From: an uncultured bacterium
GTDB taxonomy: Bacteria > Bacillota > Clostridia > Christensenellales > HGM11417
DNA length: 64,000 nucleotides
Direction: 5' to 3'
Assembly: GCA_905215695.1 (NCBI GenBank)
Contig: CAJMQN010000007.1
Location: 17,938 to 81,937, forward strand
The notes beneath the pieces are model-generated. The model was not told the DNA's origin. It was given only the letters and a program-made list of their open reading frames with translations, and ran no database searches. How positions within the stretch are numbered: position 1 is the stretch's first letter; each line of letters starts with the position of its first letter. The position numbers and the translations under genes were made by a program. Below, one piece after another: positions 1 through 64,000 of this stretch.

Positions 1-1
1 G

Positions 2-421
2 TCCAATGTCCGGGAGATGGAAGGACTTTTGTATCGGGTGACCTTCTACGCCTCTCTCCTCGGGAGCCAAAAGGTCACGTACGACGTCGCCATCGAGGCG
101 CTGAAGGATTACATGGATTCCAAAAAGGAACAGCTCACGGCGGACCGCGTGATCTCCACCGTCTGCGAATACTTCCACATCTCCAAAGAGGATATTATCT
201 CCAAAAAGAAGAACAAGGAGATCGTGGAGCCCCGCATGGTGTGCATCTACGTCATCACGGATATGCTCAACATGCCACTCGCCGCCATCGGGAACATTCT
301 CGGCGGAAGAGACCACACAACAATCATTCACGCGCGGGACAAGATTGCCGAACAGCTCAAAAACAACGACAGCATCGGCATCGCGGTCAAGGACATCAAA
401 GACATGCTTTTGCAGATATAA
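2..421 (+). CDS. dnaA: DnaA replication initiator, C-terminal DNA-binding domain (5' end off-window)
   Basis: The frame is open from the window edge. SNVREMEGLL...MVCIYVITDMLNMPLAAIGNILGGRDHTTIIHARDKIAEQL matches the DnaA domain IV signature. Confidence 0.92.
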   Translation, partial: SNVREMEGLLYRVTFYASLLGSQKVTYDVAIEALKDYMDSKKEQLTADRVISTVCEYFHISKEDIISKKKNKEIVEPRMVCIYVITDMLNMPLAAIGNILGGRDHTTIIHARDKIAEQLKNNDSIGIAVKDIKDMLLQI

Positions 422-456
422 ACAAAAGGGAGAGCGGAATCCGCTCTCCCTTTTGT
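422..456. terminator. Bidirectional hairpin terminator between the convergent dnaA and LRR genes
   Basis: Perfect 16-bp stem acaaaagggagagcgg/ccgctctcccttttgt with a 3-nt loop and A/T runs on both sides. Confidence 0.75.
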
Positions 457-1394
457 TAATCGCCTGTATAACCATATTCATAATAATTATAATCGTTATC
501 ATTCCATAGAGGATCCCATCCCGCGGGAATTTCTTCTCTCTTATAACGAATATATACGACTTGATCTCCTTTCCATCCACTAAACTGATATGCTCCCAAT
601 GAAACAACTGTTTTCGGAATAATCAGCTTTTTCAGGGAAGTACAATAGGCAAACGCAGCCTCACCTATTTTTTGAACCGTGTCGGGAATTTCAATAGAGG
701 TCAGAGAATGACATGCCATAAATACTTTTTTTTCGATTTTCTCAATTCGAGTTCCCGATGCAAATTTTACTTCTCGAAGCGCTGTACAATGTCGAAACAT
801 ATTTTCTTTCAGTTCCGTTATGCCATTAGGAATCGTAAACGAAACCAATTTTTCACAGTCTCCAAAAGCGCCTTCTCCTATTTCCGTAACGCTTTCGGGA
901 ATCTGATAGGTATCCCCCTCTTTTCCCGCAGGATAGGAGATCAGCTTTCCTTTTTTGTCAAACAGGACGCCGTCCTCGGACTTGTAGCGGGGATGAGATT
1001 CCGGAACGACTATTTTTTTTAGTTTATCTCCATTAATAAATCCTATTTCCTCGACATTGAGCGAAATTTCCACGCTCGTGGCGTTTCCGCAGGAGAAACT
1101 CCCTATGACCAAAATCGGAAGGTATTCTTTGTCCCCACGCCCTTTGTACGCGGAGGGAATAATCACTTCTCCTTCGAGCGAGGAGGGTTGAAACACACTA
1201 TAAAATTTTTTATTTTCGGAGAGAGAATAGGATATATTGCCTGTATAGAGCGTCTTTCCGCAGTGATCGCACACCCCTTCGCTGTCCACGGATAGTTTGT
1301 GACCGGAAAAATTATCGGTGTTTTGTCTGTCCCTACAGGCGACCGCCGCCGCGCAGAGAAAGAGAACACAGAGCGTACACAGCAACACAGTCAA
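456..1394 (-). CDS. BspA-type leucine-rich-repeat surface lipoprotein
   Basis: N-terminal signal with lipobox (AAAVAC). Repeated about 23-aa units (IPxxVxxIGxxAFxxCxxL) are typical of BspA-like LRR proteins. The start is TTG. Confidence 0.7.
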   Translation of the reverse strand: MTVLLCTLCVLFLCAAAVACRDRQNTDNFSGHKLSVDSEGVCDHCGKTLYTGNISYSLSENKKFYSVFQPSSLEGEVIIPSAYKGRGDKEYLPILVIGSFSCGNATSVEISLNVEEIGFINGDKLKKIVVPESHPRYKSEDGVLFDKKGKLISYPAGKEGDTYQIPESVTEIGEGAFGDCEKLVSFTIPNGITELKENMFRHCTALREVKFASGTRIEKIEKKVFMACHSLTSIEIPDTVQKIGEAAFAYCTSLKKLIIPKTVVSLGAYQFSGWKGDQVVYIRYKREEIPAGWDPLWNDNDYNYYEYGYTGD

Positions 1395-1420
1395 CTTTTC
1401 ATATTTCCCCCATTTTTTTG

Positions 1421-2524
1421 TTACCCTACGATTCTCACGGGGAGAATCAAAAAGAGAAATTCGTCCCCCTCAACGGGCTTGATGACACAGGGGGAGACCG
1501 CCGAAGTGAAGTTCATACGTACAAACTCCTCGTTCGTGTTCTTGAGCGCCTCGGAGAAATACCGCGCGTTGAAGGCAATCAAAAGGTCTTTGCCGTGCAG
1601 GGAAACCGGAATATTCTCCTTGATATTTCCGATTTCGGAATTGGAGACGAGGGTCAAAACCTTTTCCTTGACGTCGAATTTGACGAGATTGTTCTTGTCG
1701 TTCTTGGAGAGAATCGCCGCGCGCTCGAGACCGTTTTCAAACTGTTCGCGCTGTACCGTGATCTGCGAAGTGAACTCGCCCGGAATAATCTGCTCGTACC
1801 GGATAAATTCTCCCTCCAAAAGCCGGGAGATGATGGTCGTTCCGTCCACTTCTATCATGACGGAGTTCTTCTGAAGGTGTACCGTCACACTCTCTTCGGG
1901 TTCGTTTAACAGTTTCGCGATCTCGGAGAGCGTGCGGGCGGGCACGATGAGGCGCCCGTCTCCGCTCGAGGTCTCGACCTGCTTTTTGACGAGGGAGAGC
2001 CGGTATCCGTCCAACGCGACCGCCGTCATTTGCGTCTCTTTGATGTCCAAAAGCACCCCCTTTAAGATGGGGCGGGAGTCCTCCGTCGCCGCGGAAAAAA
2101 CCGTCTTCGCGATGAGATCCTTGAATTCTTTCTGCTGTAAGGAGAAATATTTGCCCGTGTCCACGCGCTCGATGAGCGGATATTCCTCCGAATTCAGGCA
2201 CTGCAAAAATCCCTCGCTGTCCATATAGCTGATTTTGAGCTGTTTTTTGTCGTTGAGGGTGATTTCCACCTGCTCCTTGTCAAGCTTGCGCACAAAATCC
2301 GCAAAATACTTTCCGGGGACGACGGCTTCGCCCTCGATACGGACGTCGGCTTTGATCTTCTTCTCGATGGAGAGCTCGAGGTCGGTCGCAAAAAAGCTCA
2401 CCGTATCCTCGCGGGCGGTAATCTTCACACCTTCTAATACGGGGTTGGTCGTTTTGATTCCCACAGCCTTGGAAACTTTTAAAATGGCGTCACAGAGGTC
2501 GAGTCCGTTGCAGACAAATTTCAT
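1421..2524 (-). CDS. dnaN: DNA polymerase III beta sliding clamp
   Basis: MKFVCNGLDLCDAILKVSKAV... and about 367 aa fit DnaN. ATG at 2524 is preceded by AAAGGAG. The ORF-track start at 2671 is an upstream extension. Confidence 0.9.
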   Translation of the reverse strand: MKFVCNGLDLCDAILKVSKAVGIKTTNPVLEGVKITAREDTVSFFATDLELSIEKKIKADVRIEGEAVVPGKYFADFVRKLDKEQVEITLNDKKQLKISYMDSEGFLQCLNSEEYPLIERVDTGKYFSLQQKEFKDLIAKTVFSAATEDSRPILKGVLLDIKETQMTAVALDGYRLSLVKKQVETSSGDGRLIVPARTLSEIAKLLNEPEESVTVHLQKNSVMIEVDGTTIISRLLEGEFIRYEQIIPGEFTSQITVQREQFENGLERAAILSKNDKNNLVKFDVKEKVLTLVSNSEIGNIKENIPVSLHGKDLLIAFNARYFSEALKNTNEEFVRMNFTSAVSPCVIKPVEGDEFLFLILPVRIVG

Positions 2525-2598
2525 GGATGGTACTCCTTTTTTCTTCGTTACAAGAGTTAGATAGTATTGATTCACATTGGATAGTATTCGTAGTAGAA

Positions 2599-2862
2599 AG
2601 GTGGACAAGTTGATAAACGGATAAATCCCTTTGAATGTCTCTATTATACTAAATTTTCGGAGAAAAATCAATGGAAAGGGGGTTCTTTTTCAAATCGGTT
2701 GGGCGTGGACAAGCCCGGCGGGAGAGCAAAAACGATTGTGGATGATGTGGATAAGGAATCAAAAAATACGAGAAAAACGAACACTTATTCACTTATGCAC
2801 AGAGTTATCCACAAATTAACCCCAAAATTGCCCACAGCGGCGTGTGGAAGGGATGTGGACAA
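2599..2862. promoter_or_regulatory. DnaA-box cluster / candidate oriC segment upstream of dnaN
   Basis: Perfect TGTGGATAA at 2746-2754 and perfect TTATCCACA at 2805-2813. One-mismatch boxes at 2737-2745, 2793-2801 and 2854-2862. Two-mismatch boxes at 2600-2608, 2704-2712 and 2843-2851. An AT-rich stretch at 2540-2690 contains GATAGTATT twice (2560-2568, 2580-2588). Confidence 0.7.
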
Positions 2863-2947
2863 GAAAAAGAGGGGCAGAAAACGGGAAGAGGGAAAAAGGC
2901 GGGGCGGGAGAGTGGACAGATGAGAGGGTTTGTGATATGATAAACGC

Positions 2948-3838
2948 ATGATAAATTTGGAGTTGTACCGTGTGTTTGTGACCGCGGCAAGGTGCGGAAG
3001 TCTCACAAAAGCGGCGGAAAAACTGTATATTTCACAGCCTGCGGTGAGCCAATCCGTCAAACTGCTCGAAAATCAGCTCGGGGAAAAGCTCTTCCGGCGC
3101 ACTGCGCGGGGCATGGAACTGACCGATTGCGGAAAGATGCTATACAAGGTGCTCGCCCGACCCCTTGAGGAACTCGAAAACGCGGAAGGGAAGTTTTCGG
3201 AATGGCGCATGAGTCCGGGAGGAACCATCCGTATCAGTTCGTCGGATACCTATACGAAGTATTTTCTCATGCGCGAGATCGAGAAATTTCATAAAAAACA
3301 CCCGGAGACGAGTTTGATCGTCCTGAACGCGACGACGAGTGAGACCTGCGAGATGGTGAAATCGGGAAGAGCGGATATCGGCATCGTAAACCTTCCCGTG
3401 AGCGACCCCGAAATCCGTATGGTTTCCACCTGCAAGAGGTTTCACGACATCTTTGTCGCGGGACCGAAGTATCTTTCCATGCGCGACCGCATGATTCCGC
3501 TCAAGGAGCTTGAAAACTTTCCGCTCGTCATGCTTGACCGGAACAGCAACACGCGGAAATCTCTCGTGACCTTTGCGCACTCTCTCGGGATACACCTGCA
3601 CCCCGAGATCGAGCTCGGGAGCATCGACCTTCTGAAGTGGTACGCAAAGGCGAATATGGGAATTGCCTGCGTGCCCGCCGAATACCTTAAGGAAGAGCTT
3701 GAAAGGGGGGAACTCTTCGAAATCCGCACCGATCCTCCCATACCCGAACGCGCCGGCGGGATTATCCGTTCCGAAAAGGGACAGCTCAATGCGCTCATGC
3801 GTGAGTTTATCGACGATATGTGTCGGGAAGAAGAATAA
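2948..3838 (+). CDS. LysR-family transcriptional regulator
   Basis: N-terminal HTH LELYRVFVTAARCGSLTKAAEKLYISQPAVSQSVKLLENQLG, 296 aa. Confidence 0.9.
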   Translation: MINLELYRVFVTAARCGSLTKAAEKLYISQPAVSQSVKLLENQLGEKLFRRTARGMELTDCGKMLYKVLARPLEELENAEGKFSEWRMSPGGTIRISSSDTYTKYFLMREIEKFHKKHPETSLIVLNATTSETCEMVKSGRADIGIVNLPVSDPEIRMVSTCKRFHDIFVAGPKYLSMRDRMIPLKELENFPLVMLDRNSNTRKSLVTFAHSLGIHLHPEIELGSIDLLKWYAKANMGIACVPAEYLKEELERGELFEIRTDPPIPERAGGIIRSEKGQLNALMREFIDDMCREEE

Positions 3839-4115
3839 AAGAAAAGTTGTGCGGGCTGTTACGTCATGGCGCGGAATTCTGCGCTCGTAAGAGAACAGTT
3901 TGTCCGGGAAGCCGAGAAAATCTTACCGGGGCGCTGGATGCCGCGGAGGGCGCCGGAATGACCATTGACAAGGTGTACGGACTTTTGGATATTTTGAAGA
4001 AGGCAGAAAATGAATGACATTTGTACGCGCGGAAATACTCTCCAAATGGTTTCCGGATTTTTCGTCTTCGGTGCGCTGCTCTTTATCGGTTCGGTCTTGG
4101 TGTCGGAGGGAATGA

Positions 4116-4535
4116 GTGAGAGAAAACTTTAGAGGTAAAAATGTCGAAGTATATGACTTTTTGAGGGAGTGCGGGGTGTTTTTTTTATCCACAACGGAGG
4201 GAGACAAACCGCAAACGAGACCCTTCGGCGCAGTGATGGAAGAGGAGGGAATTTTGTACGTCTCAACTTCCAATCGAAAGGACGTCTATGCGCAGATGAA
4301 AAAAAATCCCGAAGTGCAGATTGTTTGCTTAAAGCCGGGTACTCGGGATTGGCTTCGCGTCGAGGCGAGGGCGGAGGAGGAGAAAAGCCGGGAGAGAAAG
4401 GAGAGAATGCTTGAAACTTGTCCCGTACTAAAAAAACGATTTTCCTCTTCCGAGGACGGAAATTTTGCACTGTTTGCGCTACATGTGCGGCGCTCTCTCC
4501 TTATGACGGACGAGGGCGCAAAAGAGTTGGAATAG
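4116..4535 (+). CDS. Pyridoxamine 5'-phosphate oxidase-like FMN-binding family protein
   Basis: 139 aa with the pattern FFLSTTEGDKPQTRPFGAV...LYVSTSNRKDVYAQMKKNPEVQI typical of the PNPOx split-barrel family. GTG start, with GGAGGG 5 nt upstream. Confidence 0.6.
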   Translation: MRENFRGKNVEVYDFLRECGVFFLSTTEGDKPQTRPFGAVMEEEGILYVSTSNRKDVYAQMKKNPEVQIVCLKPGTRDWLRVEARAEEEKSRERKERMLETCPVLKKRFSSSEDGNFALFALHVRRSLLMTDEGAKELE

Positions 4536-4537
4536 AG

Positions 4538-4563
4538 AAAGAGCCGGGATTTCCCGGCTCTTT
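4538..4563. terminator. Bidirectional terminator between convergent genes
   Basis: Stem aaagagccggg/cccggctcttt with a 4-nt loop, followed by a T-run. Confidence 0.75.
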
Positions 4564-4566
4564 TGC

Positions 4567-6282
4567 TTACAACAGTTTTTGGACGGCAGTTTCGATTTCC
4601 GCCATCTGCGCGTCCGCGCGCTCTTTGTCCTCCGCGACAGAGGTCAGATAGACCTTCAGTTTGGGTTCGGTTCCGCTCGGGCGCAAGCAGACCCTGCCGC
4701 CCCCCTCGAGTTCGAAGTAGAGAATGTCCGACGCGGGAAGTCCGAGTTTTTGCTCGTTCCCCTCCGTATCCGTGCGCGTTCCGGCAAGATAGTCCCGCAC
4801 CGCCGTCACCCGAATCCCGAGTTCCTTGGGGCGGGAAGTGCGGATTTTCTGCATGAAAGCGGACATTTTGTCCTTGCCGTCCGCTCCCGCAAAGGCGAGG
4901 GAGATGACCTTGTCCTCGTAAGTGCCGTACTTTTGGTAGAGAGAGGACAGTACGTCAAAGACTGAAGTTCCCTTGTCCGCATAGTAGCAGACGAGCTCCG
5001 CCATGAGCATGGAAGCGACCACAGCGTCCTTGTCCCGCGCGTGCGTGCCCCGCAAATATCCGCAACTCTCCTCGAAACCGAACAGAAAGGTTTGGTCGCC
5101 CGTCTTTTCCCATTCCTTGATTTTTTCGCCGATGAATTTGAACCCGACGAGGGTCTCGAAGAGCGCGACGCGGAAATCCTTTGAGATGACCTTCGCCATA
5201 TCCGTTGTCACGATACTCTTGACGACCGCGCCGTTTACGGGGAGCTTTCCCTCCTCCTCGAGACGGGTGAGAATGTAGTGCATCAGAAGAATCCCGACCT
5301 GATTGCCCGTGAGCGTCACGAACACATTGTGCTTGTTGCGGAGCGCGACGCCGAGCCTGTCGCAGTCCGGATCCGTGCCGAACACCACGTCCGCGTTGAT
5401 TTCGTTCGCGAGTTTGATGCCGAGGGAGAGCGTTTCCCCGAGTTCGGGATTGGGCACTTCCACCGTGGAAAAATTCGGGTCGGGCGCGATCTGTTCCTCG
5501 ACCACCGAGGCGCGGATTCCGAGCTTTTTCAAAACATGCGTGACGGGCATATATCCCGAGCCGTGCACGGGAGTATAGACGAGCTTGATGTCTCTGCCCT
5601 TTCGCCGCACTTCGCGGGGGGAGAGGGTCAGCTTTAAAATCTGTTTGAAATACGCCTTATCTACTTTCCGACCGATGAAAGTGATAAACTCATTGGGGCG
5701 CTTGAAACGGAAATCAGCGTGTCGGGTCTTGAGCTTTAATCCGAAATCGGGGACTTTGCGGATAAATTCGACGACTTTTTGGGTGGCTTCGGGGGAGAGC
5801 TGTGCGCCGTCCTCGCCATAGACCTTGTAGCCGTTGTACTCCTTGGGATTGTGGCTTGCAGTGATCATGATTCCCATGAAACAGCCGAGATGCCGCACGG
5901 CAAAGGAGAGCATGGGCACGGGGCGCACGTTGTCGAAGAGCTTGACCGAAACCCCTTCCGTCGCGAGAATGCGGGCGGCGGCGTAGGCAAATTCCCTGCT
6001 CATTCGCCGGGTATCGTAGGAGATTGCGACTCCCCGCGCGGCGTATGCGCTTCCGAGGGAGCTTATGTAATCGGCGAGTCCCTTTGTCGCCTGCATGACC
6101 GTATAGAGGTTCATGTTTGCGGTTCCCAGCCCGATGATGCCCCGCATGCCCGCCGTGCCGAAGTCGAGGGGCGCGGAAAACCGCTCCCGGATTTCTTCGG
6201 GGGAAAGTCGCAGGAGCTCTTCCCGCTCCTCCTCGGTCTTGACATGCTCGAGCCAGTAACGGTAAGTCCTTTCTTCGTTCAT
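4567..6282 (-). CDS. Phosphoglucomutase/phosphomannomutase family (alpha-D-phosphohexomutase)
   Basis: Active-site loop TASHNPKEYNGYKVY and about 571 aa, similar in size to PgcA-type enzymes. ATG at 6282 follows AGGAG. Confidence 0.88.
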   Translation of the reverse strand: MNEERTYRYWLEHVKTEEEREELLRLSPEEIRERFSAPLDFGTAGMRGIIGLGTANMNLYTVMQATKGLADYISSLGSAYAARGVAISYDTRRMSREFAYAAARILATEGVSVKLFDNVRPVPMLSFAVRHLGCFMGIMITASHNPKEYNGYKVYGEDGAQLSPEATQKVVEFIRKVPDFGLKLKTRHADFRFKRPNEFITFIGRKVDKAYFKQILKLTLSPREVRRKGRDIKLVYTPVHGSGYMPVTHVLKKLGIRASVVEEQIAPDPNFSTVEVPNPELGETLSLGIKLANEINADVVFGTDPDCDRLGVALRNKHNVFVTLTGNQVGILLMHYILTRLEEEGKLPVNGAVVKSIVTTDMAKVISKDFRVALFETLVGFKFIGEKIKEWEKTGDQTFLFGFEESCGYLRGTHARDKDAVVASMLMAELVCYYADKGTSVFDVLSSLYQKYGTYEDKVISLAFAGADGKDKMSAFMQKIRTSRPKELGIRVTAVRDYLAGTRTDTEGNEQKLGLPASDILYFELEGGGRVCLRPSGTEPKLKVYLTSVAEDKERADAQMAEIETAVQKLL

Positions 6283-6309
6283 TGGTACACTCCTAAACAA
6301 TCGAATATT

Positions 6310-7347
6310 TTAAAACACCTTGCAGACTTTGAGAATGAGATAGAGAAGATACAGCGCGTAGATGGACAGAAGTGTCCAGCCCTGCCACTTCGCGGTTTTG
6401 CCCCGCCGCAAGACGAGGGGCAGAATGAGAATGACCACCGACGCCATGAGGCAGATACAGCCGAGCATGACGGTGGAATTCCACAGGGAACCCGAGAGCT
6501 GATACAGAATGTCCGAGCTTATGATGTCGCAAACTCCTTCCTTGCCCACGCCGATGATGCCGCAGAGACCCGCGAGAAAGGTGCCGTTGATGATGTTCGC
6601 GCCCATGACGTTGCCGAACGAGATGGCGGTCGAACCCTTTTTGATGGATTTGATGGCGGTGACGAGCTCCGGGAGACTGGTTCCGAGCGCGACCACGCTC
6701 ACGCCGAGTACCGAGGTGGAGACCCCGAGGTACTGCGAGGCGACGATTTCGATATTATCCACGAGAAATTTCGCGCCCAACCCGATTGCCGCCGCGCCCA
6801 ATACAAAGGTCAGAATCATCAGAGCCTTATTTTTCTGCCGCGCGGCGCGCTGGCGTTCGAGCACCTCTTCGCTGCTGTTCCCCGCCCTCATGACCTTGCG
6901 CGCCTCCATGATATTGAGCACCATGTAGAGGACGAAAACCGCGAGCAGGACGAGGGTTTCCCATAGGACGAGTTTGCCGTCCATGGCAAAGAAGAAGGTC
7001 AGAAGGGTGGTCAGAATGACGATCGCCATCTTCTGAATAAATTCCTTCATATGCAGGACGGTCACCGTCCCGGCGAGGATGACGCCGAGGACGAGCGCGA
7101 TGTTGCAGTACATCGAGCCGACCGAATTCGTCAGCGCGAGCCCGTAGTCCCCCGCGCCCGCGGAGATGGTCGAAACCAAAATTTCGGGCAGGGTAGTGCC
7201 CACCGAGACGATGGTCGCGCCGATCAGAACCTGCGGAATTTTGGTGATTTCCGCAAACCAGACGGCGGAATCCAGAAACAGGTCTCCGCCCTTGATAATG
7301 AGGAAAAAGCAGATGAGGATGACGGCAAGACGGATAATCAGTTCCAT
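6310..7347 (-). CDS. CaCA-family sodium/calcium exchanger membrane protein (YrbG-like)
   Basis: Two alpha-repeat motifs, GTTLPEILVS and GTSLPELVTA, in a polytopic hydrophobic protein. The internal ATG at 7347 has GGGAG upstream. Confidence 0.85.
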   Translation of the reverse strand: MELIIRLAVILICFFLIIKGGDLFLDSAVWFAEITKIPQVLIGATIVSVGTTLPEILVSTISAGAGDYGLALTNSVGSMYCNIALVLGVILAGTVTVLHMKEFIQKMAIVILTTLLTFFFAMDGKLVLWETLVLLAVFVLYMVLNIMEARKVMRAGNSSEEVLERQRAARQKNKALMILTFVLGAAAIGLGAKFLVDNIEIVASQYLGVSTSVLGVSVVALGTSLPELVTAIKSIKKGSTAISFGNVMGANIINGTFLAGLCGIIGVGKEGVCDIISSDILYQLSGSLWNSTVMLGCICLMASVVILILPLVLRRGKTAKWQGWTLLSIYALYLLYLILKVCKVF

Positions 7348-7496
7348 ATTAACTCCCATTCGGGTCGAATCACACCTAATTATAGTCAAATCGGGGGTGT
7401 TCGTCAATCCCTTTTCAAAGATTTTAACCGCTTTTGCGGGCGTTTCCGCCCAAAGAGGCAAAATTTCTCTTGAAACGCCAAAAACAGACCTGCGCT

Positions 7497-7503
7497 TTCG
7501 ACA
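7497..7503. promoter_or_regulatory. Possible Spo0A (0A) box upstream of spoIIE
   Basis: TTCGACA is the exact reverse complement of the 0A-box core TGTCGAA. It sits about 80 bp upstream of the spoIIE ATG. There is only a single copy. Confidence 0.3.
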
Positions 7504-7578
7504 AAAGCTGAAACAGGACTCCCGCGCGCGGGTGTAAAATGGAGGAACCAGAAAAATCCGTTTGATTGGGGGTGCTCC

Positions 7579-9813
7579 ATGTCCAAGCGCGCGAGAGAAA
7601 TTCTCAAGATTATTGTATGCGCAATTCTCTTTGTTTTATATCAGTTTTCTTCCGTTTACGGAAATATCGCCGCCGCGGCGCTCTGCGCCTGTCTGCTCGC
7701 GCAGGGGTTCGGACTGCCCGTTCTCCTCGTCTATGCGGCGTCCGCGCTCGCCTTCGATTTCTCGGTCTATGGGCTTGTCTGCTACGTCGTTCCCGCTCTC
7801 GGCGCGTGGCTCTGCGCCCTTCTTTTCAAGCGCAGGGGCGGAATCAAGTTTGTCTATGTGTTCGCGGCTTGGGTCTTTCTCTCCTTCTTAAAGCTCATCT
7901 ACGTGCGCGACCTCGCGGGCATCGGAACCTATTTTATAGAGCTCGCCGTCTTTGTGCTCCTTGCCCTCGTCTTTTTCGGGTGCGTGCGCTGTCTCGTCGA
8001 GCGCAGAAAAAAGCTCACGCAGGAAGAGACCGTCTCCGTCTGCGTGACCGTCCTCTATCTTCTCCTCTGTCTCGAGCCCTACGCGGTGTTCGGCGTGCCC
8101 GTCTCCCGCATTCTCGTCCTGTTTCTCCTGCCCTGCGTGCTCCTCGTGTTCGGCAGGGAGCGCGCGCTCGTCTTTTCGGTGCTCGCGGGCGCGGCGGTCT
8201 CTGTCTATACGCAGAATTCGGTCTATCTCGGCTGGTACGCCGCGGTGTGCGTGGTCGCCGCCGTCTTCTATCACACCAACGAGGTCGTGTACGGGTGCGC
8301 GGTGCTCGCGGGCGAACTTCTCCTGGACGTATTTTTCGACTATCCCGGACTGACCTACTTCCACGTCATCTTCTATGCGCTCGCAACGGCGGTGTTTTTA
8401 CTGCTCATACGCCCCTTAAAGACCCTTCGGGCAAAATTGTCGGACGAGACAAAGATGTCCAAAGTTCTCCTCAACCGCTCGCGCTCCGACCTTTCCCTGC
8501 GTCTGAAGGACGTATCCGACGTCTTTCGGGAGATGTCCGAGCTCTTCGAGGACATGGCGGGACAGGCGATTCCCGCGGAAGAAGCGAAACTCATGCTCAC
8601 GCGGGAGTGTTTCGATCGGGTCTGCCTCGCCTGCCCCAACGGGAAAAACTGCCTGCGCGAGGAGACGAGGCTGTACAATTCCATTCACGCGGCGGTGGAT
8701 CGCGCCATCGAAAAGGGCAAAATCACCCTCATCGACGTGCCCGATTTTCTCAACGCGCACTGCGTCAAACTGAACGTCGTCATGTCCCTCGTCAATCAGC
8801 TTTCGATCTCTTACCGTCAGTATCAGACCCTCTCGAAGAACCTCGACAGCGGCAAACAGCTTCTGCGCTCGCAGTTCGACGGGGTTTCGCACATCTTCGA
8901 CAGCCTCGCGGCGGAACTTCAGTGTACGGTTTCGGCGGACAATACGGGGAAGACGAGACTGCGCGAATTCTTCAGAAACAGCGGCGTGCGGTGCGCCGAG
9001 ACCCTCATCTTCTCGGACAAGAGCACCGCCTGCGCCATCGTCGAGGGGGAGAACGACCAAGCCGAGCTTGCGCAGGTCGTCTCCCGGTTCTTCGGGACAA
9101 AGTACATAGTAGATAGGTATCAGGAGGTCGCCGCGGGGAGCTTTTGCGCGTACTTCAAGCGCGCGCCCAAATTCGACGTCATCTTCGGGAGCGCGCAGGC
9201 GGCGAAGACGGGGAGCGAGAAGTCCGGGGACGTCCACACGCTTGTCAAGATTTCGGACACCAAATTTCTCATCGCGCTCTGCGACGGCATGGGTTCGGGA
9301 ACCCGTGCGGAAAAGATTTCCTCTGCGTCCATCTCCCTTGTGGAAAACCTCTACCGCGCGGGTTTCTCGAGCGAATTTATCCTAAAGACCGTCAACAAAC
9401 TTTTGATCACCTGTTTCGAGGAATGTTTTACCACCCTCGACATCGCGGTGTTCGACCTCAACGAGGCGAGGTGTGACTTCATCAAATTGGGTTCGGCGGA
9501 CAGCTACGTCAAGGGGCGGGAGTTCGCGCGGCGGGTATCCTGCTGTTCCATGCCCCTCGGCATTCTCGAAGAAATCAAGCCCGCGACGAGCACGGAGACC
9601 CTCGAGAGCGGGGACGTGGTCTTTCTCGCCTCGGACGGCGTGACGGATTCCTTTCACGACAGGGACGAGATGCTCGAATTCGTCAGTTCCATCGACTGCG
9701 CCAATCCGCAGGAGTGCGCAAAACTCCTTTTGGAACGCGCTCTATCCAACTACGGCGGCACGTCCAAGGACGATATGACCGTTCTGACCATGCGCGTGTT
9801 TTCGAGGTATTGA
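7579..9813 (+). CDS. spoIIE: Stage II sporulation protein E (membrane PP2C phosphatase)
   Basis: 744 aa. The N-terminal third is polytopic and hydrophobic. The C-terminus is PP2C-like (ALCDGMGSGTRAE...FLASDGVTD...DDMTVLTMRV). Confidence 0.9.
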   Translation: MSKRAREILKIIVCAILFVLYQFSSVYGNIAAAALCACLLAQGFGLPVLLVYAASALAFDFSVYGLVCYVVPALGAWLCALLFKRRGGIKFVYVFAAWVFLSFLKLIYVRDLAGIGTYFIELAVFVLLALVFFGCVRCLVERRKKLTQEETVSVCVTVLYLLLCLEPYAVFGVPVSRILVLFLLPCVLLVFGRERALVFSVLAGAAVSVYTQNSVYLGWYAAVCVVAAVFYHTNEVVYGCAVLAGELLLDVFFDYPGLTYFHVIFYALATAVFLLLIRPLKTLRAKLSDETKMSKVLLNRSRSDLSLRLKDVSDVFREMSELFEDMAGQAIPAEEAKLMLTRECFDRVCLACPNGKNCLREETRLYNSIHAAVDRAIEKGKITLIDVPDFLNAHCVKLNVVMSLVNQLSISYRQYQTLSKNLDSGKQLLRSQFDGVSHIFDSLAAELQCTVSADNTGKTRLREFFRNSGVRCAETLIFSDKSTACAIVEGENDQAELAQVVSRFFGTKYIVDRYQEVAAGSFCAYFKRAPKFDVIFGSAQAAKTGSEKSGDVHTLVKISDTKFLIALCDGMGSGTRAEKISSASISLVENLYRAGFSSEFILKTVNKLLITCFEECFTTLDIAVFDLNEARCDFIKLGSADSYVKGREFARRVSCCSMPLGILEEIKPATSTETLESGDVVFLASDGVTDSFHDRDEMLEFVSSIDCANPQECAKLLLERALSNYGGTSKDDMTVLTMRVFSRY

Positions 9814-9822
9814 GCAATTTCC

Positions 9823-9851
9823 TTGACGAAACGAACAACACGGTTTATAAT
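9823..9851 (+). promoter_or_regulatory. Sigma-A-type promoter for the Ltp-like gene
   Basis: TTGACG (9823-9828), 17-nt spacer, TATAAT (9846-9851). Confidence 0.6.
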
Positions 9852-9880
9852 ACTCATATTCTACAAAAGAGGGGATTAAT

Positions 9881-10300
9881 ATGAAAAATTTGAAATGTCA
9901 CACGGTTCGCAAATTATGGTTTCCGGCGTTGCTTGTCGTCGTGCTGCTCGCAGTCTGCTGTTGCGGATGCTTTGAGGGCGGCGAAGGGGGAGACGCGGGC
10001 TCGGATTCCGCAACCGCCGGGGAGAAAAACGCGCTGCGTTCGGCAAAGACTTATCTTGCGGTTCAAGCCTTTTCGTATAACGGGCTTGTTGCTCAGCTGA
10101 AGTTTGAAGGGTTTACGGAGGAGCAGGCTTCCCACGGCGTGGACAACTGCGGCGCCGACTGGATGGAGCAGGCGAAAAAATCCGCGGCGCAGTATTTGAA
10201 ACTTATGGCGTATTCGAAGGACGCGCTCATCGCACAGCTGGAATTCGATGGCTTTACCCACGAACAGGCGGTTTACGGAGCAGAGGTGAACGGATTGTAA
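9881..10300 (+). CDS. Ltp-family (host cell surface-exposed) lipoprotein
   Basis: Lipobox signal (LLAVCCCGC). Two Ltp-type repeats: NALRSAKTYLAVQAFSYNGLVAQLKFEGFTEEQASHGVD and AKKSAAQYLKLMAYSKDALIAQLEFDGFTHEQAVYG. Confidence 0.8.
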   Translation: MKNLKCHTVRKLWFPALLVVVLLAVCCCGCFEGGEGGDAGSDSATAGEKNALRSAKTYLAVQAFSYNGLVAQLKFEGFTEEQASHGVDNCGADWMEQAKKSAAQYLKLMAYSKDALIAQLEFDGFTHEQAVYGAEVNGL

Positions 10301-10368
10301 AAATCGGCAAATTGCCGAAGGTCGGACGCAGAGTGTGGGTCCGACCTTTTTCTTTTGCGGAAAAACCC

Positions 10369-10397
10369 TTGTCAAACGCCGGGGATTCGGCTATAAT
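10369..10397 (+). promoter_or_regulatory. Promoter placing a leaderless start on tilS
   Basis: TTGTCA (10369-10374), 17-nt spacer, TATAAT (10392-10397). The ATG at 10404 lies 7 nt after the -10 element and there is no Shine-Dalgarno sequence. Confidence 0.55.
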
Positions 10398-10403
10398 ATG
10401 GTT

Positions 10404-11744
10404 ATGAAATCCAAACGGAACAAAACCGATCTTTCCGCTCTCGTCGAGGGCGGAGGGCTGTTTTCGAGAGGGGACAGGGTCGCCGCCGCCGTCTCGGGCG
10501 GGAGCGACTCCATGTGTCTTCTGCACCTTTTGGCGGGACTCCGAAAAAAACTCGGGTTTTCGCTCTCCTGCGTGCACGTCAATCATAACCTGCGCCCCGA
10601 GGCGGAGCGGGAGGAGGCGTTCGTGCGGGAATTCTGCGCGGAAAACGAAATCCCTTTCCGGTCGTTTTCGGTGGATGTCCCCGGGTATTGCGCGGAAAAG
10701 CGCGTTTCCGCCGAGGAGGGCGCGCGGGCGCTCCGATACCGGTGTTTCGAGGAAGTCTTTGCCCAAGGGGAATGCGACAAAATCGCCATCGCGCACAACA
10801 GCGGGGACAGTGCGGAGACCGTGCTTTTTCACCTGATCCGCGGATGCGGCGCGCGGGGTGCGCGGGGACTGTTGCCCCGGGTACCCGCAAAGACGCCGGG
10901 CAAATGGTACGTCCGTCCTCTGCTCGGCGCGTCCCGTGCGGAGATTTCCGCCTATCTGACCGAATTCGGCGTGCCGCACGTCGAGGATTCCTCAAACGGG
11001 GACACCGCCTTTTCGCGGAACAGGCTTCGGCTCGAGGCGCTCCCCGCGCTCGAGCGCGCGCACCCCGGCGCGGCGGAGAACCTCTGCGCGTTCGGCGGAC
11101 GCATGGCGGCGCTCACCGCATATCTTGCGAAGCGGGCGGGGGAGTATGTGCTTTCGGGGGACTCCGTCGCTTTGGATACGCCGGAGGCGCTTCTTGCCGA
11201 GGCGGCGGGGGCTTGCCTTGCCCGGCTCGGCGCGGATGCCGACCTCTCTGCGGCGCACCTGCGCGCGCTCCTCTCCCTCGAGACGGGCAGGAACGGCGCG
11301 CGCGTGGATCTTCCGGGCGGCGTGACCGCCGAAAGGCGGTACGACCGCATCTGCTTTTTCCGCGACCGCAAGCGGGAATTTGCGTGCGCGGCGTTCGGGT
11401 TCGGAACCTTTGAATTGGGAGACTATCTCGTCGGGATTTCCGAACAGCCCCTGCGGGGGGGCAGACTGCTCTCCGCGGACCTCTCCGCCATTCCCGAGGA
11501 CGCCGTTCTGCGCTTCCCCGAGGCGGGGGACACCTTCCGCAAGTTCGGCGGGGGGACGAAAAAGCTCTTCGACCTCTTCACGGATTGGAAAGTCCCGCGC
11601 TCGGAACGCGGGGGGATTCCCGTGCTTGCGAGCGGGAAGAGGGTCTTATGCGTCTTTACAAGGGACATTTCGGCGGACCTCGCCTGCGGCGAAAACAGCC
11701 GGATTATCTATTTCTGCACCCAAAAAAAGGAGACAAACCAATGA
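10404..11744 (+). CDS. tilS: tRNA(Ile)-lysidine synthetase
   Basis: PP-loop motif [12 protein letters not shown] and the conserved tilS-hpt gene order. The start could instead be 10398. Confidence 0.9.
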
Positions 11745-12280
11745 AACAGGACATCGAACGCGTGTTGATTTCGGAGAAGGAAATCGCCGACAAGGTCAGG
11801 GAACTGGGCGAACGGCTCACAGAGGATTACCGGGACAAGAATCCGCTTTTGATCTGTATTTTAAAGGGTTCGACCATCTTCTTCGCCGACCTCGTGCGGC
11901 ACATCGGGACGCACGTCGAACTCGATTTTATGGCGACGTCGAGCTACGGAAACGGCTCTTCCTCCTCCGGCGAGGTGCGGGTCACGAAGGATCTCGAGCG
12001 CAGTGTGGAAGGGAGAGAGGTCATCATCGTCGAGGATATCATTGATTCCGGGCTCACGCTCAACTATTTAAAGCACATGCTCGAGCGCAGAAACGCGAAA
12101 TCGGTCAAAATCGTCACGCTTTTGGACAAGCCCGCGCGGCGGAAGGTCGAGATCGTCGGGGACTATACCGGGTTCGAGATTGACAACTATTTCGTGGTCG
12201 GATACGGATTGGACTATGCGGAAAAGTACCGCAATCTTCCCTACGTGGGGATTCTGAAACCCGAAGTTTACGGAGAATAA
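11741..12280 (+). CDS. hpt: Hypoxanthine phosphoribosyltransferase
   Basis: [23 protein letters not shown]... and the PRPP-binding loop [14 protein letters not shown]. The ATG overlaps the tilS stop codon. Confidence 0.93.
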
Positions 12281-12281
12281 G

Positions 12282-12317
12282 AGAGAGCCGCGCAAAAGAC
12301 TTTTTGCGCGGCTCTCT
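12282..12317. terminator. Bidirectional terminator between convergent hpt and the lipid kinase gene
   Basis: 16-bp stem agagagccgcgcaaaa/ttttgcgcggctctct with a 4-nt loop and flanking T/A runs. Confidence 0.8.
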
Positions 12318-12319
12318 TT

Positions 12320-13189
12320 TCAGGGACGATACATGCGGAGCAGGTCGGAAACGATTTTACACTCGAAAACGGGGGAGTTCCACAGTTCCCCATCCACGTT
12401 TACCACCTTTTTCGCGTCCGAGACCACCTTGACCGAACGGCAGGGGATACTCTCCACGAAGTCGTACTTTAAAAGGGTGCCCTTTTTAAAGCCGAGCAGG
12501 GGTCCGAGCATCTTGGACTTCGGGAGTTTGTTGACGATCACGAGGTCGAGTTTTCCGTCGTCGATCTGCGAATTCGGGGAGATGACCATGCCGCCGCCGA
12601 AGTATTTCCCGTTTGCGACGGAGGCGATCATCGCTTCCCTGTGCCCGAGCGGAACGCCGTCCACCTCGAGTTCGAAGTTCATCCACTTGAGCGCGACAAG
12701 CGCGCTGACGAGACACTGCATATAGGTGAATTTGGTGCGCACTTTGCGGCGGTTATAGCGTTCGAGAACGTCCACGTCGATGCCCATGCCCGCGACGTTC
12801 ATGGAACGCTTGTCCCCGATTTGGATGAAATCCGTATAGCGTGGCGTGCCCGAAAGAATGAGTTCCATGGCGTCCTTTGGCTCCATGACGGGCAGGTTCG
12901 CGCTCGCGGCGAAGTCGTTGCCCGTGCCGCAGGGAATGATGCCGAGGGCGACGTTTTCAAAGCGGTCGATTCCGTTTAACACCTCGCTGACCGTGCCGTC
13001 CCCGCCAATGACGACGAGATCCGAGGGGACTTGCGAGAGTTTTCGGGCGATTTCAGTCGCGTGCCCCGCGCGTTGGGTAAAATGTACCGCGTATTCGACG
13101 GAACGAACCTTCAAGTAATCTGTGAGCTTGTCGAGAACCTTGAGGGTGCGCCCCTTGCCCGCGGTGGGATTCAGGATAAATTGAACCAT
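12320..13189 (-). CDS. DagK/YegS-family lipid (diacylglycerol) kinase
   Basis: LVVIGGDGTVSEVLNG and GIIPCGTGNDFA motifs, 289 aa. Confidence 0.85.
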   Translation of the reverse strand: MVQFILNPTAGKGRTLKVLDKLTDYLKVRSVEYAVHFTQRAGHATEIARKLSQVPSDLVVIGGDGTVSEVLNGIDRFENVALGIIPCGTGNDFAASANLPVMEPKDAMELILSGTPRYTDFIQIGDKRSMNVAGMGIDVDVLERYNRRKVRTKFTYMQCLVSALVALKWMNFELEVDGVPLGHREAMIASVANGKYFGGGMVISPNSQIDDGKLDLVIVNKLPKSKMLGPLLGFKKGTLLKYDFVESIPCRSVKVVSDAKKVVNVDGELWNSPVFECKIVSDLLRMYRP

Positions 13190-13252
13190 TGTGCTTTCCT
13201 TCCGATTCGGAATGTGTTAGAATTATTGTATAATAAATCGGTAAAAAATGCA

Positions 13253-14629
13253 ATGAAAATTCAAATCTCCGAAAAATTGAGCGCGGCGGCGCGGAAGTTT
13301 CCTTCTCCGCTCTACCTTGTGGGCGGATTTGTCCGCAATTCTCTCCTCGGCGTAACCGTTTCGGATCAAGACGTCGCCTCCGCCTGTTCCGCGGAAACGG
13401 CGGCGGCGCTCTTTGCGGAACAGGGCTGGACGGTGACCGCCGTCTATCCGCGCATGGGTACGGTCAAGCTCCGTGCGCCGGAGACGGGAGAAGAGGTCGA
13501 ATATACGCAGTTCCGCACCGAACGGTACGCGCCGGGGGGCGGACACACCCCCCAAGACGTGCTTTTTACCCGGGAAATTGGGGAGGACGCGCGGCGGCGG
13601 GATTTCTCCGTCAACGCGATCTACTGCGACGCCGCGACGGGAGAGCTTGCCGACCCCTGCGGGGGACTCGTTGACCTCGAAAAGCGGGAAATCCGTACCG
13701 CGGATTTGCCCGAACGCGTTTTCGGCTCGGACGGGCTTCGGCTTCTTCGGCTCGTGCGGTTCTGCGCGGAGCTCGGGTTTTCTCCCGAACCGAATACGTT
13801 TGCGGCGGCGCGGGCGTGTCGGGACAATCTCGACGACATCGCGGAGGAACGGATCGCCGACGAATTTCGGAAAATCTGCTTTGCGGATTTGAAATATCCC
13901 GCGCTCACCGAAGAGAGCCGAACGCCCGCGCACGCGGCGGGACTGCGCATGCTGGACGAACTCGGACTTCTCGAAAAGATTCTGCCCGAGATTACCGCGG
14001 GCAAGGGGATTGCGCAGCGAGCGGACTATCACCGCTACGACGTATTCGGGCATACCATGGAGACCTTCCGCCTGTCTCCCCCCGAAGTGAGGATTGCCGC
14101 GCTCCTGCACGACGTGGGAAAACCGATCTGCTATCGGGAGACGGGCAGATTTTACGGACACGAGGAAGTCGGCGCGGAACCCGCATACAGGATTTCGATG
14201 CGCGCGTTCGGGTGTTCCAAGCGGGAGGCTTCGGAGATCTCGGCGCTCGTGCGGCTGCATATGTATGACCTCGCGGGGGTCACGCGGGAGAATAAACTCA
14301 AAAAATTTCTCGCCGAACATTCCGCACTCGTGCCCAAACTTTTGCTCTTAAAGCAGGCGGATTACCTCGGCGGAGGGCTTTTGGAAGGGGAGTGCCCGAC
14401 GGTGACCCGATGGAAGACGTTGCTCCGAAGAATGGACGAACTCGGAACGCCGCGTTCGCTTGCGGATCTGAAAATCGACGGAAGGGACGTGCTCGCCGTG
14501 CTTCCGGAGCTTCCGAAAAACCGAATTTCGGCGGTACTCCGCGCGTTGTTCGAGGAGTGCGTCTGCAATGAGTCCCTCAACGACCGAGAAAAACTGCTTG
14601 CTCGGCTTGAAAAATTCGGGCGCGAATAG
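13253..14629 (+). CDS. cca: CCA-adding tRNA nucleotidyltransferase with HD domain
   Basis: LYLVGGFVRNSLLG...DQDV nucleotidyltransferase head and an HD motif (LLHDVGKP). ATG at 13253; the ORF-track start at 13031 would overlap the divergent kinase gene. Confidence 0.8.
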   Translation: MKIQISEKLSAAARKFPSPLYLVGGFVRNSLLGVTVSDQDVASACSAETAAALFAEQGWTVTAVYPRMGTVKLRAPETGEEVEYTQFRTERYAPGGGHTPQDVLFTREIGEDARRRDFSVNAIYCDAATGELADPCGGLVDLEKREIRTADLPERVFGSDGLRLLRLVRFCAELGFSPEPNTFAAARACRDNLDDIAEERIADEFRKICFADLKYPALTEESRTPAHAAGLRMLDELGLLEKILPEITAGKGIAQRADYHRYDVFGHTMETFRLSPPEVRIAALLHDVGKPICYRETGRFYGHEEVGAEPAYRISMRAFGCSKREASEISALVRLHMYDLAGVTRENKLKKFLAEHSALVPKLLLLKQADYLGGGLLEGECPTVTRWKTLLRRMDELGTPRSLADLKIDGRDVLAVLPELPKNRISAVLRALFEECVCNESLNDREKLLARLEKFGRE

Positions 14630-14688
14630 AAACGCGCATGCCGGCGCACAATATGCGTATCAAAAACGATTCGGACCGGTGAAAATCT

Positions 14689-15900
14689 ATGACAGGCAGA
14701 AAAAAAACAATCATACTCATGGCAATCGCCGTGGGTATTTTTTGTTGTTTGGGGTTGGCAAATTTTACCGCGTCGGCGGAACTAGACATCTGCGTTTCCT
14801 TAAAGCTCGGCGACGAGGTTTTTCTCTTCCGCGAGCCGGACATCGTGTATGCAGGGGATCTCACCGAAGAGATTGCCGAAAAGGGTATTTTCGACGCAAA
14901 GGGAAGATTTTTCGGATTCCGCGCGCCGATCGCGAAAAAATACCGGCTGACGGACATTGACAAAAAACTTGCCGAAATCAACGCGCTCGTGTTGGTGGAA
15001 CCGAAAAACGCTTCAGTGAAATTCAATCCTGCGAATCCCAAGGCGTCCGCAATCACGGATGACGAGGACGGCGTCAGTCTGAATCTCGAGCGGATCAAGC
15101 GGGAAATCGAGGAAAATCTGCTTGCGGGAAAGAGCTATATCGCGGAAGTCTATCCCGAACCGACCAAGGCGGCGCTGACCCGGAAGGACATTGAAGAGTC
15201 TTTGAATCTCTGCACAAAGTTTTCGACGGACATCAGTTCTTCCACCGAAAACAGAAAGAACAACGTGCGTCTCGCGCTCTCCAAGTTCAGCGGCAAAACC
15301 TTTTTAAAGGGCGAACAGGGTTCTTTCAACGAAATCGTAGGACCGAGAACGGAAGCCAACGGATTTCGGGCGGCGAAGGTGATTTTGGACGGAGAATTTG
15401 TGGAGGGAATCGGCGGCGGCGTGTGTCAGGCTTCGACGACGCTCTACAACGCGCTTCTGCTTTCGGGAAACAAGATTCTCGAAAAGCACAGACATTCGCT
15501 TCGGGTGAGCTACGTACCTCCCTCTTTCGACGCAATGGTGTCCTCCTCTGCGGACATGAAATTCGAGTGTGAAAAGAAGATTATGCACATCGTCACGCGC
15601 ACGGACGGGGTGCGGGCGACCGTAGAAATTTACGCAAAAAAGGATGCGGTCGGCATTACGCGAAAGAGCGTGATTCTCTCGGAGGGCGAGCCGCCGGAGC
15701 CGGAGGTCGAGGTGGACACGGAGGGCAAGTATAGGGATAAGATTCGGTATCGTGACGAAAAAATCATCGTGAGTCCTTCCAAGGGTGAACTGCGCAGTGA
15801 AGGGTGGCTGTACTATTCGGACGGAAGAAAAGTGAAGATTCGCACGGACGTCTATAAGGCGCAAAAAGGCAAAGTCATCGTGGGTGCGGAAGAGCGCTGA
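14689..15900 (+). CDS. VanW-family protein
   Basis: N-terminal membrane anchor and the VanW core GGGVCQASTTLYNALLLSG...SYVPPSFDAMV. Confidence 0.8.
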   Translation: MTGRKKTIILMAIAVGIFCCLGLANFTASAELDICVSLKLGDEVFLFREPDIVYAGDLTEEIAEKGIFDAKGRFFGFRAPIAKKYRLTDIDKKLAEINALVLVEPKNASVKFNPANPKASAITDDEDGVSLNLERIKREIEENLLAGKSYIAEVYPEPTKAALTRKDIEESLNLCTKFSTDISSSTENRKNNVRLALSKFSGKTFLKGEQGSFNEIVGPRTEANGFRAAKVILDGEFVEGIGGGVCQASTTLYNALLLSGNKILEKHRHSLRVSYVPPSFDAMVSSSADMKFECEKKIMHIVTRTDGVRATVEIYAKKDAVGITRKSVILSEGEPPEPEVEVDTEGKYRDKIRYRDEKIIVSPSKGELRSEGWLYYSDGRKVKIRTDVYKAQKGKVIVGAEER

Positions 15901-15930
15901 AAAATTTTTTAAAAAACTCCCTCGTTTTCC

Positions 15931-15959
15931 TTTACAAAAGCGAGGGAGTTTTGTATAAT
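15931..15959 (+). promoter_or_regulatory. Promoter for tRNA-Val
   Basis: TTTACA (15931-15936), 17-nt spacer, TATAAT (15954-15959), about 15 nt before the tRNA 5' end. It overlaps the vanW terminator hairpin (aactccctcg...cgagggagtt). Confidence 0.6.
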
Positions 15960-15973
15960 AGTTTTACCATTTT

Positions 15974-16049
15974 GGGCAATTAACTCAGCTGGGAGAGTGT
16001 CTTCTTGACGTGGAGAAAGTCAGGGGTTCGAGTCCCTTATTGCCCACCA
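15974..16049 (+). tRNA. tRNA-Val (anticodon GAC), CCA encoded
   Basis: Manual cloverleaf: acceptor GGGCAAT/ATTGCCC; D-arm ACTC-AGCTGGGA-GAGT; anticodon stem TCTTC/GGAGA with loop TTGACGT; T-arm AGGGG-TTCGAGT-CCCTT; 3' end ACCA. Confidence 0.9.
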
Positions 16050-16140
16050 TACGGGACTCACTCGAACCCTTTGTGTTAGACAAAGGATTCGAGCGGAGTC
16101 AAAGAGCGGAGACCGAAGGAATAAATCCTTCGGTTTTTTT
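16041..16140 (+). repeat. Repeat copy 1: tRNA-Val 3' end, about 50-nt imperfect hairpin, and intrinsic terminator
   Basis: Long hairpin gACTCaCTCGAAcCCTTTGtgttagaCAAAGGaTTCGAGcgGAGTc, then terminator accgaagga-ataaa-tccttcggt plus T7 (16112-16140). A homologous copy lies at 28681-28780. Confidence 0.7.
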
Positions 16141-16225
16141 AATGGCTCAGCATTTTAAGGTTTCCGAAGGGGCAAAAACCAATCATTATGAAACGGAACA
16201 ATTTTTGATTTACGGGAGGACGAGA

Positions 16226-17152
16226 ATGAAAGAGATCGAAATCAATCTCATGGATTCAGTACCGTATGTGCGGTATGTGGCGAAATATCGTTCGGAGCCG
16301 GGAATCAAATATCATGTTCCCTGGCGGGTCATCTACGACTTTGAGATTATCTTTGTCACCGACGGCGAAATGGTTGTGGAGGAACGGGGCGAGCAGGGCG
16401 AAAGCCGTTACTACCTGAAAAAGAGCGACTTTCATGTCATGGAACCCCTCGTGCGGCATACGCGTATCATTGAAGACGGGGCGCATTGCACGTACTATAC
16501 CGTACACTTCGACTTTTTAATGAACAAGCTCGACAAAAATGTGGACGTGGACAAAGTATATCTCGCGCCTATTGTCGATTTTGTGGATGAGACCGACGTG
16601 GACAAAGAATTGAGTGAACGCAACGTCTATAAAATTAAAGATATTTCGCTCAAGAGAATCTTTCACGTAAAGGATGCCACGCGCATGGAGGTGTCTTTTG
16701 AGCGTATGTTTCGTCTCTTTAACCGCAAAGACGAAGTGCTTGATTTTCAGCTGCGCGGAAACTTCATCACACTGCTCGGCATTCTCTTTGAGGAAATGAG
16801 GGACGAAAGTTATATCTTTCGCATTCAGGACGCAATCGAACACTTCTGTCACTATGTTTACGAATATATTGCCACAGAAATCAGCGTGGAAAAATTCGCC
16901 CGGAGCTGTGGGTTCTCACCCGTGTACTTTCGCAAGGAGTTTCGAAAGCGAAAGGGCATCACCCCGGGGGAATACTTGCAGGACGAGCGCATGGGGCTGG
17001 CGAAAAAGCTGCTCCGAGAGGGCATACGCGTGACCGACGTCGCTCCCATGGTGGGTTATGCGGATATCTGTTATTTCTCCAAAGCATTCAAGAAACGCTG
17101 CGGCACATCGCCCTCCGACTATGCGAAAAAAGCGCAAGACAAAACAGTTTAA
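16226..17152 (+). CDS. AraC-family transcriptional regulator (locus 1)
   Basis: C-terminal double HTH (FARSCGFSPVYFRKEFRKRKGITPGEYL...VGYADICYFSKAFKKRCGTSPSDY) and an N-terminal cupin-like sensor. GGGAGGA lies before the ATG at 16226. Confidence 0.88.
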   Translation: MKEIEINLMDSVPYVRYVAKYRSEPGIKYHVPWRVIYDFEIIFVTDGEMVVEERGEQGESRYYLKKSDFHVMEPLVRHTRIIEDGAHCTYYTVHFDFLMNKLDKNVDVDKVYLAPIVDFVDETDVDKELSERNVYKIKDISLKRIFHVKDATRMEVSFERMFRLFNRKDEVLDFQLRGNFITLLGILFEEMRDESYIFRIQDAIEHFCHYVYEYIATEISVEKFARSCGFSPVYFRKEFRKRKGITPGEYLQDERMGLAKKLLREGIRVTDVAPMVGYADICYFSKAFKKRCGTSPSDYAKKAQDKTV

Positions 17153-17156
17153 CAAG

Positions 17157-17188
17157 AGCCTCGGTTTCACAACCGGGGCTTTTTTTTT
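17157..17188 (+). terminator. Intrinsic terminator after the AraC gene
   Basis: Stem agcctcggtt/aaccggggct with a 4-nt loop, followed by T8. Confidence 0.75.
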
Positions 17189-17300
17189 GCGGAATTGTTG
17201 CGCACGTGTTTCGAAAAGTACAAGTTTTTGGCTAAAAATCTATCTTGTATAAGGGTCGGACGGGGAGATATAATAGATACAGTAAAACATAAGGAGAAGA

Positions 17301-18656
17301 ATGGTGAAAAAATTTTGGATTGCAATTCTCGCCTGCGCGCTGATGTCTGTTTCCTTTGTCGGGTGCGCGCCCCGGGTTAACAACGTGAATCCCGGTACCG
17401 ATTACGAAGTCAATTTGGACATAGATTATCAGGTCAGTGCCGAACTCCGGGTGGGATTGAACTCGGTAGTGGGCGCCGAAACCGACTATATTGAGGCGCT
17501 TGCGGCGGAATTTAACAAGCTCTATCGCAACGTCAAGATTACAGTGCAGCCCATGATTTCGGGCAGTTACGACAATGCTTTGCAGAACGCGCATCAGACG
17601 GGAAATATGCCGGACATCTTTTTTACGACGTCCTCCATGTTCCCGGGACAGGTGGAAAAGGGTTTGACGCTCAATCTGTCGCCCTATATTTCGGCGGAGA
17701 CCGAGAAAAATTCGGAATGGGAAAAACAGTTTGTCGAATCGGGCTGGAAGCTCGGGCAAAAGGATATGGACGGCGATCAGATGATGGTGCCGCGCTCGAC
17801 GGACCGCATCGTTACCCACTACAACAAGAAGATTTTTATGGATGCGGGCGTGGATATGTCAACGGTCAAGAACGGTTGGACGTGGGAGGATTTTCTGGCT
17901 GCATGCGCCAAGATTCGCACTTACTTCAACAAGACGAACAGACAGGACCAATACTTCCTGCAAGCGTCGCTCGGCTGGGAAGCGTTGTTTTCGCCCATGC
18001 TTGCGTCCTACGGCGGAAAAGTGTTCAACGAGGATAAGTCCATAGCCTTTGACAGTCCCGAAGTTCGGGAGATGCTGGAAGACATGAAATACCTTGTCGA
18101 TGAACGCTATATGGCTCCTCTCAATCAGGCGGGCGCGGACTTTTTCACGGGCACCGGCGGCGCCATGTTCTTTCATTCCTCGCCGGCGAACCTCATCAAA
18201 GCCAATGTCGGCGAAGACTACGACATTGTCACGTTCCCGCTCATCGGCGATGACCCGCATATCGGCGCAGGCGCGGCTGGATATTCGATCTACGCCGGAA
18301 GCAAAAATCGGGATATTGCTTGGAAATTCCTTTCGTTTATGATTTCGAAAAAGGGACAAAATGCTCTCGCGCGGGCGGGACTGACGTTGGCGCCCCTCCG
18401 GGTGGACATGCAAGACCCCAACCTCAACGACTGGGGCAAGGGCAACGAGAACATCAATATGGCGGCGTACACCTGGCGTCCCGAACTCAACTATGCCACG
18501 AGTTGGCAGCTTCCCTTCCCCTCGGGTATGCATCAGGATCTTTTGGATACGATGGAAAATATGGTGTTCAACTATCTGCGCGACCCCGACGGCTTGACAC
18601 TGGACGGTACAATCTCGCACGCCAAGACCGAGGTGCAGGCTATCATCTCAAGGTAG
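17301..18656 (+). CDS. Carbohydrate ABC transporter substrate-binding lipoprotein (CUT1 type)
   Basis: Lipobox SVSFVGC, 451 aa. Its position directly upstream of a MalF/MalG-like permease pair supports the call. Confidence 0.85.
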   Translation: MVKKFWIAILACALMSVSFVGCAPRVNNVNPGTDYEVNLDIDYQVSAELRVGLNSVVGAETDYIEALAAEFNKLYRNVKITVQPMISGSYDNALQNAHQTGNMPDIFFTTSSMFPGQVEKGLTLNLSPYISAETEKNSEWEKQFVESGWKLGQKDMDGDQMMVPRSTDRIVTHYNKKIFMDAGVDMSTVKNGWTWEDFLAACAKIRTYFNKTNRQDQYFLQASLGWEALFSPMLASYGGKVFNEDKSIAFDSPEVREMLEDMKYLVDERYMAPLNQAGADFFTGTGGAMFFHSSPANLIKANVGEDYDIVTFPLIGDDPHIGAGAAGYSIYAGSKNRDIAWKFLSFMISKKGQNALARAGLTLAPLRVDMQDPNLNDWGKGNENINMAAYTWRPELNYATSWQLPFPSGMHQDLLDTMENMVFNYLRDPDGLTLDGTISHAKTEVQAIISR

Positions 18657-18660
18657 TGCT

Positions 18661-19557
18661 ATGTTGAAGATTAAAAAATTTTTCAAGGAAAACGGCGCGG
18701 GGTATGTCTTCATGCTCCCGCTGGTTTTAGGACTTGCCATACTGACCGTCTATCCGGTTGTGCAGGCGCTCATAATCAGTTTTTACGAATACGACGGCTT
18801 TGCAACCGCAAATTACATCGGATTTGACAACTTTGTACGGGCGTTTACCATTGATACGCAGTTTTGGAAGGTGGTGGGGAACACTTTTCTGTACGCATTC
18901 CTCAACGTGCCCTTCACCATGATTCTCTCCTATCTCCTCGCGCTCTTTGTCAACAAGAATATCAAGGGAATTTCGGTGTTCCGCACGCTGTTTTATCTGC
19001 CCTGCGTCATTCCCGGCATTGTTATGGGCGTCATGTGGGGAGACTTCATGGCGTATCCTTCGGGAGCGTTTAACGAAATTTTTGCCGCGCTCGGCTTGCC
19101 TCGTTTTACCTTTCTTTCTGTGGCAAGCACCTCTATGGCGTCTCTGTTCATCATGGGACTGTGGGGAATAGGCGGAGGCATGATTCTGTGGCTGGCTGCC
19201 CTCAAAAATATCCCGGCTGCCATGTACGAGGCTGCGGATATCGACGGCGCGGGCAAGGCGTTCGTGCTCTTTCGCATCACGATTCCCATGAGTACGACCA
19301 CCATATTTTATAACCTCATCGTCGGGGTCATCGGCACGCTGCAAATCAATTCCACGCTCATTTTTGCGCCGGGCGGCACGGGAATCGACAATTCTCTGTA
19401 CTTCTTCTCGGTAAAGATTTACAAGGAAGCCTTCCAGCGGTCGAGCATGGGCTATGCTTCCGCGCTCGCGTGGATTCTCGCCGTTGTCATCGGTCTCATT
19501 ACGATCGTGCTGTTCAAGACGAGCGGTTGGGTATATGCGGAGGATGAAAACGTATGA
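18661..19557 (+). CDS. Sugar ABC transporter permease (MalF-like)
   Basis: Six-TM profile and an EAA-loop-like AADIDGAGKAFVLFRITIPM. Confidence 0.88.
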   Translation: MLKIKKFFKENGAGYVFMLPLVLGLAILTVYPVVQALIISFYEYDGFATANYIGFDNFVRAFTIDTQFWKVVGNTFLYAFLNVPFTMILSYLLALFVNKNIKGISVFRTLFYLPCVIPGIVMGVMWGDFMAYPSGAFNEIFAALGLPRFTFLSVASTSMASLFIMGLWGIGGGMILWLAALKNIPAAMYEAADIDGAGKAFVLFRITIPMSTTTIFYNLIVGVIGTLQINSTLIFAPGGTGIDNSLYFFSVKIYKEAFQRSSMGYASALAWILAVVIGLITIVLFKTSGWVYAEDENV

Positions 19558-20432
19558 CGCAATGCAAAAGTAAAACCCGTGGCGGAAAGGGCGCAAGAAT
19601 CCTCCTGCGCTCGCTCAGATACCTTGCGCTTGTTGCGCTCGCCGTGTTCCTCGTCTTCCCCTTCTACTACATGCTGATCCGTAGTTTCATGCCGGTGGAG
19701 GAACTTCGTCTCCGTCCCATGCTCTTTTTTACCCTGAACTTCACCCTTGATTCCTGGAAGGAGATTTTCGGGGCGGGAAATTATCTGCTTTACACCTTCA
19801 ATACGCTGAAGATTGTGGTGATCAACTGCATCACCATACCGCTCGCGGCATCTTTCACCGCGTATGGGTTTGCAAAACTGAAGTTTAAAGGGCGCAATTT
19901 CCTGTTCGCGTTTATGCTTGGCACCATGATGTTGCCCGGCGCGATCATGCAAGTGCCGCTGTACGTCATGTTTGCCGGCATGAATTGGCTCAATACGAGC
20001 CTGCCCCTCATCATACCGGGGATGTTGGGAGGCGGTGCGATGAATGTCTTTTTGTTCCGGCAGTTCATGCGGGGACTTCCCAAAGAATTGGAAGAAGCCG
20101 CTCGGGTGGACGGGGCAAATCCCTTTATTCGCTACGCAGTCATCACCCTGCCGCTGTGCGTGCCCATCATCATCTACACGATTGTGGGTACATTCGTCGC
20201 CGGATGGGGCGATTTCTACGGACCGCTGCTATACATGACCTCGGTGGACGAGAGCAAACTGACGCTCGCCTATGCCGTGTTCAAGAGCTCCATGTATGAA
20301 AACGTGGGCGCTTTGCAGGAAGGGAAGCGCATGGCGGCGGGCGTGTTCATGACGCTGTTTCCGGCATTGCTGTTCTTCCTGTTTCAGCGGCAGCTCGTGG
20401 ACGGCATTGTGATGAACGGCATCAAAGGATAA
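19554..20432 (+). CDS. Sugar ABC transporter permease (MalG-like)
   Basis: EAA loop LEEAARVDGANPFIRYAVITLPL. The start overlaps the upstream permease stop. Confidence 0.88.
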   Translation: MTQCKSKTRGGKGARILLRSLRYLALVALAVFLVFPFYYMLIRSFMPVEELRLRPMLFFTLNFTLDSWKEIFGAGNYLLYTFNTLKIVVINCITIPLAASFTAYGFAKLKFKGRNFLFAFMLGTMMLPGAIMQVPLYVMFAGMNWLNTSLPLIIPGMLGGGAMNVFLFRQFMRGLPKELEEAARVDGANPFIRYAVITLPLCVPIIIYTIVGTFVAGWGDFYGPLLYMTSVDESKLTLAYAVFKSSMYENVGALQEGKRMAAGVFMTLFPALLFFLFQRQLVDGIVMNGIKG

Positions 20433-20465
20433 TGTGAGAGCAAATAAAAAGGAAGGGAGAAAATT

Positions 20466-22319
20466 ATGAAAAAAGTCTTATCGTTGCTACTATGCTCGGC
20501 ATTCATTTTTGCCGCCGGCTGCGGGGAATCCACACCGCCGGGCGGCGGGAATGAGCCGGGAACGGAGCAGACCGAAAAGCTCAAGTACTTTGAGGACGAC
20601 GACATCATCGAAATTGTAAACGCGGAGGACGTAAGAGAATTGACTGACATCGAATACACATTGGAAAATACTGTTGCTATCGACATTTACGGTCGGAAGG
20701 TACTCACCTATGGAAACGCCAAAGAGGGGCGGGACGTGGGCATGTTCTACTTTTCGTGGCTGGGTCATTTGCCGGACGCGGAAATCTACGACATTTCCGA
20801 ACTTCTTTTGAATCGTCCCGACGATCTTTGGAACCCGGAGGGGACAAAACACAGTCCGGTTGCCGTGGACTATTTCTGGACGGAGCCACTGTACGGCTAT
20901 TACAATAGTTGCGACCCCTGGGTTCTTGAGCGGCAGGTGCAGATTTTTATCACGCTCGGCATCGACTTTTTGGGGTTTGACGCGACAAATACGGTGTTCT
21001 ATCAGGATGCGTATGTCGCCCTTTTCAAGGTGCTCGAGAAGTACCATGAGCAGGGTTACAAGGTTCCGAAAGTCATGTTTTTGCTGAATGCACAGTCCGC
21101 CGCCCGCCTGCGTTCGGTGTACGAGGACTACTATAAGCCCGAAGCCAACATATACGAGCTGCCCGAATACCTGCGCTATGCTCCGAACGGCAAACCGCTC
21201 ATCAGCGCGGACCTCGGCGAGCTGAAGGCTGCGGGTGCCGCGGTGGAAGATCTGACGTCCTATTTTGAAGTCAAGCACACCTGGTGGCCCAACGAGCCTG
21301 CGGAAAATTATCCCGATTCCTTCTCCTGGATGGACTGGGGCTGGCCGCAAACCAACTTTGAGGACGGCTATATCAACGTCAGTGTGGCACAGCACGTGTC
21401 CGGCAGGTTCAGCAACAAAGACGCGGGCAACTGGGGGCGGGGCTATAACCATAAGACCAACCGCAATGAGCGCTCGGGAATCCGCACGGGCACGAACTAT
21501 CAGTCCCAATGGGGCAGTGTATTCGACCTGCTGGAAAAGGATTCGAGTGCCGTATCCAATGTGTTTATCACCGGATACAACGAGTGGGTTGCCGGCAAAT
21601 GGGTGGATAACGGCGCCGCCTATTTCGTGGATCAATTCAACGAAGAGTATTCGCGCGACATCGAGCCGATGAAGGGCGGGTACGCGGACAACTATTTGTT
21701 GCAGACCGCCGCCAACGTCCGCAGGTTCAAGTATGAAAAAGGCAAGAGCTATCAGCTGCCGCAGCATACGGTAACGACGCTCACCGATCTTGCGGCTTGG
21801 GAAGGCGCAAAAAAATATGTAGCCTTTACGGACAACGTATTCGACCGGAATTTCTGCGGTTGGAACAAAAACAAAATTTACACCGATACGACGGGAAGAA
21901 ACGACATTGCCGATATGCTGATTACGCACGACGCCGAAAATCTGTATGTCGCCGTCTCTACGGTTGATAAAATCAGCGACTACACAGAAGGCGACAAAAA
22001 CTGGATGAATCTGTGGCTCGGCGCCAATTCGGACGGAACGTTCGACTTTGTGGTGAACCGCACCCCGGGCAGCGGCAAGACGAGCATTGAAAAGCGCACC
22101 GCAGGCGGCTGGGAAAATGCGGGCGAAGCGGACTATGCCGTCAGCGGAAACCGTATCTTCTACCGCATTCCGTTGTCCGTCATCGGAGCGGACCCGGCGC
22201 GACCGGCGGTCACAATCAAGGCGAGCGACAACGTGGACGGGGCTGCCGATGTCATGAATTTCTACGTGCACGGCGACTGCGCTCCGATCGGGCGGTTTGC
22301 CTACAGTTACGGCGTATAA
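20466..22319 (+). CDS. Secreted lipoprotein, putative glycoside-hydrolase-like protein (function uncertain)
   Basis: Lipobox IFAAGC. The segment PLYGYYNSCDPWVLERQVQIFITLGIDFLGFDATN resembles the start of TIM-barrel glycosidase-like families. No confident family assignment is possible by eye. Confidence 0.45.
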   Translation: MKKVLSLLLCSAFIFAAGCGESTPPGGGNEPGTEQTEKLKYFEDDDIIEIVNAEDVRELTDIEYTLENTVAIDIYGRKVLTYGNAKEGRDVGMFYFSWLGHLPDAEIYDISELLLNRPDDLWNPEGTKHSPVAVDYFWTEPLYGYYNSCDPWVLERQVQIFITLGIDFLGFDATNTVFYQDAYVALFKVLEKYHEQGYKVPKVMFLLNAQSAARLRSVYEDYYKPEANIYELPEYLRYAPNGKPLISADLGELKAAGAAVEDLTSYFEVKHTWWPNEPAENYPDSFSWMDWGWPQTNFEDGYINVSVAQHVSGRFSNKDAGNWGRGYNHKTNRNERSGIRTGTNYQSQWGSVFDLLEKDSSAVSNVFITGYNEWVAGKWVDNGAAYFVDQFNEEYSRDIEPMKGGYADNYLLQTAANVRRFKYEKGKSYQLPQHTVTTLTDLAAWEGAKKYVAFTDNVFDRNFCGWNKNKIYTDTTGRNDIADMLITHDAENLYVAVSTVDKISDYTEGDKNWMNLWLGANSDGTFDFVVNRTPGSGKTSIEKRTAGGWENAGEADYAVSGNRIFYRIPLSVIGADPARPAVTIKASDNVDGAADVMNFYVHGDCAPIGRFAYSYGV

Positions 22320-22330
22320 GGAGGGATAAA

Positions 22331-24415
22331 ATGATGAGCAGTGTCGGAAAGAGGGGCTTGCTTGCCGCCTTCGCCTGCCTTTGCGCGGTATGTATGGCAA
22401 TCGGGCTGTGCTTGCCGCCGGCAAAGGCGGCAGAAACCGGCGCGTGGACGGCGGGAAGCGGTTCTTCTCTCGAAGGGAGCATTCTCACGGGAGGAGAGGA
22501 CGGAAGAGCACAGGTTACCTATGCGGGCGCAGATTTTGTAGAGGGCGGACAGCTCTCCTATCAATTTGCCTCGCGCAAAGATTTTTCGGTGGGCTATGAA
22601 GTGAACGCGCTGGACGAAGCCGGATTCCCCAAGGACAACGCGCGGATCTACGACCACAGTTATGTGAAGTTTACGGTTCTCAATGAGAAGAACGAGGGGT
22701 TTGAAGTCAAGTTCTATCATCAGAATCCGGACTACGAAGTCGAACCCAATAAACTCGAAATCAACCTGACCTGGCTGTCCCCCGCCATCGCTGCGGACGC
22801 GGCGCAATCCAAGGAGACGGGGCGGCACTATGTGGAGACCGTTTATTCGTTTGTGAACAATTTCGGAGCTCCGCACACCCTTTCGTGCTATCGGTATGCG
22901 GGCGCGTATCGCATTTCCGTGGACGGCACGACTTTCATGCCCGTACCCGAATACGGAGAGTTTGATCTGTCAAATGTTTCCGTGACCGTTGACTTTATGG
23001 CGGTGGATAAGAGAGTGCGCGCCGAGCTTGGCGCCGGAACGGATTTTGACCCTTCGCACGCGGGCGTGTGGAGCACGATGGGAGACAGCGTCATCACGGA
23101 GAACGAGGACGGCACGACAACCTTTTCGGTCGAGGATGCGACGGAAAAAATGCCGGTGTCAACGCCGATCGTTCAGCTCCGCGAAAAAATTATCTCTACC
23201 GAAGGGCTGGACGTGAGAAAACCCATCGTGTTGCAGGTCGCTTATTCGCGTTATACAGGTTTAACCTGGTTCTGGGGTTTGGGTCTCGCCAAACAGCCGT
23301 ACGACACCTACAAGTTGCAGTTTGAGGATTTCGGAAGAGGAGAGAACGAGACAAACACCTACCGCAACAACGGATTTGTCGCGGACGGCAAGGGACTGTT
23401 TATTCAGCCGGAGACGGGAAAGATTGAAAATACGACGATTCCGGGCGGTACGGACCTCGTTTCCTACCGTACCAACGACTTCATGGGCGCGGGATATACC
23501 GGACTCGAATGTCTCGATACCGTTCGATACGAAATCGGGGAGACCGACACCGATATTTGGTACAACGGCGAAAAGATTTTTGATCACTTCGCCATGAAAC
23601 AGAGCGACTTTGCCTCGAGCGATTACAGAGCGTATCCCGGATTTGCTTTTCTGGAACTGCCCTCGGCGGTCAACCAAAGCCGTTCCAATACGCTCACAAT
23701 CAAGGGCGCAAACGCCCCCTATCGGGAGGAGACGAGCGGTATCCGTTACAGTGAGAGCGCGGAGGGGTGCAAGATTGACATAGACTGCTTCGGCGAATCC
23801 CCCGCGTTGTCCTATGACGCGGCGGGTACCGAAACCGTTTCCGCAGAGAACTATTCTTACGACGACGGCTCCAAGGAGCTCACGCTGAAACCCGCATTTT
23901 TCACGGATTTCGGCAGCGCACCCCGCCATGTGTTCGTTTCGACCAAAAATGGTACTGCGCGGTTGCAGGTTCGATTTGTTCCGGAAGGGGAGGTCATAGA
24001 AGCCGCCGAGGTTTTGGACAAAGAATTGCGTTTCGAGCTCGGCAAAAAGCGGGACTTTACCTTCAAAATCGACTGCAAGGGGCAGACCTTCTCCCGCGTT
24101 TTTGGGCTGGGTCTCTTCTTGAGGGACGTCGAGTTTGACGAAAGTACGGGTACCGTTTCGATAAACGCCCGTGCTCTCAACGACTTGGACGTCGGCGAAT
24201 ATGTGATCAACATCGAAACGATTGATTTGGACGGCAATTATCTCGTGACGACCGTTCCCTTCTATGTGGACAAAAACCCGTACGAGGGAATGCAATCAAA
24301 CGGCTCTGCGTCCGGAGAGACGAAAGCGGGCTGCGGAAAATCTTCGGCGTCTGCGGGCGGTTTGGCTGCCCTTGTGGCAATTCTCGCCGCTGTCGGCGTG
24401 ATTCGTAAATATTAA
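22331..24415 (+). CDS. Large secreted protein with a GCGK-type C-terminal anchor/sorting tail (694 aa)
   Basis: Signal peptide ending AKA-AE. C-terminus GCGKSSASAGGLAALVAILAAVGVIRKY (24329-24415). The body is unrecognised. Confidence 0.75.
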   Translation: MMSSVGKRGLLAAFACLCAVCMAIGLCLPPAKAAETGAWTAGSGSSLEGSILTGGEDGRAQVTYAGADFVEGGQLSYQFASRKDFSVGYEVNALDEAGFPKDNARIYDHSYVKFTVLNEKNEGFEVKFYHQNPDYEVEPNKLEINLTWLSPAIAADAAQSKETGRHYVETVYSFVNNFGAPHTLSCYRYAGAYRISVDGTTFMPVPEYGEFDLSNVSVTVDFMAVDKRVRAELGAGTDFDPSHAGVWSTMGDSVITENEDGTTTFSVEDATEKMPVSTPIVQLREKIISTEGLDVRKPIVLQVAYSRYTGLTWFWGLGLAKQPYDTYKLQFEDFGRGENETNTYRNNGFVADGKGLFIQPETGKIENTTIPGGTDLVSYRTNDFMGAGYTGLECLDTVRYEIGETDTDIWYNGEKIFDHFAMKQSDFASSDYRAYPGFAFLELPSAVNQSRSNTLTIKGANAPYREETSGIRYSESAEGCKIDIDCFGESPALSYDAAGTETVSAENYSYDDGSKELTLKPAFFTDFGSAPRHVFVSTKNGTARLQVRFVPEGEVIEAAEVLDKELRFELGKKRDFTFKIDCKGQTFSRVFGLGLFLRDVEFDESTGTVSINARALNDLDVGEYVINIETIDLDGNYLVTTVPFYVDKNPYEGMQSNGSASGETKAGCGKSSASAGGLAALVAILAAVGVIRKY

Positions 24416-24432
24416 AGGAGAGGTAAGGGAAA

Positions 24433-27108
24433 ATGAAGACGAGAACAAAATGGTTGTATTCTCTGTGCTGTGCCCTCATAGCGAGTCTGCTCGCGCTGTT
24501 TTTGGTGTGCGTTGTGCCCCTTCAGAGGGCACACGCGGAGACCGAAGAAAAAGTTGCGGCGTTCGACCCGAACATTGCGGGGCATTTAAGTATCACATAT
24601 GGGTGGGCAAACGTAGAAGTCAGACTGATATTTGCCCACCCCGTTGCGGAAGGAAGCAGCTACAACAATTTTTTACAGCCCATTTCATGGCATACGGGCG
24701 CGGGCGCAAAGCCTGCCGAGTGGGTGGAAAAGGTGCAGTCTGACGGGTCGTATGCAAGCGCGATGGACGAAATTCTCTTCGACGGAAAGTCTGTCCGCTA
24801 TCATCTCGAACACACGACGATGGCGGGCGGAATCAACCCCGTTGACGCGACCTTTGTGGACAAGACGGTTCTTTTTATGATTGACAAAGGTCATTGCCCT
24901 CAAACGACTTCGCACACGATAACGTTTACCAAAGATTACGTCTTTCCCACCGGATATTCGTTTGCGAATGACACGACGATTCTTGTGCCCGCAGGGGGCG
25001 GCGATCTTGCAACGGTTGTCAACACAGGCGTTGACGTAACGCTTTCGAGTATCTCGAAGGTCACGGAGGACGGGGAGTATTATGCCTTCGACGCGGCATT
25101 CAGCAACGCGCTCAATCTCATAGCGGCGCAGGATGTGACGGAGGCGCTCGCCGACAAGGTTTCGATCGGGAACAAGACGGTAGCGGAACTCAATGCAACT
25201 GCGGCGGGGAACGTACAGATCACCGCGGAGGGCACGACCCTTTCCTTCCGGGTGAAAAAGAGTGCGATAGACGCGCTCAAACTGACTTTTTCGGCGGGAA
25301 TCGAGTTCCCTTGCGGCAACAGACTGGCGGAGGGCGTTTCCAAAAGCTATTCCTTCGGGTCGAACTACTGGGTAGGACAGGAGTACGCCAAGGTGGAAAA
25401 AGTTGCGCCCATCGCGTTCAAGACCGACGAAGCCACGCACCTGACAATCTATACTAACGGCGCCAACGTCAATATCATGTTGCAGTTCGCTCACCCGGTG
25501 GTGGGAGAGGCAAATCCCGATAAGTACAATAACTTCCTTCAGCCGATGAGTTGGCATACGGGCGCGGGGGCGAAACCTTCCGAGTGGGTTGACCGAGTGC
25601 TTACCGACGGAACATACGATTCGGTCATGGATAAGATTCTCTTCAACGGTCAGCCTGTCCGCTATCATCTCGAACACACGACGATGGCGAACGGAATCAA
25701 CCCCGTTGACGCAAATTTTGTGGGTTCGGCAATCGGATTTATGATCAATACGCCCTACTACGGTCAAGGCGCGCATACGCTCGTTCTCAAAGAGGGACTC
25801 ATTCTCCCCAGCGGCTATTATGTCGAGGAAGACATCGTCATTCTGTGTACGGCGGGAGCCAACCTCGTGTTGAATCAGACGAGTTCCCTTTCTCTTGCCG
25901 AGACAGGCAAAGGCATCGCGTTTGCGGAAGCCTCAAAAATCACGGAAGAGGGCGATTGGTATTCCTTCGACGTATCTTTCAGCAACGTGCTCTTTATGGG
26001 CATGGGGCATAACGTGACGGAAACGGAGGTTTTGAGTCAAATCAAAATTGCCGGCAAGACAGCCGCCGAACTCGGCGCGGACGTTGAACTCTCTGCCTCC
26101 TATGCGACGCTCTCCGTGCGGATCAAAAAGACTGTCTTTGACAGCAATATGCGTATTTCCTTTTCGGCGGGGATTCCCTTCCCGAGCGGTAACACGCTGT
26201 CAAGCGCGGCGAACCGAACATATTTGAAAGATAAGGGCATTTGGTTTGCCGCGGTAGAGGATATTGAAGTTTCCGGACTCGAGGACGGCGGAATGAAGAT
26301 GTCCTACGGGGAGACCCGGGATGTCGTCGCGTCCGCATTGCCCCAAGACGCCGCCGTCAAAAAACTGAGCTATTCCTCCTCGGACGAGTCCATCGTCGAA
26401 ATTCTTTCCAACGGAAGAATGACGGCGGTCGGCGTCGGCACCGTCACAATCACCGTCGCTTCGGTGGGAAATCCGGAGGTGAAAGTCTGTTTCCCGGTGG
26501 TCGTCACCAAGATTCCGCTGACGAATATCGTGCTCGGACAGACTGCAAGCACGCGCCGGATCGGCGTAAATTTTGACATCGTCGTCAACTACCAACCCGC
26601 GAATGTCTCCGTAAAGGGCGTGACGTTCGAGTCCTCGAATCAGGCTGTCGCGGTTGTAGATGCAAATGGAAAAGTCACCACGGTCGGACCGGGCACCTGC
26701 ACGATCACAGTCACCTATACGGACGATCCCTCCAAGACCGCGACCTACACGCTTACCGTCGTGAAGAGCGTGGCGAGTCTGGAAATCACCGAGCCGACGA
26801 AAGTCAGCTATGAGAGCGGCGAGTCCTTCGACGCGGCAGGACTCAAAGTCACCGCCGTGTATGACGACGGAAGCAAAAAGGAACTTTCCGCATCCGAATA
26901 CACTGTTACGGGCTACTCGGCTTCTACACTCGGGGAGCAAATCATAACCGTCAGCTATGAGGGCGTGACCGGCGAGTTTGTGGTAGAGGTAAAGCCGGCG
27001 ACCGAAAAACCCGAAGAGAAGAAGGGATGCGGAAAATCCGCGGACGGAGCAATGGCAGCTATCCTCGCACTGGGCGTGGCATTGTTAACGAAAATGAAAT
27101 TGGTTTGA
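24433..27108 (+). CDS. Large secreted protein with Ig-like domains and a GCGK-type C-terminal tail (891 aa)
   Basis: Signal peptide ending AHA-ET. Two Big_2-like domains (SSSDESIVEILSNGRMTAVGVGTVTITV; FESSNQAVAVVDANGKVTTVGPGTCTITV) and one Big_3-like domain (YESGESFDAAGLKVTAVYDDGSKKEL...VSYEGVTGEFVVEV). C-terminus GCGKSADGAMAAILALGVALLTKMKLV (27025-27108). Confidence 0.8.
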   Translation: MKTRTKWLYSLCCALIASLLALFLVCVVPLQRAHAETEEKVAAFDPNIAGHLSITYGWANVEVRLIFAHPVAEGSSYNNFLQPISWHTGAGAKPAEWVEKVQSDGSYASAMDEILFDGKSVRYHLEHTTMAGGINPVDATFVDKTVLFMIDKGHCPQTTSHTITFTKDYVFPTGYSFANDTTILVPAGGGDLATVVNTGVDVTLSSISKVTEDGEYYAFDAAFSNALNLIAAQDVTEALADKVSIGNKTVAELNATAAGNVQITAEGTTLSFRVKKSAIDALKLTFSAGIEFPCGNRLAEGVSKSYSFGSNYWVGQEYAKVEKVAPIAFKTDEATHLTIYTNGANVNIMLQFAHPVVGEANPDKYNNFLQPMSWHTGAGAKPSEWVDRVLTDGTYDSVMDKILFNGQPVRYHLEHTTMANGINPVDANFVGSAIGFMINTPYYGQGAHTLVLKEGLILPSGYYVEEDIVILCTAGANLVLNQTSSLSLAETGKGIAFAEASKITEEGDWYSFDVSFSNVLFMGMGHNVTETEVLSQIKIAGKTAAELGADVELSASYATLSVRIKKTVFDSNMRISFSAGIPFPSGNTLSSAANRTYLKDKGIWFAAVEDIEVSGLEDGGMKMSYGETRDVVASALPQDAAVKKLSYSSSDESIVEILSNGRMTAVGVGTVTITVASVGNPEVKVCFPVVVTKIPLTNIVLGQTASTRRIGVNFDIVVNYQPANVSVKGVTFESSNQAVAVVDANGKVTTVGPGTCTITVTYTDDPSKTATYTLTVVKSVASLEITEPTKVSYESGESFDAAGLKVTAVYDDGSKKELSASEYTVTGYSASTLGEQIITVSYEGVTGEFVVEVKPATEKPEEKKGCGKSADGAMAAILALGVALLTKMKLV
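24562..26251 (+). repeat. Intragenic tandem duplication (two units of about 280 aa) in the 891-aa protein
   Basis: Unit 1 spans roughly 24562-25377 and unit 2 roughly 25417-26251. Shared strings include NNFLQP(I/M)SWHTGAGAKP(A/S)EWV and RYHLEHTTMA.GINPVDA.FV. A 58-nt block at 24791-24848 matches 25655-25712 with only 2 mismatches. Confidence 0.85.
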
Positions 27109-27144
27109 GGATAGAGGAAAGCCTCACCGACAAAGGAGAGCAAC

Positions 27145-28656
27145 ATGAAAATTTCTTACAGGGAACTCAAAGACAAGATTTTGGGCTGCTGGTGGGGCAA
27201 GACGGCAGGGGGTACGATCGGAGCGCCGTTCGAATGCTATCGCGGGTGCAGGGACCTTGACTTTTATGTGCAGGACGACCCCAGCGGCGTGCCCAACGAC
27301 GACCTCGATTTGCAGCTGATGGTTCTCCGCGCGGTGGAAAAGTACGGAAATCGTATCGACGCGCACATTCTCGCCGAATATTGGCTGACCTACGTCTCCA
27401 CAAGCATGGCAGAGTACGGCGCGGGCAAGAACAATTTGCGGCATCAGCTCCCGCCCCCGCTCTCGGGTTCGTTCAACAACGTGAACAGGAACAGCTGCGG
27501 TGCGTTCATTCGCAGCGAGATGTGGGCGTGTCTGTGCCCGGGGAATCCCGACCTTGCCGTTCGCTATGCCATGGAGGACGCGATGATAGACCATGGCGAA
27601 GAGGGCGTCTATGGGGAGGTGTTCTGCGCCGCCGTCGAATCGCAGGCGTTTGTGGAGAGCGATATCCGCAAACTCCTCGAAAAGGGGCTTGGCTTTATCC
27701 CGGAGGACAGCGGAATGGCGCGGGGCGTGCGCTGTGTCATCGACGCTTACGACAGCGGGTTGACGTGGAAAGAGGCTCGCAAAGTCGTATTGAAGACAGT
27801 GCCGGGCAGTTTCGGCATGTTGTGCGGCACATACCCGGGCGAGGCTCCCGAACCGGATATTCCGCCTGCCGAGCACGGCTATGACGCGCCGAGCAACGTC
27901 GCTTTGGGCGTCTTGGGACTCCTGTACGGAGAAAAAGATTTCGGCAGAACGCTCTGTCTGTCGGCAGGCTGTATGGAGGACGCCGACTGCACGGCGGGCT
28001 TTGCCGCGGCGGCGCTTGGAATCATCCTCGGTCACGAGAATCTGCCAAAAAAATGGATTGACCCCCTCGGACACAAAATCGTTACCTGGTGTCTGCGTAT
28101 CGACAGCGACCTCTTCGTGCCGCAGACGGTGGAGGAACTGTCCGCGCGTGTGCTGCGCCTGATTCCCGCCTTTCTCGGTGAAGAGATTGTCCATTACGGT
28201 GCGGAGGGGTTTGAAGTCGAAATCGTGAGTGCCTATACGCTCTTCCGTCATCCCGGCATGAGGCAGATTGGGGAAGGGGATTTCCCAAAAGTACTTGCGC
28301 GCGTACCCGATACTGTTCGGTATCGGGGTGTGCCCTTTGATACCTATGTACAGTACGAAAACGGTCCGACGGCGGCGGCAAATTCCCGCAAAAAACTGAA
28401 ATTCTGCTTTTATAACAACATGCGCGAACAACAGTCGTTGGAGATGAAGTGGCATGTGCCGGAGGGCGTAACGATTTCGCCCGCGTCGTGCTGGGTGTCG
28501 CTGGATCAGGCGCATGGCGGCTATCCGGTGGCGGAGAGGGAAGTTGTCTTGGAGTTCGGGGAACTCTCGAGCGCAAAACTCGATCTGTCCGTTGAGGTCA
28601 TCACCAACGGTCGCTACACCAAAACCTTTATCCCGATTGTTTTGCTTGTCGAGTAA
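27145..28656 (+). CDS. ADP-ribosylglycohydrolase-family protein
   Basis: N-terminal ILGCWWGKTAGGTIGAPFE and NDDLDLQLMVLRAVE resemble ARH/DraG-fold motifs. 503 aa, no signal peptide. Confidence 0.65.
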   Translation: MKISYRELKDKILGCWWGKTAGGTIGAPFECYRGCRDLDFYVQDDPSGVPNDDLDLQLMVLRAVEKYGNRIDAHILAEYWLTYVSTSMAEYGAGKNNLRHQLPPPLSGSFNNVNRNSCGAFIRSEMWACLCPGNPDLAVRYAMEDAMIDHGEEGVYGEVFCAAVESQAFVESDIRKLLEKGLGFIPEDSGMARGVRCVIDAYDSGLTWKEARKVVLKTVPGSFGMLCGTYPGEAPEPDIPPAEHGYDAPSNVALGVLGLLYGEKDFGRTLCLSAGCMEDADCTAGFAAAALGIILGHENLPKKWIDPLGHKIVTWCLRIDSDLFVPQTVEELSARVLRLIPAFLGEEIVHYGAEGFEVEIVSAYTLFRHPGMRQIGEGDFPKVLARVPDTVRYRGVPFDTYVQYENGPTAAANSRKKLKFCFYNNMREQQSLEMKWHVPEGVTISPASCWVSLDQAHGGYPVAEREVVLEFGELSSAKLDLSVEVITNGRYTKTFIPIVLLVE

Positions 28657-28680
28657 CTTTGCGAAGTTACAGTTTTATAT

Positions 28681-28780
28681 TGCTCCCCACCCTATGGGAC
28701 TCGTCCCCTTGTTTAGGCAAAGGGTTGGAGCGGAGTTAAAGAATAGAGACCGAAGGATTTTATTCCTTCGGTCTTTTAAT
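28681..28780 (+). repeat. Repeat copy 2 of the tRNA-3'-end / hairpin / terminator element
   Basis: attgctccccaccctatgggactcgtccccttgtttaggcaaagggttggagcggagttaaagaatagagaccgaaggattttattccttcggtcttttaat aligns with 16038-16143 with a few indels. It includes the terminator agaccgaagga/tccttcggtct (28747-28777). Confidence 0.65.
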
Positions 28781-28809
28781 ATTATAGTGAAAATTGCTGT
28801 CAGTTCCGC

Positions 28810-29685
28810 TTATGGAATACGTTTTGTGAGCCGATATTCGACGGGGCTCAAGAGGCGGTAGCGTTTAAAGACTTTGCTGAAATAGAGCGCGTCTTGAAAC
28901 CCGACCGCTTCGGCAATCTGTTTGACGCTCAAATCCGTCGATTCAAGCAATTCGGTCGCTTTTTTGATTCGCTCATAATTGACATACTCTTTAAAATTTG
29001 TGTTGATATTTTTTTTAAACAGGGTGGAGAAGTAGCAGGGGGAAACAAAGAATCGTCTTGCGATTTCGCCCGCACTGAGCGAAACTTCGAAAAGGTGTTC
29101 GTGGATATAGTCGTAAATCTGTTCAAAGAGTTCTCCGCTCTCATGCATTTGACTTTGCGGCAAACTTTTTTCGGCAATCGTCGCGAAAATTGCGTAAAGG
29201 CAGTGCGTGACCGTAAAGACCTGCGAACGCTTGCTGCCTTTGGCGGCAAGCGCCTCTTTAAAGTAATGCAACGGGCTGGAATCGGGAAACCGAAGAAAGT
29301 ATTGTTCCGGGGAAAAACCCAGCCGATTCAGAATATTTTTTGCGGCGATGCCGTTGAAGTTGATCCAATAATACTCCCAATTTTTTTCTGCAAAGTAGTG
29401 AATATCTTTCTCGGAAGGAAGAATAAATAGAGTATTCCGTGTCATTTCGGTTCTCGTGCCGTCGAATTCGATGGAGCCTTTTCCCCGTTTGACAAAGTGC
29501 AGAAGGTAATACGGATATTTATTCGGGAACACTTTTTTTTCGCTGTGGTGCTCATAACCTACGTCGATGGGGAAGAGGTCTTTGGAAATCGTACTATTGA
29601 TGTGAAAAAAGTCCAGATTGCCCTTCTGTACTTTTTCATAGCTCTCCCTGTTGTTGCGCAGAATGATTTTTTCGTCGTTTTTCAT
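28810..29685 (-). CDS. AraC-family transcriptional regulator (locus 2)
   Basis: C-terminal double HTH (IARRFFVSPCYFSTLFKK...VGFQDALYFSKVFKRYRLLSPVEY). The ATG at 29685 is chosen because a consensus promoter sits immediately upstream. Confidence 0.85.
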   Translation of the reverse strand: MKNDEKIILRNNRESYEKVQKGNLDFFHINSTISKDLFPIDVGYEHHSEKKVFPNKYPYYLLHFVKRGKGSIEFDGTRTEMTRNTLFILPSEKDIHYFAEKNWEYYWINFNGIAAKNILNRLGFSPEQYFLRFPDSSPLHYFKEALAAKGSKRSQVFTVTHCLYAIFATIAEKSLPQSQMHESGELFEQIYDYIHEHLFEVSLSAGEIARRFFVSPCYFSTLFKKNINTNFKEYVNYERIKKATELLESTDLSVKQIAEAVGFQDALYFSKVFKRYRLLSPVEYRLTKRIP

Positions 29686-29691
29686 GAGATA

Positions 29692-29720
29692 ATTATAGAT
29701 GAGAAGAGAAGTTTTGTCAA
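29692..29720 (-). promoter_or_regulatory. Consensus promoter giving a leaderless AraC (locus 2) mRNA
   Basis: On the minus strand: TTGACA (29720-29715), 17-nt spacer, TATAAT (29697-29692), then 6 nt before the ATG at 29685. There is no Shine-Dalgarno sequence. Confidence 0.6.
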
Positions 29721-29841
29721 CGGAAACCAAAATTATTCCATAACGTGTGAAAGTTTTTCCATTGTATTTTGTTTCGGCTACCGCTATAATGAACACGTAA
29801 CATGAAGATGGTGAAATGACAACAAGGAAGGTTGGACAAAA

Positions 29842-31128
29842 ATGGAAAAATTAAAAACAGTTTTGGTGGGATGCGGGGACAGATCTTGCGTATATGCGGA
29901 AGAGGGCGTCCGCAATCTCGGTCTCATGGAAATTGTTGCGGCGGTTGACCCGGACGAAGTGCGCCTCGCCTACGTACAGGAACGTTTCGGCGTAAAACCG
30001 GAGATGTGCTTTCGCTCCCAAAATCCCTTGCTCGAAAAGGGACGAATCGGGGATTGCGTCATCAACGGCACTATGGATCAGCTTCATATGGAGACGGCGG
30101 TCCCCTTTTTGAAACAGGGCTATCATATGCTTCTGGAAAAACCCATCGTAAATAACCGCAAAGACCTTCTCGAACTCTACCGCATATCGAGGGAAAACGG
30201 CTGTAAACTCATGACCTGTCACGTCCTGCGCTATGCTCCGTTCTATCGCAAAATCAAGGAGTTGATTCTCCAAGGCGAACTCGGCGAAATCGTAAACATA
30301 CGGACAGATGAACGTGTGGGCGTTTTTCACTCTTCCGTATCCTTTATTCGGGGGAAATGGAACAGGGAGTCGGAGTGCGGTTCCTCCCTTCTGCTTGCCA
30401 AATGCTGTCACGACATTGATTTGCTTTGCTGGCTCAACGACGCGTCGAAGCCGAAGGAAGTGTACAGTCAGGGCGGCAGAAATTTTATTGTATCGGAAAA
30501 GGCGCCGAAGGGCGCGGGAACGCGCTGTCTTGTCGATTGTCCCGAAGAAGTGCGCAAAAAGTGTATTTACGACGTACAGTCCATGTATCTTGACAACTGT
30601 ATGCTTCCTTGGTATCCTTGGCAGTGCACGGGAAAAAATTGGCAGGACGTCACCATGGAAGAAAAGGTCGATTCTCTCAAGACCTACAATCCGCACGGCG
30701 TATGCGCGTATAAGGCGGGGGGAGACCTTGTTGACCATCAGAATGTGTCGGTAAAGTTTGAAAACGGCAGCACGGCAATCCACTCGTTGATTTTGGGATG
30801 TATGAAGGCGGGACGGAGCATCTTTATCAGCGGAACGCTGGGCGAAATCGAAGGCAACGTGGAAGACGGTATCTTTTATCTCCGCAAATACGACAAGAAG
30901 ACTTCGACCTATCTTGAGGAGAGCTACAATTTCAACGACACCAAGGGAGAGACGGGGGGGCATTTCGGCGGCGACCGCGGATTGGTTTCGGACTTCTGCG
31001 GCATTCTGCTCGGGCAACAGCCGTCGGTGTCTTACACATCGATCGAAAATTCGGTCACAGGGCATCTGTTGGTCTATGCGGCGGACGAGTCGCTGAAAGA
31101 GGATAAGACGATTTCAATGGAGGTATGA
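29842..31128 (+). CDS. Gfo/Idh/MocA-family NAD(P)-dependent oxidoreductase
   Basis: N-terminal Rossmann motif LKTVLVGCGDRSCVYA...EIVAAVDPD, 428 aa. Confidence 0.8.
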   Translation: MEKLKTVLVGCGDRSCVYAEEGVRNLGLMEIVAAVDPDEVRLAYVQERFGVKPEMCFRSQNPLLEKGRIGDCVINGTMDQLHMETAVPFLKQGYHMLLEKPIVNNRKDLLELYRISRENGCKLMTCHVLRYAPFYRKIKELILQGELGEIVNIRTDERVGVFHSSVSFIRGKWNRESECGSSLLLAKCCHDIDLLCWLNDASKPKEVYSQGGRNFIVSEKAPKGAGTRCLVDCPEEVRKKCIYDVQSMYLDNCMLPWYPWQCTGKNWQDVTMEEKVDSLKTYNPHGVCAYKAGGDLVDHQNVSVKFENGSTAIHSLILGCMKAGRSIFISGTLGEIEGNVEDGIFYLRKYDKKTSTYLEESYNFNDTKGETGGHFGGDRGLVSDFCGILLGQQPSVSYTSIENSVTGHLLVYAADESLKEDKTISMEV

Positions 31129-31130
31129 AT

Positions 31131-32486
31131 ATGGGAACGAAAGCAAAGAAACGGACGATTCTGATTCTGCTTGCGGCATGGTGCGTCGCGGCGCTGTTTC
31201 TCCCCGCTCCGGCGCGGGCGGAAGAGTTTCGGGAAGTACCGCTCAAGTTTGCCGAACTGAAGAATTGGGCGGACGGCGGAGACGGAAAAGAACTCAAAGT
31301 CTGCGATCTCTATTTTTCGAGGGACGTTCTGATGAAGGCGAACGGCGCCGCTATCGACTATCGGATCAACGACGGCGCAAAGTATCCCGATGAGGATTTC
31401 AGCTATATTCAGGACTATATTTTGCTCAACGGCAAGAGCGTAGCGGAAATCAACGAGAAAACGGATACGGCGGATTACGAGTTCAAGACCTTCCCGAGCA
31501 CCGTCACCGGCGGGGACGCGAAATATTACGCCGTACCGGTTGTCATGTATGCGAATGCCCCCGGTCACGTTCAGATCAGAATTCACAAAAAGTATCTGGA
31601 AGATTCGAACGCGGGCGGGGAAATCACCCTACAGTTTAAGGAAGGATTGCGCGCGAAGGCGCAGGTTCCGAACGAGGGGGCGACGGAATACGAGACCGTC
31701 GAGTACGTGCTCGGGGAGACGACGACCTTTACGAAGGCGGCAAACGACGTCTGGAGCTGCGACAGAGAGTTGGAGCCCTACGAAGCCCCCGAAGAAGTGA
31801 TTGACCGCGCGGACATTGATTTTTCCAAGATTGAATACAGCGCGCTCTATCTCTCGAGCGTTTCGGACATTATCGAATACGGCTCGGCGGTTCCGGTCGG
31901 CGGACAGGCGCGAAAGGCGCAGTACTTCTGCGTTTACTTTGACCGTCCCATTTCCTATCAGTATATCCCCTATGCGAGCATGGGAAAAAAGGATTTGAGC
32001 AATCTCGCGAAAAACCCGGGCAGCGGCGTCAGTCTGACGCAGGCGCAGGTGGACGCGATTTTCGACTATCGCATCGACCTCGCGGTCAACGACCATGTGA
32101 AGATTGACGGAAAAACGCTTCGCGAACGCAAAAAAATGGAAATGACAAGCCCGGATTCCAAGATTTATATCTGTCTCGAGAGAGATTTCTTTGTACTCTA
32201 TCTCACCGCGGACAGCGCGAATTGGCTCGACCCCGCTCTTCCGCATACCGTCGAAATCACCCAAGGATTCCGGACCCCTCTCTTCGGGGAACTGAAGGAA
32301 AGCGTCACCTTCTATTTCAATCCCGAAACGCGGAGCTGGAACGAAACGGATTATGATTCCCTCGAGGAACCCGTCTATGACTGGTCCGAACAGCAGACCT
32401 CGAGCGGCTGCGGAAAGGCGGACGCAACGGCGTCTCTCGTACTGATCCCCGCGCTCCTCGCGGCGGCATTCGTCATCAAAGGTTAG
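31131..32486 (+). CDS. Secreted protein with a GCGK-type C-terminal tail (about 451 aa)
   Basis: Signal peptide ending ARA-EE. C-terminus GCGKADATASLVLIPALLAAAFVIKG (32406-32486). GGAGG lies 7 nt before the ATG at 31131 (alternative start 31125). Confidence 0.75.
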   Translation: MGTKAKKRTILILLAAWCVAALFLPAPARAEEFREVPLKFAELKNWADGGDGKELKVCDLYFSRDVLMKANGAAIDYRINDGAKYPDEDFSYIQDYILLNGKSVAEINEKTDTADYEFKTFPSTVTGGDAKYYAVPVVMYANAPGHVQIRIHKKYLEDSNAGGEITLQFKEGLRAKAQVPNEGATEYETVEYVLGETTTFTKAANDVWSCDRELEPYEAPEEVIDRADIDFSKIEYSALYLSSVSDIIEYGSAVPVGGQARKAQYFCVYFDRPISYQYIPYASMGKKDLSNLAKNPGSGVSLTQAQVDAIFDYRIDLAVNDHVKIDGKTLRERKKMEMTSPDSKIYICLERDFFVLYLTADSANWLDPALPHTVEITQGFRTPLFGELKESVTFYFNPETRSWNETDYDSLEEPVYDWSEQQTSSGCGKADATASLVLIPALLAAAFVIKG

Positions 32487-32495
32487 GAGGACGAC

Positions 32496-34892
32496 ATGAA
32501 GAAAAAAATATTCCGAAAGATTCTGTGCGCCGCGGGCGCGTTGGCAATCGGCGTCTGTTCCCTGTCGGGCTGCGGCGGCACGCCCGCGGCTTATGCGGGC
32601 GACGTCGTGCACTATTCCGCATCGGACGCGGGGCTTGCAAATTTTTTAAACGATTTTACCCGCCGCAATCTGCGGTTTGACGAGGAAAGCGTCGGAGATT
32701 CGTCCATGGGACTCGGGAGCGGCACGGGCTTTGCGAAGAATTGGGAAACCATGTCCCTCGTCTGGCACAATTCCACGGGAAATGTGCTCGGCGAAAACAA
32801 ACTGGAACGAATCGAGCAGTTCCTGCGCACCATCACGCAGGACGGTCAGGGCATGATCTACAACACCCACAACAACCTGATGGGCGGGCGTTCGCAGGCG
32901 GGGGACGGAATCTCGCAGGGGTGGCCCTTCCCGACGCACGGGAACAGCGGCGGACGGAACACGGCTTTTGAATTCAATTACGAGAGCGAAGCGAAAAATT
33001 GGAAGGCGAGTACCGGCGGAACGTTTACGGTGGGCACGGACGGATACGGAAGATTCACCTACAGCGCACCCTCTACCGGGAGCGCGTTCCGTTTGGTCAA
33101 CGAGAACGTGACGACCCCGAATGCGGGAGGGATCGACACGAAACACGCGCCGATTGTGGAGATCGAGCTGTCCTATGTGGACGCAAATCACGCCATCGGG
33201 TCGGGGACGGACGTCGCGGACGTCTCGCTGATTTTTCAGACGGAGGCGGGCGGCGATGAATGGTTCAAAGCCCCTCAAAGCCTGTATGCGACGACTCCTG
33301 TGGATTTGAGCTATGCTTTGTCCGAACGCATGTATTTCTCCATGTATCTCAACGAAGATTGGGAGGGACAGATCGTCACCGCGCTCGGGGTAGAAATCAC
33401 CCCCAAGGAAGGGAAAAAACTCAAACTGACGGACGGCAAGATCAACTATATCCGCCCCAATTACGACACGAGACAGTCCAACGCCACCTATCAGTTCCTG
33501 CTTGCGCTGGGGAATTACGTCGCCTACACGAACGACAACGCGTTTCTCGAAGAAATGCTGCCGAAGGCGCGGGGCGCGATTCTGTTTCTGACGCACGCGC
33601 TCGAGGGGGAGAGCGGACTTCTGGACATCTCCTATCTGTACGGACACAACGGAATCGGTTCTTCGTCCGAGGACGGCAAGATCGTCCGAAACGTCGGGGA
33701 CGGCATCGGAAACGGCTATTGGGATATTCTGACCGCGCCCGAAAAGAACGTGGAAGCGAACACCTACTTCTATCAGGCTCTCGGGGTCATGGCGTCCCTT
33801 GAGCGTCGGGCAGAATCCGCAGGAATCGAAACCGCAGGAACTTCGGTCAAGAACCGCATGCCCGGCGAACCCGACGTTGCCTACGAATACACCGCGGAGA
33901 GTCTGGAAACGCTGCAAGCGCAGGTCAAGACCAACATGGAAAAAGAGGTTCAGCCGGTGCAGCTCGCGGACGGAAGCTGGGAAAACCGCGGCGGGTTCTG
34001 GAGCGCGGATACAGAGCGTTTTGTGAGCGGAATCCGCAAGGACAGCGGCGATGTGATTGATTACGGATTCGTGTACTGGAATGAGGAGGCGATTGCCGCC
34101 GGAATCGGCACGCAGACGCAGCGCGAAAAAATCATGGCGTGGATCGACGGCGCGCGAAGCGTGGGAACGGACACGAGTCAGGGCGACGACATCTATTTTT
34201 ACGAATTCGCCCCGCGTTTTTCGACCAAGGCAAACACGCTCGACTACGGCTTTTACTATTCCTCGCCGGGATACAGCAAACAGGTACAGGACGGGGGCGC
34301 AGTGATCTGCTGGAGCTACTATGACCTGCTTTCGAGAATCGAAGTGCTCGGCGCGGACAACGCCTTTGACCGCCTGAAGGAAATTCAGACCTGGTACAAC
34401 AAAGTACAGAACGCCGGCGGTACGGGTATGAACTTTTACAACGACTACTATATGTATCTTGAGACGGGTTCGGGAATCTATGTCTTGCAGCAATCCGGCG
34501 CGCAGAACGGCGCAATGGGTTTGGATACCGAATTTTTGGAGAGTATCCTCCTGCATGCGTCCGTTCCCTTCGGATTCTTCGGCATGGACGCAACGCTGAA
34601 CAATACGCTTCGCTTCACGAACCGACTTCCGTCCTCTTTGAATTGGTGGCAGATTGACAACATGCTCTACGGCGGAGTGGGGTACTCGGTGCGAATGGAA
34701 AAGAACGCGCTTTCGATTCTCAACACGAAAGGAACCGTTCCCTCGGACTATCGGCTCGAACTCTGCTTTGCGGAGCCGGAGGGAAATTACTCGGTGAAAG
34801 TGAACGGACAGAAGACGGAGGATTACACGGTATCGGACGGAATCGTCACGGTGCGCGTTCCCTTCGGAGACGTAGAGGTCCGCGTCGGCTGA
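32496..34892 (+). CDS. Large secreted lipoprotein, possible (alpha/alpha)6-type glycosidase (function uncertain)
   Basis: Lipobox CSLSGC, 798 aa. Strings such as EANTYFYQALGVMASLERRAE are reminiscent of six-hairpin glycosidases. This is unverified. Confidence 0.4.
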   Translation: MKKKIFRKILCAAGALAIGVCSLSGCGGTPAAYAGDVVHYSASDAGLANFLNDFTRRNLRFDEESVGDSSMGLGSGTGFAKNWETMSLVWHNSTGNVLGENKLERIEQFLRTITQDGQGMIYNTHNNLMGGRSQAGDGISQGWPFPTHGNSGGRNTAFEFNYESEAKNWKASTGGTFTVGTDGYGRFTYSAPSTGSAFRLVNENVTTPNAGGIDTKHAPIVEIELSYVDANHAIGSGTDVADVSLIFQTEAGGDEWFKAPQSLYATTPVDLSYALSERMYFSMYLNEDWEGQIVTALGVEITPKEGKKLKLTDGKINYIRPNYDTRQSNATYQFLLALGNYVAYTNDNAFLEEMLPKARGAILFLTHALEGESGLLDISYLYGHNGIGSSSEDGKIVRNVGDGIGNGYWDILTAPEKNVEANTYFYQALGVMASLERRAESAGIETAGTSVKNRMPGEPDVAYEYTAESLETLQAQVKTNMEKEVQPVQLADGSWENRGGFWSADTERFVSGIRKDSGDVIDYGFVYWNEEAIAAGIGTQTQREKIMAWIDGARSVGTDTSQGDDIYFYEFAPRFSTKANTLDYGFYYSSPGYSKQVQDGGAVICWSYYDLLSRIEVLGADNAFDRLKEIQTWYNKVQNAGGTGMNFYNDYYMYLETGSGIYVLQQSGAQNGAMGLDTEFLESILLHASVPFGFFGMDATLNNTLRFTNRLPSSLNWWQIDNMLYGGVGYSVRMEKNALSILNTKGTVPSDYRLELCFAEPEGNYSVKVNGQKTEDYTVSDGIVTVRVPFGDVEVRVG

Positions 34893-35072
34893 ATCTGAAA
34901 AAGCACACCTTCGCAAAAAGAAAAAACCCTTGGATTTTTTTGCAAAATCCAAGGCGTTTTGAGAGAAAAACATGAAAAAAACGGATACGGAAAGGTGTAC
35001 CTTTTCGTATCCCGAGCAAAAGAGGCGTTGCCGGGTTTCAAACCCGAATCCAATCAACGCGTCAGAGGGAAT

Positions 35073-36395
35073 ATGAAAATTCTGAAAAAAACCTTATGTC
35101 TGCTGCTTGCGGTCGCGGTATCGGCGGGGTGCGTTCTGCTTGCGGGCTGCGGCAGAAAAAAGGACGATCCAAACACGATCACCATCGGCGTCGCGAACAA
35201 CACGAGCGAGATCAACATCCTCAACACCTTCCGTCAGGCGTACATGAAGGCGAATCCGGGCAAGAATATCGAAATTGTCCGCATTACGGGAAGTTTTGAC
35301 AACGCGCTCGTCAAACTGAACAACTCCAACGACCTGCCCGACATCGTACAGGTTTACGATTTTTCGGCGGAATACTGGACGGAGGCGGGAATCTACTATC
35401 CCATCAGCGATTTCATGGCGCGGGACGGTTTGCAGGAGTCCGACTACTTTGATTCGGTCATTTCTCTCGCCAAGAGCGGAACGGACGGCAAGATGTACTG
35501 GGCGCCCCGCGACTACAACAAAGTCGTCGTCTGCTACAACAAAGAAATCTTCGACGCGGCGGAAGTGCCCTATCCCACGGACGATTGGACGTGGACGAAG
35601 TTTCAGGAGACCTGCGAGGCGCTCGCCGCCAAGAGCAGCGAGATTATGGCGGTCACGGGACAACAGATTTTCTATCCCGTGGACATGAACCTGAACTGGG
35701 AATCGGTCTATTATCCGGCGATCCGTTCCTACGGCGGCGACCTCTTCGACAAGACGGCAGGCACGGCGATTCCGGACGCAACGGTCGTAAAGACCGCGCT
35801 TGACAGTCTTTTGAGCCTTGCCGACGAGGAACTCGCGGTCTCTCCCTCTGAGACGGGGTCGCCCTTCCCGGCGCAGCAGTGCGCGATGCACTTTACCGTC
35901 CGTCCGAATATCGTCTCTTTCGCGAATTCAATCAAGGACGACGCGGGCAACCCCGCAATCGACTTTGCTTCCGTGCCCGCCTTCGAAGGCGTGGAGAAGT
36001 CCTATATCGGCATGGGGTGTACGGGCTATGCGATCACGGATCAGTGCGCTGAGACGAAGAGAGAGGACGCCTGGAATTTTCTGAAATTCGTCATGACCGA
36101 GGCGGGGCAAAATGCGTTTTGCGCGTCCGGCGCGGGCGTGCCCATTCTCAAAGAAATGGCGGAGGACGAAAACGCGGCTTTCCGGCAATACCTTCCGGAC
36201 GCCAATCATGACGCGTTTATACAGTTCACCGACAGGGATCTCCCGATGAACTATATGTCAGGACTCAATCCGAAGAAACACCTTGCGATCCGTTCCGTGC
36301 TGGTCACCGAACTCACCAAGAATTACTTTGCCGCCGCGAACCGTCAGGATTATCTTACCGAGCTGAAGGAAAAACTCGAAAACGCGTTGCGTTAA
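35073..36395 (+). CDS. Carbohydrate ABC transporter substrate-binding lipoprotein (locus 2)
   Basis: MKILKKTLCLLLAVAVSAGCVLLAGC lipobox, followed by a permease pair. Confidence 0.85.
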   Translation: MKILKKTLCLLLAVAVSAGCVLLAGCGRKKDDPNTITIGVANNTSEINILNTFRQAYMKANPGKNIEIVRITGSFDNALVKLNNSNDLPDIVQVYDFSAEYWTEAGIYYPISDFMARDGLQESDYFDSVISLAKSGTDGKMYWAPRDYNKVVVCYNKEIFDAAEVPYPTDDWTWTKFQETCEALAAKSSEIMAVTGQQIFYPVDMNLNWESVYYPAIRSYGGDLFDKTAGTAIPDATVVKTALDSLLSLADEELAVSPSETGSPFPAQQCAMHFTVRPNIVSFANSIKDDAGNPAIDFASVPAFEGVEKSYIGMGCTGYAITDQCAETKREDAWNFLKFVMTEAGQNAFCASGAGVPILKEMAEDENAAFRQYLPDANHDAFIQFTDRDLPMNYMSGLNPKKHLAIRSVLVTELTKNYFAAANRQDYLTELKEKLENALR

Positions 36396-36404
36396 AGGGG
36401 CGCT

Positions 36405-37325
36405 ATGAAGAAACTATCCGCAAAGACCAAAAAAAGCGTACTCACCAATGTGACGGGATACGCATTGATTCTGCCGCTGTTGGTCGGACTGGTCATCTTT
36501 ACGCTGTACCCGCTGCTCGTCTCACTCTTCAACAGCTTTTTTCTCAACTACGACGGATTCAGCGACTACGGCGAATTTGAATTCGGATTCGGAAACTATT
36601 TAAAGGCGTTTACCGGGTACGAGAGCAAAATCTTCTGGAAATCGGTGGGAATCACCTTTTCCTATGCGGCAATCATGGTTCCCTTGGGTCTCGCGCTCTC
36701 CTTTATCGTCGCGCTCTTTCTCAACCAAAAGACGAGGGGAATCGGCGCGTTCCGCCTTCTCTATTACATTCCCTGCCTGATTCCCGCCATCGTGGGGGCG
36801 ATGGTCTATCGCTATATCTTCAACCCGAGCTACGGGCTGATGAACACCATCTTTGCGTCTCTTGGGTTAGAGCCGAGCAAATTTTTCGATTCCCCCGATT
36901 ACCGCGCGGTGCTGACCTACATGTTCATGAGTCTGTTCGGCGTGGGCGGTTCCATGCTGATATGGATTGCCGGATTTAAATCCGTGCCCGCAACCTATTA
37001 CGAGGCATGCCGGATTGAGGGCGGGGGATATTTCTACGGACTGTTCCGAATCACGATTCCGCTCTGTACGCCCTACATTTTTTATCTGTTGATCACCAAT
37101 GTCATTTCCACCCTGCAAATCTGCGGAAACGTCTATATGATTTCATCGACGGGGGGCGTCGGCGACAACCTTCTGTTCTTCGGGCTGTATATCTACCGAA
37201 CCTTTATGAACAACAATTTCGGCTATTCCGCCGCACTCGCGTATCTGCTGTTTGTGGTGATCGGTCTGCTTTCCGCGGTGCTCTTCCGATTCAACAAGTA
37301 CGTGTATTACGAGGGGGAGGACTGA
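36405..37325 (+). CDS. Sugar ABC transporter permease (MalF-like)
   Basis: Polytopic, with EAA-like YEACRIEGGGYFYGLFRITIPL. Confidence 0.88.
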   Translation: MKKLSAKTKKSVLTNVTGYALILPLLVGLVIFTLYPLLVSLFNSFFLNYDGFSDYGEFEFGFGNYLKAFTGYESKIFWKSVGITFSYAAIMVPLGLALSFIVALFLNQKTRGIGAFRLLYYIPCLIPAIVGAMVYRYIFNPSYGLMNTIFASLGLEPSKFFDSPDYRAVLTYMFMSLFGVGGSMLIWIAGFKSVPATYYEACRIEGGGYFYGLFRITIPLCTPYIFYLLITNVISTLQICGNVYMISSTGGVGDNLLFFGLYIYRTFMNNNFGYSAALAYLLFVVIGLLSAVLFRFNKYVYYEGED

Positions 37326-37326
37326 T

Positions 37327-38199
37327 ATGGCGAACGTTACGAGGCGATTGAATCCGAATACGAAAAAGATCCTGCTGAAAGTTCTGTCCTACTTCTTTCT
37401 CGTGCTGTTTTCCTGTTTCTTTCTGTTCCCGCTCGTGGTGATGTTTTTCCGAAGTTTTTTCACAACGACGGAGAGCCTGAAAATCGGCGCGGGACTGTTC
37501 CCGACGGACGGCTGGAATTTCGGGTCCTATGCGCAGGCGCTGGACGCGGAGTTTCTGCGGTATTTCGGGAATACGATTATCGTGATTCTCGCGAACATCG
37601 TCGGACAGCCGCTGACCGCGGCAATGGCGGCATACGCCTTTACCAAAGTGAAATTCCGGGGACGCAAAGTCGTCTTTACGACGGCGATGTGTACGATCAT
37701 GCTCCCGAGTATTCTGACCATGATTCCGGTCTATAAGATTTTTGTGGACATCGGCTGGACGAATACGCTTCTTCCGATCACGGTTCCGGCGTTCTTCGGG
37801 GGCGGGTTTCTGAACATCTTTCTGATCATGCAGTTCATTCGCGGACTTCCCAAGGAGATGGACGAGGCGGCGGTCATCGACGGCGCAAACACATTGCATC
37901 TCATGTTCCGAATCACTTTTCCGCTCATCATGCCGGTGATTGCGCTGGTGGCGGTGCAGTCATTCTTTTTCGTCTGGAACGATTTCATGGGACCGCTCAT
38001 GTACATCACGGATGAGGAACTTCTGACGCTTCCCGTGGGAATTTACAATAAGTTCTTTACGGCGCTGACGCCCGAAGAGTCCATGCCGAACGTGCAGATG
38101 GCGACGGGAATCCTGATCCTGATTCCGCCCATGATAGTGTTTATGATATTCCAAAAACAACTCGTCGAAGGCGTGTCCTTCACGGGATTGAAAGCATAG
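37327..38199 (+). CDS. Sugar ABC transporter permease (MalG-like)
   Basis: EAA loop MDEAAVIDGANTLHLMFRITFPL. Confidence 0.88.
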   Translation: MANVTRRLNPNTKKILLKVLSYFFLVLFSCFFLFPLVVMFFRSFFTTTESLKIGAGLFPTDGWNFGSYAQALDAEFLRYFGNTIIVILANIVGQPLTAAMAAYAFTKVKFRGRKVVFTTAMCTIMLPSILTMIPVYKIFVDIGWTNTLLPITVPAFFGGGFLNIFLIMQFIRGLPKEMDEAAVIDGANTLHLMFRITFPLIMPVIALVAVQSFFFVWNDFMGPLMYITDEELLTLPVGIYNKFFTALTPEESMPNVQMATGILILIPPMIVFMIFQKQLVEGVSFTGLKA

Positions 38200-38221
38200 A
38201 AATTTTAAGGAGGAAAGGAAA

Positions 38222-40165
38222 ATGAGAACGGTAGCAAAGAAATGGGGAATCGGTCTGCTCGCGTTGATCCTGACGGTTTGCGCCTTCGGGTTCGTCGGAA
38301 CGGCGGGATCCGCCCGAGCGGAGGAGAAGACGGATATTACCGGGAAGATTGTCGTTTGGGACGATGCCAACCAGGCGGAGCATGACTATACGGAGATTCG
38401 TCTGCTTTTAAATTCGGGGGCGCTTGATTTTCAAGGTTATATCAATGACGGCGTAGAAACGAAAGTCACTGTGGACCTCTGCGAGTATCTCTATATCGGG
38501 GTCGGCGAGGGCGAGAGCTATGTCGAGCACAAAGTCAGAGATTTGCTGAACGCGAACAACAACGGAGAGACGTCCTATAAAGGCGCGGACTTTCCATTGA
38601 GCATGGGCGGAGAATTTGCTCCTGTTATCGTTCAGTATGCCGGAGGAGATATTGTCATCCGTATCCTGAAGGAGTTTGTACCCTATGGAGAATTTAATCT
38701 GCGGCTGAAAACTGGTTTTGAGGTTGACGTTGCCGAAAAAGCGTGCGTCATCGGCGAGGACATCGTTTACGGTTATGCCAACGGAAACTGGACGCGCAAA
38801 TACGACATCACTTGGGTTGTCGGCGACAGGGAGACCAAAGAAATCCATCCCGCCGGCAGTCTTGTACCTGAGTTTACCGGAAGCACGGACAAGGAAAGTA
38901 CCGTAGATAAAGTTTTCACTTTTACGGGATGGTCTCCTGAACCCGGATCTGTGAACGCGCACGCGACCTATACGGCGCAGTACTCCGAGGCGACGCGGCA
39001 GTACGACGTGACGATAGGCGACGCCGCGCCGGTCAAAGTGGATTACGGTGCGAAACTCCAAAAACCCGAAGATCCGACCAAAGCCCCCACGAACACCGAA
39101 GTTTTCACCTTTGACAAATGGGTAATCGACGGAACGGAAACCGCCTGGAATTTCGAGACGGATACCGTGAAAGGCGACACCGTTTTAAAGGCGGTATTTA
39201 CCTCGGCGGAACGCAAATATTCGGTCACCTTCGACGGAAAAGACGAACAGAAGGTTTCCTATGATTCTACGATAACCAAGCCTTCTTCCGATCCGACCAA
39301 ACCGTCCGACGCGCAGTATGACTACGTCTTCGACGGCTGGTACAACGGCGATACGAAGTGGAATTTTGAAACGGATAAAGTGAGGGCGGATCTTGCGCTG
39401 ACCTCCAAATTTACCGGGACGCTGCGCTCTTACGAGATCACGATTGCGTTTGAAGGAATCGAAAAAGAAAGTGTGACGCTGACCCTCGACTACGGCACGC
39501 AAGTGGATTTCATCCCCTATAAGGTGGCGGGATACGACTTCAAGATTATGAACGGAGAGGAAGAGATCACCTCGCTGACGGTAACCGGCGAAACCTCTTT
39601 AAAACTCGTCTATGCGCCGCGAAAGATTGCGGTTTCCTTCGACGCGAACGGCGGAACGGGCAGTATGGCTGTCATGGAAATTCCCTACGGCGTGGAAACC
39701 GCGCTGACGAAGAATTCTCTGACCCGTACGGGCTACACCTTTGCGGGCTGGGCGACGAGCGCGGCGGGCGAGGTCGTCTATGCGGACGGAGCGAAAGTCA
39801 ATCTGACCTCCGAGGAAGACGTGACGCTGTACGCGGTCTGGACGAAGAACAGCTATCGGGTGACCTATGAGGACGAGAACGGCGAGACGGTGAAAGAGTC
39901 CGCGACGGTCGCGTTCGGCGACTCGGTGGATTTGACCGCGCCGACCGCACCCGAAGGCAGGACCTTTGACGGCTGGTACTATAACGGAGAAAAGGTGACT
40001 TCGCTCACAATGCCGGCGGGTGACGTCGTCCTGGTTGCGAAATTTGCGGACAAAGCGCCGGAAAAGGGCGGCTGCGGCGGTTGCGGCGGAACTTCCTCCG
40101 CGGGAATGGCGGGTCTTTTGACGCTCGGTCTTGCGGCGGCATTTGCAATCAAGTGGAGATTCTGA
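38222..40165 (+). CDS. Secreted protein with Listeria-Bacteroides repeats and a doubled GCG C-terminal tail (647 aa)
   Basis: Signal peptide ending ARA-EE. At least five Flg_new-type repeats (FTFTGWSPEP..., FTFDKWVIDG..., YVFDGWYNGD..., GYTFAGWATSAAGEVVYADGAKVNLTSEEDVTLYAVW, RTFDGWYYNG...). C-terminus GGCGGCGGTSSAGMAGLLTLGLAAAFAIKWRF (40067-40165). Confidence 0.8.
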   Translation: MRTVAKKWGIGLLALILTVCAFGFVGTAGSARAEEKTDITGKIVVWDDANQAEHDYTEIRLLLNSGALDFQGYINDGVETKVTVDLCEYLYIGVGEGESYVEHKVRDLLNANNNGETSYKGADFPLSMGGEFAPVIVQYAGGDIVIRILKEFVPYGEFNLRLKTGFEVDVAEKACVIGEDIVYGYANGNWTRKYDITWVVGDRETKEIHPAGSLVPEFTGSTDKESTVDKVFTFTGWSPEPGSVNAHATYTAQYSEATRQYDVTIGDAAPVKVDYGAKLQKPEDPTKAPTNTEVFTFDKWVIDGTETAWNFETDTVKGDTVLKAVFTSAERKYSVTFDGKDEQKVSYDSTITKPSSDPTKPSDAQYDYVFDGWYNGDTKWNFETDKVRADLALTSKFTGTLRSYEITIAFEGIEKESVTLTLDYGTQVDFIPYKVAGYDFKIMNGEEEITSLTVTGETSLKLVYAPRKIAVSFDANGGTGSMAVMEIPYGVETALTKNSLTRTGYTFAGWATSAAGEVVYADGAKVNLTSEEDVTLYAVWTKNSYRVTYEDENGETVKESATVAFGDSVDLTAPTAPEGRTFDGWYYNGEKVTSLTMPAGDVVLVAKFADKAPEKGGCGGCGGTSSAGMAGLLTLGLAAAFAIKWRF

Positions 40166-40169
40166 TGAA

Positions 40170-41300
40170 ATGAAAGGCAGAAAAATCATGCGTCGGGTGT
40201 TGATTGCGGCACTGTGTCTCACCTTTCCCGTGTTGGCGACGGCTTGCGGAGAACCCGAGGGAGCGCTTCCCGAGGTGAAAATCCTCGCTCCCTCGGGGGA
40301 AGTCTGCTCCTATACGGACGCCGCGGAAAGGTATCTGAAGGCGAACGACCCGAACGTGGGTGACTATTACAACCCCGAACTTTTGAACGCGGACAAACCC
40401 GTTACGATCGAATGGCAGTGCGGCGGAGAGAACGTCGTCGGCTACGCGGTGGAGTACGGGACGAAGGCGGACTATTCGGACGCGATCCGCGTGGAGACGT
40501 CCGCCGACGTTTTCGAGACGGACCTGTATAATCTTTGGAAGGGAACGAAATATTATGTCCGCGTGACCGCGTTGCTTGAGAAAGGAAAAACCGCCGTGGC
40601 GGAGAGCACTTTTACGACTTCTGCGCTCGGACCGAGGGTCATGAAGATAGAGGGCGTTTACAATGCGCGCGATCTCGGCGGTTATACGGCTGAAAACGGG
40701 AAGACGACGTTGCAGGGAATGGTTTATCGGGGCGGCGCGCTCAGCCCGAGCCGGGACTATCAGACAATCTATATCACCGACGCGGGAAAAGCCTTCATGA
40801 GCGAGACCATGGAAATTCGTCTCGAAATGGATCTCCGCAGTCAGGGCGAAAACTTAAATGTTCCGGCGGGTGCGAGCGTGATTCCGGGCGCGAGAATGGA
40901 GTATTTTCATGTGGACGGTTATCTGTCCGCGTTCTCCGACGACTTCAAGGGCAATTTCCGAAACGTGTTTTCCGCCCTTGCGGTGCGGGACAATTACCCG
41001 GTGTACATGCATTGCACCGGCGGAGCGGACCGCACGGGAACGGTGGCATTTCTGTTCAACGCGCTTCTGGGGATTCCCGAAGAGGATTTGATTCACGACT
41101 ATGAATTTACCTCCTTCTCTTTCTACGGCGAGCGGAACAGCAAGACGGGGTACTACGCGGACTATTTTATTCCGTTCCGGGCGCAGCTCGAAACCTTCCC
41201 CGGGGAAACGCTTTCGGAAAAAACGGAAAACTATCTTCTGTCTATCGGCGTAACGGAACAGGAAATTCAAAATATCAGAGCGATTATGTTCGGCGAATAG
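40170..41300 (+). CDS. Secreted lipoprotein with a protein-tyrosine-phosphatase-like (CX5R) domain
   Basis: Lipobox VLATAC and active-site-like HCTGGADRTG. The alternative start is 40188. Confidence 0.7.
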   Translation: MKGRKIMRRVLIAALCLTFPVLATACGEPEGALPEVKILAPSGEVCSYTDAAERYLKANDPNVGDYYNPELLNADKPVTIEWQCGGENVVGYAVEYGTKADYSDAIRVETSADVFETDLYNLWKGTKYYVRVTALLEKGKTAVAESTFTTSALGPRVMKIEGVYNARDLGGYTAENGKTTLQGMVYRGGALSPSRDYQTIYITDAGKAFMSETMEIRLEMDLRSQGENLNVPAGASVIPGARMEYFHVDGYLSAFSDDFKGNFRNVFSALAVRDNYPVYMHCTGGADRTGTVAFLFNALLGIPEEDLIHDYEFTSFSFYGERNSKTGYYADYFIPFRAQLETFPGETLSEKTENYLLSIGVTEQEIQNIRAIMFGE

Positions 41301-41357
41301 AGCCGACCGCAAAAAATAGACCCGGTGAATGTATCCGTTCATCGGGTCTTTTTCAGT

Positions 41358-42742
41358 TCACGAGCCGACGTTCAGCGCACCCTTGCGTTTGTCGAGAATG
41401 CGCGGAAGCATCACAAAGAAGCAGGTGGCGGTGACAATCCCTGCGGCAATGTCAGCGATGCCCTCGCTGTAGAACACGCCGGCAACGCCGAACGCATAGG
41501 GGAGCGCAAAACAGAGGGGAATCAGCAGAATGACTTTTCGGAGGCAGGCAAGAAAGATAGAAATTTTTGCCTGATTGAGTGCGACAAAGACATTCTGCAA
41601 AGTCATCTGCGCAAAAAACATAATCGTACCCATCATAAAGAAGGGCGTATAGGTGCGCACGATTTCCATGACGGAAGGCGTCGCGCTGAAGAGATATCCG
41701 TAAACCTGCGGCAGGGTCAAAGACAAGAGCCAAACCGCGGTACTGCAACAGAGCGCGACAATCGTGACGATTTTGACGGTCTGTCGAATGCGTGCGGCGT
41801 TTCCCGTGCCGTAATTGTAACTGACGAGAGGCTGAACCCCCGTACCCAGCCCGTTGAGGGGCAGACAGGTCATCTGAATCGCAGAGAGCATGATGGTGAG
41901 CGCGGCGGTATAATCGCTGTTGCCTCCCGACCAGCGTGTCAGATTGATATTGAAAACAATTTGAATAGCGCTTTCCGTCACACTCATGATAAAGGGCGAA
42001 AGCCCCAGCAGGAGAATGCGAAAAACAATCCTTGCCCGCGGGAGAAAGAATTTGGGTTGAAACCGAAAAGCGGTCTTTTTGCGAAAAAAGAACGCCGTCA
42101 CCCAAATTGCGGAGACACCCTGCGAAAGAATGGTGGCGAGCGCCGCGCCTCGGACGCCCAAGTCGAAAGCGTAGATAAAGAGCGGGTCAAGCGCGATATT
42201 GAGCACCGCGCCGATCGTCACCGTGAGCATGGAAGTGACGCTGTAGCCCTGCGCCGTGATAAAGGGATTCAATCCCAAAGAAAACATGACGAAAATCGTT
42301 CCTGTTCCGTATAAAAAGAGATAGTCCGACGCATAGGAAAAACTCGAATCGGGCGCACCGAAGAGCCGGATGAGCGGGTCGCCCAAGGTGAGAAGGAGAA
42401 CGGTGAGAAGAATCCCGAACAAAGCGAGCAGCACCGCGCCGGCATGAAAGACTTTTGCCGCATCATCTCTGCGGTTTTCACCGAGAAAAATGCTCGCAAG
42501 CGGAGCGCCGCCCATGCCGACCAAACTGCTGAATGCGCTCACAATGAGCGTAATAGGGAACACGACCCCAAGCCCGCGAGCGCATCCGTGCCGACCCCCT
42601 CCATTCCGCCGACGTACATGCGATCGACAAGGTTATAGAGGAGATTGATGATCTGCGCGACGACAGCGGGAACGGCGAGTTTGACAATCAGTTTTCCCAC
42701 AGGGTCCCGACCGAGGTCGAGCCCTTTTCCGTTTAAAGCCAT
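41358..42742 (-). pseudogene. MATE-family efflux transporter interrupted by a frameshift
   Basis: The N-terminal piece (42742 down to 42539; MALNGKGLDLGRDPVGKLIVKLAVPAVVAQIINLLYNLVDRMYVGG...ALAGLG) continues in another frame (VFPITLIVSAFSSLVGMGGAPLAS...). The shift occurs at the C4/G4 run 42566-42569. One extra G would restore ...AGLGVVFPIT.... Confidence 0.75.
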
Positions 42743-42945
42743 AGTTCCGCTATTATACCATAAGCCGCCGCCGAAGTCAAAGCGCGTCCGTTCCCTCTCC
42801 AAACAATCGCGCTATCCCTTCCTCCGTCGCTCTGCTTTGCCCCTTATCCTTGTTGCCCACCCGTTTTCCGCAATCTTTTCCACGTTGCCATCGCCTCGCC
42901 CGCCGCAGCTTCCAAAAAAATTGGAAATATTTGTCTTTTTCCCAT

Positions 42946-42974
42946 TGACACGAACAAATGTTTGTGTTATAATT
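42946..42974 (+). promoter_or_regulatory. Consensus sigma-A promoter at the left edge of the tail module
   Basis: TTGACA (42946-42951), 17-nt spacer, TGtTATAAT (42966-42974). Confidence 0.7.
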
Positions 42975-43029
42975 TGGTCGAAATCGAAAAAGGAGGGCAG
43001 GACGGGAGACTTTTTGCCGAAAGGGGATT

Positions 43030-43257
43030 ATGAAAGAAAGCGAACGGGAGACGGCGGTGCGGCTGTACTGTCCCAACTGCGGGCACAGGATTACGGCGTA
43101 CAGCGGGGCGGACGGGGCAGTCCGGACGGAATGCCCGAGGTGTCGGGTCGCTTTGTTCAGCAAGCGGAGAGGGGCGAGAGAGATCGACATCAAAATGAAA
43201 GCGGCGGTTTTCGCCGGAACGTATCGGAATTCGCAAGGGAACACCGGGTCGTCCTGA
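43030..43257 (+). CDS. Small zinc-ribbon protein (Mu Com-like CxxC...CxxC)
   Basis: 75 aa. LYCPNCGHRITAYSGADGAVRTECPRCRVALF has the spacing of Com-type and small phage zinc ribbons. Confidence 0.5.
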   Translation: MKESERETAVRLYCPNCGHRITAYSGADGAVRTECPRCRVALFSKRRGAREIDIKMKAAVFAGTYRNSQGNTGSS

Positions 43258-43352
43258 AACAGCGGACGGGTAAATCCCGGGAAAGCCTTCCCTGCGGATA
43301 GGGTTTGCAAAGCGCGGTAACGCCGCGCCAGAGCGGGAGCTATTTTAAGGTA

Positions 43353-43411
43353 TCCCGGCGAACCGGACAGAAACTTCAATGTTTCGGTCGGTTTGCCGGG
43401 ATTTTTATTTT
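43353..43411 (+). terminator. Strong intrinsic terminator between the Zn-ribbon gene and the sigma-like gene
   Basis: Extended hairpin tcccggcgaaccg...cggtttgccggga with an inner gaaac/gtttc stem, followed by tttttatttt just before the RBS GGAGGA of the next gene. Confidence 0.65.
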
Positions 43412-43429
43412 GAAACGGAGGATTATGTT

Positions 43430-43945
43430 ATGAAAACGGTGTATTGGAGGGACGCCGAGGGGCGTCGCGTGGAAACGGAAGTGCGGGAAGAGGTCGCAAA
43501 GGCAATGGAGGAATCCCGCCGCGAGGCATGGCGGGGGGAAGCGAAACGCAGGTATTACGGAGTTTCGCTCGAAAACTTGCGGGAAACGGGTTTTCCGTTC
43601 CGCGGCGAACCCGGACCGGAAGAACTGCTCATCGAGCGGGAACGAAAAAGAGAGGAGCGCACGAGCTTGCGGAACTCGCTTTCCCGTCTCACCGCGGAGC
43701 AGAAAACGGTGATAAAACTGCTGTATTTCGAGGGGCTTTCCCTTCGCGAAACCGCCGCGCGGCTCGGAATCAGCTATCAGGCGGTACAGCGCCGCCGAGA
43801 CCGCATTTTGCAGAAATTAAAAATTTTGTACGAAAAAGGGTTGTATTTTGACCCGAATTTCTCTGTAAAGTGTAGGGCGGAAACGAGGACGCGGCGCGGG
43901 CGTCACAAGCGGACCGTTTCAAATTTCAAAAGACAGGGAAGTTAG
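43430..43945 (+). CDS. Sigma-70 region-4-type HTH protein (phage-type sigma/activator)
   Basis: LTAEQKTVIKLLYFEGLSLRETAARLGISYQAVQRRRDRILQKLK is a region 4.2 HTH. About 171 aa. GGAGGA lies upstream of the ATG at 43430. Confidence 0.65.
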   Translation: MKTVYWRDAEGRRVETEVREEVAKAMEESRREAWRGEAKRRYYGVSLENLRETGFPFRGEPGPEELLIERERKREERTSLRNSLSRLTAEQKTVIKLLYFEGLSLRETAARLGISYQAVQRRRDRILQKLKILYEKGLYFDPNFSVKCRAETRTRRGRHKRTVSNFKRQGS

Positions 43946-43992
43946 GGGAAGAGCCGCCGCGGCGGCGCCCCGCCTTGAAGACGGAGGAGACC

Positions 43993-44349
43993 ATGAATAT
44001 TTTGGAAAAGCTCTGCGCGCTGCTCACTGCCGAAGGGCGGCAGATCAAGTACGGCGTGCGGACGGAGGAAACGGCGGATTGTCTGATTACGATCAGGACG
44101 GGGGAGAGCGGGACGCCCGCGGCGCATCTGCGGGATGCGGCGGACGTCTCCTATCCCGTCGTCATTCTGTCCGTGTATGACGGCGATTTTATGAGCGCGT
44201 ATCGGCTCTTGGAAACGCTGAAAGCGGAAATCAAAGCCGCCGTCAAAGATTCGGTGCATATTCTGCACCGACGGGACAGGGAGACGAAGTACGACGCCGC
44301 GGCGGGCAGATACGAGCTCTCGGCGGAATTTAAAATCATTCAAATTTAA
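43993..44349 (+). CDS. Putative tail terminator / tail-completion protein
   Basis: 118 aa, positioned immediately upstream of the major tail gene. Its size and alternating-strand pattern are typical of gpU/gp17-like proteins. The assignment rests on position. Confidence 0.4.
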   Translation: MNILEKLCALLTAEGRQIKYGVRTEETADCLITIRTGESGTPAAHLRDAADVSYPVVILSVYDGDFMSAYRLLETLKAEIKAAVKDSVHILHRRDRETKYDAAAGRYELSAEFKIIQI

Positions 44350-44363
44350 AGGAGAAAAAAGAC

Positions 44364-44768
44364 ATGGCATATACGGGATTGACCGCAAGTTTGAAAATTG
44401 GCAATAACGATACAATCGCCTATATCAGCAATTGGAGCGTAGAGGAGACCAAGGATACGATTGAACTGACGAAATTGGGAGTGGGATATAAGGAAAAAAT
44501 TCCGTCGCTGTACTCTTGGTCGGCAAGCGCGGACGGAACGGCGGACTTTACAAGCGCCGCAAACCAAAAAACGCTGCGAAACGCTATGATTTCGGGCGAA
44601 TCGGTGACCGTTAATTTTTATCTTGATTCGGCGACCTACCTGACCGGCACGGCGATTGTGGAGTCGATGAGTCTCGACATCTCGGCGGAGGACAAGGGGA
44701 ACATTTCCATCAGTCTTTCGGGAACGGACCAACTTCAGCTGATCACTTCGGAATCGGCGCAGGCATAA
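44364..44768 (+). CDS. Phage major tail (tube) protein, TP901-1/phi13-like
   Basis: 134 aa. MAYTGLTASLKIGNNDTIAYISNWSVEETKDTIELTKLG...WSASADGTADF resembles small siphovirus tube proteins. A strong RBS (AAAGGAG) precedes it. Confidence 0.65.
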   Translation: MAYTGLTASLKIGNNDTIAYISNWSVEETKDTIELTKLGVGYKEKIPSLYSWSASADGTADFTSAANQKTLRNAMISGESVTVNFYLDSATYLTGTAIVESMSLDISAEDKGNISISLSGTDQLQLITSESAQA

Positions 44769-44779
44769 CTTTTGCTTTC

Positions 44780-44810
44780 GGGGCGGCGGTCCGCCGCCCC
44801 TTTCTTTTTT
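44780..44810 (+). terminator. Hairpin plus T-run directly after the major tail gene
   Basis: ggggcggcgg-t-ccgccgcccc followed by tttctttttt. Confidence 0.6.
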
Positions 44811-44826
44811 GATTGGGAGAATCACG

Positions 44827-45189
44827 ATGTATATCAAATTGGACAGGGACTACGAAGTCAAGTGCACGCTCGGCACCATCAAGGATATCGAAACGAGCTT
44901 TCAGAAACCCTTTTTCACGCTCGCGTCCGCGCTCGACAAACTGACGACGGACGAGCAAATCCGGTTTCTCTACGCCGGCGTCCGTCGGGCTGACCCTTCG
45001 GTGACGCGGGAGCGTTTTACCGATGCCTGCGAGGAGATGCTCGGGATCGGCGATTTGGTGGAATATCTCGAGAAATTCGTGTTGCAGCTCCAATATCCCG
45101 GGCTGTCGCAGGAGGAAATTCGGGAGAAGATTGAAAAAAAACTGCAAGCGGCGGAGAGAATCAAGGATTTGACTGGAGCGAAATCCTGA
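44827..45189 (+). CDS. Tail assembly chaperone (gpG-like, short product)
   Basis: It sits between the tube protein and the tape measure. About 120 aa and acidic. It contains the slippery site near its 3' end. Confidence 0.6.
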   Translation: MYIKLDRDYEVKCTLGTIKDIETSFQKPFFTLASALDKLTTDEQIRFLYAGVRRADPSVTRERFTDACEEMLGIGDLVEYLEKFVLQLQYPGLSQEEIREKIEKKLQAAERIKDLTGAKS

Positions 45190-45464
45190 AGGCGGGCGCG
45201 GCATTTTCTCTCAAGCCGCAGGAAATTTACGAAATGGAGCTGTGGGAATTCAACGCGTTCATGCAGGGGTGTGAAGTCCGCAGAAAAACAGATACCGCAA
45301 ACTGCATCCTGACGGGTTACTACGGCGCGTACTACGCGAACGGCGGAAGGAAGGCAAAGAGCCCGGACGAGCTGATTCGTCGCCTGTTTCAGAAAAAGCA
45401 GAGCTTTGAGGAAGGTTTGCGGGAGATTCAGAGAATCAAAAACCTTGAGAGGGGAGGAAACTAA
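44827..45464 (+). CDS. Tail assembly chaperone long form (gpGT-like) via a programmed -1 frameshift
   Basis: The -1 frame is open from 45135 to the stop at 45464. The predicted junction is ...REKIEKK|TASGGENQGFDWSEILKAGAAFSLKPQEIYEMELWEFNAFMQG.... Confidence 0.55.
45135..45141 (+). other. Slippery heptamer A_AAA_AAA for the -1 ribosomal frameshift
   Basis: The zero-frame codons are GAA AAA AAA CTG. The -1 frame has a TGA at 45132-45134 and is open thereafter. Confidence 0.55.
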
Positions 45465-45466
45465 TT

Positions 45467-46864
45467 TTGTCAGAAATCAATACGGCGGCGGCGGAATTGC
45501 AGACGCTTCGCGGCGAGCTGTCGGAGACAGACGCGGCGGCGGCGGGGCTTTCCGCTTCCTTTTCCAAATATTTTAAGGAGATGACCGCGGCGGTAGCGGG
45601 CTTTGCAAGAAACGCGGCGGGTTCGCTTTCGGGCGTGACGGGCAGGCTGAAGGAACTGAATTCGGAGATGTCCGCGCTCGGCAGTCAGGGCGGCTCGGCG
45701 GGCGCGAATTTTTCCAAACAGCTCGGCTCGGGTATCGAACAGGGGCTTGCAGGCGTGGGCGGCGGGCTTGAGAACGTGGGCGCGGGATTCGGAAATTTCG
45801 GCGCGGGCGTCGCCTCCGCGGGCGAAGGCTTGTCGTCCTTTGGCGCGGGCTTGTCCGGCGCGGGCGCGGGTCTGTCGTCGGCGGGCGAAGGTCTCGCCGC
45901 GCTTGCGTCGGCGCTTCCGCTGACCGCAGCGGGCTTTTCGGCGCTCTTGGCGGTTCTTCCGGATCTGCTCGCGAATCTGCCCCAAATTCTCGTATTCGTC
46001 GGAATCATGGGCGCATTTTCTCTGCTCGGTCCCGGACTCGCCGCGGCGGGCGCGGGAATCCTCGGAATCGGACAGGGACTTCTCGCAATGGCGCAGAGCC
46101 TTGTGACCGCAACGTCGGGGCTTGTGTCCCTCGGCGGGGCACTCCCGCTCGTGAACGCGGGCATGCTCGAGCTCATCAACGGACTCATGAACACGGAAAT
46201 CAACATCGGGGGAATTCTCACCTTCGTGCTCCTCGCGGCGTCCATGTTTGTCATGGCAGAGGCAATCAAGAGCATGAACGAGCACCTCGGACCCATGGTG
46301 GCGAATTTGGGAACGCTCGGCAATATCTTCACCACAGGACTCATGGTCGGTATCACGGTCTTTGCGGTCATGATGCTCCTGTTGAGCCTTGCGATGGGAA
46401 AGGTCGCGAGCGGCGTGGATAAGGTCACGAAATCCTTTGCGGCGCAGTACAGCCAGTTGCAGAAGAATATCCCTCTTTTGGCGACGGCGGCAATCCTGTC
46501 GAATCCGATTGTCGGCGCGATTACGGTCGCAGTGGCAACCGCGGCGGGATTCGCAATCGGCGCGATTATCCCGCAGATGGCGAAGGGCGGCGTCGTCGCA
46601 AGTCCGACGGTCGCAATGGTCGGCGAGGGCAGATACCCCGAGGCGGTCGTGCCGCTCGGCTCGAGCCCGCAGTTCGCGGAAATGAAGGACGACATCGCCA
46701 ACGCCGTGATACAGGGCATCTTTGCGGCGAACAGAGCGGGCGGCTCGGAAAAAACCGAACTCGTCCTGAACCTTGACGGGGAAAAACTCGCCCGCGTCAT
46801 CATTCCGCGAATTAACAAGGAAAACAACCGCCGGGGCTACGCGCTCCAGCTGAAGGAGGTTTAA
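45467..46864 (+). CDS. Tail tape measure protein (short, 465 aa)
   Basis: Position after G/GT. The N-terminus is coiled-coil-like, the centre is Gly/Ala-rich with hydrophobic segments, and a conserved-looking C-terminus follows. TTG start lies 9 nt after GGAGG. Confidence 0.65.
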   Translation: MSEINTAAAELQTLRGELSETDAAAAGLSASFSKYFKEMTAAVAGFARNAAGSLSGVTGRLKELNSEMSALGSQGGSAGANFSKQLGSGIEQGLAGVGGGLENVGAGFGNFGAGVASAGEGLSSFGAGLSGAGAGLSSAGEGLAALASALPLTAAGFSALLAVLPDLLANLPQILVFVGIMGAFSLLGPGLAAAGAGILGIGQGLLAMAQSLVTATSGLVSLGGALPLVNAGMLELINGLMNTEINIGGILTFVLLAASMFVMAEAIKSMNEHLGPMVANLGTLGNIFTTGLMVGITVFAVMMLLLSLAMGKVASGVDKVTKSFAAQYSQLQKNIPLLATAAILSNPIVGAITVAVATAAGFAIGAIIPQMAKGGVVASPTVAMVGEGRYPEAVVPLGSSPQFAEMKDDIANAVIQGIFAANRAGGSEKTELVLNLDGEKLARVIIPRINKENNRRGYALQLKEV

Positions 46865-46865
46865 T

Positions 46866-47216
46866 ATGTCGCAGATTATAAAAGTCAACGGGCAGGAACT
46901 TTCAACCCTTGTCCCCTCCTCGGTGCGGCAGGGCGATCAGGTGACGCGGACGGCGGAACGTTCGCTCAACGGTAGTATGCACGTGGATATGTCCTATCGA
47001 AAGGCGACGCTCGAAATCACTTGGGACGTTTTGGAGGACGCGGAGCTCGACGAGGTCAAAAACATTTTTCCGAACGACGGGGAAATCTCCGTTGAGCTGT
47101 TCGGCAAGACGTCCTCGCAGGCGAAATTTTATCTCGACAGCTTGGACTATATCCCCATGTTTTTGGGCGGTCAGCTCTATTGGCGCAACGTGACCGCAAA
47201 GCTTGTACAGATGTAG
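46866..47216 (+). CDS. Small tail-tip protein (lambda gpM-sized), hypothetical
   Basis: 116 aa, immediately after the tape measure, translationally coupled. Assigned from position only. Confidence 0.35.
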   Translation: MSQIIKVNGQELSTLVPSSVRQGDQVTRTAERSLNGSMHVDMSYRKATLEITWDVLEDAELDEVKNIFPNDGEISVELFGKTSSQAKFYLDSLDYIPMFLGGQLYWRNVTAKLVQM

Positions 47217-47228
47217 GAGGGAAAACGC

Positions 47229-49352
47229 ATGTCGGCAACAAACGGTTATCAGTCCGCGATTCGCGAAATCGACGGCAAAGTGACCATGCAGTTTTATGAG
47301 AACAGCTCGGACAACGACGCGGATCTCTCCCTCGTCGAAACAGGGAAAACGCCCGTCACGGACACCGGGACGGAATGGCGTTCTTACGCGCTCAAACAGA
47401 CCGTTTCGGCGGGTCTGCGTCCGGAGAAAAAATACGCGACGCTCGACGGATTGAGCAAACTCAAAGATACTGTCTATCCCTATCCCGAAACGCCGGAGAC
47501 AATCATGGCGCTTTGGAGCAGGGAACTGTCGGGGACGACTGCGGTGGCGGGAAATCCGGGCTATGCCTTTGCAAACCCGCCCGTACTCCGTCAGGAGTAC
47601 CACGCCCTGCGAAAAATCGGCTTTTTCCGTCTCGTCGGCGAGGAACAATGGGCGCAGGGACCGACGGCTTACAAAATCCGGCTCTATGTGCCGGCGGAGG
47701 AGTTCTCGGCGGAATCCGAACCCGTAGAGACGATTCCGCCCGCGGATTACAAGGCGTTTCTTGCGCAAACCCCCGCCGTAGAGGAGAAAATCATCTCCGG
47801 CAAATCGTATAAAATCGTTTCGGTCAGTATCAGCGCGACGGAAGAGAATTGCGTCAAACATTATATCGGCTTTGACCGCTACTATCAGGTGACCAAGGCG
47901 GAACTCGAGATAACGGCTTGGAGCGCCCCGGGCACGCCCGCCAAAATCATGTTTTTCTCAAACAGCCTGACCGCGGAATTTTTCTCGGACAATCTTTCGA
48001 TGATCAAAGTGCTTGAGGAAAAGACGGACAGCGTGGAAGAACTTTCCTACGGCATTTCCTCCAATTACTGCGAAGTCAAAGTGTTCAACGAAAACGACCG
48101 CTTTTCCCGCAATCCCGATTTGCTCAAGAAGAACCGCATTGTCAAACCCTTCATTCGGGGCGGACAAGGGGGAGCGTGGGACTCTCTCGGCACGTTCTAC
48201 AGCGACTCGTGGGAAGTCTCGGCGGGGACGAGCGTCGTCTCCTGCAAGGCTTACGACGTCCTGTATAACCTTCAGAAACTCTACGTCACCTTCCCTTTGA
48301 AACAATCGGCGAACGGTACTTATGCGGTTTCCCAAAACGTGACGATACGCGAGGCGTTCGAGGAGTTGGGCGCGCTCATCAACGCAAGCAAAAACGCCGC
48401 CGGAATTTACGGCGACGACCTGACCTTTGTGTTTGACAGCCGGCTCGCAATAGACTCTTCAAATATCGCAACCGCGGATAAAGGCTATGACAAAAAGGTC
48501 TTTCCCTATGTGTTATTGGGGCATGACACGGCATGGAATCTCTTGAGCACGCTCGCAAACGCCGCGAGGTGTCACGTCTATGTCAACCGTTCGGGGCAGA
48601 TTTGCGTGGTTTGGGACGAACCCGACGGCGAGAGCCAATACTGCGATTTCAAAATTGACGAAAGCAATGCCTTTTCGTACAATCTGCCCACAATGAGCCG
48701 GACGATTGCAAACCGCATTGTCGTGCCCTATTGCTACCTCGGTGAGGCGGGGAAGATAGAGGACAGTCGATTTACTTTTGAAAAGAAAGATTTTGAATAT
48801 GAGAACAACAATATCGTCGTAAAGATTGAATTAAAGAACTTTTATGACTTAATAACGGGAATTGATAGGCATGATAGTAAAAATTTTGATTCATATATAA
48901 CAACTAACATCAAAGAAATCCGCTATTCTTTCAATCAAATAGAAGTGGTATTCAACGAAGGTGAAACCGCGGAAACAATATATTTGGAAGTAAACGGAAC
49001 AAATCCGCGCGTTTTAAAAGAGGCAAATTATACCTACGAAAATCATGCGAGCCAAAAGCGAAACGGGATCGTGGAGTTTACGTTGAAATCCGGCAAAATG
49101 ATTTTTGAAAAGGATTCCGCGGCGAGCCGGGATTGCGCAAAAAAAGTCGCCGAAAGAATCGGCGCGATATACGGCGACGGAAAGAGTTATATCGAAACAT
49201 CATGGACAGGCGATTCCCAACTCGACCTCGGCAGAGCCGTACAGAGCCGGGGGAGTGCAGGTGACGATTACGCGGATTACGAAGTGGTAAGCAACGAAAT
49301 CATGTTGCGGCAGGGATTGCGCTTTACGACGAAAGCGCGAAAAATCCCGTAA
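47229..49352 (+). CDS. Large tail-tip / baseplate-like protein (707 aa)
   Basis: Its position and size fit a Tal/gpJ-type distal tail protein. It contains an AT-rich patch at about 48780-49070. Confidence 0.45.
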   Translation: MSATNGYQSAIREIDGKVTMQFYENSSDNDADLSLVETGKTPVTDTGTEWRSYALKQTVSAGLRPEKKYATLDGLSKLKDTVYPYPETPETIMALWSRELSGTTAVAGNPGYAFANPPVLRQEYHALRKIGFFRLVGEEQWAQGPTAYKIRLYVPAEEFSAESEPVETIPPADYKAFLAQTPAVEEKIISGKSYKIVSVSISATEENCVKHYIGFDRYYQVTKAELEITAWSAPGTPAKIMFFSNSLTAEFFSDNLSMIKVLEEKTDSVEELSYGISSNYCEVKVFNENDRFSRNPDLLKKNRIVKPFIRGGQGGAWDSLGTFYSDSWEVSAGTSVVSCKAYDVLYNLQKLYVTFPLKQSANGTYAVSQNVTIREAFEELGALINASKNAAGIYGDDLTFVFDSRLAIDSSNIATADKGYDKKVFPYVLLGHDTAWNLLSTLANAARCHVYVNRSGQICVVWDEPDGESQYCDFKIDESNAFSYNLPTMSRTIANRIVVPYCYLGEAGKIEDSRFTFEKKDFEYENNNIVVKIELKNFYDLITGIDRHDSKNFDSYITTNIKEIRYSFNQIEVVFNEGETAETIYLEVNGTNPRVLKEANYTYENHASQKRNGIVEFTLKSGKMIFEKDSAASRDCAKKVAERIGAIYGDGKSYIETSWTGDSQLDLGRAVQSRGSAGDDYADYEVVSNEIMLRQGLRFTTKARKIP

Positions 49353-49515
49353 AATGAATAAGAGAAACCGCAGTTCTGCGATTTCTCTTGTCCAATTATG
49401 AAAGAAATATCCCCAAACACAAGTTGAGTGAGCAACTTGTTATCGGCTAAAATTTTAACTTGAATATAGAATAACATAAACCGAAACGAAAAGCAAGTAT
49501 TTTTACAAAATAATT

Positions 49516-50124
49516 TTAAATTTGTACAAAATTTATTTGATATGCGGCAAATAATGTAGTTCCCGAAAAGAAATATGTTAAATATTCAGTTTTTTCGTTA
49601 GGATAAAATGTAATAGAATATTGTCCAAAATAATTTATATTATCAATATTTGCATTTTTTCTTGTTGCATATTTCTCTTCGAATTTGTCGGTAGTAGGGT
49701 TATAAAAGTAAGCTGTTATATTTAAGAAATTTATTAAGTCATCGCTTGTGAGGGGCGAATCTAAATTAAAGTCAACAGTGCTAACTTTGGCACGTTGAAT
49801 TCCTTTCATCACCTGAATCTCAAACAATTTAATACCGTTACTGACAAAGGTAGCAGTATCACCAACCTTTAAATACTTAATAGGTTCGCCGTTAATTTTC
49901 CCTTCGAGGGTGGCGAGTTTAGCGGTAGCCTGATTGAGTTTGTTTTGCAGTTCGGTGTTGTTCCCTTCCGCGGCGGAAAGCCTATCTTCCAAAGCCGAAA
50001 TCGTTGCATTCAGTTCATCAATCTGACTTTGCACGCCGGAAAGGTCTGTTTCCGAACACCCGCCGAGCATTCCGACAGAGAGAAAACAGGCGAGACACAG
50101 AAAGAGCGAAAATACTTTTTTCAT
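49516..50124 (-). CDS. Coiled-coil lipoprotein, paralog A (accessory gene on the opposite strand)
   Basis: Lipobox MLGGC and a heptad-like N-terminus (IDELNATISALEDRLSAAEGNNTELQNKLNQATAKLATLEGK). It shares the core EPI(K/E)YL..G..ATFVSNGIKLF(E/D)IQVMKG with paralog B. The DNA is AT-rich. Confidence 0.7.
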   Translation of the reverse strand: MKKVFSLFLCLACFLSVGMLGGCSETDLSGVQSQIDELNATISALEDRLSAAEGNNTELQNKLNQATAKLATLEGKINGEPIKYLKVGDTATFVSNGIKLFEIQVMKGIQRAKVSTVDFNLDSPLTSDDLINFLNITAYFYNPTTDKFEEKYATRKNANIDNINYFGQYSITFYPNEKTEYLTYFFSGTTLFAAYQINFVQI

Positions 50125-50153
50125 TTGTAGAAACCCCCAAAGTTATATAAATA

Positions 50154-50182
50154 AGTATAACACAAATATCTGTGCAATGCAA
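50154..50182 (-). promoter_or_regulatory. Own promoter of lipoprotein A
   Basis: On the minus strand: TTGCAT (50182-50177), 17-nt spacer, TGtTATACT (-10 hexamer at 50159-50154). Confidence 0.55.
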
Positions 50183-50218
50183 GCATGAAAAAAGCATTAC
50201 AAATGTAATGCTTTAAAT

Positions 50219-50857
50219 TTAATAGGGGACAGAGGGAGTAAAAATTAATTTATAAGCAGCAATAAATGTTGTCCCCGAAAATAAAAAAACAGTATCAGCT
50301 ATTGTCGTATGTTCAGAATAGCGAAAAGTGTATTTACCAAAATCGTGAATTTGGTCAATATTGGAGTTAATAAGCAACTCTACGGATTTTCTGATAGAAC
50401 CAGTCGATGAATCGCATACAAAACTATTTATTCCAAAAGGACTTTCATTAGGCAATAGTGCGGGAAATTCGGTATTAAAATTAAAATCTATGAAATCGTC
50501 AGAATCAGTGTATTGTCCCTTCATAACCTGAATATCGAACAGTTTTATACCATTGCTGACAAAGGTAGCTTTTTCGCCTTCATTTAAATACTCGATAGGT
50601 TCGCCGTTGGTTAATTTTCCTTCGAGAGCGATGAGTTTAGCGGTAGCCTGATTGAGTTGGTCTTGAAGTTCTTGATTGTTTGTATCAATTTGTGACTTTA
50701 AAGAATTGATTTCATCTTTGAGTGCCTGAATTTCCGCTTGACTTGCCTTGAGCTCGTCAATTTGCTGTTGCAGTTCCGTCGTGTCCGTACATCCTGCCGC
50801 GAAAAGGGCGCACAAAAACACGAAGGATCCCAAGAGTAACGCTCCGATCCTTTTCAT
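50219..50857 (-). CDS. Coiled-coil lipoprotein, paralog B
   Basis: Lipobox LFAAGC and IDELKASQAEIQALKDEINSLKSQIDTNNQELQDQLNQATAKLIALEGK. The hairpin aaagcattaca/tgtaatgcttt (50191-50215) terminates it. Confidence 0.7.
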   Translation of the reverse strand: MKRIGALLLGSFVFLCALFAAGCTDTTELQQQIDELKASQAEIQALKDEINSLKSQIDTNNQELQDQLNQATAKLIALEGKLTNGEPIEYLNEGEKATFVSNGIKLFDIQVMKGQYTDSDDFIDFNFNTEFPALLPNESPFGINSFVCDSSTGSIRKSVELLINSNIDQIHDFGKYTFRYSEHTTIADTVFLFSGTTFIAAYKLIFTPSVPY

Positions 50858-50886
50858 TACATAACCCCCAAATAGTTATTGTACCA

Positions 50887-50915
50887 ATTATAACATATAT
50901 TTGTAAAAAATTCAA
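50887..50915 (-). promoter_or_regulatory. Own promoter of lipoprotein B
   Basis: On the minus strand: TTGAAT (50915-50910), 17-nt spacer, TGtTATAAT (-10 hexamer at 50892-50887). Confidence 0.6.
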
Positions 50916-51060
50916 TCGGAGGGTCCATTATTTTTGAACAAAATTCCTTTCCTATCTTTTTTTCGGAGTTGCCCGGCAAAACAAAAAGGAATCAAACATC
51001 TTTGATTCCTTGAGCCGTCCGCTCTTTTCTATATCAATTCAAATCAAAAAGGAGAAAAAC

Positions 51061-51729
51061 ATGCCAAACAAAGAAATTTACACTGCCGAAAGTCCGATTT
51101 CGGTCAAGATGCTGAATGGGTTTGTTCAAGACGGTCAAATCGAGCACCAAAATGAAGGTGAGATTTGGTTGCTGTCAAAGGAAAAAATCCAAAATCTATT
51201 GACGACCAAGACGGACAAAACATATTTTACAAAATTTATTTTCAATGAAAGTGTAACAACGCTAAAAGACGGTTATACGTATTATGGGAGCACGATTGAC
51301 AACGCAACGGTTTCGTCGGGTACATATTATTTTTACAACTGTACCGGAGCTGTTACCGTTTCGGGAACGAGTGCCAAAATATATGCGGTGAATTGCCCGA
51401 ACCTGACAATTAACGGAAAAACAGCGAACAACTGGAAGAATATATTTGTTGACGGAATAGCGAGTTATAAAGCAGATGCAGAGCGGTGGCGTATTCGCTC
51501 GTTGAAAACGGGATTTCAGTTTTTTAGCGAAATAGTGCACATTAGGGGAGAAGGCGAGAACCAAACCTGGACTTACCCGATCAGTTTCTCAAGCGACCCG
51601 GTGATAGTACTTACTCCCTTGTTTGGTTTTGGAGTTTTCTGTGTTGAAGAAAGAACAAGCTCAAGTTGCAAAATAGTAAAACAAAGCGGAAGTTCTTACG
51701 CGCTTATGTTGGCAATAGGTCTAATGTGA
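51061..51729 (+). CDS. Putative receptor-binding / tail-fibre-like protein
   Basis: 222 aa and AT-rich. It is followed directly by a fibre-assembly-chaperone-like gene. AAAGGAG precedes the ATG. There is no recognisable family by eye. Confidence 0.35.
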   Translation: MPNKEIYTAESPISVKMLNGFVQDGQIEHQNEGEIWLLSKEKIQNLLTTKTDKTYFTKFIFNESVTTLKDGYTYYGSTIDNATVSSGTYYFYNCTGAVTVSGTSAKIYAVNCPNLTINGKTANNWKNIFVDGIASYKADAERWRIRSLKTGFQFFSEIVHIRGEGENQTWTYPISFSSDPVIVLTPLFGFGVFCVEERTSSSCKIVKQSGSSYALMLAIGLM

Positions 51730-51739
51730 GGTGGAAATA

Positions 51740-52090
51740 ATGAAGTGGAAAAATGGATTTTATTTTGACGAGGAAGCACCTGAAGGCGCAATAGAGCTGA
51801 CAGATGAAAGATACGAAGAACTCCTTGCGGGACAGGCGCAGGGTTTGACGATTGAGGAACGCGACGGAATTCCCGTGCTTGTAGATTATCGTCCGTCAGA
51901 ATCCGAACTTGCGTTGATTCGTCTGCGTTCCCGCCGTGCGTCCGAATGTTTTCCGGTGATCAACCGCGGAACGCCGTGGTACAATCGTTTGACTGCGGGG
52001 CAGGTGGCGGAACTTGACGCTTGGTATCAATCGTGGCTTGACGTTACGGAGACGAAAGTCATCCCCGAAAAACCGCAGTGGTTGGAGTGA
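51740..52090 (+). CDS. Tail-fibre assembly chaperone-like protein
   Basis: The C-terminal pattern LTAGQVAELDAWYQSWLDVTET...PEKPQWL resembles Tfa / XkdW-type chaperones. The alternative GTG start is 51731. Confidence 0.5.
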   Translation: MKWKNGFYFDEEAPEGAIELTDERYEELLAGQAQGLTIEERDGIPVLVDYRPSESELALIRLRSRRASECFPVINRGTPWYNRLTAGQVAELDAWYQSWLDVTETKVIPEKPQWLE

Positions 52091-52095
52091 GTGCT

Positions 52096-52443
52096 ATGAC
52101 AACGCTACAGCAGATTCTGACGCTTGCGAGTTCCGTCCTTCCTTTTCTCGCGGCGGCGCTGACCTTTCTCGTCAAGTTCGTGAAAAATGAAAAGGCAAAA
52201 CGCGCTTTGCAGCAGGCGGCAAAACTGACGGAGGCGCTCGGACCTCTCGTCGTAAAAGCCGAACAGTTTACGCACTTTTCCGGCGAAGAGAAGAAGGAAT
52301 ACGTCCTGACCCTTGCCAATCAGTTTGCGATTGAACAGGGAATTTCCTTTGACCGGGAACGCGTTTCCTCGCAGATTGAGGAGATCGTCGAAACGACAAA
52401 ACTCGTCAATACGCAGAGTAAAACTTCCGTTGCAACAATTTAA
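52096..52443 (+). CDS. Holin (LL-H-like, single N-terminal TM)
   Basis: 115 aa. TM segment ILTLASSVLPFLAAALTFLVKFV followed by a charged tail (AEQFTHFSGEEKKEYVL), as in LL-H-family holins. Confidence 0.55.
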   Translation: MTTLQQILTLASSVLPFLAAALTFLVKFVKNEKAKRALQQAAKLTEALGPLVVKAEQFTHFSGEEKKEYVLTLANQFAIEQGISFDRERVSSQIEEIVETTKLVNTQSKTSVATI

Positions 52444-52461
52444 TAGAAACAGTTTAGCAGA

Positions 52462-52498
52462 GAAAACCTCGGTTGTCAACCGGGGTTTTCTTTTTTTT
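52462..52498 (+). terminator. Intrinsic terminator ending the structural/holin operon
   Basis: 13-bp stem gaaaacctcggtt/aaccggggttttc with a 3-nt loop, followed by T8. Confidence 0.8.
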
Positions 52499-52593
52499 GC
52501 CAAAATCGTTTTGTAAAAAAATAAACCTAATATATTACGAAAATCCGAAACGCTGTATGATTAAAGTATGAAATACAAAAGGAGGATGTTGCA

Positions 52594-52824
52594 ATGCACA
52601 AAATTCAAAAGTTCAAATTTGGTAACAGGTTGAAAGAGGTGTTAAGGGAGAAAGGACTCAATCCCTACCGTTTGACCGAACTGACGACGCTCTCAAAGGA
52701 CACTGTGAGACAGCTTTTGGTGAAATCGACGCGAAATCCGCGTTTGGACACCGTTTTAGAGGTGCTCGACGCGCTCAAAATGAATGCGCAGGAGTTTTTG
52801 GGGGATGGCCCGTACACATTTTAG
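52594..52824 (+). CDS. XRE-family HTH protein
   Basis: FGNRLKEVLREKGLNPYRLTELTTLSKDTVRQLL, 76 aa. Confidence 0.7.
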   Translation: MHKIQKFKFGNRLKEVLREKGLNPYRLTELTTLSKDTVRQLLVKSTRNPRLDTVLEVLDALKMNAQEFLGDGPYTF

Positions 52825-52934
52825 TACAAAAATAAATTTCGTACAAAAATACGGTCAAATTCCCATTTTAGTATGACGGTTTGCAACAGCGGTTGAGTTA
52901 AGATTTCAATGAATACCGAGGAGGAAGATTTATT

Positions 52935-53291
52935 ATGAAATTACAATGGTTAGAGAAGATTTTGAACTTTGACCATGAAAAGCGAATCGGCGAACTGTTG
53001 AAAATACACAATATGACGATGGCGCAGCTCTGTGAGAAGTGTGCGGATCTCGGCGACAGCACGCTGCCTGCGCTGTTTAAGAATAAGGAGAGAATTCCCA
53101 ATCTTCGCACGATTGCGTACGTTTGCTTTGCCTTCGACATGACGCTCGACGAGTATTTTGAAGAGCCGGGATACGAATCTCTCTCGCCTTTCGAGCAGGA
53201 GTTGTTTGAACTTCTCCGCCGGTTGCCCTCGGATATTCTCATGCACCTTTGGTTATATTTAAAATTTACTCTCGACCCAAACAGAAAATAG
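52935..53291 (+). CDS. XRE-family HTH protein
   Basis: IGELLKIHNMTMAQLCEKCADLGDSTLPALFKNKERIPNLRTIAYVCFAFDMTLDEYF, 118 aa. Confidence 0.7.
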   Translation: MKLQWLEKILNFDHEKRIGELLKIHNMTMAQLCEKCADLGDSTLPALFKNKERIPNLRTIAYVCFAFDMTLDEYFEEPGYESLSPFEQELFELLRRLPSDILMHLWLYLKFTLDPNRK

Positions 53292-53299
53292 GCAAAAAA

Positions 53300-53340
53300 A
53301 AGGGCGTGCAAACGAAATTTTGCGCGCCCTTTTCTCTTTT
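53300..53340 (+). terminator. Intrinsic terminator before the S10 operon promoter
   Basis: Stem aagggcgtgcaaa/tttgcgcgccctt followed by a T-rich run. Confidence 0.7.
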
Positions 53341-53373
53341 TAAAAAAATATTCAAAAAAAACCGAAAAAAGAA

Positions 53374-53402
53374 TTGACAAGTCTTGCAACTTTTAGTATC
53401 CT
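53374..53402 (+). promoter_or_regulatory. Candidate S10-operon promoter with an A-rich UP-like element
   Basis: TTGACA (53374-53379), 17-nt spacer, TATCCT (53397-53402). A-tracts at 53341-53371 lie upstream. About 245 nt of leader precede rpsJ. Confidence 0.4.
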
Positions 53403-53646
53403 ATATAAGCTGTGCAATTATGGGTTGAAGCAGGAGGTTACTCTTTTTTGCCCGTCCATTGGGAAAAAAGAGAAAATTTCTGCGGACAAGTCCGGCAAGA
53501 CCCGGGCGACGGAAACAAAGCCGTGCAGCGGAGCAAAGAGATTTGCTCATTTTTAAGCGAAGCGCCGCGACACACACGGGTGCGTGTCAATACGGTGTTC
53601 AGCGGGAAAGCGGCTTTCCGAAAATTTTATGGAGGACTGTTATAAA

Positions 53647-53955
53647 ATGGCAGGACAGAAAATCAGAATCAAGTTGAAAGCGTACGATCACAACCTCGTT
53701 GACCAGAGCGCCGAGAGGATTGTGGAAGTGGTCAAGAAGACCGGAACCAAGGTCAGCGGACCGATTCCGCTCCCGACCGACCGCGAAGTGGTCACGATTC
53801 TTCGTTCGCCCCACAAATACAAGGATTCGCGCGAGCAGTTCGAGCTCAAGACGCACAAGCGTCTCATCGACATCTACAGCCCGAGCGCAAAGACGGTTGA
53901 CAGTCTCATGAAACTCGACCTTCCCGCGGGCGTAGATATCAACATCAAGCTGTAA
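53647..53955 (+). CDS. rpsJ: 30S ribosomal protein S10
   Basis: [26 protein letters not shown]...[12 protein letters not shown]. Confidence 0.97.
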
Positions 53956-54092
53956 ACGCTTTTCCGTATATAATATATATTCCTCCCATGAACCGTAAAC
54001 TGCGGAATCTTCCGGCTGCAACGGCGAAGCGAGGAAACCAAATTCAGACAGTAAAAAACGAGAGTAAATATTTAGGAGGATGAACTTTATCT

Positions 54093-54722
54093 ATGAATAA
54101 AGCAATCATTGGAAGAAAGCTGGGTATGAGTCAGGTCTTTTTGGCTGACGGCACGCTGGTACCCGTAACGGTAGTGGAAGCGGGTCCTTGCAAGGTTACC
54201 CAGGTCAAGACCGTCGAAAACGACGGCTATGAAGCTGTCCAGCTCGGATTTACCGAACTCAAGGACAAGCACGCGACGAAGCCCGAGGCGGGGCACTGCA
54301 AGAAAGCGGGAGTTGCGACGCAGAAATATCTCAAAGAATTCAAGCTCGAAGGCATGACGCTGGGGCAGGAAATCAAGTGCGACGTGTTCGCCGAGGGCGA
54401 CGTTGTCGATGTGACCGGCACCACCAAGGGTCGCGGGTTCTCGGGTGTCATCGTGAGATGGAATCAGCATCGTCTGAGAAAGTCGCACGGTACCGGTCCC
54501 GTTGTCCGCGAAGTCGGTTCGATGGGCCCGATTTCGACGCCCAGCCGCGTTCTTCCCGGAAAGAACCTCCCGGGACACTACGGCTGCGAGCAGGTTACCG
54601 TCCTGAACTTGAAAGTGGTAAAAGTCGATACCGCGAGAAACCTTCTGCTCATCAAGGGAGCGATCCCGGGCGCGAAGGGCAGCATCGTCACCGTCAAGAG
54701 CGCGGTCAAGACGCAAAAGTAA
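54093..54722 (+). CDS. rplC: 50S ribosomal protein L3
   Basis: GRKLGMSQVF...TKGRGFSGVIVRWN and the S10 operon order. Confidence 0.97.
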   Translation: MNKAIIGRKLGMSQVFLADGTLVPVTVVEAGPCKVTQVKTVENDGYEAVQLGFTELKDKHATKPEAGHCKKAGVATQKYLKEFKLEGMTLGQEIKCDVFAEGDVVDVTGTTKGRGFSGVIVRWNQHRLRKSHGTGPVVREVGSMGPISTPSRVLPGKNLPGHYGCEQVTVLNLKVVKVDTARNLLLIKGAIPGAKGSIVTVKSAVKTQK

Positions 54723-54742
54723 AGGTTTTAGGGAGATAAATT

Positions 54743-55363
54743 ATGCCAAGCGTAAAAGTATATAACATCAGCGGCGCCGAAGTCGGAAAAATGGATTTAA
54801 GCGACAGCGTATTCGCCGCGGAGTACAACGAGTCCCTGATCCACCAGGCGGTGGTGACCAACCTCTGCAACATGCGGCAGGGCACGAAGAGCGCATTGAC
54901 CCGCGCGGAAGTCCGCGGGGGCGGGGCGAAACCTTGGAGACAGAAGGGCACAGGCCGTGCGCGGCAGGGCTCCATTCGTTCTCCTCAGTGGAACAAGGGC
55001 GGCGTGGTGTTCGCGCCGAAGCCGAGAGACTTCTCCAAGAAGATGAACCGCACCGCGCGCAGAAACGCCTTAAAGAGCGCGCTGTCCTACAAGGTCAGCA
55101 CGGACGAGTTCATCGTTCTTGACGAGCTCAAGCTCGCGGCGCCCAAGACCAAAGAGATGGCGCAGATTCTGAAGAACTTCAAGCTCGACAAGCAGGTATT
55201 GCTGGTTGCGGGCTACAACGAAGAGATTTTGAGAGCGTCCAACAACATTCCCTTCCTCACCGTGGTGCAGCCCGAGCTGCTGTCCGTGTACGAAGTGGTG
55301 AAGAGCGCGAAGATCGTCTTGACGAAGGACGCGGTCAAAAAGATTGAGGAGGTACACGCATAA
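54743..55363 (+). CDS. rplD: 50S ribosomal protein L4
   Basis: RQGTKSALTRAEVRGGGAKPWRQKGTGRARQGS. Confidence 0.97.
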   Translation: MPSVKVYNISGAEVGKMDLSDSVFAAEYNESLIHQAVVTNLCNMRQGTKSALTRAEVRGGGAKPWRQKGTGRARQGSIRSPQWNKGGVVFAPKPRDFSKKMNRTARRNALKSALSYKVSTDEFIVLDELKLAAPKTKEMAQILKNFKLDKQVLLVAGYNEEILRASNNIPFLTVVQPELLSVYEVVKSAKIVLTKDAVKKIEEVHA

Positions 55364-55656
55364 TGGCTGCGTCGGATATTGTGATCAGACCTCTGCTCTC
55401 CGAGAAGAGCTACAACGGCATCGCGAACAAGAGATATACTTTTGTCGTCGCGAAGACCGCGAACAAGACCCAGATCAAGGACGCAATTGAGTCCATGTTC
55501 GACGGGGTGAAGGTCGAGAAAGTGAACACTGCCAACTATCTTGGCAAGCTCAAGAGAATGGGCAGGAACGAGGGCATGACGTCGTCCTATAAGAAGGCGA
55601 TTGTCATTCTGAAAGAGGACAGCAAGTCCATCGCGCTGTTCGACAGCTTGTCCTAA
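55363..55656 (+). CDS. rplW: 50S ribosomal protein L23
   Basis: IRPLLSEKSY...YTFVVAKTANKTQIKDAIE. Confidence 0.96.
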   Translation: MAASDIVIRPLLSEKSYNGIANKRYTFVVAKTANKTQIKDAIESMFDGVKVEKVNTANYLGKLKRMGRNEGMTSSYKKAIVILKEDSKSIALFDSLS

Positions 55657-55677
55657 AGGGAACAGGAGGAAAGAAAA

Positions 55678-56508
55678 ATGGCTTTGAAGAGATACAAACC
55701 GACTTCGCCGGCGCGCCGCGATATGACCGTTCTGGACTATAAGGCGGAAATCACGCGCACCACTCCCGAGAAGTCCCTTTTGGACACGGTTGAAAAGAGC
55801 GGCGGAAGAAACGCGCAGGGCAAGATTACCGTCCGTCACATCGGCGGCGGCAACCGTCAGAAATACAGGATCATCGATTTCAAGCGCAACAAGGAGAACG
55901 TTCCCGCAAAGGTATTCTCCATCGAATATGACCCGAACCGCACGGCGAACATCGCGCTTCTGCACTACGCGGACGGCGAGAAGAGATACATTCTCGCGCC
56001 TGTGGGTCTGAACGTGGGCGACACGGTTATCGCTGGCGACACGGCGGACATCAAGGTGGGAAACAGCCTGAAGATTCAGTTTATTCCGGTGGGCACGATG
56101 ATTCACAACATCGAGATGAAACCCGGACGCGGCGGACAGATCGCGCGTGCGGCGGGCATTTCGGCGCAGCTCATGGCGAAGGAAGGCAAGTACGCGATCG
56201 TGAGAATGCCCTCGGGCGAGATGAGATATATTCCGGTGGTGTGCCGCGCGACGATCGGTCAGGTCGGAAACGTGGAGCACGAGATCGTAACGGTCGGAAA
56301 GGCGGGCAAGACGAGACACTTCGGCATCCGCCCGACGGTGAGAGGTTCGGTCATGAACCCCTGCGATCACCCGCACGGAGGCGGCGAGGGCAAGAGCCCC
56401 GTCGGACGCGCGGCTCCCGAGACACCTTGGGGAAAGCCGGCTCTCGGATACAAGACGAGAAAGAAGAAGAGCGTCACTTCGAGATTTATCATCAAACGTG
56501 TCAACTGA
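55678..56508 (+). CDS. rplB: 50S ribosomal protein L2
   Basis: [15 protein letters not shown]...[16 protein letters not shown]. Confidence 0.98.
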
Positions 56509-56527
56509 TCGGAGGGTATGATTCACT

Positions 56528-56806
56528 ATGAGTAGAAGTGTAAAGAAAGGGCCTTACGTAGAGGCAAGGCTGATGCAGAGAATTCTGAAGATGAACGAGG
56601 CGAACGAGAAGAAGGTTGTCAAGACTTGGTCGAGAGCCTCGACGATCTTCCCTGATATGGTGGGCCACACGATCGCGGTCCACGACGGCCGCAAGCACGT
56701 GCCCGTCTATATCACCGAGGACATGGTCGGATGCAAGCTCGGAGAGTTCGCGCCCACCAGGACGTTCAAGGGACACGCCGGCGAGAAGACGACCGGCAAG
56801 AAATAG
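56528..56806 (+). CDS. rpsS: 30S ribosomal protein S19
   Basis: [11 protein letters not shown]...[23 protein letters not shown]. Confidence 0.98.
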
Positions 56807-56820
56807 GAGGCTTTGGTAAA

Positions 56821-57210
56821 ATGGCGAAGAGAATGAAAGAGAAGGCGGAAAAGCGCCTTGCAGAAAAGGATAACCGTCCCAGAGCCGTTGCGAAGTACAT
56901 TCGTATGTCCCCCTTTAAAGTGAGAGAGGTTCTGGACATCATTCGGAACAAGGACTATTACGAGGCGAGCGCAATCCTCGCGAACACGCCGAGAAGCGCG
57001 GCAATCGTGGTCAAGAAGGTCATGGATTCTGCGGCGGCGAACGCGGAGAACAACCTGAGTTTGTCGAAGAGCGACCTGTATGTCGCAGAGACCTATGCGG
57101 ATCAGGGACCGACGCTCAAGCGCATGCAGCCGAGAGCGCAGGGCAGAGCGTTTAAGATTTTGAAGCGTACCACTCACATCACCGTCGTGCTCGATGTGAA
57201 GGCGAAGTAG
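56821..57210 (+). CDS. rplV: 50S ribosomal protein L22 (short basic N-terminal extension)
   Basis: AVAKYIRMSPFKVREVLDIIR...PTLKRMQPRAQGRA. The ATG at 56821 lies after GGAGG. Confidence 0.95.
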   Translation: MAKRMKEKAEKRLAEKDNRPRAVAKYIRMSPFKVREVLDIIRNKDYYEASAILANTPRSAAIVVKKVMDSAAANAENNLSLSKSDLYVAETYADQGPTLKRMQPRAQGRAFKILKRTTHITVVLDVKAK

Positions 57211-57225
57211 GAGGAAGTCAAAGTT

Positions 57226-57891
57226 ATGGGACAGAAAGTAAATCCGCATGGTTTGAGAGTCGGCGTCATCAAGAATTGGGACACGCAGTGGTATGCCGAC
57301 AAGAAGAACTATTCCAAGAACATTCTTGAGGATTATCAGATCCGTACCTTCCTGAAGAAGACCTACTTCTCCTCAGCGATCTCGAAGATCACCATCGAGA
57401 GAGTGGCGCAGAAGATCATCGTCAACATCTTCACCGCGCGCCCGGGCGTTCTGATCGGAAAGAGCGGCGCAGGCGTCGAGCAGATGAAGAAGGAAATCGC
57501 AAAGCTCACGCCTGACAAAGCGGTCGTTCTGAACGTCAAGGAAGTCAGAAAGCCGGACGCGGACGCGCAGCTTGTCGCGGAGAGCATCGCGGCAGCGCTC
57601 GAAAAGCGTATTTCCTTCCGCCGTGCGATGAAACAGGCAATGGGCAAGGCGATGCGCTCGGGCGTCAAGGGTGTCAAGGTCATGGTCGCCGGACGCTTGG
57701 ACGGCGCTGAAATCGCGCGGAGCGAGCACTACAGCGAGGGATCGATTCCGTTGCAGACCCTGCGCGCCGACATCGATTACGGACTTGCCGAAGCGCACAC
57801 GACATACGGCGTTCTGGGCATCAAGTGCTGGATCTATCACGGCGAAGTGCTGGGCAGGAAGAATCTCGCAAGAGAAGGAGGCAACGCTTAA
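57226..57891 (+). CDS. rpsC: 30S ribosomal protein S3
   Basis: [13 protein letters not shown]...[12 protein letters not shown]. Confidence 0.98.
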
Positions 57892-57893
57892 CC

Positions 57894-58334
57894 ATGTTAA
57901 TGCCGAAGAGAGTCAAGAGAAGAAAGGTGCAGCGCGGCGTCATGAAGGGCACGGCGCACCGTGGAAATAAGATTGCATACGGCGATTACGCGCTGGTCTC
58001 GTTGGAGAGCGCGTGGGTCAACTCGAATCAGATCGAGGCAGCCCGTATCGCGATGACGCGTTATATCAAGCGCGGCGGCAAAGTTTGGGTGGACATTTTC
58101 CCGCACAAGCCGATCACCGCAAAGCCCGCCGAGACCCGCATGGGTTCGGGAAAGGGCGCGCCCGAGTATTGGGCGGCGGTAGTCAAGCCGGGCAGAGTGC
58201 TGTTTGAAATGGCGGGGATTTCGGAGGAAGTCGCGCGCGAGGCGTTGAGATTGGCGAGCTATAAGCTGCCCGTCAAGACGAAGTTCGTCAAGCGCGAAAT
58301 CGAGGCTGCCGCCGAGTCCGTAACGAAGGAATAG
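57894..58334 (+). CDS. rplP: 50S ribosomal protein L16
   Basis: [15 protein letters not shown]...[14 protein letters not shown]. Confidence 0.97.
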
Positions 58335-58348
58335 GAAGGTGAGCGAAG

Positions 58349-58561
58349 ATGAAAGCGAAACAGATTCACGAAATGTCGAATGCCGAATTGCAGGCAAAGC
58401 TTGCCGAGCTGAAGAGCGATTTGTTCAACCTTCGTTTCCGTCTGGCGACGGGACAGCTCGAGAACCCGATGCAGGTATCCGCCTGCAAGAAGGACATCGC
58501 GAGGGTCATGACGGTGATTCGCGAGAGAGAGCTGAACATAGTGAGAAAGGCGAAGGCGTAA
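58349..58561 (+). CDS. rpmC: 50S ribosomal protein L29
   Basis: [27 protein letters not shown]. Confidence 0.96.
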
Positions 58562-58572
58562 GGAGATAGGAT

Positions 58573-58842
58573 ATGGAAAATCAGAATATCGAGAGAAATC
58601 TCAGAAAAAGCCGGACCGGCCTCGTTGTCAGCGATAAGATGGATAAGACGGTCGTGGTACTGATCGAGACGAAGGTAAAGCACCCGATTTACAAGAAGAC
58701 GGTCACGAAATCCAACCGTTTCAAGGCGCACGACGAAAAGAATGAATGCAAGGTGGGCGACAAGGTTCTCATCGAAGAGACCCGTAAGCTTTCCCGCGAC
58801 AAGTATTGGAGAGTCGTGGAAATTATCGAGAGAGCGAAGTAA
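58573..58842 (+). CDS. rpsQ: 30S ribosomal protein S17
   Basis: [29 protein letters not shown]. Confidence 0.96.
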
Positions 58843-58877
58843 GCGCTCTTCCAATTACGTAAGGAGATTACACGATT

Positions 58878-59246
58878 ATGATACAACCACAGACGAGATT
58901 GAAAGTTGCCGATAACACCGGCGCGAAAGAGATCATGTGTATCAGAGTGCTTGGCGGTTCATTCAGAAGGTACGGGAACATCGGCGACGTGATCGTCGCC
59001 AGCGTCAAGACGGCGACGCCCGGAGGCGTTGTCAAGAAGGGAGACGTCGTAAAGGCGGTCATCGTGCGTTCGCACAAGGGCATATCGCGTCCGGACGGTT
59101 CGCACATCAAGTTTGACGACAATGCCGCCGTGATCATCGACAATCAGAAACAGCCGCGGGGCACGCGTATCTTTGGGCCAGTGGCGAGAGAACTGCGGGA
59201 GAAGGACTACATGAAGATCATCTCCCTTGCACCCGAAGTACTGTAA
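58878..59246 (+). CDS. rplN: 50S ribosomal protein L14
   Basis: [28 protein letters not shown]. Confidence 0.98.
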
Positions 59247-59261
59247 AGGAGGCTCGGATTT

Positions 59262-59723
59262 ATGAATTCGTTGAAAGTAAAGAGGGGCGACCAGGTCGTC
59301 GTCATCGCCTCCGCAGACAAGGGCAAGAAGGGCAAAGTCATCACGACGGACGCCGAGAACAACAAAGTGCTGGTCGAGGGAGTCAACCTCCAAAAGCATC
59401 ACAAGAAGCCGCGCTCCGCAAAGGAGACGGGCGGCATCGTCTCGAAGGAAGGTTTCATCGACGTATCCAACGTCATGGTCGTCTGCCCCAAGTGCGGCAA
59501 GGCGGTCCGCGTGAAGTATTCGATCGACGCGAACGGCAAGAAAGTGCGTGTGTGCGGGGATTCTTCCTGCGGCGCGGTGCTTGACAAGGCGGTAAAGCGC
59601 GCGAAGAAGGCGGACAAGACCGCGGAGGAAAAGCCGGTCAAGAAGGCGGCGAAGAAGTCCGCGGATCCCGACAAGAAGCCCGCCAAGAAAGCCGCGAAGA
59701 AGCCTGCGGCAAAAGCGGAATAG
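59262..59723 (+). CDS. rplX: 50S ribosomal protein L24 with a Cys4 insert and a 45-aa Lys/Ala-rich C-terminal tail
   Basis: L24 core [21 protein letters not shown]...[13 protein letters not shown]. It then has [30 protein letters not shown] and the tail [44 protein letters not shown]. 153 aa, compared with about 100-105 aa usually. Confidence 0.93.
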
Positions 59724-59742
59724 GCATTGGAGGTAGAATACA

Positions 59743-60333
59743 GTGGCTGAAAAGAATCAGGTCGCTAAGGCAACTGCGACCGACGCAAGAGAAATCAGGC
59801 TAAAAGACCGCTACAGAGCGGAGATTATTCCCGCTCTCGTCAAGCAGTTTCAATACAAGAACATCAACGAAGTCCCGAAGATGGAGAAGATCGTCATCAA
59901 CATGGGTCTCGGGAGCGACAAGGACAACGCGAAGTCGGTGCAGAATGCGGTCGAAGAACTCAAGACGATCAGCGGACAGAAGCCCGTCCTGACCCGTGCG
60001 AAGAAGTCGGTTGCGAACTTCAAAGTGCGCGAAGGCATGAACGTGGGCACGAAGGTGACCCTTCGCGGCGACCGCATGTACGACTTTTTCGACAAATTCG
60101 TATCCATCGCGCTTCCCCGCGTCCGCGACTTCCGCGGCGTTCCGTCGAAGAGCTTTGACGGACGGGGCAACTACTGCATGGGCGTCAAGGAACAGCTGAT
60201 TTTCCCCGAAATCACCTACGATCAGGTGGAGAAGATTCGGGGTATGGACGTATGTTTCGTCACAACCGCAAAGACGGACGAAGAGGCTTTCGAGCTGTTG
60301 AAGCTACTCGGCATGCCCTTCAAGGCAAATTAA
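59743..60333 (+). CDS. rplE: 50S ribosomal protein L5
   Basis: [41 protein letters not shown] start lies 9 nt after GGAGG. Confidence 0.95.
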
Positions 60334-60351
60334 GGCAGGAGGTAAGGAATT

Positions 60352-60537
60352 ATGGCAAAGAAATCTATGATCAACAAACAGCAGAGAGCGCCGAAGTTTT
60401 CCACCCGCGCCTACACGAGATGCAGCATTTGCGGCAGACCCCACGCTGTTTTGAAAAAATACGGTATCTGCAGAATCTGTTTCAGAAATCTGGCGTACAA
60501 AGGTCAGCTGCCCGGCGTCAAGAAGTCGAGCTGGTAA
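60352..60537 (+). CDS. rpsN: 30S ribosomal protein S14 type Z (zinc form)
   Basis: 61 aa with [22 protein letters not shown]. Confidence 0.97.
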
Positions 60538-60552
60538 GAGGAGGATAAAATC

Positions 60553-60951
60553 ATGGTAGTAACAGATCCTATCGCAGATATGCTCACGAGAATCCGGAAC
60601 GCCATCGTCTCGAAGAAGGAGACTGTGGATGTTCCCGCGTCGAATATGAAGAAGTCCATCGCGGAAATTCTGAAAAACGAGGGCTTCATCGCCGGCTACG
60701 AAGTCAAGGACGACACGGTGCAGGGCACGATCTGCATCACGCTCAAGTACGGAGCGAAGAAAGAGACGGTCATTTCCGGTCTGAAGAGAATCAGCAAACC
60801 CGGTCTGCGCGTATATGCGTCGGCGGAGGAATTGCCGAAGGTTCTCGGGGGACTCGGCGTTGCGATCATCTCGACGAACAAGGGCGTCATGACGGACAAG
60901 CAGGCCCGTTCGGCCAACGTCGGCGGCGAAGTGCTCGCCTACATTTGGTAA
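60553..60951 (+). CDS. rpsH: 30S ribosomal protein S8
   Basis: [14 protein letters not shown]...GGEVLAYIW. Confidence 0.98.
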
Positions 60952-60969
60952 GGACGGAGGGTAGAAATT

Positions 60970-61512
60970 ATGTCAAGAATCGGAAATCATCCCATTGCGG
61001 TGCCGGCGAACGTGACGGTCAGCTATGACGACAAGTTCGTGACGGTAAAGGGTCCGCTCGGACAGCTTGTGCAGGACTACGACAGCAAGGCGGTCGTGCT
61101 CTCTCAGGAGAACGGACACGTCATCGTCAAGCGTACCTCCGAGGACAAGGCGGTCAAGGCGAAGCACGGACTGTACCGCGCGCTGATTGCGAACATGATC
61201 GAGGGCGTGACGAAGGGCTTTGAAAAGGGTCTGATCGTCAACGGCGTCGGTTACAAGGTCGTAAAGGCAGGAAACAAGATCACTCTTTCCATCGGATTTT
61301 CGCACACAGTGGACTTCGAGGCGCCCGCAGGGGTCACCCTCGACTGCCCGACGCAGACCGAGATTACCGTCAAGGGAATCGACAAGGTCGCGGTGGGACA
61401 GACCGCAGCGAACATCCGCGCCATCAAGAAGCCCGAGCCCTACCACATCTACGGAATCCGTTACAAGGACGAAGTGATTCAGAAGAAGGAAGGCAAGACG
61501 GCCGGTAAATAA
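60970..61512 (+). CDS. rplF: 50S ribosomal protein L6
   Basis: MSRIGNHPIAVPANVTV...GVGYKV. Confidence 0.97.
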   Translation: MSRIGNHPIAVPANVTVSYDDKFVTVKGPLGQLVQDYDSKAVVLSQENGHVIVKRTSEDKAVKAKHGLYRALIANMIEGVTKGFEKGLIVNGVGYKVVKAGNKITLSIGFSHTVDFEAPAGVTLDCPTQTEITVKGIDKVAVGQTAANIRAIKKPEPYHIYGIRYKDEVIQKKEGKTAGK

Positions 61513-61522
61513 GGAGTGAATT

Positions 61523-61891
61523 ATGATTAGTAAGATCGATAAGAATCAGGACAGGAAAAAGCGTCATAACCGCGTCCGGGCGAAGATCAGCGGAACTCCC
61601 GAAATGCCCAGAATGAACGTCTATCGTTCCTTAAACAACATCTACGTCCAGATCATCGACGACGTAGCCGGGGATACCCTTGTGAGCTGCTCGACTCTTG
61701 AGAAAGAGATCGCTGCGCAAATCAAGGATAAGACCAAGAAAGAGGCGTCGCGCGTGGTCGGAGAGGCTGTCGCGAAGAAGGCTTTGGCGAAGGGAATCGA
61801 GAAGGTCGTGTTCGACAGAGGGGGATACCTCTACACGGGACGCGTGCAGGAAGTTGCGGAAGGCGCGAGAGCTGCCGGACTCAAGTTCTAA
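61523..61891 (+). CDS. rplR: 50S ribosomal protein L18
   Basis: [37 protein letters not shown]...[20 protein letters not shown]. Confidence 0.97.
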
Positions 61892-61906
61892 CAGGAGGAA
61901 TGAGAT

Positions 61907-62425
61907 ATGGCAAGAGACAACAGATCCGCAAGACGTGAAGAAGAGAACGACGGATTCATCAAAAAGCTAGTGGCGATCAACCGCGTCACCAAGGTCGTAA
62001 AGGGCGGCCGTCATATGCGTTTCTCGGCTCTGGTCGTCGTAGGCGACGGCATGGGCAAAGTGGGAATGGGCACCGGCAAGGCTGGCGAAGTTCCCGAGGC
62101 GATCGAGAAAGCGACCGCGGACGCGAAACGCAACATGATCGAGGTGAAATTGGTGGGGACGACGGTCCCGCACGAGACGATCGGCAGATTCGGAAGGGGC
62201 AGCGTACTGATGCTCCCCGCCGAAGAAGGTACGGGCGTTATCGCGGGCGGTCCGGTGCGTGCGGTCATGGAGGCTGCGGGAATCAAGAATATCCGCACCA
62301 AGTCCCACGGCACGAGCAACCCCTACAACTGTATTCGCGCGACCATCGCCGGACTCGAATCGATGAAGACGATCGAAGATTTCGCGAAACTCCGCGGCAA
62401 GACTGTGGAAGAGATCTTAGGTTAG
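61907..62425 (+). CDS. rpsE: 30S ribosomal protein S5
   Basis: [26 protein letters not shown]...[13 protein letters not shown]. Confidence 0.98.
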
Positions 62426-62438
62426 GAGGCTTTGAAAA

Positions 62439-62927
62439 ATGTCTGAAGAAGTGAAAGTGACCGAAACGGAAGAGAAGCCTGCCAAGAAGACCGCCGCGGC
62501 GAAGAAACCCGCAGCCCCGAAGGCTGCTGCGGAAAAGAAACCCGCTGCGAAGAAGGCGGTAGCTCCCAAGGCTGCGGCAAAGGCGGACGCTCCCGCGGAG
62601 AAGAAACCCGCTGCGAAGAAAGTAGCCGCTGCCGAAAAGCCGGCTGCGGAGAAGGTCGTCGCAAAGAAGGCAGTCGCTGAAAAGCCCGCTGCCGAAAAGG
62701 CTCCCGCTCCTGCGGAGAAGAAAGCCGAAGTCAAGAAGCCCGAGCCCGCGAAGAAAATCCGCGTGACGCTCGTCCGCAGCACGATCGGCTGTCTGAAGGT
62801 TCAGAAGGCGACGGTAGCGGCGCTGGGACTGCGGAAGATTCGTCAGTCCAAAGAACTCCCCGACAACGCTGCGATCCGCGGAATGATTTTCAAGGTCAAG
62901 CACCTTGTTTCCGTGGAAGAGATTTAA
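62439..62927 (+). CDS. rpmD: 50S ribosomal protein L30 with an N-terminal Ala/Lys/Pro-rich extension of about 100 aa
   Basis: The C-terminal 58 aa ([56 protein letters not shown]) are a normal L30. They are preceded by [38 protein letters not shown]... with no internal start codon. A strong RBS (AGGAGG) precedes 62439. Confidence 0.9.
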
Positions 62928-62945
62928 GGTTTGGAGGCAAGAGAT

Positions 62946-63392
62946 ATGAAATTACACACTTTGGCTCCCGCCCCGAATTCCCGCACCGACGCGAAGCGTC
63001 TGGGCAGGGGAATCGGCAGCGGACTCGGCAAGACGAGCGGCAAGGGACACAAGGGCCAGTGGGCGAGATCGGGCGGCGGCGTCCGTCCCGGATTCGAGGG
63101 CGGCCAGATGCCTCTCGCGAGACGTCTCCCCAAGCGCGGCTTCAACAACAAGTGGAAGAAAGAATACCTGATCGTCAATGTGGGCGATCTCAACAAATTT
63201 GACAACGACACGGTAGTGAATGCGGAACTGCTCATCAACTCCGGCTTGGTCAGCTATGACGCCGACAACCGCGGACTCAAAGTCCTCGGCAACGGCAAAC
63301 TCGAGAAGAAACTGACAATTCAGGCGACGAAGTTTTCTGATTCCGCGAAGGAAGCAATCGAAAAGGCTGGCGGAAAAGTCGAGGTGGTATAA
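62946..63392 (+). CDS. rplO: 50S ribosomal protein L15
   Basis: [38 protein letters not shown]. The ATG at 62946 lies 8 nt after GGAGG; the ORF-track TTG at 62931 is unlikely. Confidence 0.96.
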
Positions 63393-64000
63393 TGTTTGAG
63401 ACATTGAAGAACGCCTGGAAAGTAAAAGACATCCGCATCAAGATCATCATCACGATCCTCCTTCTCTTGGTCTATCGGATCGGATGCTATATTCCCGTCC
63501 CGGGCGTCGATTTCGCGCAAATCAACACGGTATTCGGCGGCACGGGTGCGGACTTCCAAACGATCATGAACGCATTGACGGGCGGCGCGCTCGCAAACGG
63601 CGCGCTGTTCGCGATGGGCATCGGACCCTACATCAACGCGTCCATCATCATGCAGCTTCTGACGGTCGGAATCCCGCGGCTGGAGAGACTCTCCAAGCAG
63701 GGCGAGGACGGCAGAAAGAAGATTGCGCAGTACACGAGATACGTGACCATCGTCCTTGCGATTATTCAGGCGGTGGGAATCATCTTCAGTCTGGGCAAGG
63801 TCAACGGGAGCAGCGGCGTCATCGATCCGACCCTTTTCTTCAACGGCAAAGCTCAATGGCTCGCATATACGATTATCATTGTCATCTTCACGGCGGGCAG
63901 CGCGCTGACCATGTGGCTTGGAGAGCGGATCACCGAGAAGGGAATCGGAAACGGCATCTCGCTTCTGATCTTCGTGGGCATTCTCTCCACCGCGGCGAAC
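63392..64000 (+). CDS. secY: Preprotein translocase SecY (N-terminal part; runs off the window)
   Basis: [40 protein letters not shown]...FAMGIGPYINASIIMQLL. The ATG overlaps the rplO stop. The frame is open to the window end. Confidence 0.95.
   Translation, partial: MFETLKNAWKVKDIRIKIIITILLLLVYRIGCYIPVPGVDFAQINTVFGGTGADFQTIMNALTGGALANGALFAMGIGPYINASIIMQLLTVGIPRLERLSKQGEDGRKKIAQYTRYVTIVLAIIQAVGIIFSLGKVNGSSGVIDPTLFFNGKAQWLAYTIIIVIFTAGSALTMWLGERITEKGIGNGISLLIFVGILSTAAN

Follow-up and report, generated by a model that had tools for sequence, protein, structure and literature searches.

The window (the whole 64-kb stretch of DNA analysed here) opens with the 3′ end of dnaA on the plus strand (2-421), comprising the last 139 codons (Pfam Bac_DnaA_C, E 2e-25) of a gene whose full-length product has 455 aa in the conspecific contigs L001-L010. 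A BspA-type LRR gene follows on the minus strand (456-1394; Pfam LRR_5, E 7e-31) and then, on the same strand, dnaN (1421-2524), encoding a beta sliding clamp of 367 aa in which all three DNA_pol3_beta domains are recognised (E 1e-29 to 1e-40). In the window dnaA and dnaN are convergent, lying tail-to-tail with the LRR gene between them, and a cluster of DnaA boxes lies beyond dnaN; the original prediction, in which dnaN and the boxes next to it have the opposite orientation to dnaA, is borne out at every element by the open reading frames, the Pfam matches and the box scan. On the far side of the boxes is a gene for a LysR-family regulator (2948-3838, plus strand; Pfam HTH_1 and LysR_substrate), with which the rightward replichore begins and which is preceded by a promoter-like site on its own strand (2913-2941; TGGACA-17-TATGAT, agreeing with the consensus at 10 of 12 positions, and a TG upstream). 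This divergent gene is variable among relatives, being missing from the one with 79% DnaN identity. The full gene order is yidC-yidD-rnpA-rpmH-mnmE-mnmG-rsmG-cvpA-DUF1256-recF, then dnaA, then (LRR) dnaN, then the putative oriC and lysR, and the synteny rnpA-rpmH-dnaA-dnaN-recF is not present at the locus. An Rfam scan of the window returned one tRNA and nothing else.

Scanning with the DnaA-box consensus TTATCCACA found two perfect boxes (2746-2754 on the minus strand and 2805-2813 on the plus strand), three with one mismatch (2737, 2793 and 2854) and seven with two (2568, 2600, 2608, 2704, 2785, 2816 and 2828), so that between 2568 and 2862 there are five boxes at up to one mismatch and seven more at two, where an oriC would be expected to have at least three, spaced on average less than 100 bp apart. 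Most belong to a distal cluster (2704-2862), which has boxes in both orientations (the two perfect, the three one-mismatch and several of the two-mismatch boxes) and is found in 10/10 conspecific contigs when each locus is scanned separately. Over the 64-kb window there are 16 sites with at most one mismatch, as against 7.6 ± 2.9 in shuffled sequence (none of 100 shuffles reaches 16), and a 126-bp segment contains five of them (Poisson P ~2.5e-10 at the observed window-wide rate), the others being scattered. No second cluster of at least three boxes occurs within the 21-kb conspecific loci.

Between the distal cluster and dnaN the DNA becomes richer in A+T (62-72% over 2520-2680 versus 47% for the window), and here the remaining parts of a putative origin follow one another on the minus strand. 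Directly before the dnaN start codon is an AT-rich stretch (2525-2581; 65-70% A+T as against the same 47%), a candidate unwinding region that includes the dnaN ribosome-binding site and one copy of GATAGTATT. Adjoining it is a DnaA-trio-like array (2582-2596), which in the dnaN sense reads CTA CTA CGA ATA CTA (complement 3'-GAT GAT GCT TAT GAT-5'), and beyond this a proximal tandem pair of DnaA boxes, TTATCAACT and TTGTCCACC (2600-2616), each with two mismatches and pointing at the trios. As regards GATAGTATT itself, which occurs twice (2560-2568 and 2580-2588), the second copy was rejected as a conserved element, as the relative with 90% DnaN identity keeps only the first copy, part of the trio array.

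If a basal unwinding system (BUS) is taken to consist of a box with at most two mismatches, a spacer of 0-16 bp and at least three consecutive N-A-N trios on the opposite strand, the corresponding elements here are TTATCAACT, 8 nt, and TTT CTA CTA, which is the minimum length of trio run, being broken by CGA before ATA CTA; the tandem pair expected of a BUS is likewise present, TTATCAACT/TTGTCCACC (2616-2600) leading to the trios and these to the AT-rich stretch toward dnaN. The proximal pair provides the sole instance in the 64-kb window of a box (up to two mismatches) followed within 16 nt by CTACTA, but such a site also arises in 45% of shuffled 64-kb windows, and the weight of the observation therefore rests on position, orientation and conservation. 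As to these, neither the 90% nor the 79% relative shows any change in CTACTACG, and a box-spacer-trio module (CTA/TTA/ATA) facing dnaN is present in 71 of 80 dnaN-upstream regions of the clade; in 59 of the 80 this orientation scores higher than the reverse one. Spacers in these modules are mostly of 12-13 nt, and the published distribution of box-trio spacers peaks at 10-13 bp, 13 bp being commonest (PMC8287927). A predicted dnaN promoter also lies inside the putative origin, with the distal boxes on one side of it and the proximal pair on the other (2643-2671, minus strand; TTGATT-17-TATAAT, 10 of 12 consensus matches). When the dnaN-upstream region was compared between three species, the elements kept in all of them were one distal box, the dnaN -35 and -10 hexamers, the proximal box pair and CTACTACG.

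A predicted promoter as strong as this one, inside a box cluster, does raise the question of whether the cluster is merely a DnaA-controlled promoter region for dnaN, the true origin lying elsewhere on the chromosome, particularly as box clusters are known places of transcriptional regulation by DnaA (PMC4447404) and as dnaN has no boxes in some relatives (L092-L094, L014, L015 and L017), which also means that coupling of oriC to dnaN is not universal. What makes this interpretation improbable, besides the conserved trio and AT-rich module oriented as in proven unwinding regions, is the larger-scale evidence of strand asymmetry. A 72.6-kb composite track (8.6 kb from L001 plus the window) places the global minimum of cumulative G-C at 2440, 85 bp from the AT-rich stretch, with negative skew in all 1-kb bins to its left and mostly positive skew to its right, so that within these 72.6 kb the switch from negative to positive expected at an oriC, which the original prediction had proposed to look for, falls at this locus. 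Gene orientation switches at the same place: dnaN, recF, cvpA, rsmG, mnmG, mnmE, rpmH, rnpA, yidD and yidC are on the minus strand to the left, while to the right the majority of long ORFs are on the plus strand. The flanks moreover contain genes that are typically origin-proximal (rpmH, rnpA, yidC, mnmE, mnmG and rsmG). The same skew minimum, lying at the 5′ end of dnaN, speaks against the suggestion that dnaN may have lost its co-orientation with replication; dnaN is transcribed away from the putative origin, whose predicted unwinding end abuts its start.

In B. subtilis and clostridia a bipartite origin on either side of dnaA has been described as a conserved feature (PMC7561715). The original prediction saw in the locus a local inversion of the block comprising boxes, dnaN and LRR gene, which had detached the dnaN-side half of a bipartite oriC from dnaA and from the dnaA-side half and might have impaired both origin function and the co-orientation of dnaN. 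In favour of this it can be said, in addition to the published precedent, that the tandem order dnaA-boxes-dnaN is the commonest among relatives. However, a search for a second cluster of boxes upstream of dnaA found none. The 158-bp recF-dnaA spacer has no boxes at up to two mismatches in the window's species or in the 90% and 79% relatives, although it holds strong predicted divergent promoters, and in L001 and L003 no box at up to one mismatch occurs over the 350 bp preceding dnaA. Across 68 related loci the mean number of boxes per 350 bp is 2.54 in front of dnaN but 0.16 in front of dnaA, which equals the background level (0.18), and a dnaA-upstream cluster is missing from 67 of the 68. 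Nor is there a second cluster with a DNA-unwinding element (DUE) between dnaA and dnaN on one strand, the cluster being upstream of the inverted dnaN and the interval between the two genes containing a terminator alone, or a terminator and the LRR gene. There is thus no sign of a split here, in congeners or in those 67 related loci, and, dnaN being co-oriented with the fork as judged by the skew minimum, a divided or damaged bipartite origin must be considered unlikely. The predicted origin has, on the contrary, travelled complete with dnaN.

The LRR gene, which that scheme placed inside the inverted block, proves not to belong there: it is missing from L003, L004 and L007 and from L095 and L096 (the 90% relative), and elsewhere its product varies in length (265, 310 or 360 aa in strains, with cluster variants of 312 and 315 aa). 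In strains that lack it the stop codons of dnaN and dnaA are just 36 nt apart, and the sole sequence between them is a 34-nt hairpin with a perfect 17-bp stem (422-455), which is predicted to be a bidirectional intrinsic terminator common to the convergent transcription units and which folds on the two strands with energies of -31.9 and -32.2 kcal/mol (z -8.2 and -7.2). A simple terminator scan missed this hairpin, probably as its T-run is absorbed into the stem, and it was folding that revealed it. Given also the short direct repeat AACAAAA at each end of the gene, the LRR gene is, on the strain comparison, a strain-variable insertion, placed directly ahead of the terminator and after the end of dnaN; its product is probably a lipoprotein.

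It might be asked whether the whole arrangement could be an assembly misjoin at repeats near 421-456 and ~2940. The palindromic hairpin at 422-455 was the only thing found that might lend itself to such an error, whereas the same orientation and both junctions are shared by ten contigs from ten samples (L001-L010), which come from independent metagenome assemblies made with several assemblers, a further eight similar places having been collapsed; L001 differs from the window by 3 mismatches in 12 kb. A scan of species-representative genomes found no DnaN closer than 60% identity. The layout is present in two further species, represented by L095/L096 (DnaN 90%) and L091 (DnaN 79%, 61.5% GC), which makes the chance of an artefact vanishingly small. 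An arrangement fixed in lineages with 79-100% DnaN identity is also not the product of a recent event. The layout is real, stable and common to sister species, and most probably represents an unusual yet working gene order rather than a broken origin.

How it arose is a separate matter. The commonest arrangement in related loci is recF(-) dnaA(+) boxes dnaN(+), seen in 49 of 91, and relative to this majority a single inversion of the boxes and dnaN, of ~1.5 kb, would yield the local order found here; to that extent the proposed inversion stands as the simplest local description. As a sufficient history it was rejected, since flanking synteny also differs: in the window's species rpmH, mnmE, mnmG and rsmG are on the recF side, beyond recF, in an order unlike that of relatives, and one small inversion cannot be the whole of it. 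A different history for the same origin is that oriC and dnaN stayed where they were while recF/dnaA was inverted and moved, or that there were several nested inversions. In the nearest outgroups (L011, L097, L100 and L101, with DnaN identities of 60-64%) the order is dnaA(-) recF(+) oriC dnaN(+), recF/dnaA being the part that is flipped relative to the majority, and the displaced, reordered rpmH/mnmE/mnmG/rsmG genes require more than one event; on the other hand, starting from the outgroup order needs two steps, where the majority order needs one. This alternative is a credible one, though we would not put it first. Across the order the oriC-dnaN and recF/dnaA units are shuffled in at least five ways: among other arrangements they are found in tandem, facing each other, separated by recF and on different strands, and 4-9 kb apart. 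The direction and number of rearrangements are deduced here from comparisons of local gene order, which single out no arrangement as ancestral.

Taking these observations together, the region 2525-2862 is very probably a complete single-part chromosomal oriC that is physically coupled to dnaN and not to dnaA. DnaA binding, the site of unwinding and promoter use being deduced from the sequence, initiation might proceed as follows. DnaA, produced from its own promoter without DnaA boxes, would fill both the distal boxes (2704-2862) and the tandem pair nearer to dnaN (2600-2616), and the latter would guide a DnaA oligomer onto the neighbouring CTA-CTA trio repeats (2582-2596), whereupon the AT-rich 57 bp directly before the dnaN start codon would open. 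The left fork would then pass through dnaN (co-directional), the LRR gene if present, dnaA (head-on) and recF, and the right fork through lysR and onward; the head-on encounter with dnaA would be the same in any dnaA-oriC-dnaN order in which the unwinding site adjoins dnaN. The tail-to-tail layout would thus be old and fixed, a reshuffling of two modules that are themselves conserved, [recF<-|->dnaA] and [oriC->dnaN], with no damage to the origin, in which the point of convergence was sealed by one bidirectional terminator and later may have come to accommodate accessory genes, the LRR gene among them.

The synteny is new, while the kind of origin is already known. In Synechococcus elongatus, for instance, oriC is upstream of dnaN. 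Helicobacter pylori also has a DnaA-box cluster with BUS and DUE in one sub-origin of its oriC1/oriC2 pair, but there two clusters are looped around dnaA, whereas the present origin has one cluster only, with dnaA outside it. There is a close resemblance to the incC/BUS of B. subtilis, which occupies the dnaA-dnaN spacer and has the same succession and polarity of distal boxes, proximal tandem pair, short spacer, 3'-GAT-5' trios, AT-rich stretch and dnaN start (PMC6669920, PMC8287927), and which depends on a pair of proximal boxes adjoining the trios together with a distal box at least 44 bp away that can be moved by hundreds of bp (PMC6669920). By comparison the proximal boxes here are weaker and the trio run shorter, there is no cluster of the incA/B type upstream of dnaA, dnaA and dnaN form no operon, and the module is beyond dnaN as seen from dnaA, on the opposite strand. 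The trios of C. difficile oriC2 are very similar in sequence type (CACC-CTA CTA CTA TTA... versus CCACC-TTT-CTA CTA CGA ATA CTA here), and in that origin, which occupies the dnaA-dnaN spacer and has been unwound experimentally, the DUE is again between trios and dnaN (PMC7561715), a position that is predicted for the present case; but in C. difficile oriC1 and oriC2 are both needed in vitro and the order rnpA-rpmH-dnaA-dnaN is kept, whereas the present locus lacks an oriC1 and has lost that synteny. That an origin need not adjoin dnaA is clear in other phyla from E. coli (mnmG-mioC) and from cyanobacteria (PMC4285127, PMC8287927), the differences being that here dnaA is just 1.1-2.2 kb away (depending on the strain) and convergent, and that the organism belongs within Clostridia. 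In Firmicutes, clostridia included, the dnaA-oriC-dnaN order and a two-part origin have been treated as conserved (PMC7561715), and a literature search found no paper on oriC together with dnaN in taxa with names beginning Christensenell-, and none on this upstream-of-dnaN arrangement.

A wider generalisation can be put forward tentatively, as one that may well not hold in all its parts together: that in Christensenellales-like gut Clostridia oriC is a self-contained cassette that is fixed to dnaN and includes its promoter; that dnaA has lost its box cluster, its classical autoregulation and the dnaA-dnaN operon; and that this cassette and recF/dnaA have repeatedly changed their relative arrangement. 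If true, Firmicutes could do without a bipartite architecture and without dnaA being linked in cis to oriC, and expression of the clamp, DnaN, may be set directly by how far DnaA occupies oriC. On a practical level, tools for origin finding or genome rotation that are anchored on dnaA or on the dnaA-dnaN interval would misplace the origin of these genomes by ~2-3 kb, into the wrong intergenic region. A whole lineage with a one-part, dnaN-attached origin, and in this genus a tail-to-tail dnaA, would provide natural test cases for the need for a dnaA-side cluster, for the adjacency of dnaA and origin, and for the wiring of clamp expression to DnaA occupancy.

The original prediction's reading of dnaN as inverted relative to dnaA is confirmed by the ORF listing and Pfam matches, which place the last 139 codons of dnaA (2-421, plus strand) before a BspA-type LRR_5 gene (456-1394, minus strand), a complete dnaN (1421-2524, minus strand, with its ATG at 2524) and a LysR regulator gene (2948-3838, plus strand). 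The possibility of misassembly finds no support. The exact DnaN protein occurs on 23 contigs, and in all ten conspecific loci compared, which represent ten samples and several assemblers, dnaN is convergent with dnaA and has lysR across the box cluster from it; 8 further loci are similar, and the conspecific contig L001 shows 3 mismatches to the window in 12 kb. A protein search turned up a lineage at 90% identity (L095/L096) with the order lysR, boxes, dnaN and then, convergently, dnaA and recF, and no LRR gene; in a second lineage, at 79% (L091, 61.5% GC), dnaN and dnaA are again convergent, lysR is missing, and the space between the two genes is taken up by a different gene, of 298 aa. Since the conspecific loci and both these lineages have it, the convergent layout is a fixed, genus-level trait and not a recent event.

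The junction of dnaA with the LRR gene, which had been taken as the left breakpoint of an inversion, needs to be reinterpreted. The 34-nt gap is occupied by a perfect hairpin with a 17-bp stem (predicted folding energy close to -32 kcal/mol for each of the two strands, with z-scores of roughly -7 to -8). The LRR gene is missing in strains L003, L004 and L007, and in the first two of these the 36 nt separating the dnaN and dnaA stop codons hold the hairpin alone; other strains carry variants of 265, 310 or 360 aa, to which the protein cluster adds forms of 312 and 315 aa, and the short repeat AACAAAA is found at both flanks of the insert. The LRR gene is thus a later insertion, and the supposed breakpoint is a predicted bidirectional terminator shared by dnaA and dnaN that has become an accessory-gene slot. 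Across L001-L010 strain-variable slots in fact flank the oriC-dnaN unit on both sides (456-1394 and 2948-4540): the first contains the LRR_5 gene, whose product is probably a lipoprotein, absent or as variants of 265-360 aa, and the second, beyond lysR, contains, depending on the strain, PNPOx and a 40-aa ORF, GntR and an ABC transporter, or Flg_new, a phosphatase, GntR and an ABC transporter.

All the elements originally described in the dnaN-lysR spacer could be located, namely a box cluster including two perfect DnaA boxes (2746-2754 and 2805-2813), together with three one-mismatch and seven two-mismatch boxes, and two copies of GATAGTATT (2560-2568 and 2580-2588) in DNA of 62-72% A+T, as against 47% window-wide. 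Allowing at most one mismatch, the window holds 16 sites where 7.6 are expected, and five of these lie within 126 bp (Poisson P ~2.5e-10). Read in the dnaN sense, the distal cluster (2862-2704) is followed by a predicted promoter, TTGATT-17-TATAAT (2671-2643), a proximal tandem box pair TTATCAACT/TTGTCCACC (2616-2600), a TTT spacer, a trio-like array CTA CTA CGA ATA CTA (2596-2582; complement 3'-GAT GAT GCT TAT GAT-5') and, between this array and the dnaN ATG, a 57-bp segment, 65-70% A+T, in which the ribosome-binding site is located. This module conforms only at the minimum to the published search rule for a basal unwinding system (BUS), i.e. a box with at most two mismatches, a spacer of at most 16 nt and at least three N-A-N trios (PMC8287927), and the combination of box and CTACTA, although it occurs just once in the window, turns up somewhere in 45% of shuffled windows; the evidential weight therefore rests on conservation. 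A box-spacer-trio module faces dnaN in 71 of 80 dnaN-upstream regions, mostly with spacers of 12-13 nt, and the bias towards this orientation is clear (59 of 80), while an alignment of the three congeneric species shows conservation of the promoter hexamers, both boxes of the proximal pair, CTACTACG and just one of the distal boxes. The candidate origin has the same polarity and content as incC of B. subtilis, in which distal boxes act at a distance and the box #6/7 pair adjoins the DnaA-trios (PMC6669920), and likewise matches oriC2 of C. difficile, with trios CTA CTA CTA TTA CTA CTA (PMC7561715).

A bipartite origin has been reported as conserved in clostridia (PMC7561715), and the original prediction was that such an origin had here been split. 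This is not supported. The region upstream of dnaA, seen in conspecific contigs beyond the window edge, is a 158-bp spacer with divergent recF on its other side, and a search of it allowing two mismatches finds no DnaA box, as is also the case in the 90% and 79% relatives. Strong promoters are predicted in both directions (in L001, at 13472-13629, back-to-back near-consensus TTTACA-17-TATAAT towards dnaA and TTGAGC-17-TATAAT towards recF), and their occurrence without a box suggests an absence of dnaA autoregulation by way of boxes close to the gene. Among 68 related loci with both genes, 350-bp regions upstream of dnaA average 0.16 boxes with at most one mismatch, which is background level (0.18), as against 2.54 upstream of dnaN, an enrichment of about 14-fold; at least three boxes are present in one locus and 40 loci respectively. 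Christensenellales-like Clostridia thus appear to lack the dnaA-side sub-origin, and differ from the bipartite description in that their predicted origin forms one unit, joined to dnaN.

Nor is the suggested loss of dnaN co-orientation with replication supported. When 8.6 kb of L001 is joined to the window, the cumulative G-C curve of the resulting 72.6-kb composite reaches its lowest point at 2440, at this locus; skew is negative in every 1-kb bin to the left and mostly positive to the right. On the left side dnaN, recF, cvpA, rsmG, mnmG, mnmE, rpmH, rnpA, yidD and yidC are all encoded by the minus strand, and long ORFs to the right are mostly on the plus strand. Given this minimum and switch of gene orientation, dnaN is transcribed away from the predicted origin. 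From the geometry, dnaA would be head-on to the leftward fork, as it would in any dnaA-oriC-dnaN order with a dnaN-adjacent unwinding site. Further to the right, at 54000-64000, short plus-strand ORFs follow one another and purine skew is very high (AT skew 0.2-0.28); Pfam matches to L3 (54093-54722, plus strand) and L2 (55678-56508, plus strand) make this likely to be the S10/spc ribosomal-protein operon, on the leading strand some 50-60 kb from the predicted origin. Just upstream of it, 47229-53500 (GC 0.40-0.46, compared with about 0.53) may be an island; it comprises a 707-aa ORF with no Pfam match (47229-49352) and two minus-strand ORFs with weak, sub-threshold matches of coiled-coil type. 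The window's sole Rfam match is a tRNA gene at 15974-16046.

Comparison of 91 non-conspecific loci gave six arrangements. Commonest is the tandem order dnaA(+) oriC dnaN(+), usually with recF(-) before and rpmH and further genes after (49 loci); dnaA lies 4-9 kb downstream of dnaN in 15 loci, upstream at a distance above 700 bp in 4, and in the order dnaA(-) recF(+) oriC dnaN(+) in 4 (the 60-64% outgroups); 4 are convergent, three of these being congeners of the window's species; and 15 have no dnaA in the stretch of DNA compared. The box cluster accompanies dnaN in nearly all of them, the exceptions with a boxless dnaN being L014, L015, L017 and L092-L094. In L092-L094, from a relative with 66% DnaN identity (1.8-Mb contig), dnaN stands alone: its upstream region lacks DnaA boxes and dnaA is not found within 10 kb, so this lineage must have its origin at another site. 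L017 has two clusters, at 3031-3244 (7 kb upstream of dnaN) and 15530-15811 (5.5 kb downstream), of 4 and 5 boxes respectively, two in each being perfect. The inversion originally proposed is reasonable locally, since a single inversion of the oriC-dnaN unit reproduces the present order from the majority one, but the later-inserted LRR gene was no part of it; and because rpmH, mnmE, mnmG and rsmG are also differently placed in this species, its history involved more than one event.

The locus is thus an ordinary DnaA/BUS-type predicted origin in an unusual and stable gene order. A limited literature search found no published description of this arrangement; what is new is the synteny and architecture, the type of system itself being already known. 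For this order of Clostridia, the loci compared indicate origins that are probably one-part and dnaN-linked, and that have been repeatedly rearranged relative to dnaA.

Follow-up and report, generated by a model that had tools for sequence, protein, structure and literature searches.

Results

Two transport loci with four tailed proteins

The window analysed here, a 64 kb stretch of DNA from a human-gut Clostridia bacterium, carries two transport loci in which four unrelated secreted proteins end in a C-terminal tail of the same type. The host is an endospore-forming Firmicute of the human gut (a SpoIIE gene was found, and its uL2 is nearest to those of Firmicutes ribosomes). Locus 1 comprises a lipoprotein solute-binding protein (17301–18656, + strand; lipobox FVGC), two ABC permeases (18661–19557 and 19554–20432, both +) and a 617-aa lipoprotein of no known family (20466–22319, +; AAGC-GE), and is followed by proteins 1 and 2. 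Between these and protein 3 lie genes for an ADP-ribosylglycohydrolase-family protein (27145–28656, +), an AraC regulator (28810–29796, −) and a GFO/IDH/MocA oxidoreductase (29842–31128, +). Locus 2 comprises a 798-aa lipoprotein (32496–34892, +; LSGC-GG), a lipoprotein solute-binding protein (34959–36395, +; LAGC-GR) and two ABC permeases (36405–37325 and 37327–38199, both +), after which protein 4 and a lipoprotein with fn3 and Y_phosphatase3 domains (40131–41300, +; ATAC-GE) are encoded. The listed TTG start of this last ORF overlaps the tail of protein 4 and is probably placed too far upstream.

All four tailed proteins are encoded on the + strand and have type-I signal peptides with AxA sites. 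Protein 1 (694 aa; 22331–24415) has a signal peptide of about residues 1–33 (AKA-A) and a beta-rich body of no known family, with no relative in Pfam, NCBIfam or the PDB and a poor AF2 model (pLDDT 40). Its tail (24329–24412) consists of G-C (24329–24334, with Cys668 at 24332–24334), the spacer GKSSASAG (24335–24358), the core GLAALVAILAAVGVI (24359–24403) and the basic end RKY (24404–24412), and the stop codon is at 24413–24415. Protein 2 (891 aa; 24433–27108; signal peptide about 1–35, AHA-E) has an N-terminal region without assignment, then two Big_2 domains and one Big_3 domain; its tail (27025–27105, stop at 27106–27108) runs from G-C (27025–27030) through the spacer GKSADG (27031–27048) and the core AMAAILALGVALLT (27049–27090) to KMKLV (27091–27105). 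Protein 3 (453 aa; 31125–32486; signal peptide about 1–32, ARA-E), the body of which belongs to no known family, ends in a tail at 32406–32483 (stop at 32484–32486) composed of G-C (32406–32411), GKADA (32412–32426), the core TASLVLIPALLAAAFVI (32427–32477) and KG (32478–32483). Protein 4 (647 aa; 38222–40165; signal peptide about 1–33, ARA-E) has a body of Listeria-Bacteroides repeats (four Flg_new and Flg_new_2), and its tail (40070–40162, stop at 40163–40165) shows the motif doubled, GGCGGCGG, with a first G-C at 40070–40075 (Cys618 at 40073–40075) and a second at 40079–40084 (Cys621), followed by the spacer GGTSSAG (40085–40105), the core MAGLLTLGLAAAFAI (40106–40150) and the end KWRF (40151–40162).

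In these four, G-C-G-[K/G] is followed by 5–8 small residues, a hydrophobic core of 14–17 aa and a basic end. A regular-expression search of the ORFs in all six frames of the 64 kb window found a tail of this type on these four only. Our translations reproduce exactly the four tails quoted in the original prediction, which had been made from the sequence alone; the hydrophobic core that it described is present, but its length of about 16–18 aa needs widening to the measured 14–18 aa. Each exported protein of these loci carries exactly one of two features, a lipobox or the tail. The local N-terminal lipoboxes AAGC-GE, LSGC-GG and LAGC-GR resemble the C-terminal AGCGK, KGCGK, SGCGK and GGCGG, and the five lipoboxes listed above (AAGC, LSGC, LAGC, FVGC and ATAC) agree with the predicted use of N-terminal lipoboxes by the other exported proteins of these loci.

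Recurrence on unrelated bodies

Several unrelated proteins with signal peptides thus bear at their C termini the short Cys motif, the helix and the basic residues. All-versus-all BLASTP detected no significant similarity among the bodies of the four window proteins (Big_2/Big_3, Listeria-Bacteroides repeats and others), as originally proposed, and the tail itself was the best local match for the pairs 1–3, 1–2 and 3–4; the best match of proteins 2 and 4 was a long low-identity alignment passing through the tails, and the pair 1–4 gave no tail match. At the DNA level the tails are ~61% identical per column and use different codons, so the tail is not a recently copied stretch of DNA.

We compared 17 tails, which come from five body families without relation to one another. 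All 17 have the Cys, 5–9 residues ahead of the helix. It follows Gly in 16 tails and Ser in the remaining one (position −1); G, S or F stands at +1, and G, K, S or A at +2. The signature is therefore [G/S]-C: the GCG[K/G] first proposed fits the four window tails but is not what is conserved across the 17. When columns are anchored on the right, 10 of 13 tails have L at −9 and 10 of 13 have A at −5. The GC dipeptide has a frequency of 0.0005 in mature bodies, and a tail would have it among the 12 residues that precede the helix with a probability of ~0.007, giving a chance expectation of ~1e-11 for five unrelated families with orthologues uncounted, or ~5e-9 under a Gly-rich linker composition. 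In a leave-one-family-out HMM cross-validation on the 2,214 ORFs called in six frames from 296 kb, left-out tails of families F1–F4 scored 5.5–16.9 bits, always at the C terminus and directly beneath the training tails; the best non-tail ORFs reached at most 7.2 bits, a level that only the two lowest left-out tails (5.5 and 8.6) come near. Tails of F5 (GCF) were not recovered in this test. The F1–F4 tails share a signal beyond composition.

Conservation in relatives

The motif is kept in orthologues, as had been anticipated, and also in 30%-identity homologues from other Clostridia. Orthologues at 99, 89, 79 and 68% identity retain the tail, as do 30%-identity homologues in yak and goat rumen Clostridia metagenome-assembled genomes (MAGs). 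For protein 1, the tail is kept in orthologues at 99%, 79% and 30% identity; for protein 2, orthologues P0008 (98%), P0007 (89%) and P0009 (68%) and the rumen homologues at 33% (family F2, in L002 and L003) align through the tail; orthologues P0001 and P0005 of protein 3 keep GGCGK and the helix; and the tail of orthologue P0006 of protein 4 is identical. In the F1 homologues at 30% (P0004, L002, L003 and L006) and the F2 homologues at 33%, the Cys, helix and basic end are kept and the linker preceding the tail is not; members of within-species clusters keep the G-C. A tail HMM searched at E<=1e-3 against 1.84 billion representatives found orthologues of the window proteins only, so that the breadth shown is that of just a few Clostridia lineages.

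Comparison with curated sorting-domain models

We scanned 20 tail sequences against NCBIfam 20.0 (June 2026) and four against Pfam, with HMMER filters that may conceal very weak matches. No curated family model, whether of NCBIfam or of Pfam, scores consistently at or above its cut-off on these sequences, and most tails gave no match at E<=10. MYXO-CTERM (TIGR03901.2) and the MYXO-CTERM-anchored families are the closest curated models by score, with MYXO-CTERM at 15.3 bits for protein 4 (the best of the window tails), 15.9 for orthologue P0003 and 13.8, against a cut-off of 20. The sole match at any cut-off was that of P0003 (...SAAGGLVAVAAIF...RKSKK) to GG_III-CTERM (NF041738), at 22.0 bits for a cut-off of 22, and it covers profile positions 5–28, all after the Cys (that is, the helix only); the other 19 tail sequences, including the four of the window, gave no match to this model, for which we found no publication. 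PGF_CTERM reached about 12–13 bits (cut-off 24.5) and LPXTG_anchor (TIGR01167) 12.4–13.2 bits (cut-off 15.9), the latter over the helix only, and GlyGly-CTERM, PEP-CTERM, Firmicu-CTERM, Synerg-CTERM, JDVT-CTERM and CGP-CTERM gave no match at E<=10. No known CTERM model consistently claims the tails. On every refuting condition that computation can address, the outcome favoured the original proposal of a candidate sorting or anchoring signal with the architecture of the processed C-terminal sorting domains and MYXO-CTERM as the closest of them.

Search for a processing enzyme

No sortase, CPBP protein, rhomboid or exosortase was found in the 64 kb window, where the original prediction had likewise seen no sortase, exosortase, rhombosortase or CPBP candidate, or in 13 related loci (L001–L014; each covered for 10 kb to both sides of the queried gene), and the TLxTC sortase motif is absent from plausible window ORFs. 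A housekeeping sorting enzyme is not expected beside its substrates, and housekeeping myxosortases do not lie next to theirs (Haft preprint).

Discussion

We favour, with a probability of roughly 0.55, the reading of the tail as a modular domain that tethers and sorts proteins to the membrane by their C terminus, including the following mechanism. As read from the sequence, the signal peptide directs Sec export and is removed by signal peptidase I, and the hydrophobic core and basic end act as a stop-transfer segment that holds the folded ectodomain at the external surface of the cytoplasmic membrane, beside the locus's own lipoprotein binding protein and permeases. The invariant Cys, placed 5–9 small residues outside the helix and with G/S at −1 as in the organism's own lipoboxes, would then be modified at its thiol, most likely through Lgt-like lipid transfer, by analogy with the published MYXO-CTERM model, in which Lgt-like lipidation of the GCGC Cys precedes cleavage by MrtX (PMC11980579; Haft preprint). 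Finally, the helix may be cut off by a housekeeping intramembrane protease whose gene lies elsewhere, most likely one of the CPBP/Rce1 type, so that a C-terminal lipid-Cys would hold the protein. As the membrane helix alone tethers, processing is not logically required.

The main alternative, less likely than the sorting domain but a serious rival, is a plain unprocessed type-I membrane anchor, though one under sequence constraint, that keeps its helix. The conserved Gly-Cys beside the membrane would then have a different role, for instance in reversible S-acylation, in contact with metal or haem, in a thiol link to some partner or in packing against the transporter. A helix with a basic end does suffice for anchoring, other Firmicutes proteins recovered in our searches use Cys-less C-terminal helices (for example, P0023), and no processing enzyme was found near any of the loci. 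However, an invariant Cys with G/S at −1 and a fixed distance to the helix, maintained in five families and down to 30% identity, is typical of an enzyme-recognised signature, the cores are short (14–18 aa) and Ala/Gly-rich as in cleaved sorting signals, and disulfides are unlikely outside strict anaerobes. Much less probable is a release switch, in which Lgt and Lsp-like enzymes take [G/S]-C for a lipobox in inverted orientation and cleave ahead of the Cys, so that the ectodomain is shed from a small lipopeptide stub. The residues at −1 (G/S) and +1 (mostly G/S) do match the organism's lipoboxes, and some tails have hydrophobic −3/−2 positions (MVGC, MISC, EIGC and RVGC), but no hydrophobic h-region precedes the Cys, Lsp substrates have the opposite topology, a tail is unnecessary for secretion, and the strict lipobox-or-tail complementarity favours tethering.

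We give still less credence to the idea that these are ordinary members of a curated domain (MYXO-CTERM, GG_III-CTERM, PGF-CTERM or LPXTG) that score low because they are short. The subthreshold MYXO-CTERM, PGF_CTERM and LPXTG_anchor scores and the P0003 match could be taken this way, yet most tails match nothing, the matches lie mainly over the helix, the GG_III-CTERM alignment begins after the Cys, no LPXTG or PGF motif is present, and MYXO-CTERM, curated as a signal of Myxococcota and Bradymonadales only, ends in an Arg-rich stretch. Linkers and helices are of low complexity, as would be expected if Gly/Ala-rich linkers had come to look alike by chance or composition in a genome of 55% GC, but the chance estimates of ~1e-11 and ~5e-9, the differing codons and the maintenance of the motif at 30% identity effectively refute that explanation.

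Within the sorting-domain reading, the tail is probably a Gram-positive counterpart of the myxobacterial Cys-type surface-sorting signals. MYXO-CTERM (TIGR03901; earlier GC_trans_RRR, TIGR03382), served by the myxosortases MrtX, MrtC and MrtP of the CPBP/Rce1 family, is likewise a tripartite C-terminal tail on Sec-exported proteins. In both, a Gly-Cys signature whose Cys never varies can occur twice in a row (as GCGC in MYXO-CTERM and as GGCGGCGG in protein 4), and small residues, a helix rich in Ala and Leu and basic residues follow; both are found on many unrelated passengers and have no adjacent enzyme gene. Unlike MYXO-CTERM, the tails described here have Lys-rich or mixed ends (RKY, KMKLV, KG, KWRF and KKSEKR), several of their helices contain Pro (LIPALL, ALPIV and VIPAAL) where those of MYXO-CTERM are free of Pro and charge, and the host belongs to a sporulating Clostridia lineage that probably has neither a type II secretion system nor an outer membrane. 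MYXO-CTERM itself is curated as confined to Myxococcota and Bradymonadales. Synerg-CTERM, JDVT-CTERM and CGP-CTERM (MrtS, MrtJ and MrtA), for which a two-step pathway of lipidation and then CPBP cleavage is predicted, share the invariant Cys at the N-terminal edge of the helix and the basic end; in Synerg-CTERM the Cys directly adjoins the helix, in contrast to the spacer of 5–9 aa here, JDVT-CTERM has a DP motif and a single dedicated adjacent target, and CGP-CTERM has an invariant C-G-P. LPXTG/sortase signals agree in architecture, kind of passenger (Big_2/Big_3 and Listeria-Bacteroides repeats) and cell type (Firmicutes), but our tails lack an LPXTG-like pentapeptide, and a signature residue that is Cys implies thiol chemistry rather than Thr-Gly transpeptidation. 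With the N-terminal lipobox (Lgt/Lsp) only the −1/+1/+2 core is shared (G/S, Cys, then G/S), the Cys likewise sitting beside a helix, at the outer face of the membrane; in contrast to [LVI][ASTVI][GAS]C, the motif is C-terminal, a polar linker precedes it, the helix follows it (inverted topology), and positions −3/−2 are usually polar or charged.

To our knowledge, the four Cys-type signals known so far all come from archaea or from bacteria with two membranes (diderms); those of bacteria are coupled to type II secretion, a system absent from monoderms. We suggest tentatively, at somewhat less than even odds, that the tail represents the first Cys-type (MYXO-CTERM-like) sorting system in a monoderm Firmicute, combining C-terminal Cys lipidation by Lgt or an Lgt-like enzyme with clipping of the helix by a lineage-specific intramembrane protease. 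If so, gut and rumen Clostridia would make 'reverse lipoproteins', placing glycan-capturing proteins beside ABC importers with neither a type II secretion system nor an outer membrane involved. In the rumen Clostridia MAGs, three consecutive large proteins bear the tail.

Shared C-terminal tails on unrelated secreted proteins

Four plus-strand ORFs of the window translate into proteins that end exactly as the original prediction had quoted, that is, protein 1 (22331-24415; ...KAGCGKSSASAGGLAALVAILAAVGVIRKY), protein 2 (24433-27108; ...KKGCGKSADGAMAAILALGVALLTKMKLV), protein 3 (31125-32486; ...SSGCGKADATASLVLIPALLAAAFVIKG) and protein 4 (38222-40165; ...GGCGGCGGTSSAGMAGLLTLGLAAAFAIKWRF). All four open with a type-I signal peptide that finishes at an AxA site, and a regular-expression scan of every six-frame ORF picked out the tail type in no further plausible gene of the window. 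The bodies, which had been described as otherwise unrelated, indeed lack significant similarity to one another (all-versus-all BLASTP): protein 2 carries Big_2 and Big_3 domains and protein 4 Listeria-Bacteroides repeats, and proteins 1 and 3 have no Pfam, NCBIfam or PDB sequence match. PDB sequence searches with proteins 1, 3 and 4 yielded no relative, the AlphaFold2 model of protein 1 (from a 3-sequence alignment) has a pLDDT of 40, and the exact protein 3 sequence has no database record. In the BLASTP comparison, the tail was the best local match for the pairs 1-3, 1-2 and 3-4, the best match of pair 2-4 was a long, low-identity alignment passing through the tails, and a tail match was absent for pair 1-4. 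As the tail DNA is only approximately 61% identical per column and the codons differ between tails, a recent DNA repeat or gene conversion is ruled out as their origin.

The plan of the tail was drawn from 17 tails belonging to five unrelated body families (F1-F4, those of proteins 1-4, and family 5, with GCF tails). A polar, poorly conserved linker leads to the signature, in which the Cys is invariant and position -1 is Gly (16/17) or Ser (1/17); then follow a spacer of 5-9 small residues (0 for one family 5 tail under one helix trimming), an Ala/Leu-rich hydrophobic core of 14-18 amino acids and an end of 2-13 residues with a net charge of 0 to +5. Thus, the proposed signature GCG[K/G] is too narrow and becomes [G/S]-C. 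In protein 3 the pair is Gly428-Cys429. With GC dipeptides at a frequency of 0.0005 per position across the mature bodies, the probability of one within the 12 residues preceding the helix is approximately 0.007 per tail and approximately 1e-11 for five unrelated families. In a leave-one-family-out test, in which an HMM built from the remaining families searched 296 kb of sequence from the window and related loci, translated into 2,214 six-frame ORFs, the left-out F1-F4 tails scored 5.5-16.9 bits and ranked directly below the training tails. Only the two weakest of them came close to the highest-scoring ORFs without a tail (<=7.2 bits), and the test missed family 5, whose GCF tails are divergent.

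Conservation and breadth

The tail is kept in orthologues of protein 1 at 99% (P0002) and 79% identity (P0003; ...TGGCSSTASAAGGLVAVAAIFAAAVAMRKSKKER), in a 30%-identity protein 1 homologue (P0004; ...AMVGCSATMANSYVLATSLLLGAAYIVTLKTRK...) and in orthologues of protein 2 at 89% and 68% identity (the latter P0009; ...ATGCGGMATASAAAAAAAVLALGAAFIIKKGRR); a 31%-identity metagenomic homologue also carries it (...AMISCSANMANS...). Each of two rumen MAG loci encodes three consecutive large proteins with the tail (...SGGCGGAAEGN..., ...EIGCFSGIATS... and ...PKGCGGNTGAA...), one of a family absent from the window, and the alignment between protein 2 and its rumen homologue (33% identity) continues through the tail. 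Among members of 90%-identity clusters, G-C is kept and changes occur only around it. Conservation of the motif therefore extends from orthologues to homologues of approximately 30% identity, and we conclude that the tail is a real, selectively maintained, modular C-terminal element with an invariant Cys.

The tail has been shown only in a handful of gut and rumen Clostridia lineages. MAGs with these loci are GCA_964313895.1, the ERZ10407387 bin (NODE_50 and NODE_144), RGIG10265 (JAGCZN01) and RGIG3732 (JAFTDZ01). The protein 1 family is rare, with two loci in genome contigs and two in metagenome contigs in the family scans, and the GTDB representative set does not include the window's own species. 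A profile search with the protein 2 family recovered three orthologues, the remaining matches being Big_2 domains without tails, and the contigs of three other retrieved proteins (P0014, P0011 and P0030) were unrelated or phage and lacked tails. A tail-only profile run against a word-indexed database of 5.8 billion proteins, where a 30-amino-acid tail permits no seeding, gave 17 candidates with one match, a fragment of a protein 3 orthologue; a tail HMM (7 tails, 31 positions) run against 1.84 billion representatives gave 4 matches at E<=1e-3, all orthologues of window proteins. Wider taxonomic breadth is beyond the reach of this HMM because the profile is too short for library-wide significance.

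Relation to described sorting signals

The tail is not covered by curated models, a point that the original prediction had left to be checked, on the basis of searches of NCBIfam 20.0 (E<=10) with 20 isolated tail sequences and of Pfam with four. MYXO-CTERM reached 15.3, 15.9 and 13.8 bits on three tails, with one trace match of 7.7 (cut-off 20), and the P0003 tail also drew matches from several MYXO-CTERM-anchored protein families. PGF_CTERM (cut-off 24.5) and LPXTG_anchor (cut-off 15.9) each scored approximately 12-13 bits, on the helix only, and Firmicu-CTERM, Synerg-CTERM, JDVT-CTERM, CGP-CTERM and GlyGly-CTERM had no match in the same scan. On a single tail, that of P0003 (L004 8380-8502), NF041738 (GG_III-CTERM) scored 22.0, equal to its cut-off, with an alignment that starts after the Cys; NF041738 is an unpublished NCBIfam model annotated as 'GGIII-like transmembrane region', and a literature search found nothing on it. 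Nor did we find a published description of a Cys-type C-terminal signal in Firmicutes. The nearest described relatives are the MYXO-CTERM tails, which share the invariant Cys, there part of a GCGC motif. The identity of the tail proteins as sortase substrates was rejected.

Proposed processing and the plain-anchor alternative

Sec export, cleavage by signal peptidase I and, at the C-terminus, a stop-transfer helix with a positive inside end can be read directly from the proteins; the ectodomain thereby lies on the membrane's outer face. The earlier observation that other exported proteins of these loci use N-terminal lipoboxes was confirmed at positions 17301-41300 of the window and in both rumen loci (L002 and L003), where every exported protein has either a lipobox or the tail, never both and never neither; thus, each extracellular component of the uptake loci is tethered once. 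The tail core G-C-G/S corresponds to positions -1/+1/+2 of the neighbouring lipoboxes AAGC-GE, LSGC-GG and LAGC-GR, with similar cores AGC-G and SGC-G. In the mechanism published for MYXO-CTERM, the invariant Cys of the GCGC motif is lipidated by an Lgt-like enzyme, with Lgt the leading candidate, after which the CPBP protease MrtX, a housekeeping enzyme never encoded beside its substrates, cuts off the helix (PMC11980579; 10.1101/2023.06.07.544157). By analogy, the tail Cys may be lipidated by an Lgt-like enzyme before a CPBP-type protease removes the helix.

The tail could instead be a plain but sequence-constrained membrane anchor that retains its helix. We regard this as a serious, though less likely, rival, because the helix alone would already suffice to anchor the protein, because neither the window (in line with the original prediction) nor the 13 related loci (L001-L014) contain a gene for a CPBP protein, sortase, rhomboid or exosortase, and because known Cys-type signals come from diderms or archaea only, the bacterial ones depending on the type II secretion system (PMC11980579). 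The region beyond the window start adds only oriC genes (dnaA, recF, gidA/B and trmE) and no protease. The modular, conserved, invariant-Cys tail supports the cautiously worded proposal of a sorting or anchoring signal; we give a processed signal slightly better than even odds (roughly 0.55), and would place the tail among the Cys-containing tripartite sorting signals, as a new variant from Clostridia.

The usual explanations for surface display in Gram-positive gut bacteria are sortase and LPXTG, N-terminal lipoproteins, SLH or cell-wall-binding domains, and plain helices. If true, a conserved C-terminal signal with a Cys would add another route; the myxosortase paradigm, recently established for diderms and archaea and consisting of Cys lipidation and then CPBP cleavage, would reach into monoderm Clostridia, and a number of the many CPBP/Abi proteases that are orphans in Firmicutes would gain a function. 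The resemblance of the signature to a lipobox core would provide a simple T2SS-free system in which to ask whether Lgt is the long-sought lipidating enzyme of the class. A tail HMM would improve surface-protein annotation in uncultured gut and rumen Clostridia, and mark unknown-fold proteins of Gram-positive polysaccharide-utilization loci as cell-surface components.

Host and gene setting

The window encodes SpoIIE, TilS, DnaN and the S10 ribosomal operon, its uL2 is nearest to Firmicutes ribosomes (PDB), the nearest public copies come from human-gut assemblies and distant homologues occur in yak and goat rumen MAGs titled 'Clostridia bacterium'. The host is therefore an endospore-forming gut Clostridia bacterium, most likely with a monoderm envelope.

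The tail proteins sit within two sugar-type ABC loci, each with a lipoprotein binding protein and two permeases, surrounded by large lipoproteins of unknown family, an AraC regulator, GFO/IDH/MocA oxidoreductases, an ADP-ribosylglycohydrolase-family protein and a phosphatase-like lipoprotein. Locus 2 (28810-41300, from the AraC regulator to the phosphatase-like lipoprotein, with proteins 3 and 4) is an accessory island, as an 89%-identity relative (L008) lacks it and has a GH20 hexosaminidase gene in its place (L008 14266-15681). The tail proteins themselves have no recognizable catalytic domain; enzymes in and around their loci, namely the ADP-ribosylglycohydrolase-family protein, GH109-like GFO/IDH/MocA oxidoreductases, a SASA sialate O-acetylesterase and GH20 (window 27145-28656; L002 3210-4424 and 19963-20823; L008 14266-15681), hint at host or mucin-type glycans as substrates. 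The mechanical TTG start of an fn3 and Y_phosphatase3 ORF (40131-41300) overlaps the protein 4 tail by 35 nt; the real start is probably an internal ATG that yields a lipoprotein (MKGRKIMRRV..., lipobox LATAC-GE).

A phage-tail-like gene cluster directly follows the MatE gene (42645-53400; for example, 43379-43945, 45467-46864 and 47229-49352), encoding an ECF-type sigma factor, a Gly/Ala-rich tape-measure-like protein (45467-46864) and a 707-amino-acid protein without a Pfam match. GC content falls to 0.42 at 48-52 kb, and the cluster also occurs at this position in the 89%-identity relative (L008 17773-22664; Phage_tail_2 match). A prophage remnant is one possible identity, a tailocin- or GTA-like element another. 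At the other end, the window starts within approximately 1 kb of dnaA, near oriC. There dnaN (1421-2671, minus strand) and dnaA are convergent instead of running in the same direction, and a BspA-type LRR_5 lipoprotein gene (456-1394) lies between the two in some strains and is missing in another (L012; region 456-2671 in the window and 5969-9576 in L012-L014).
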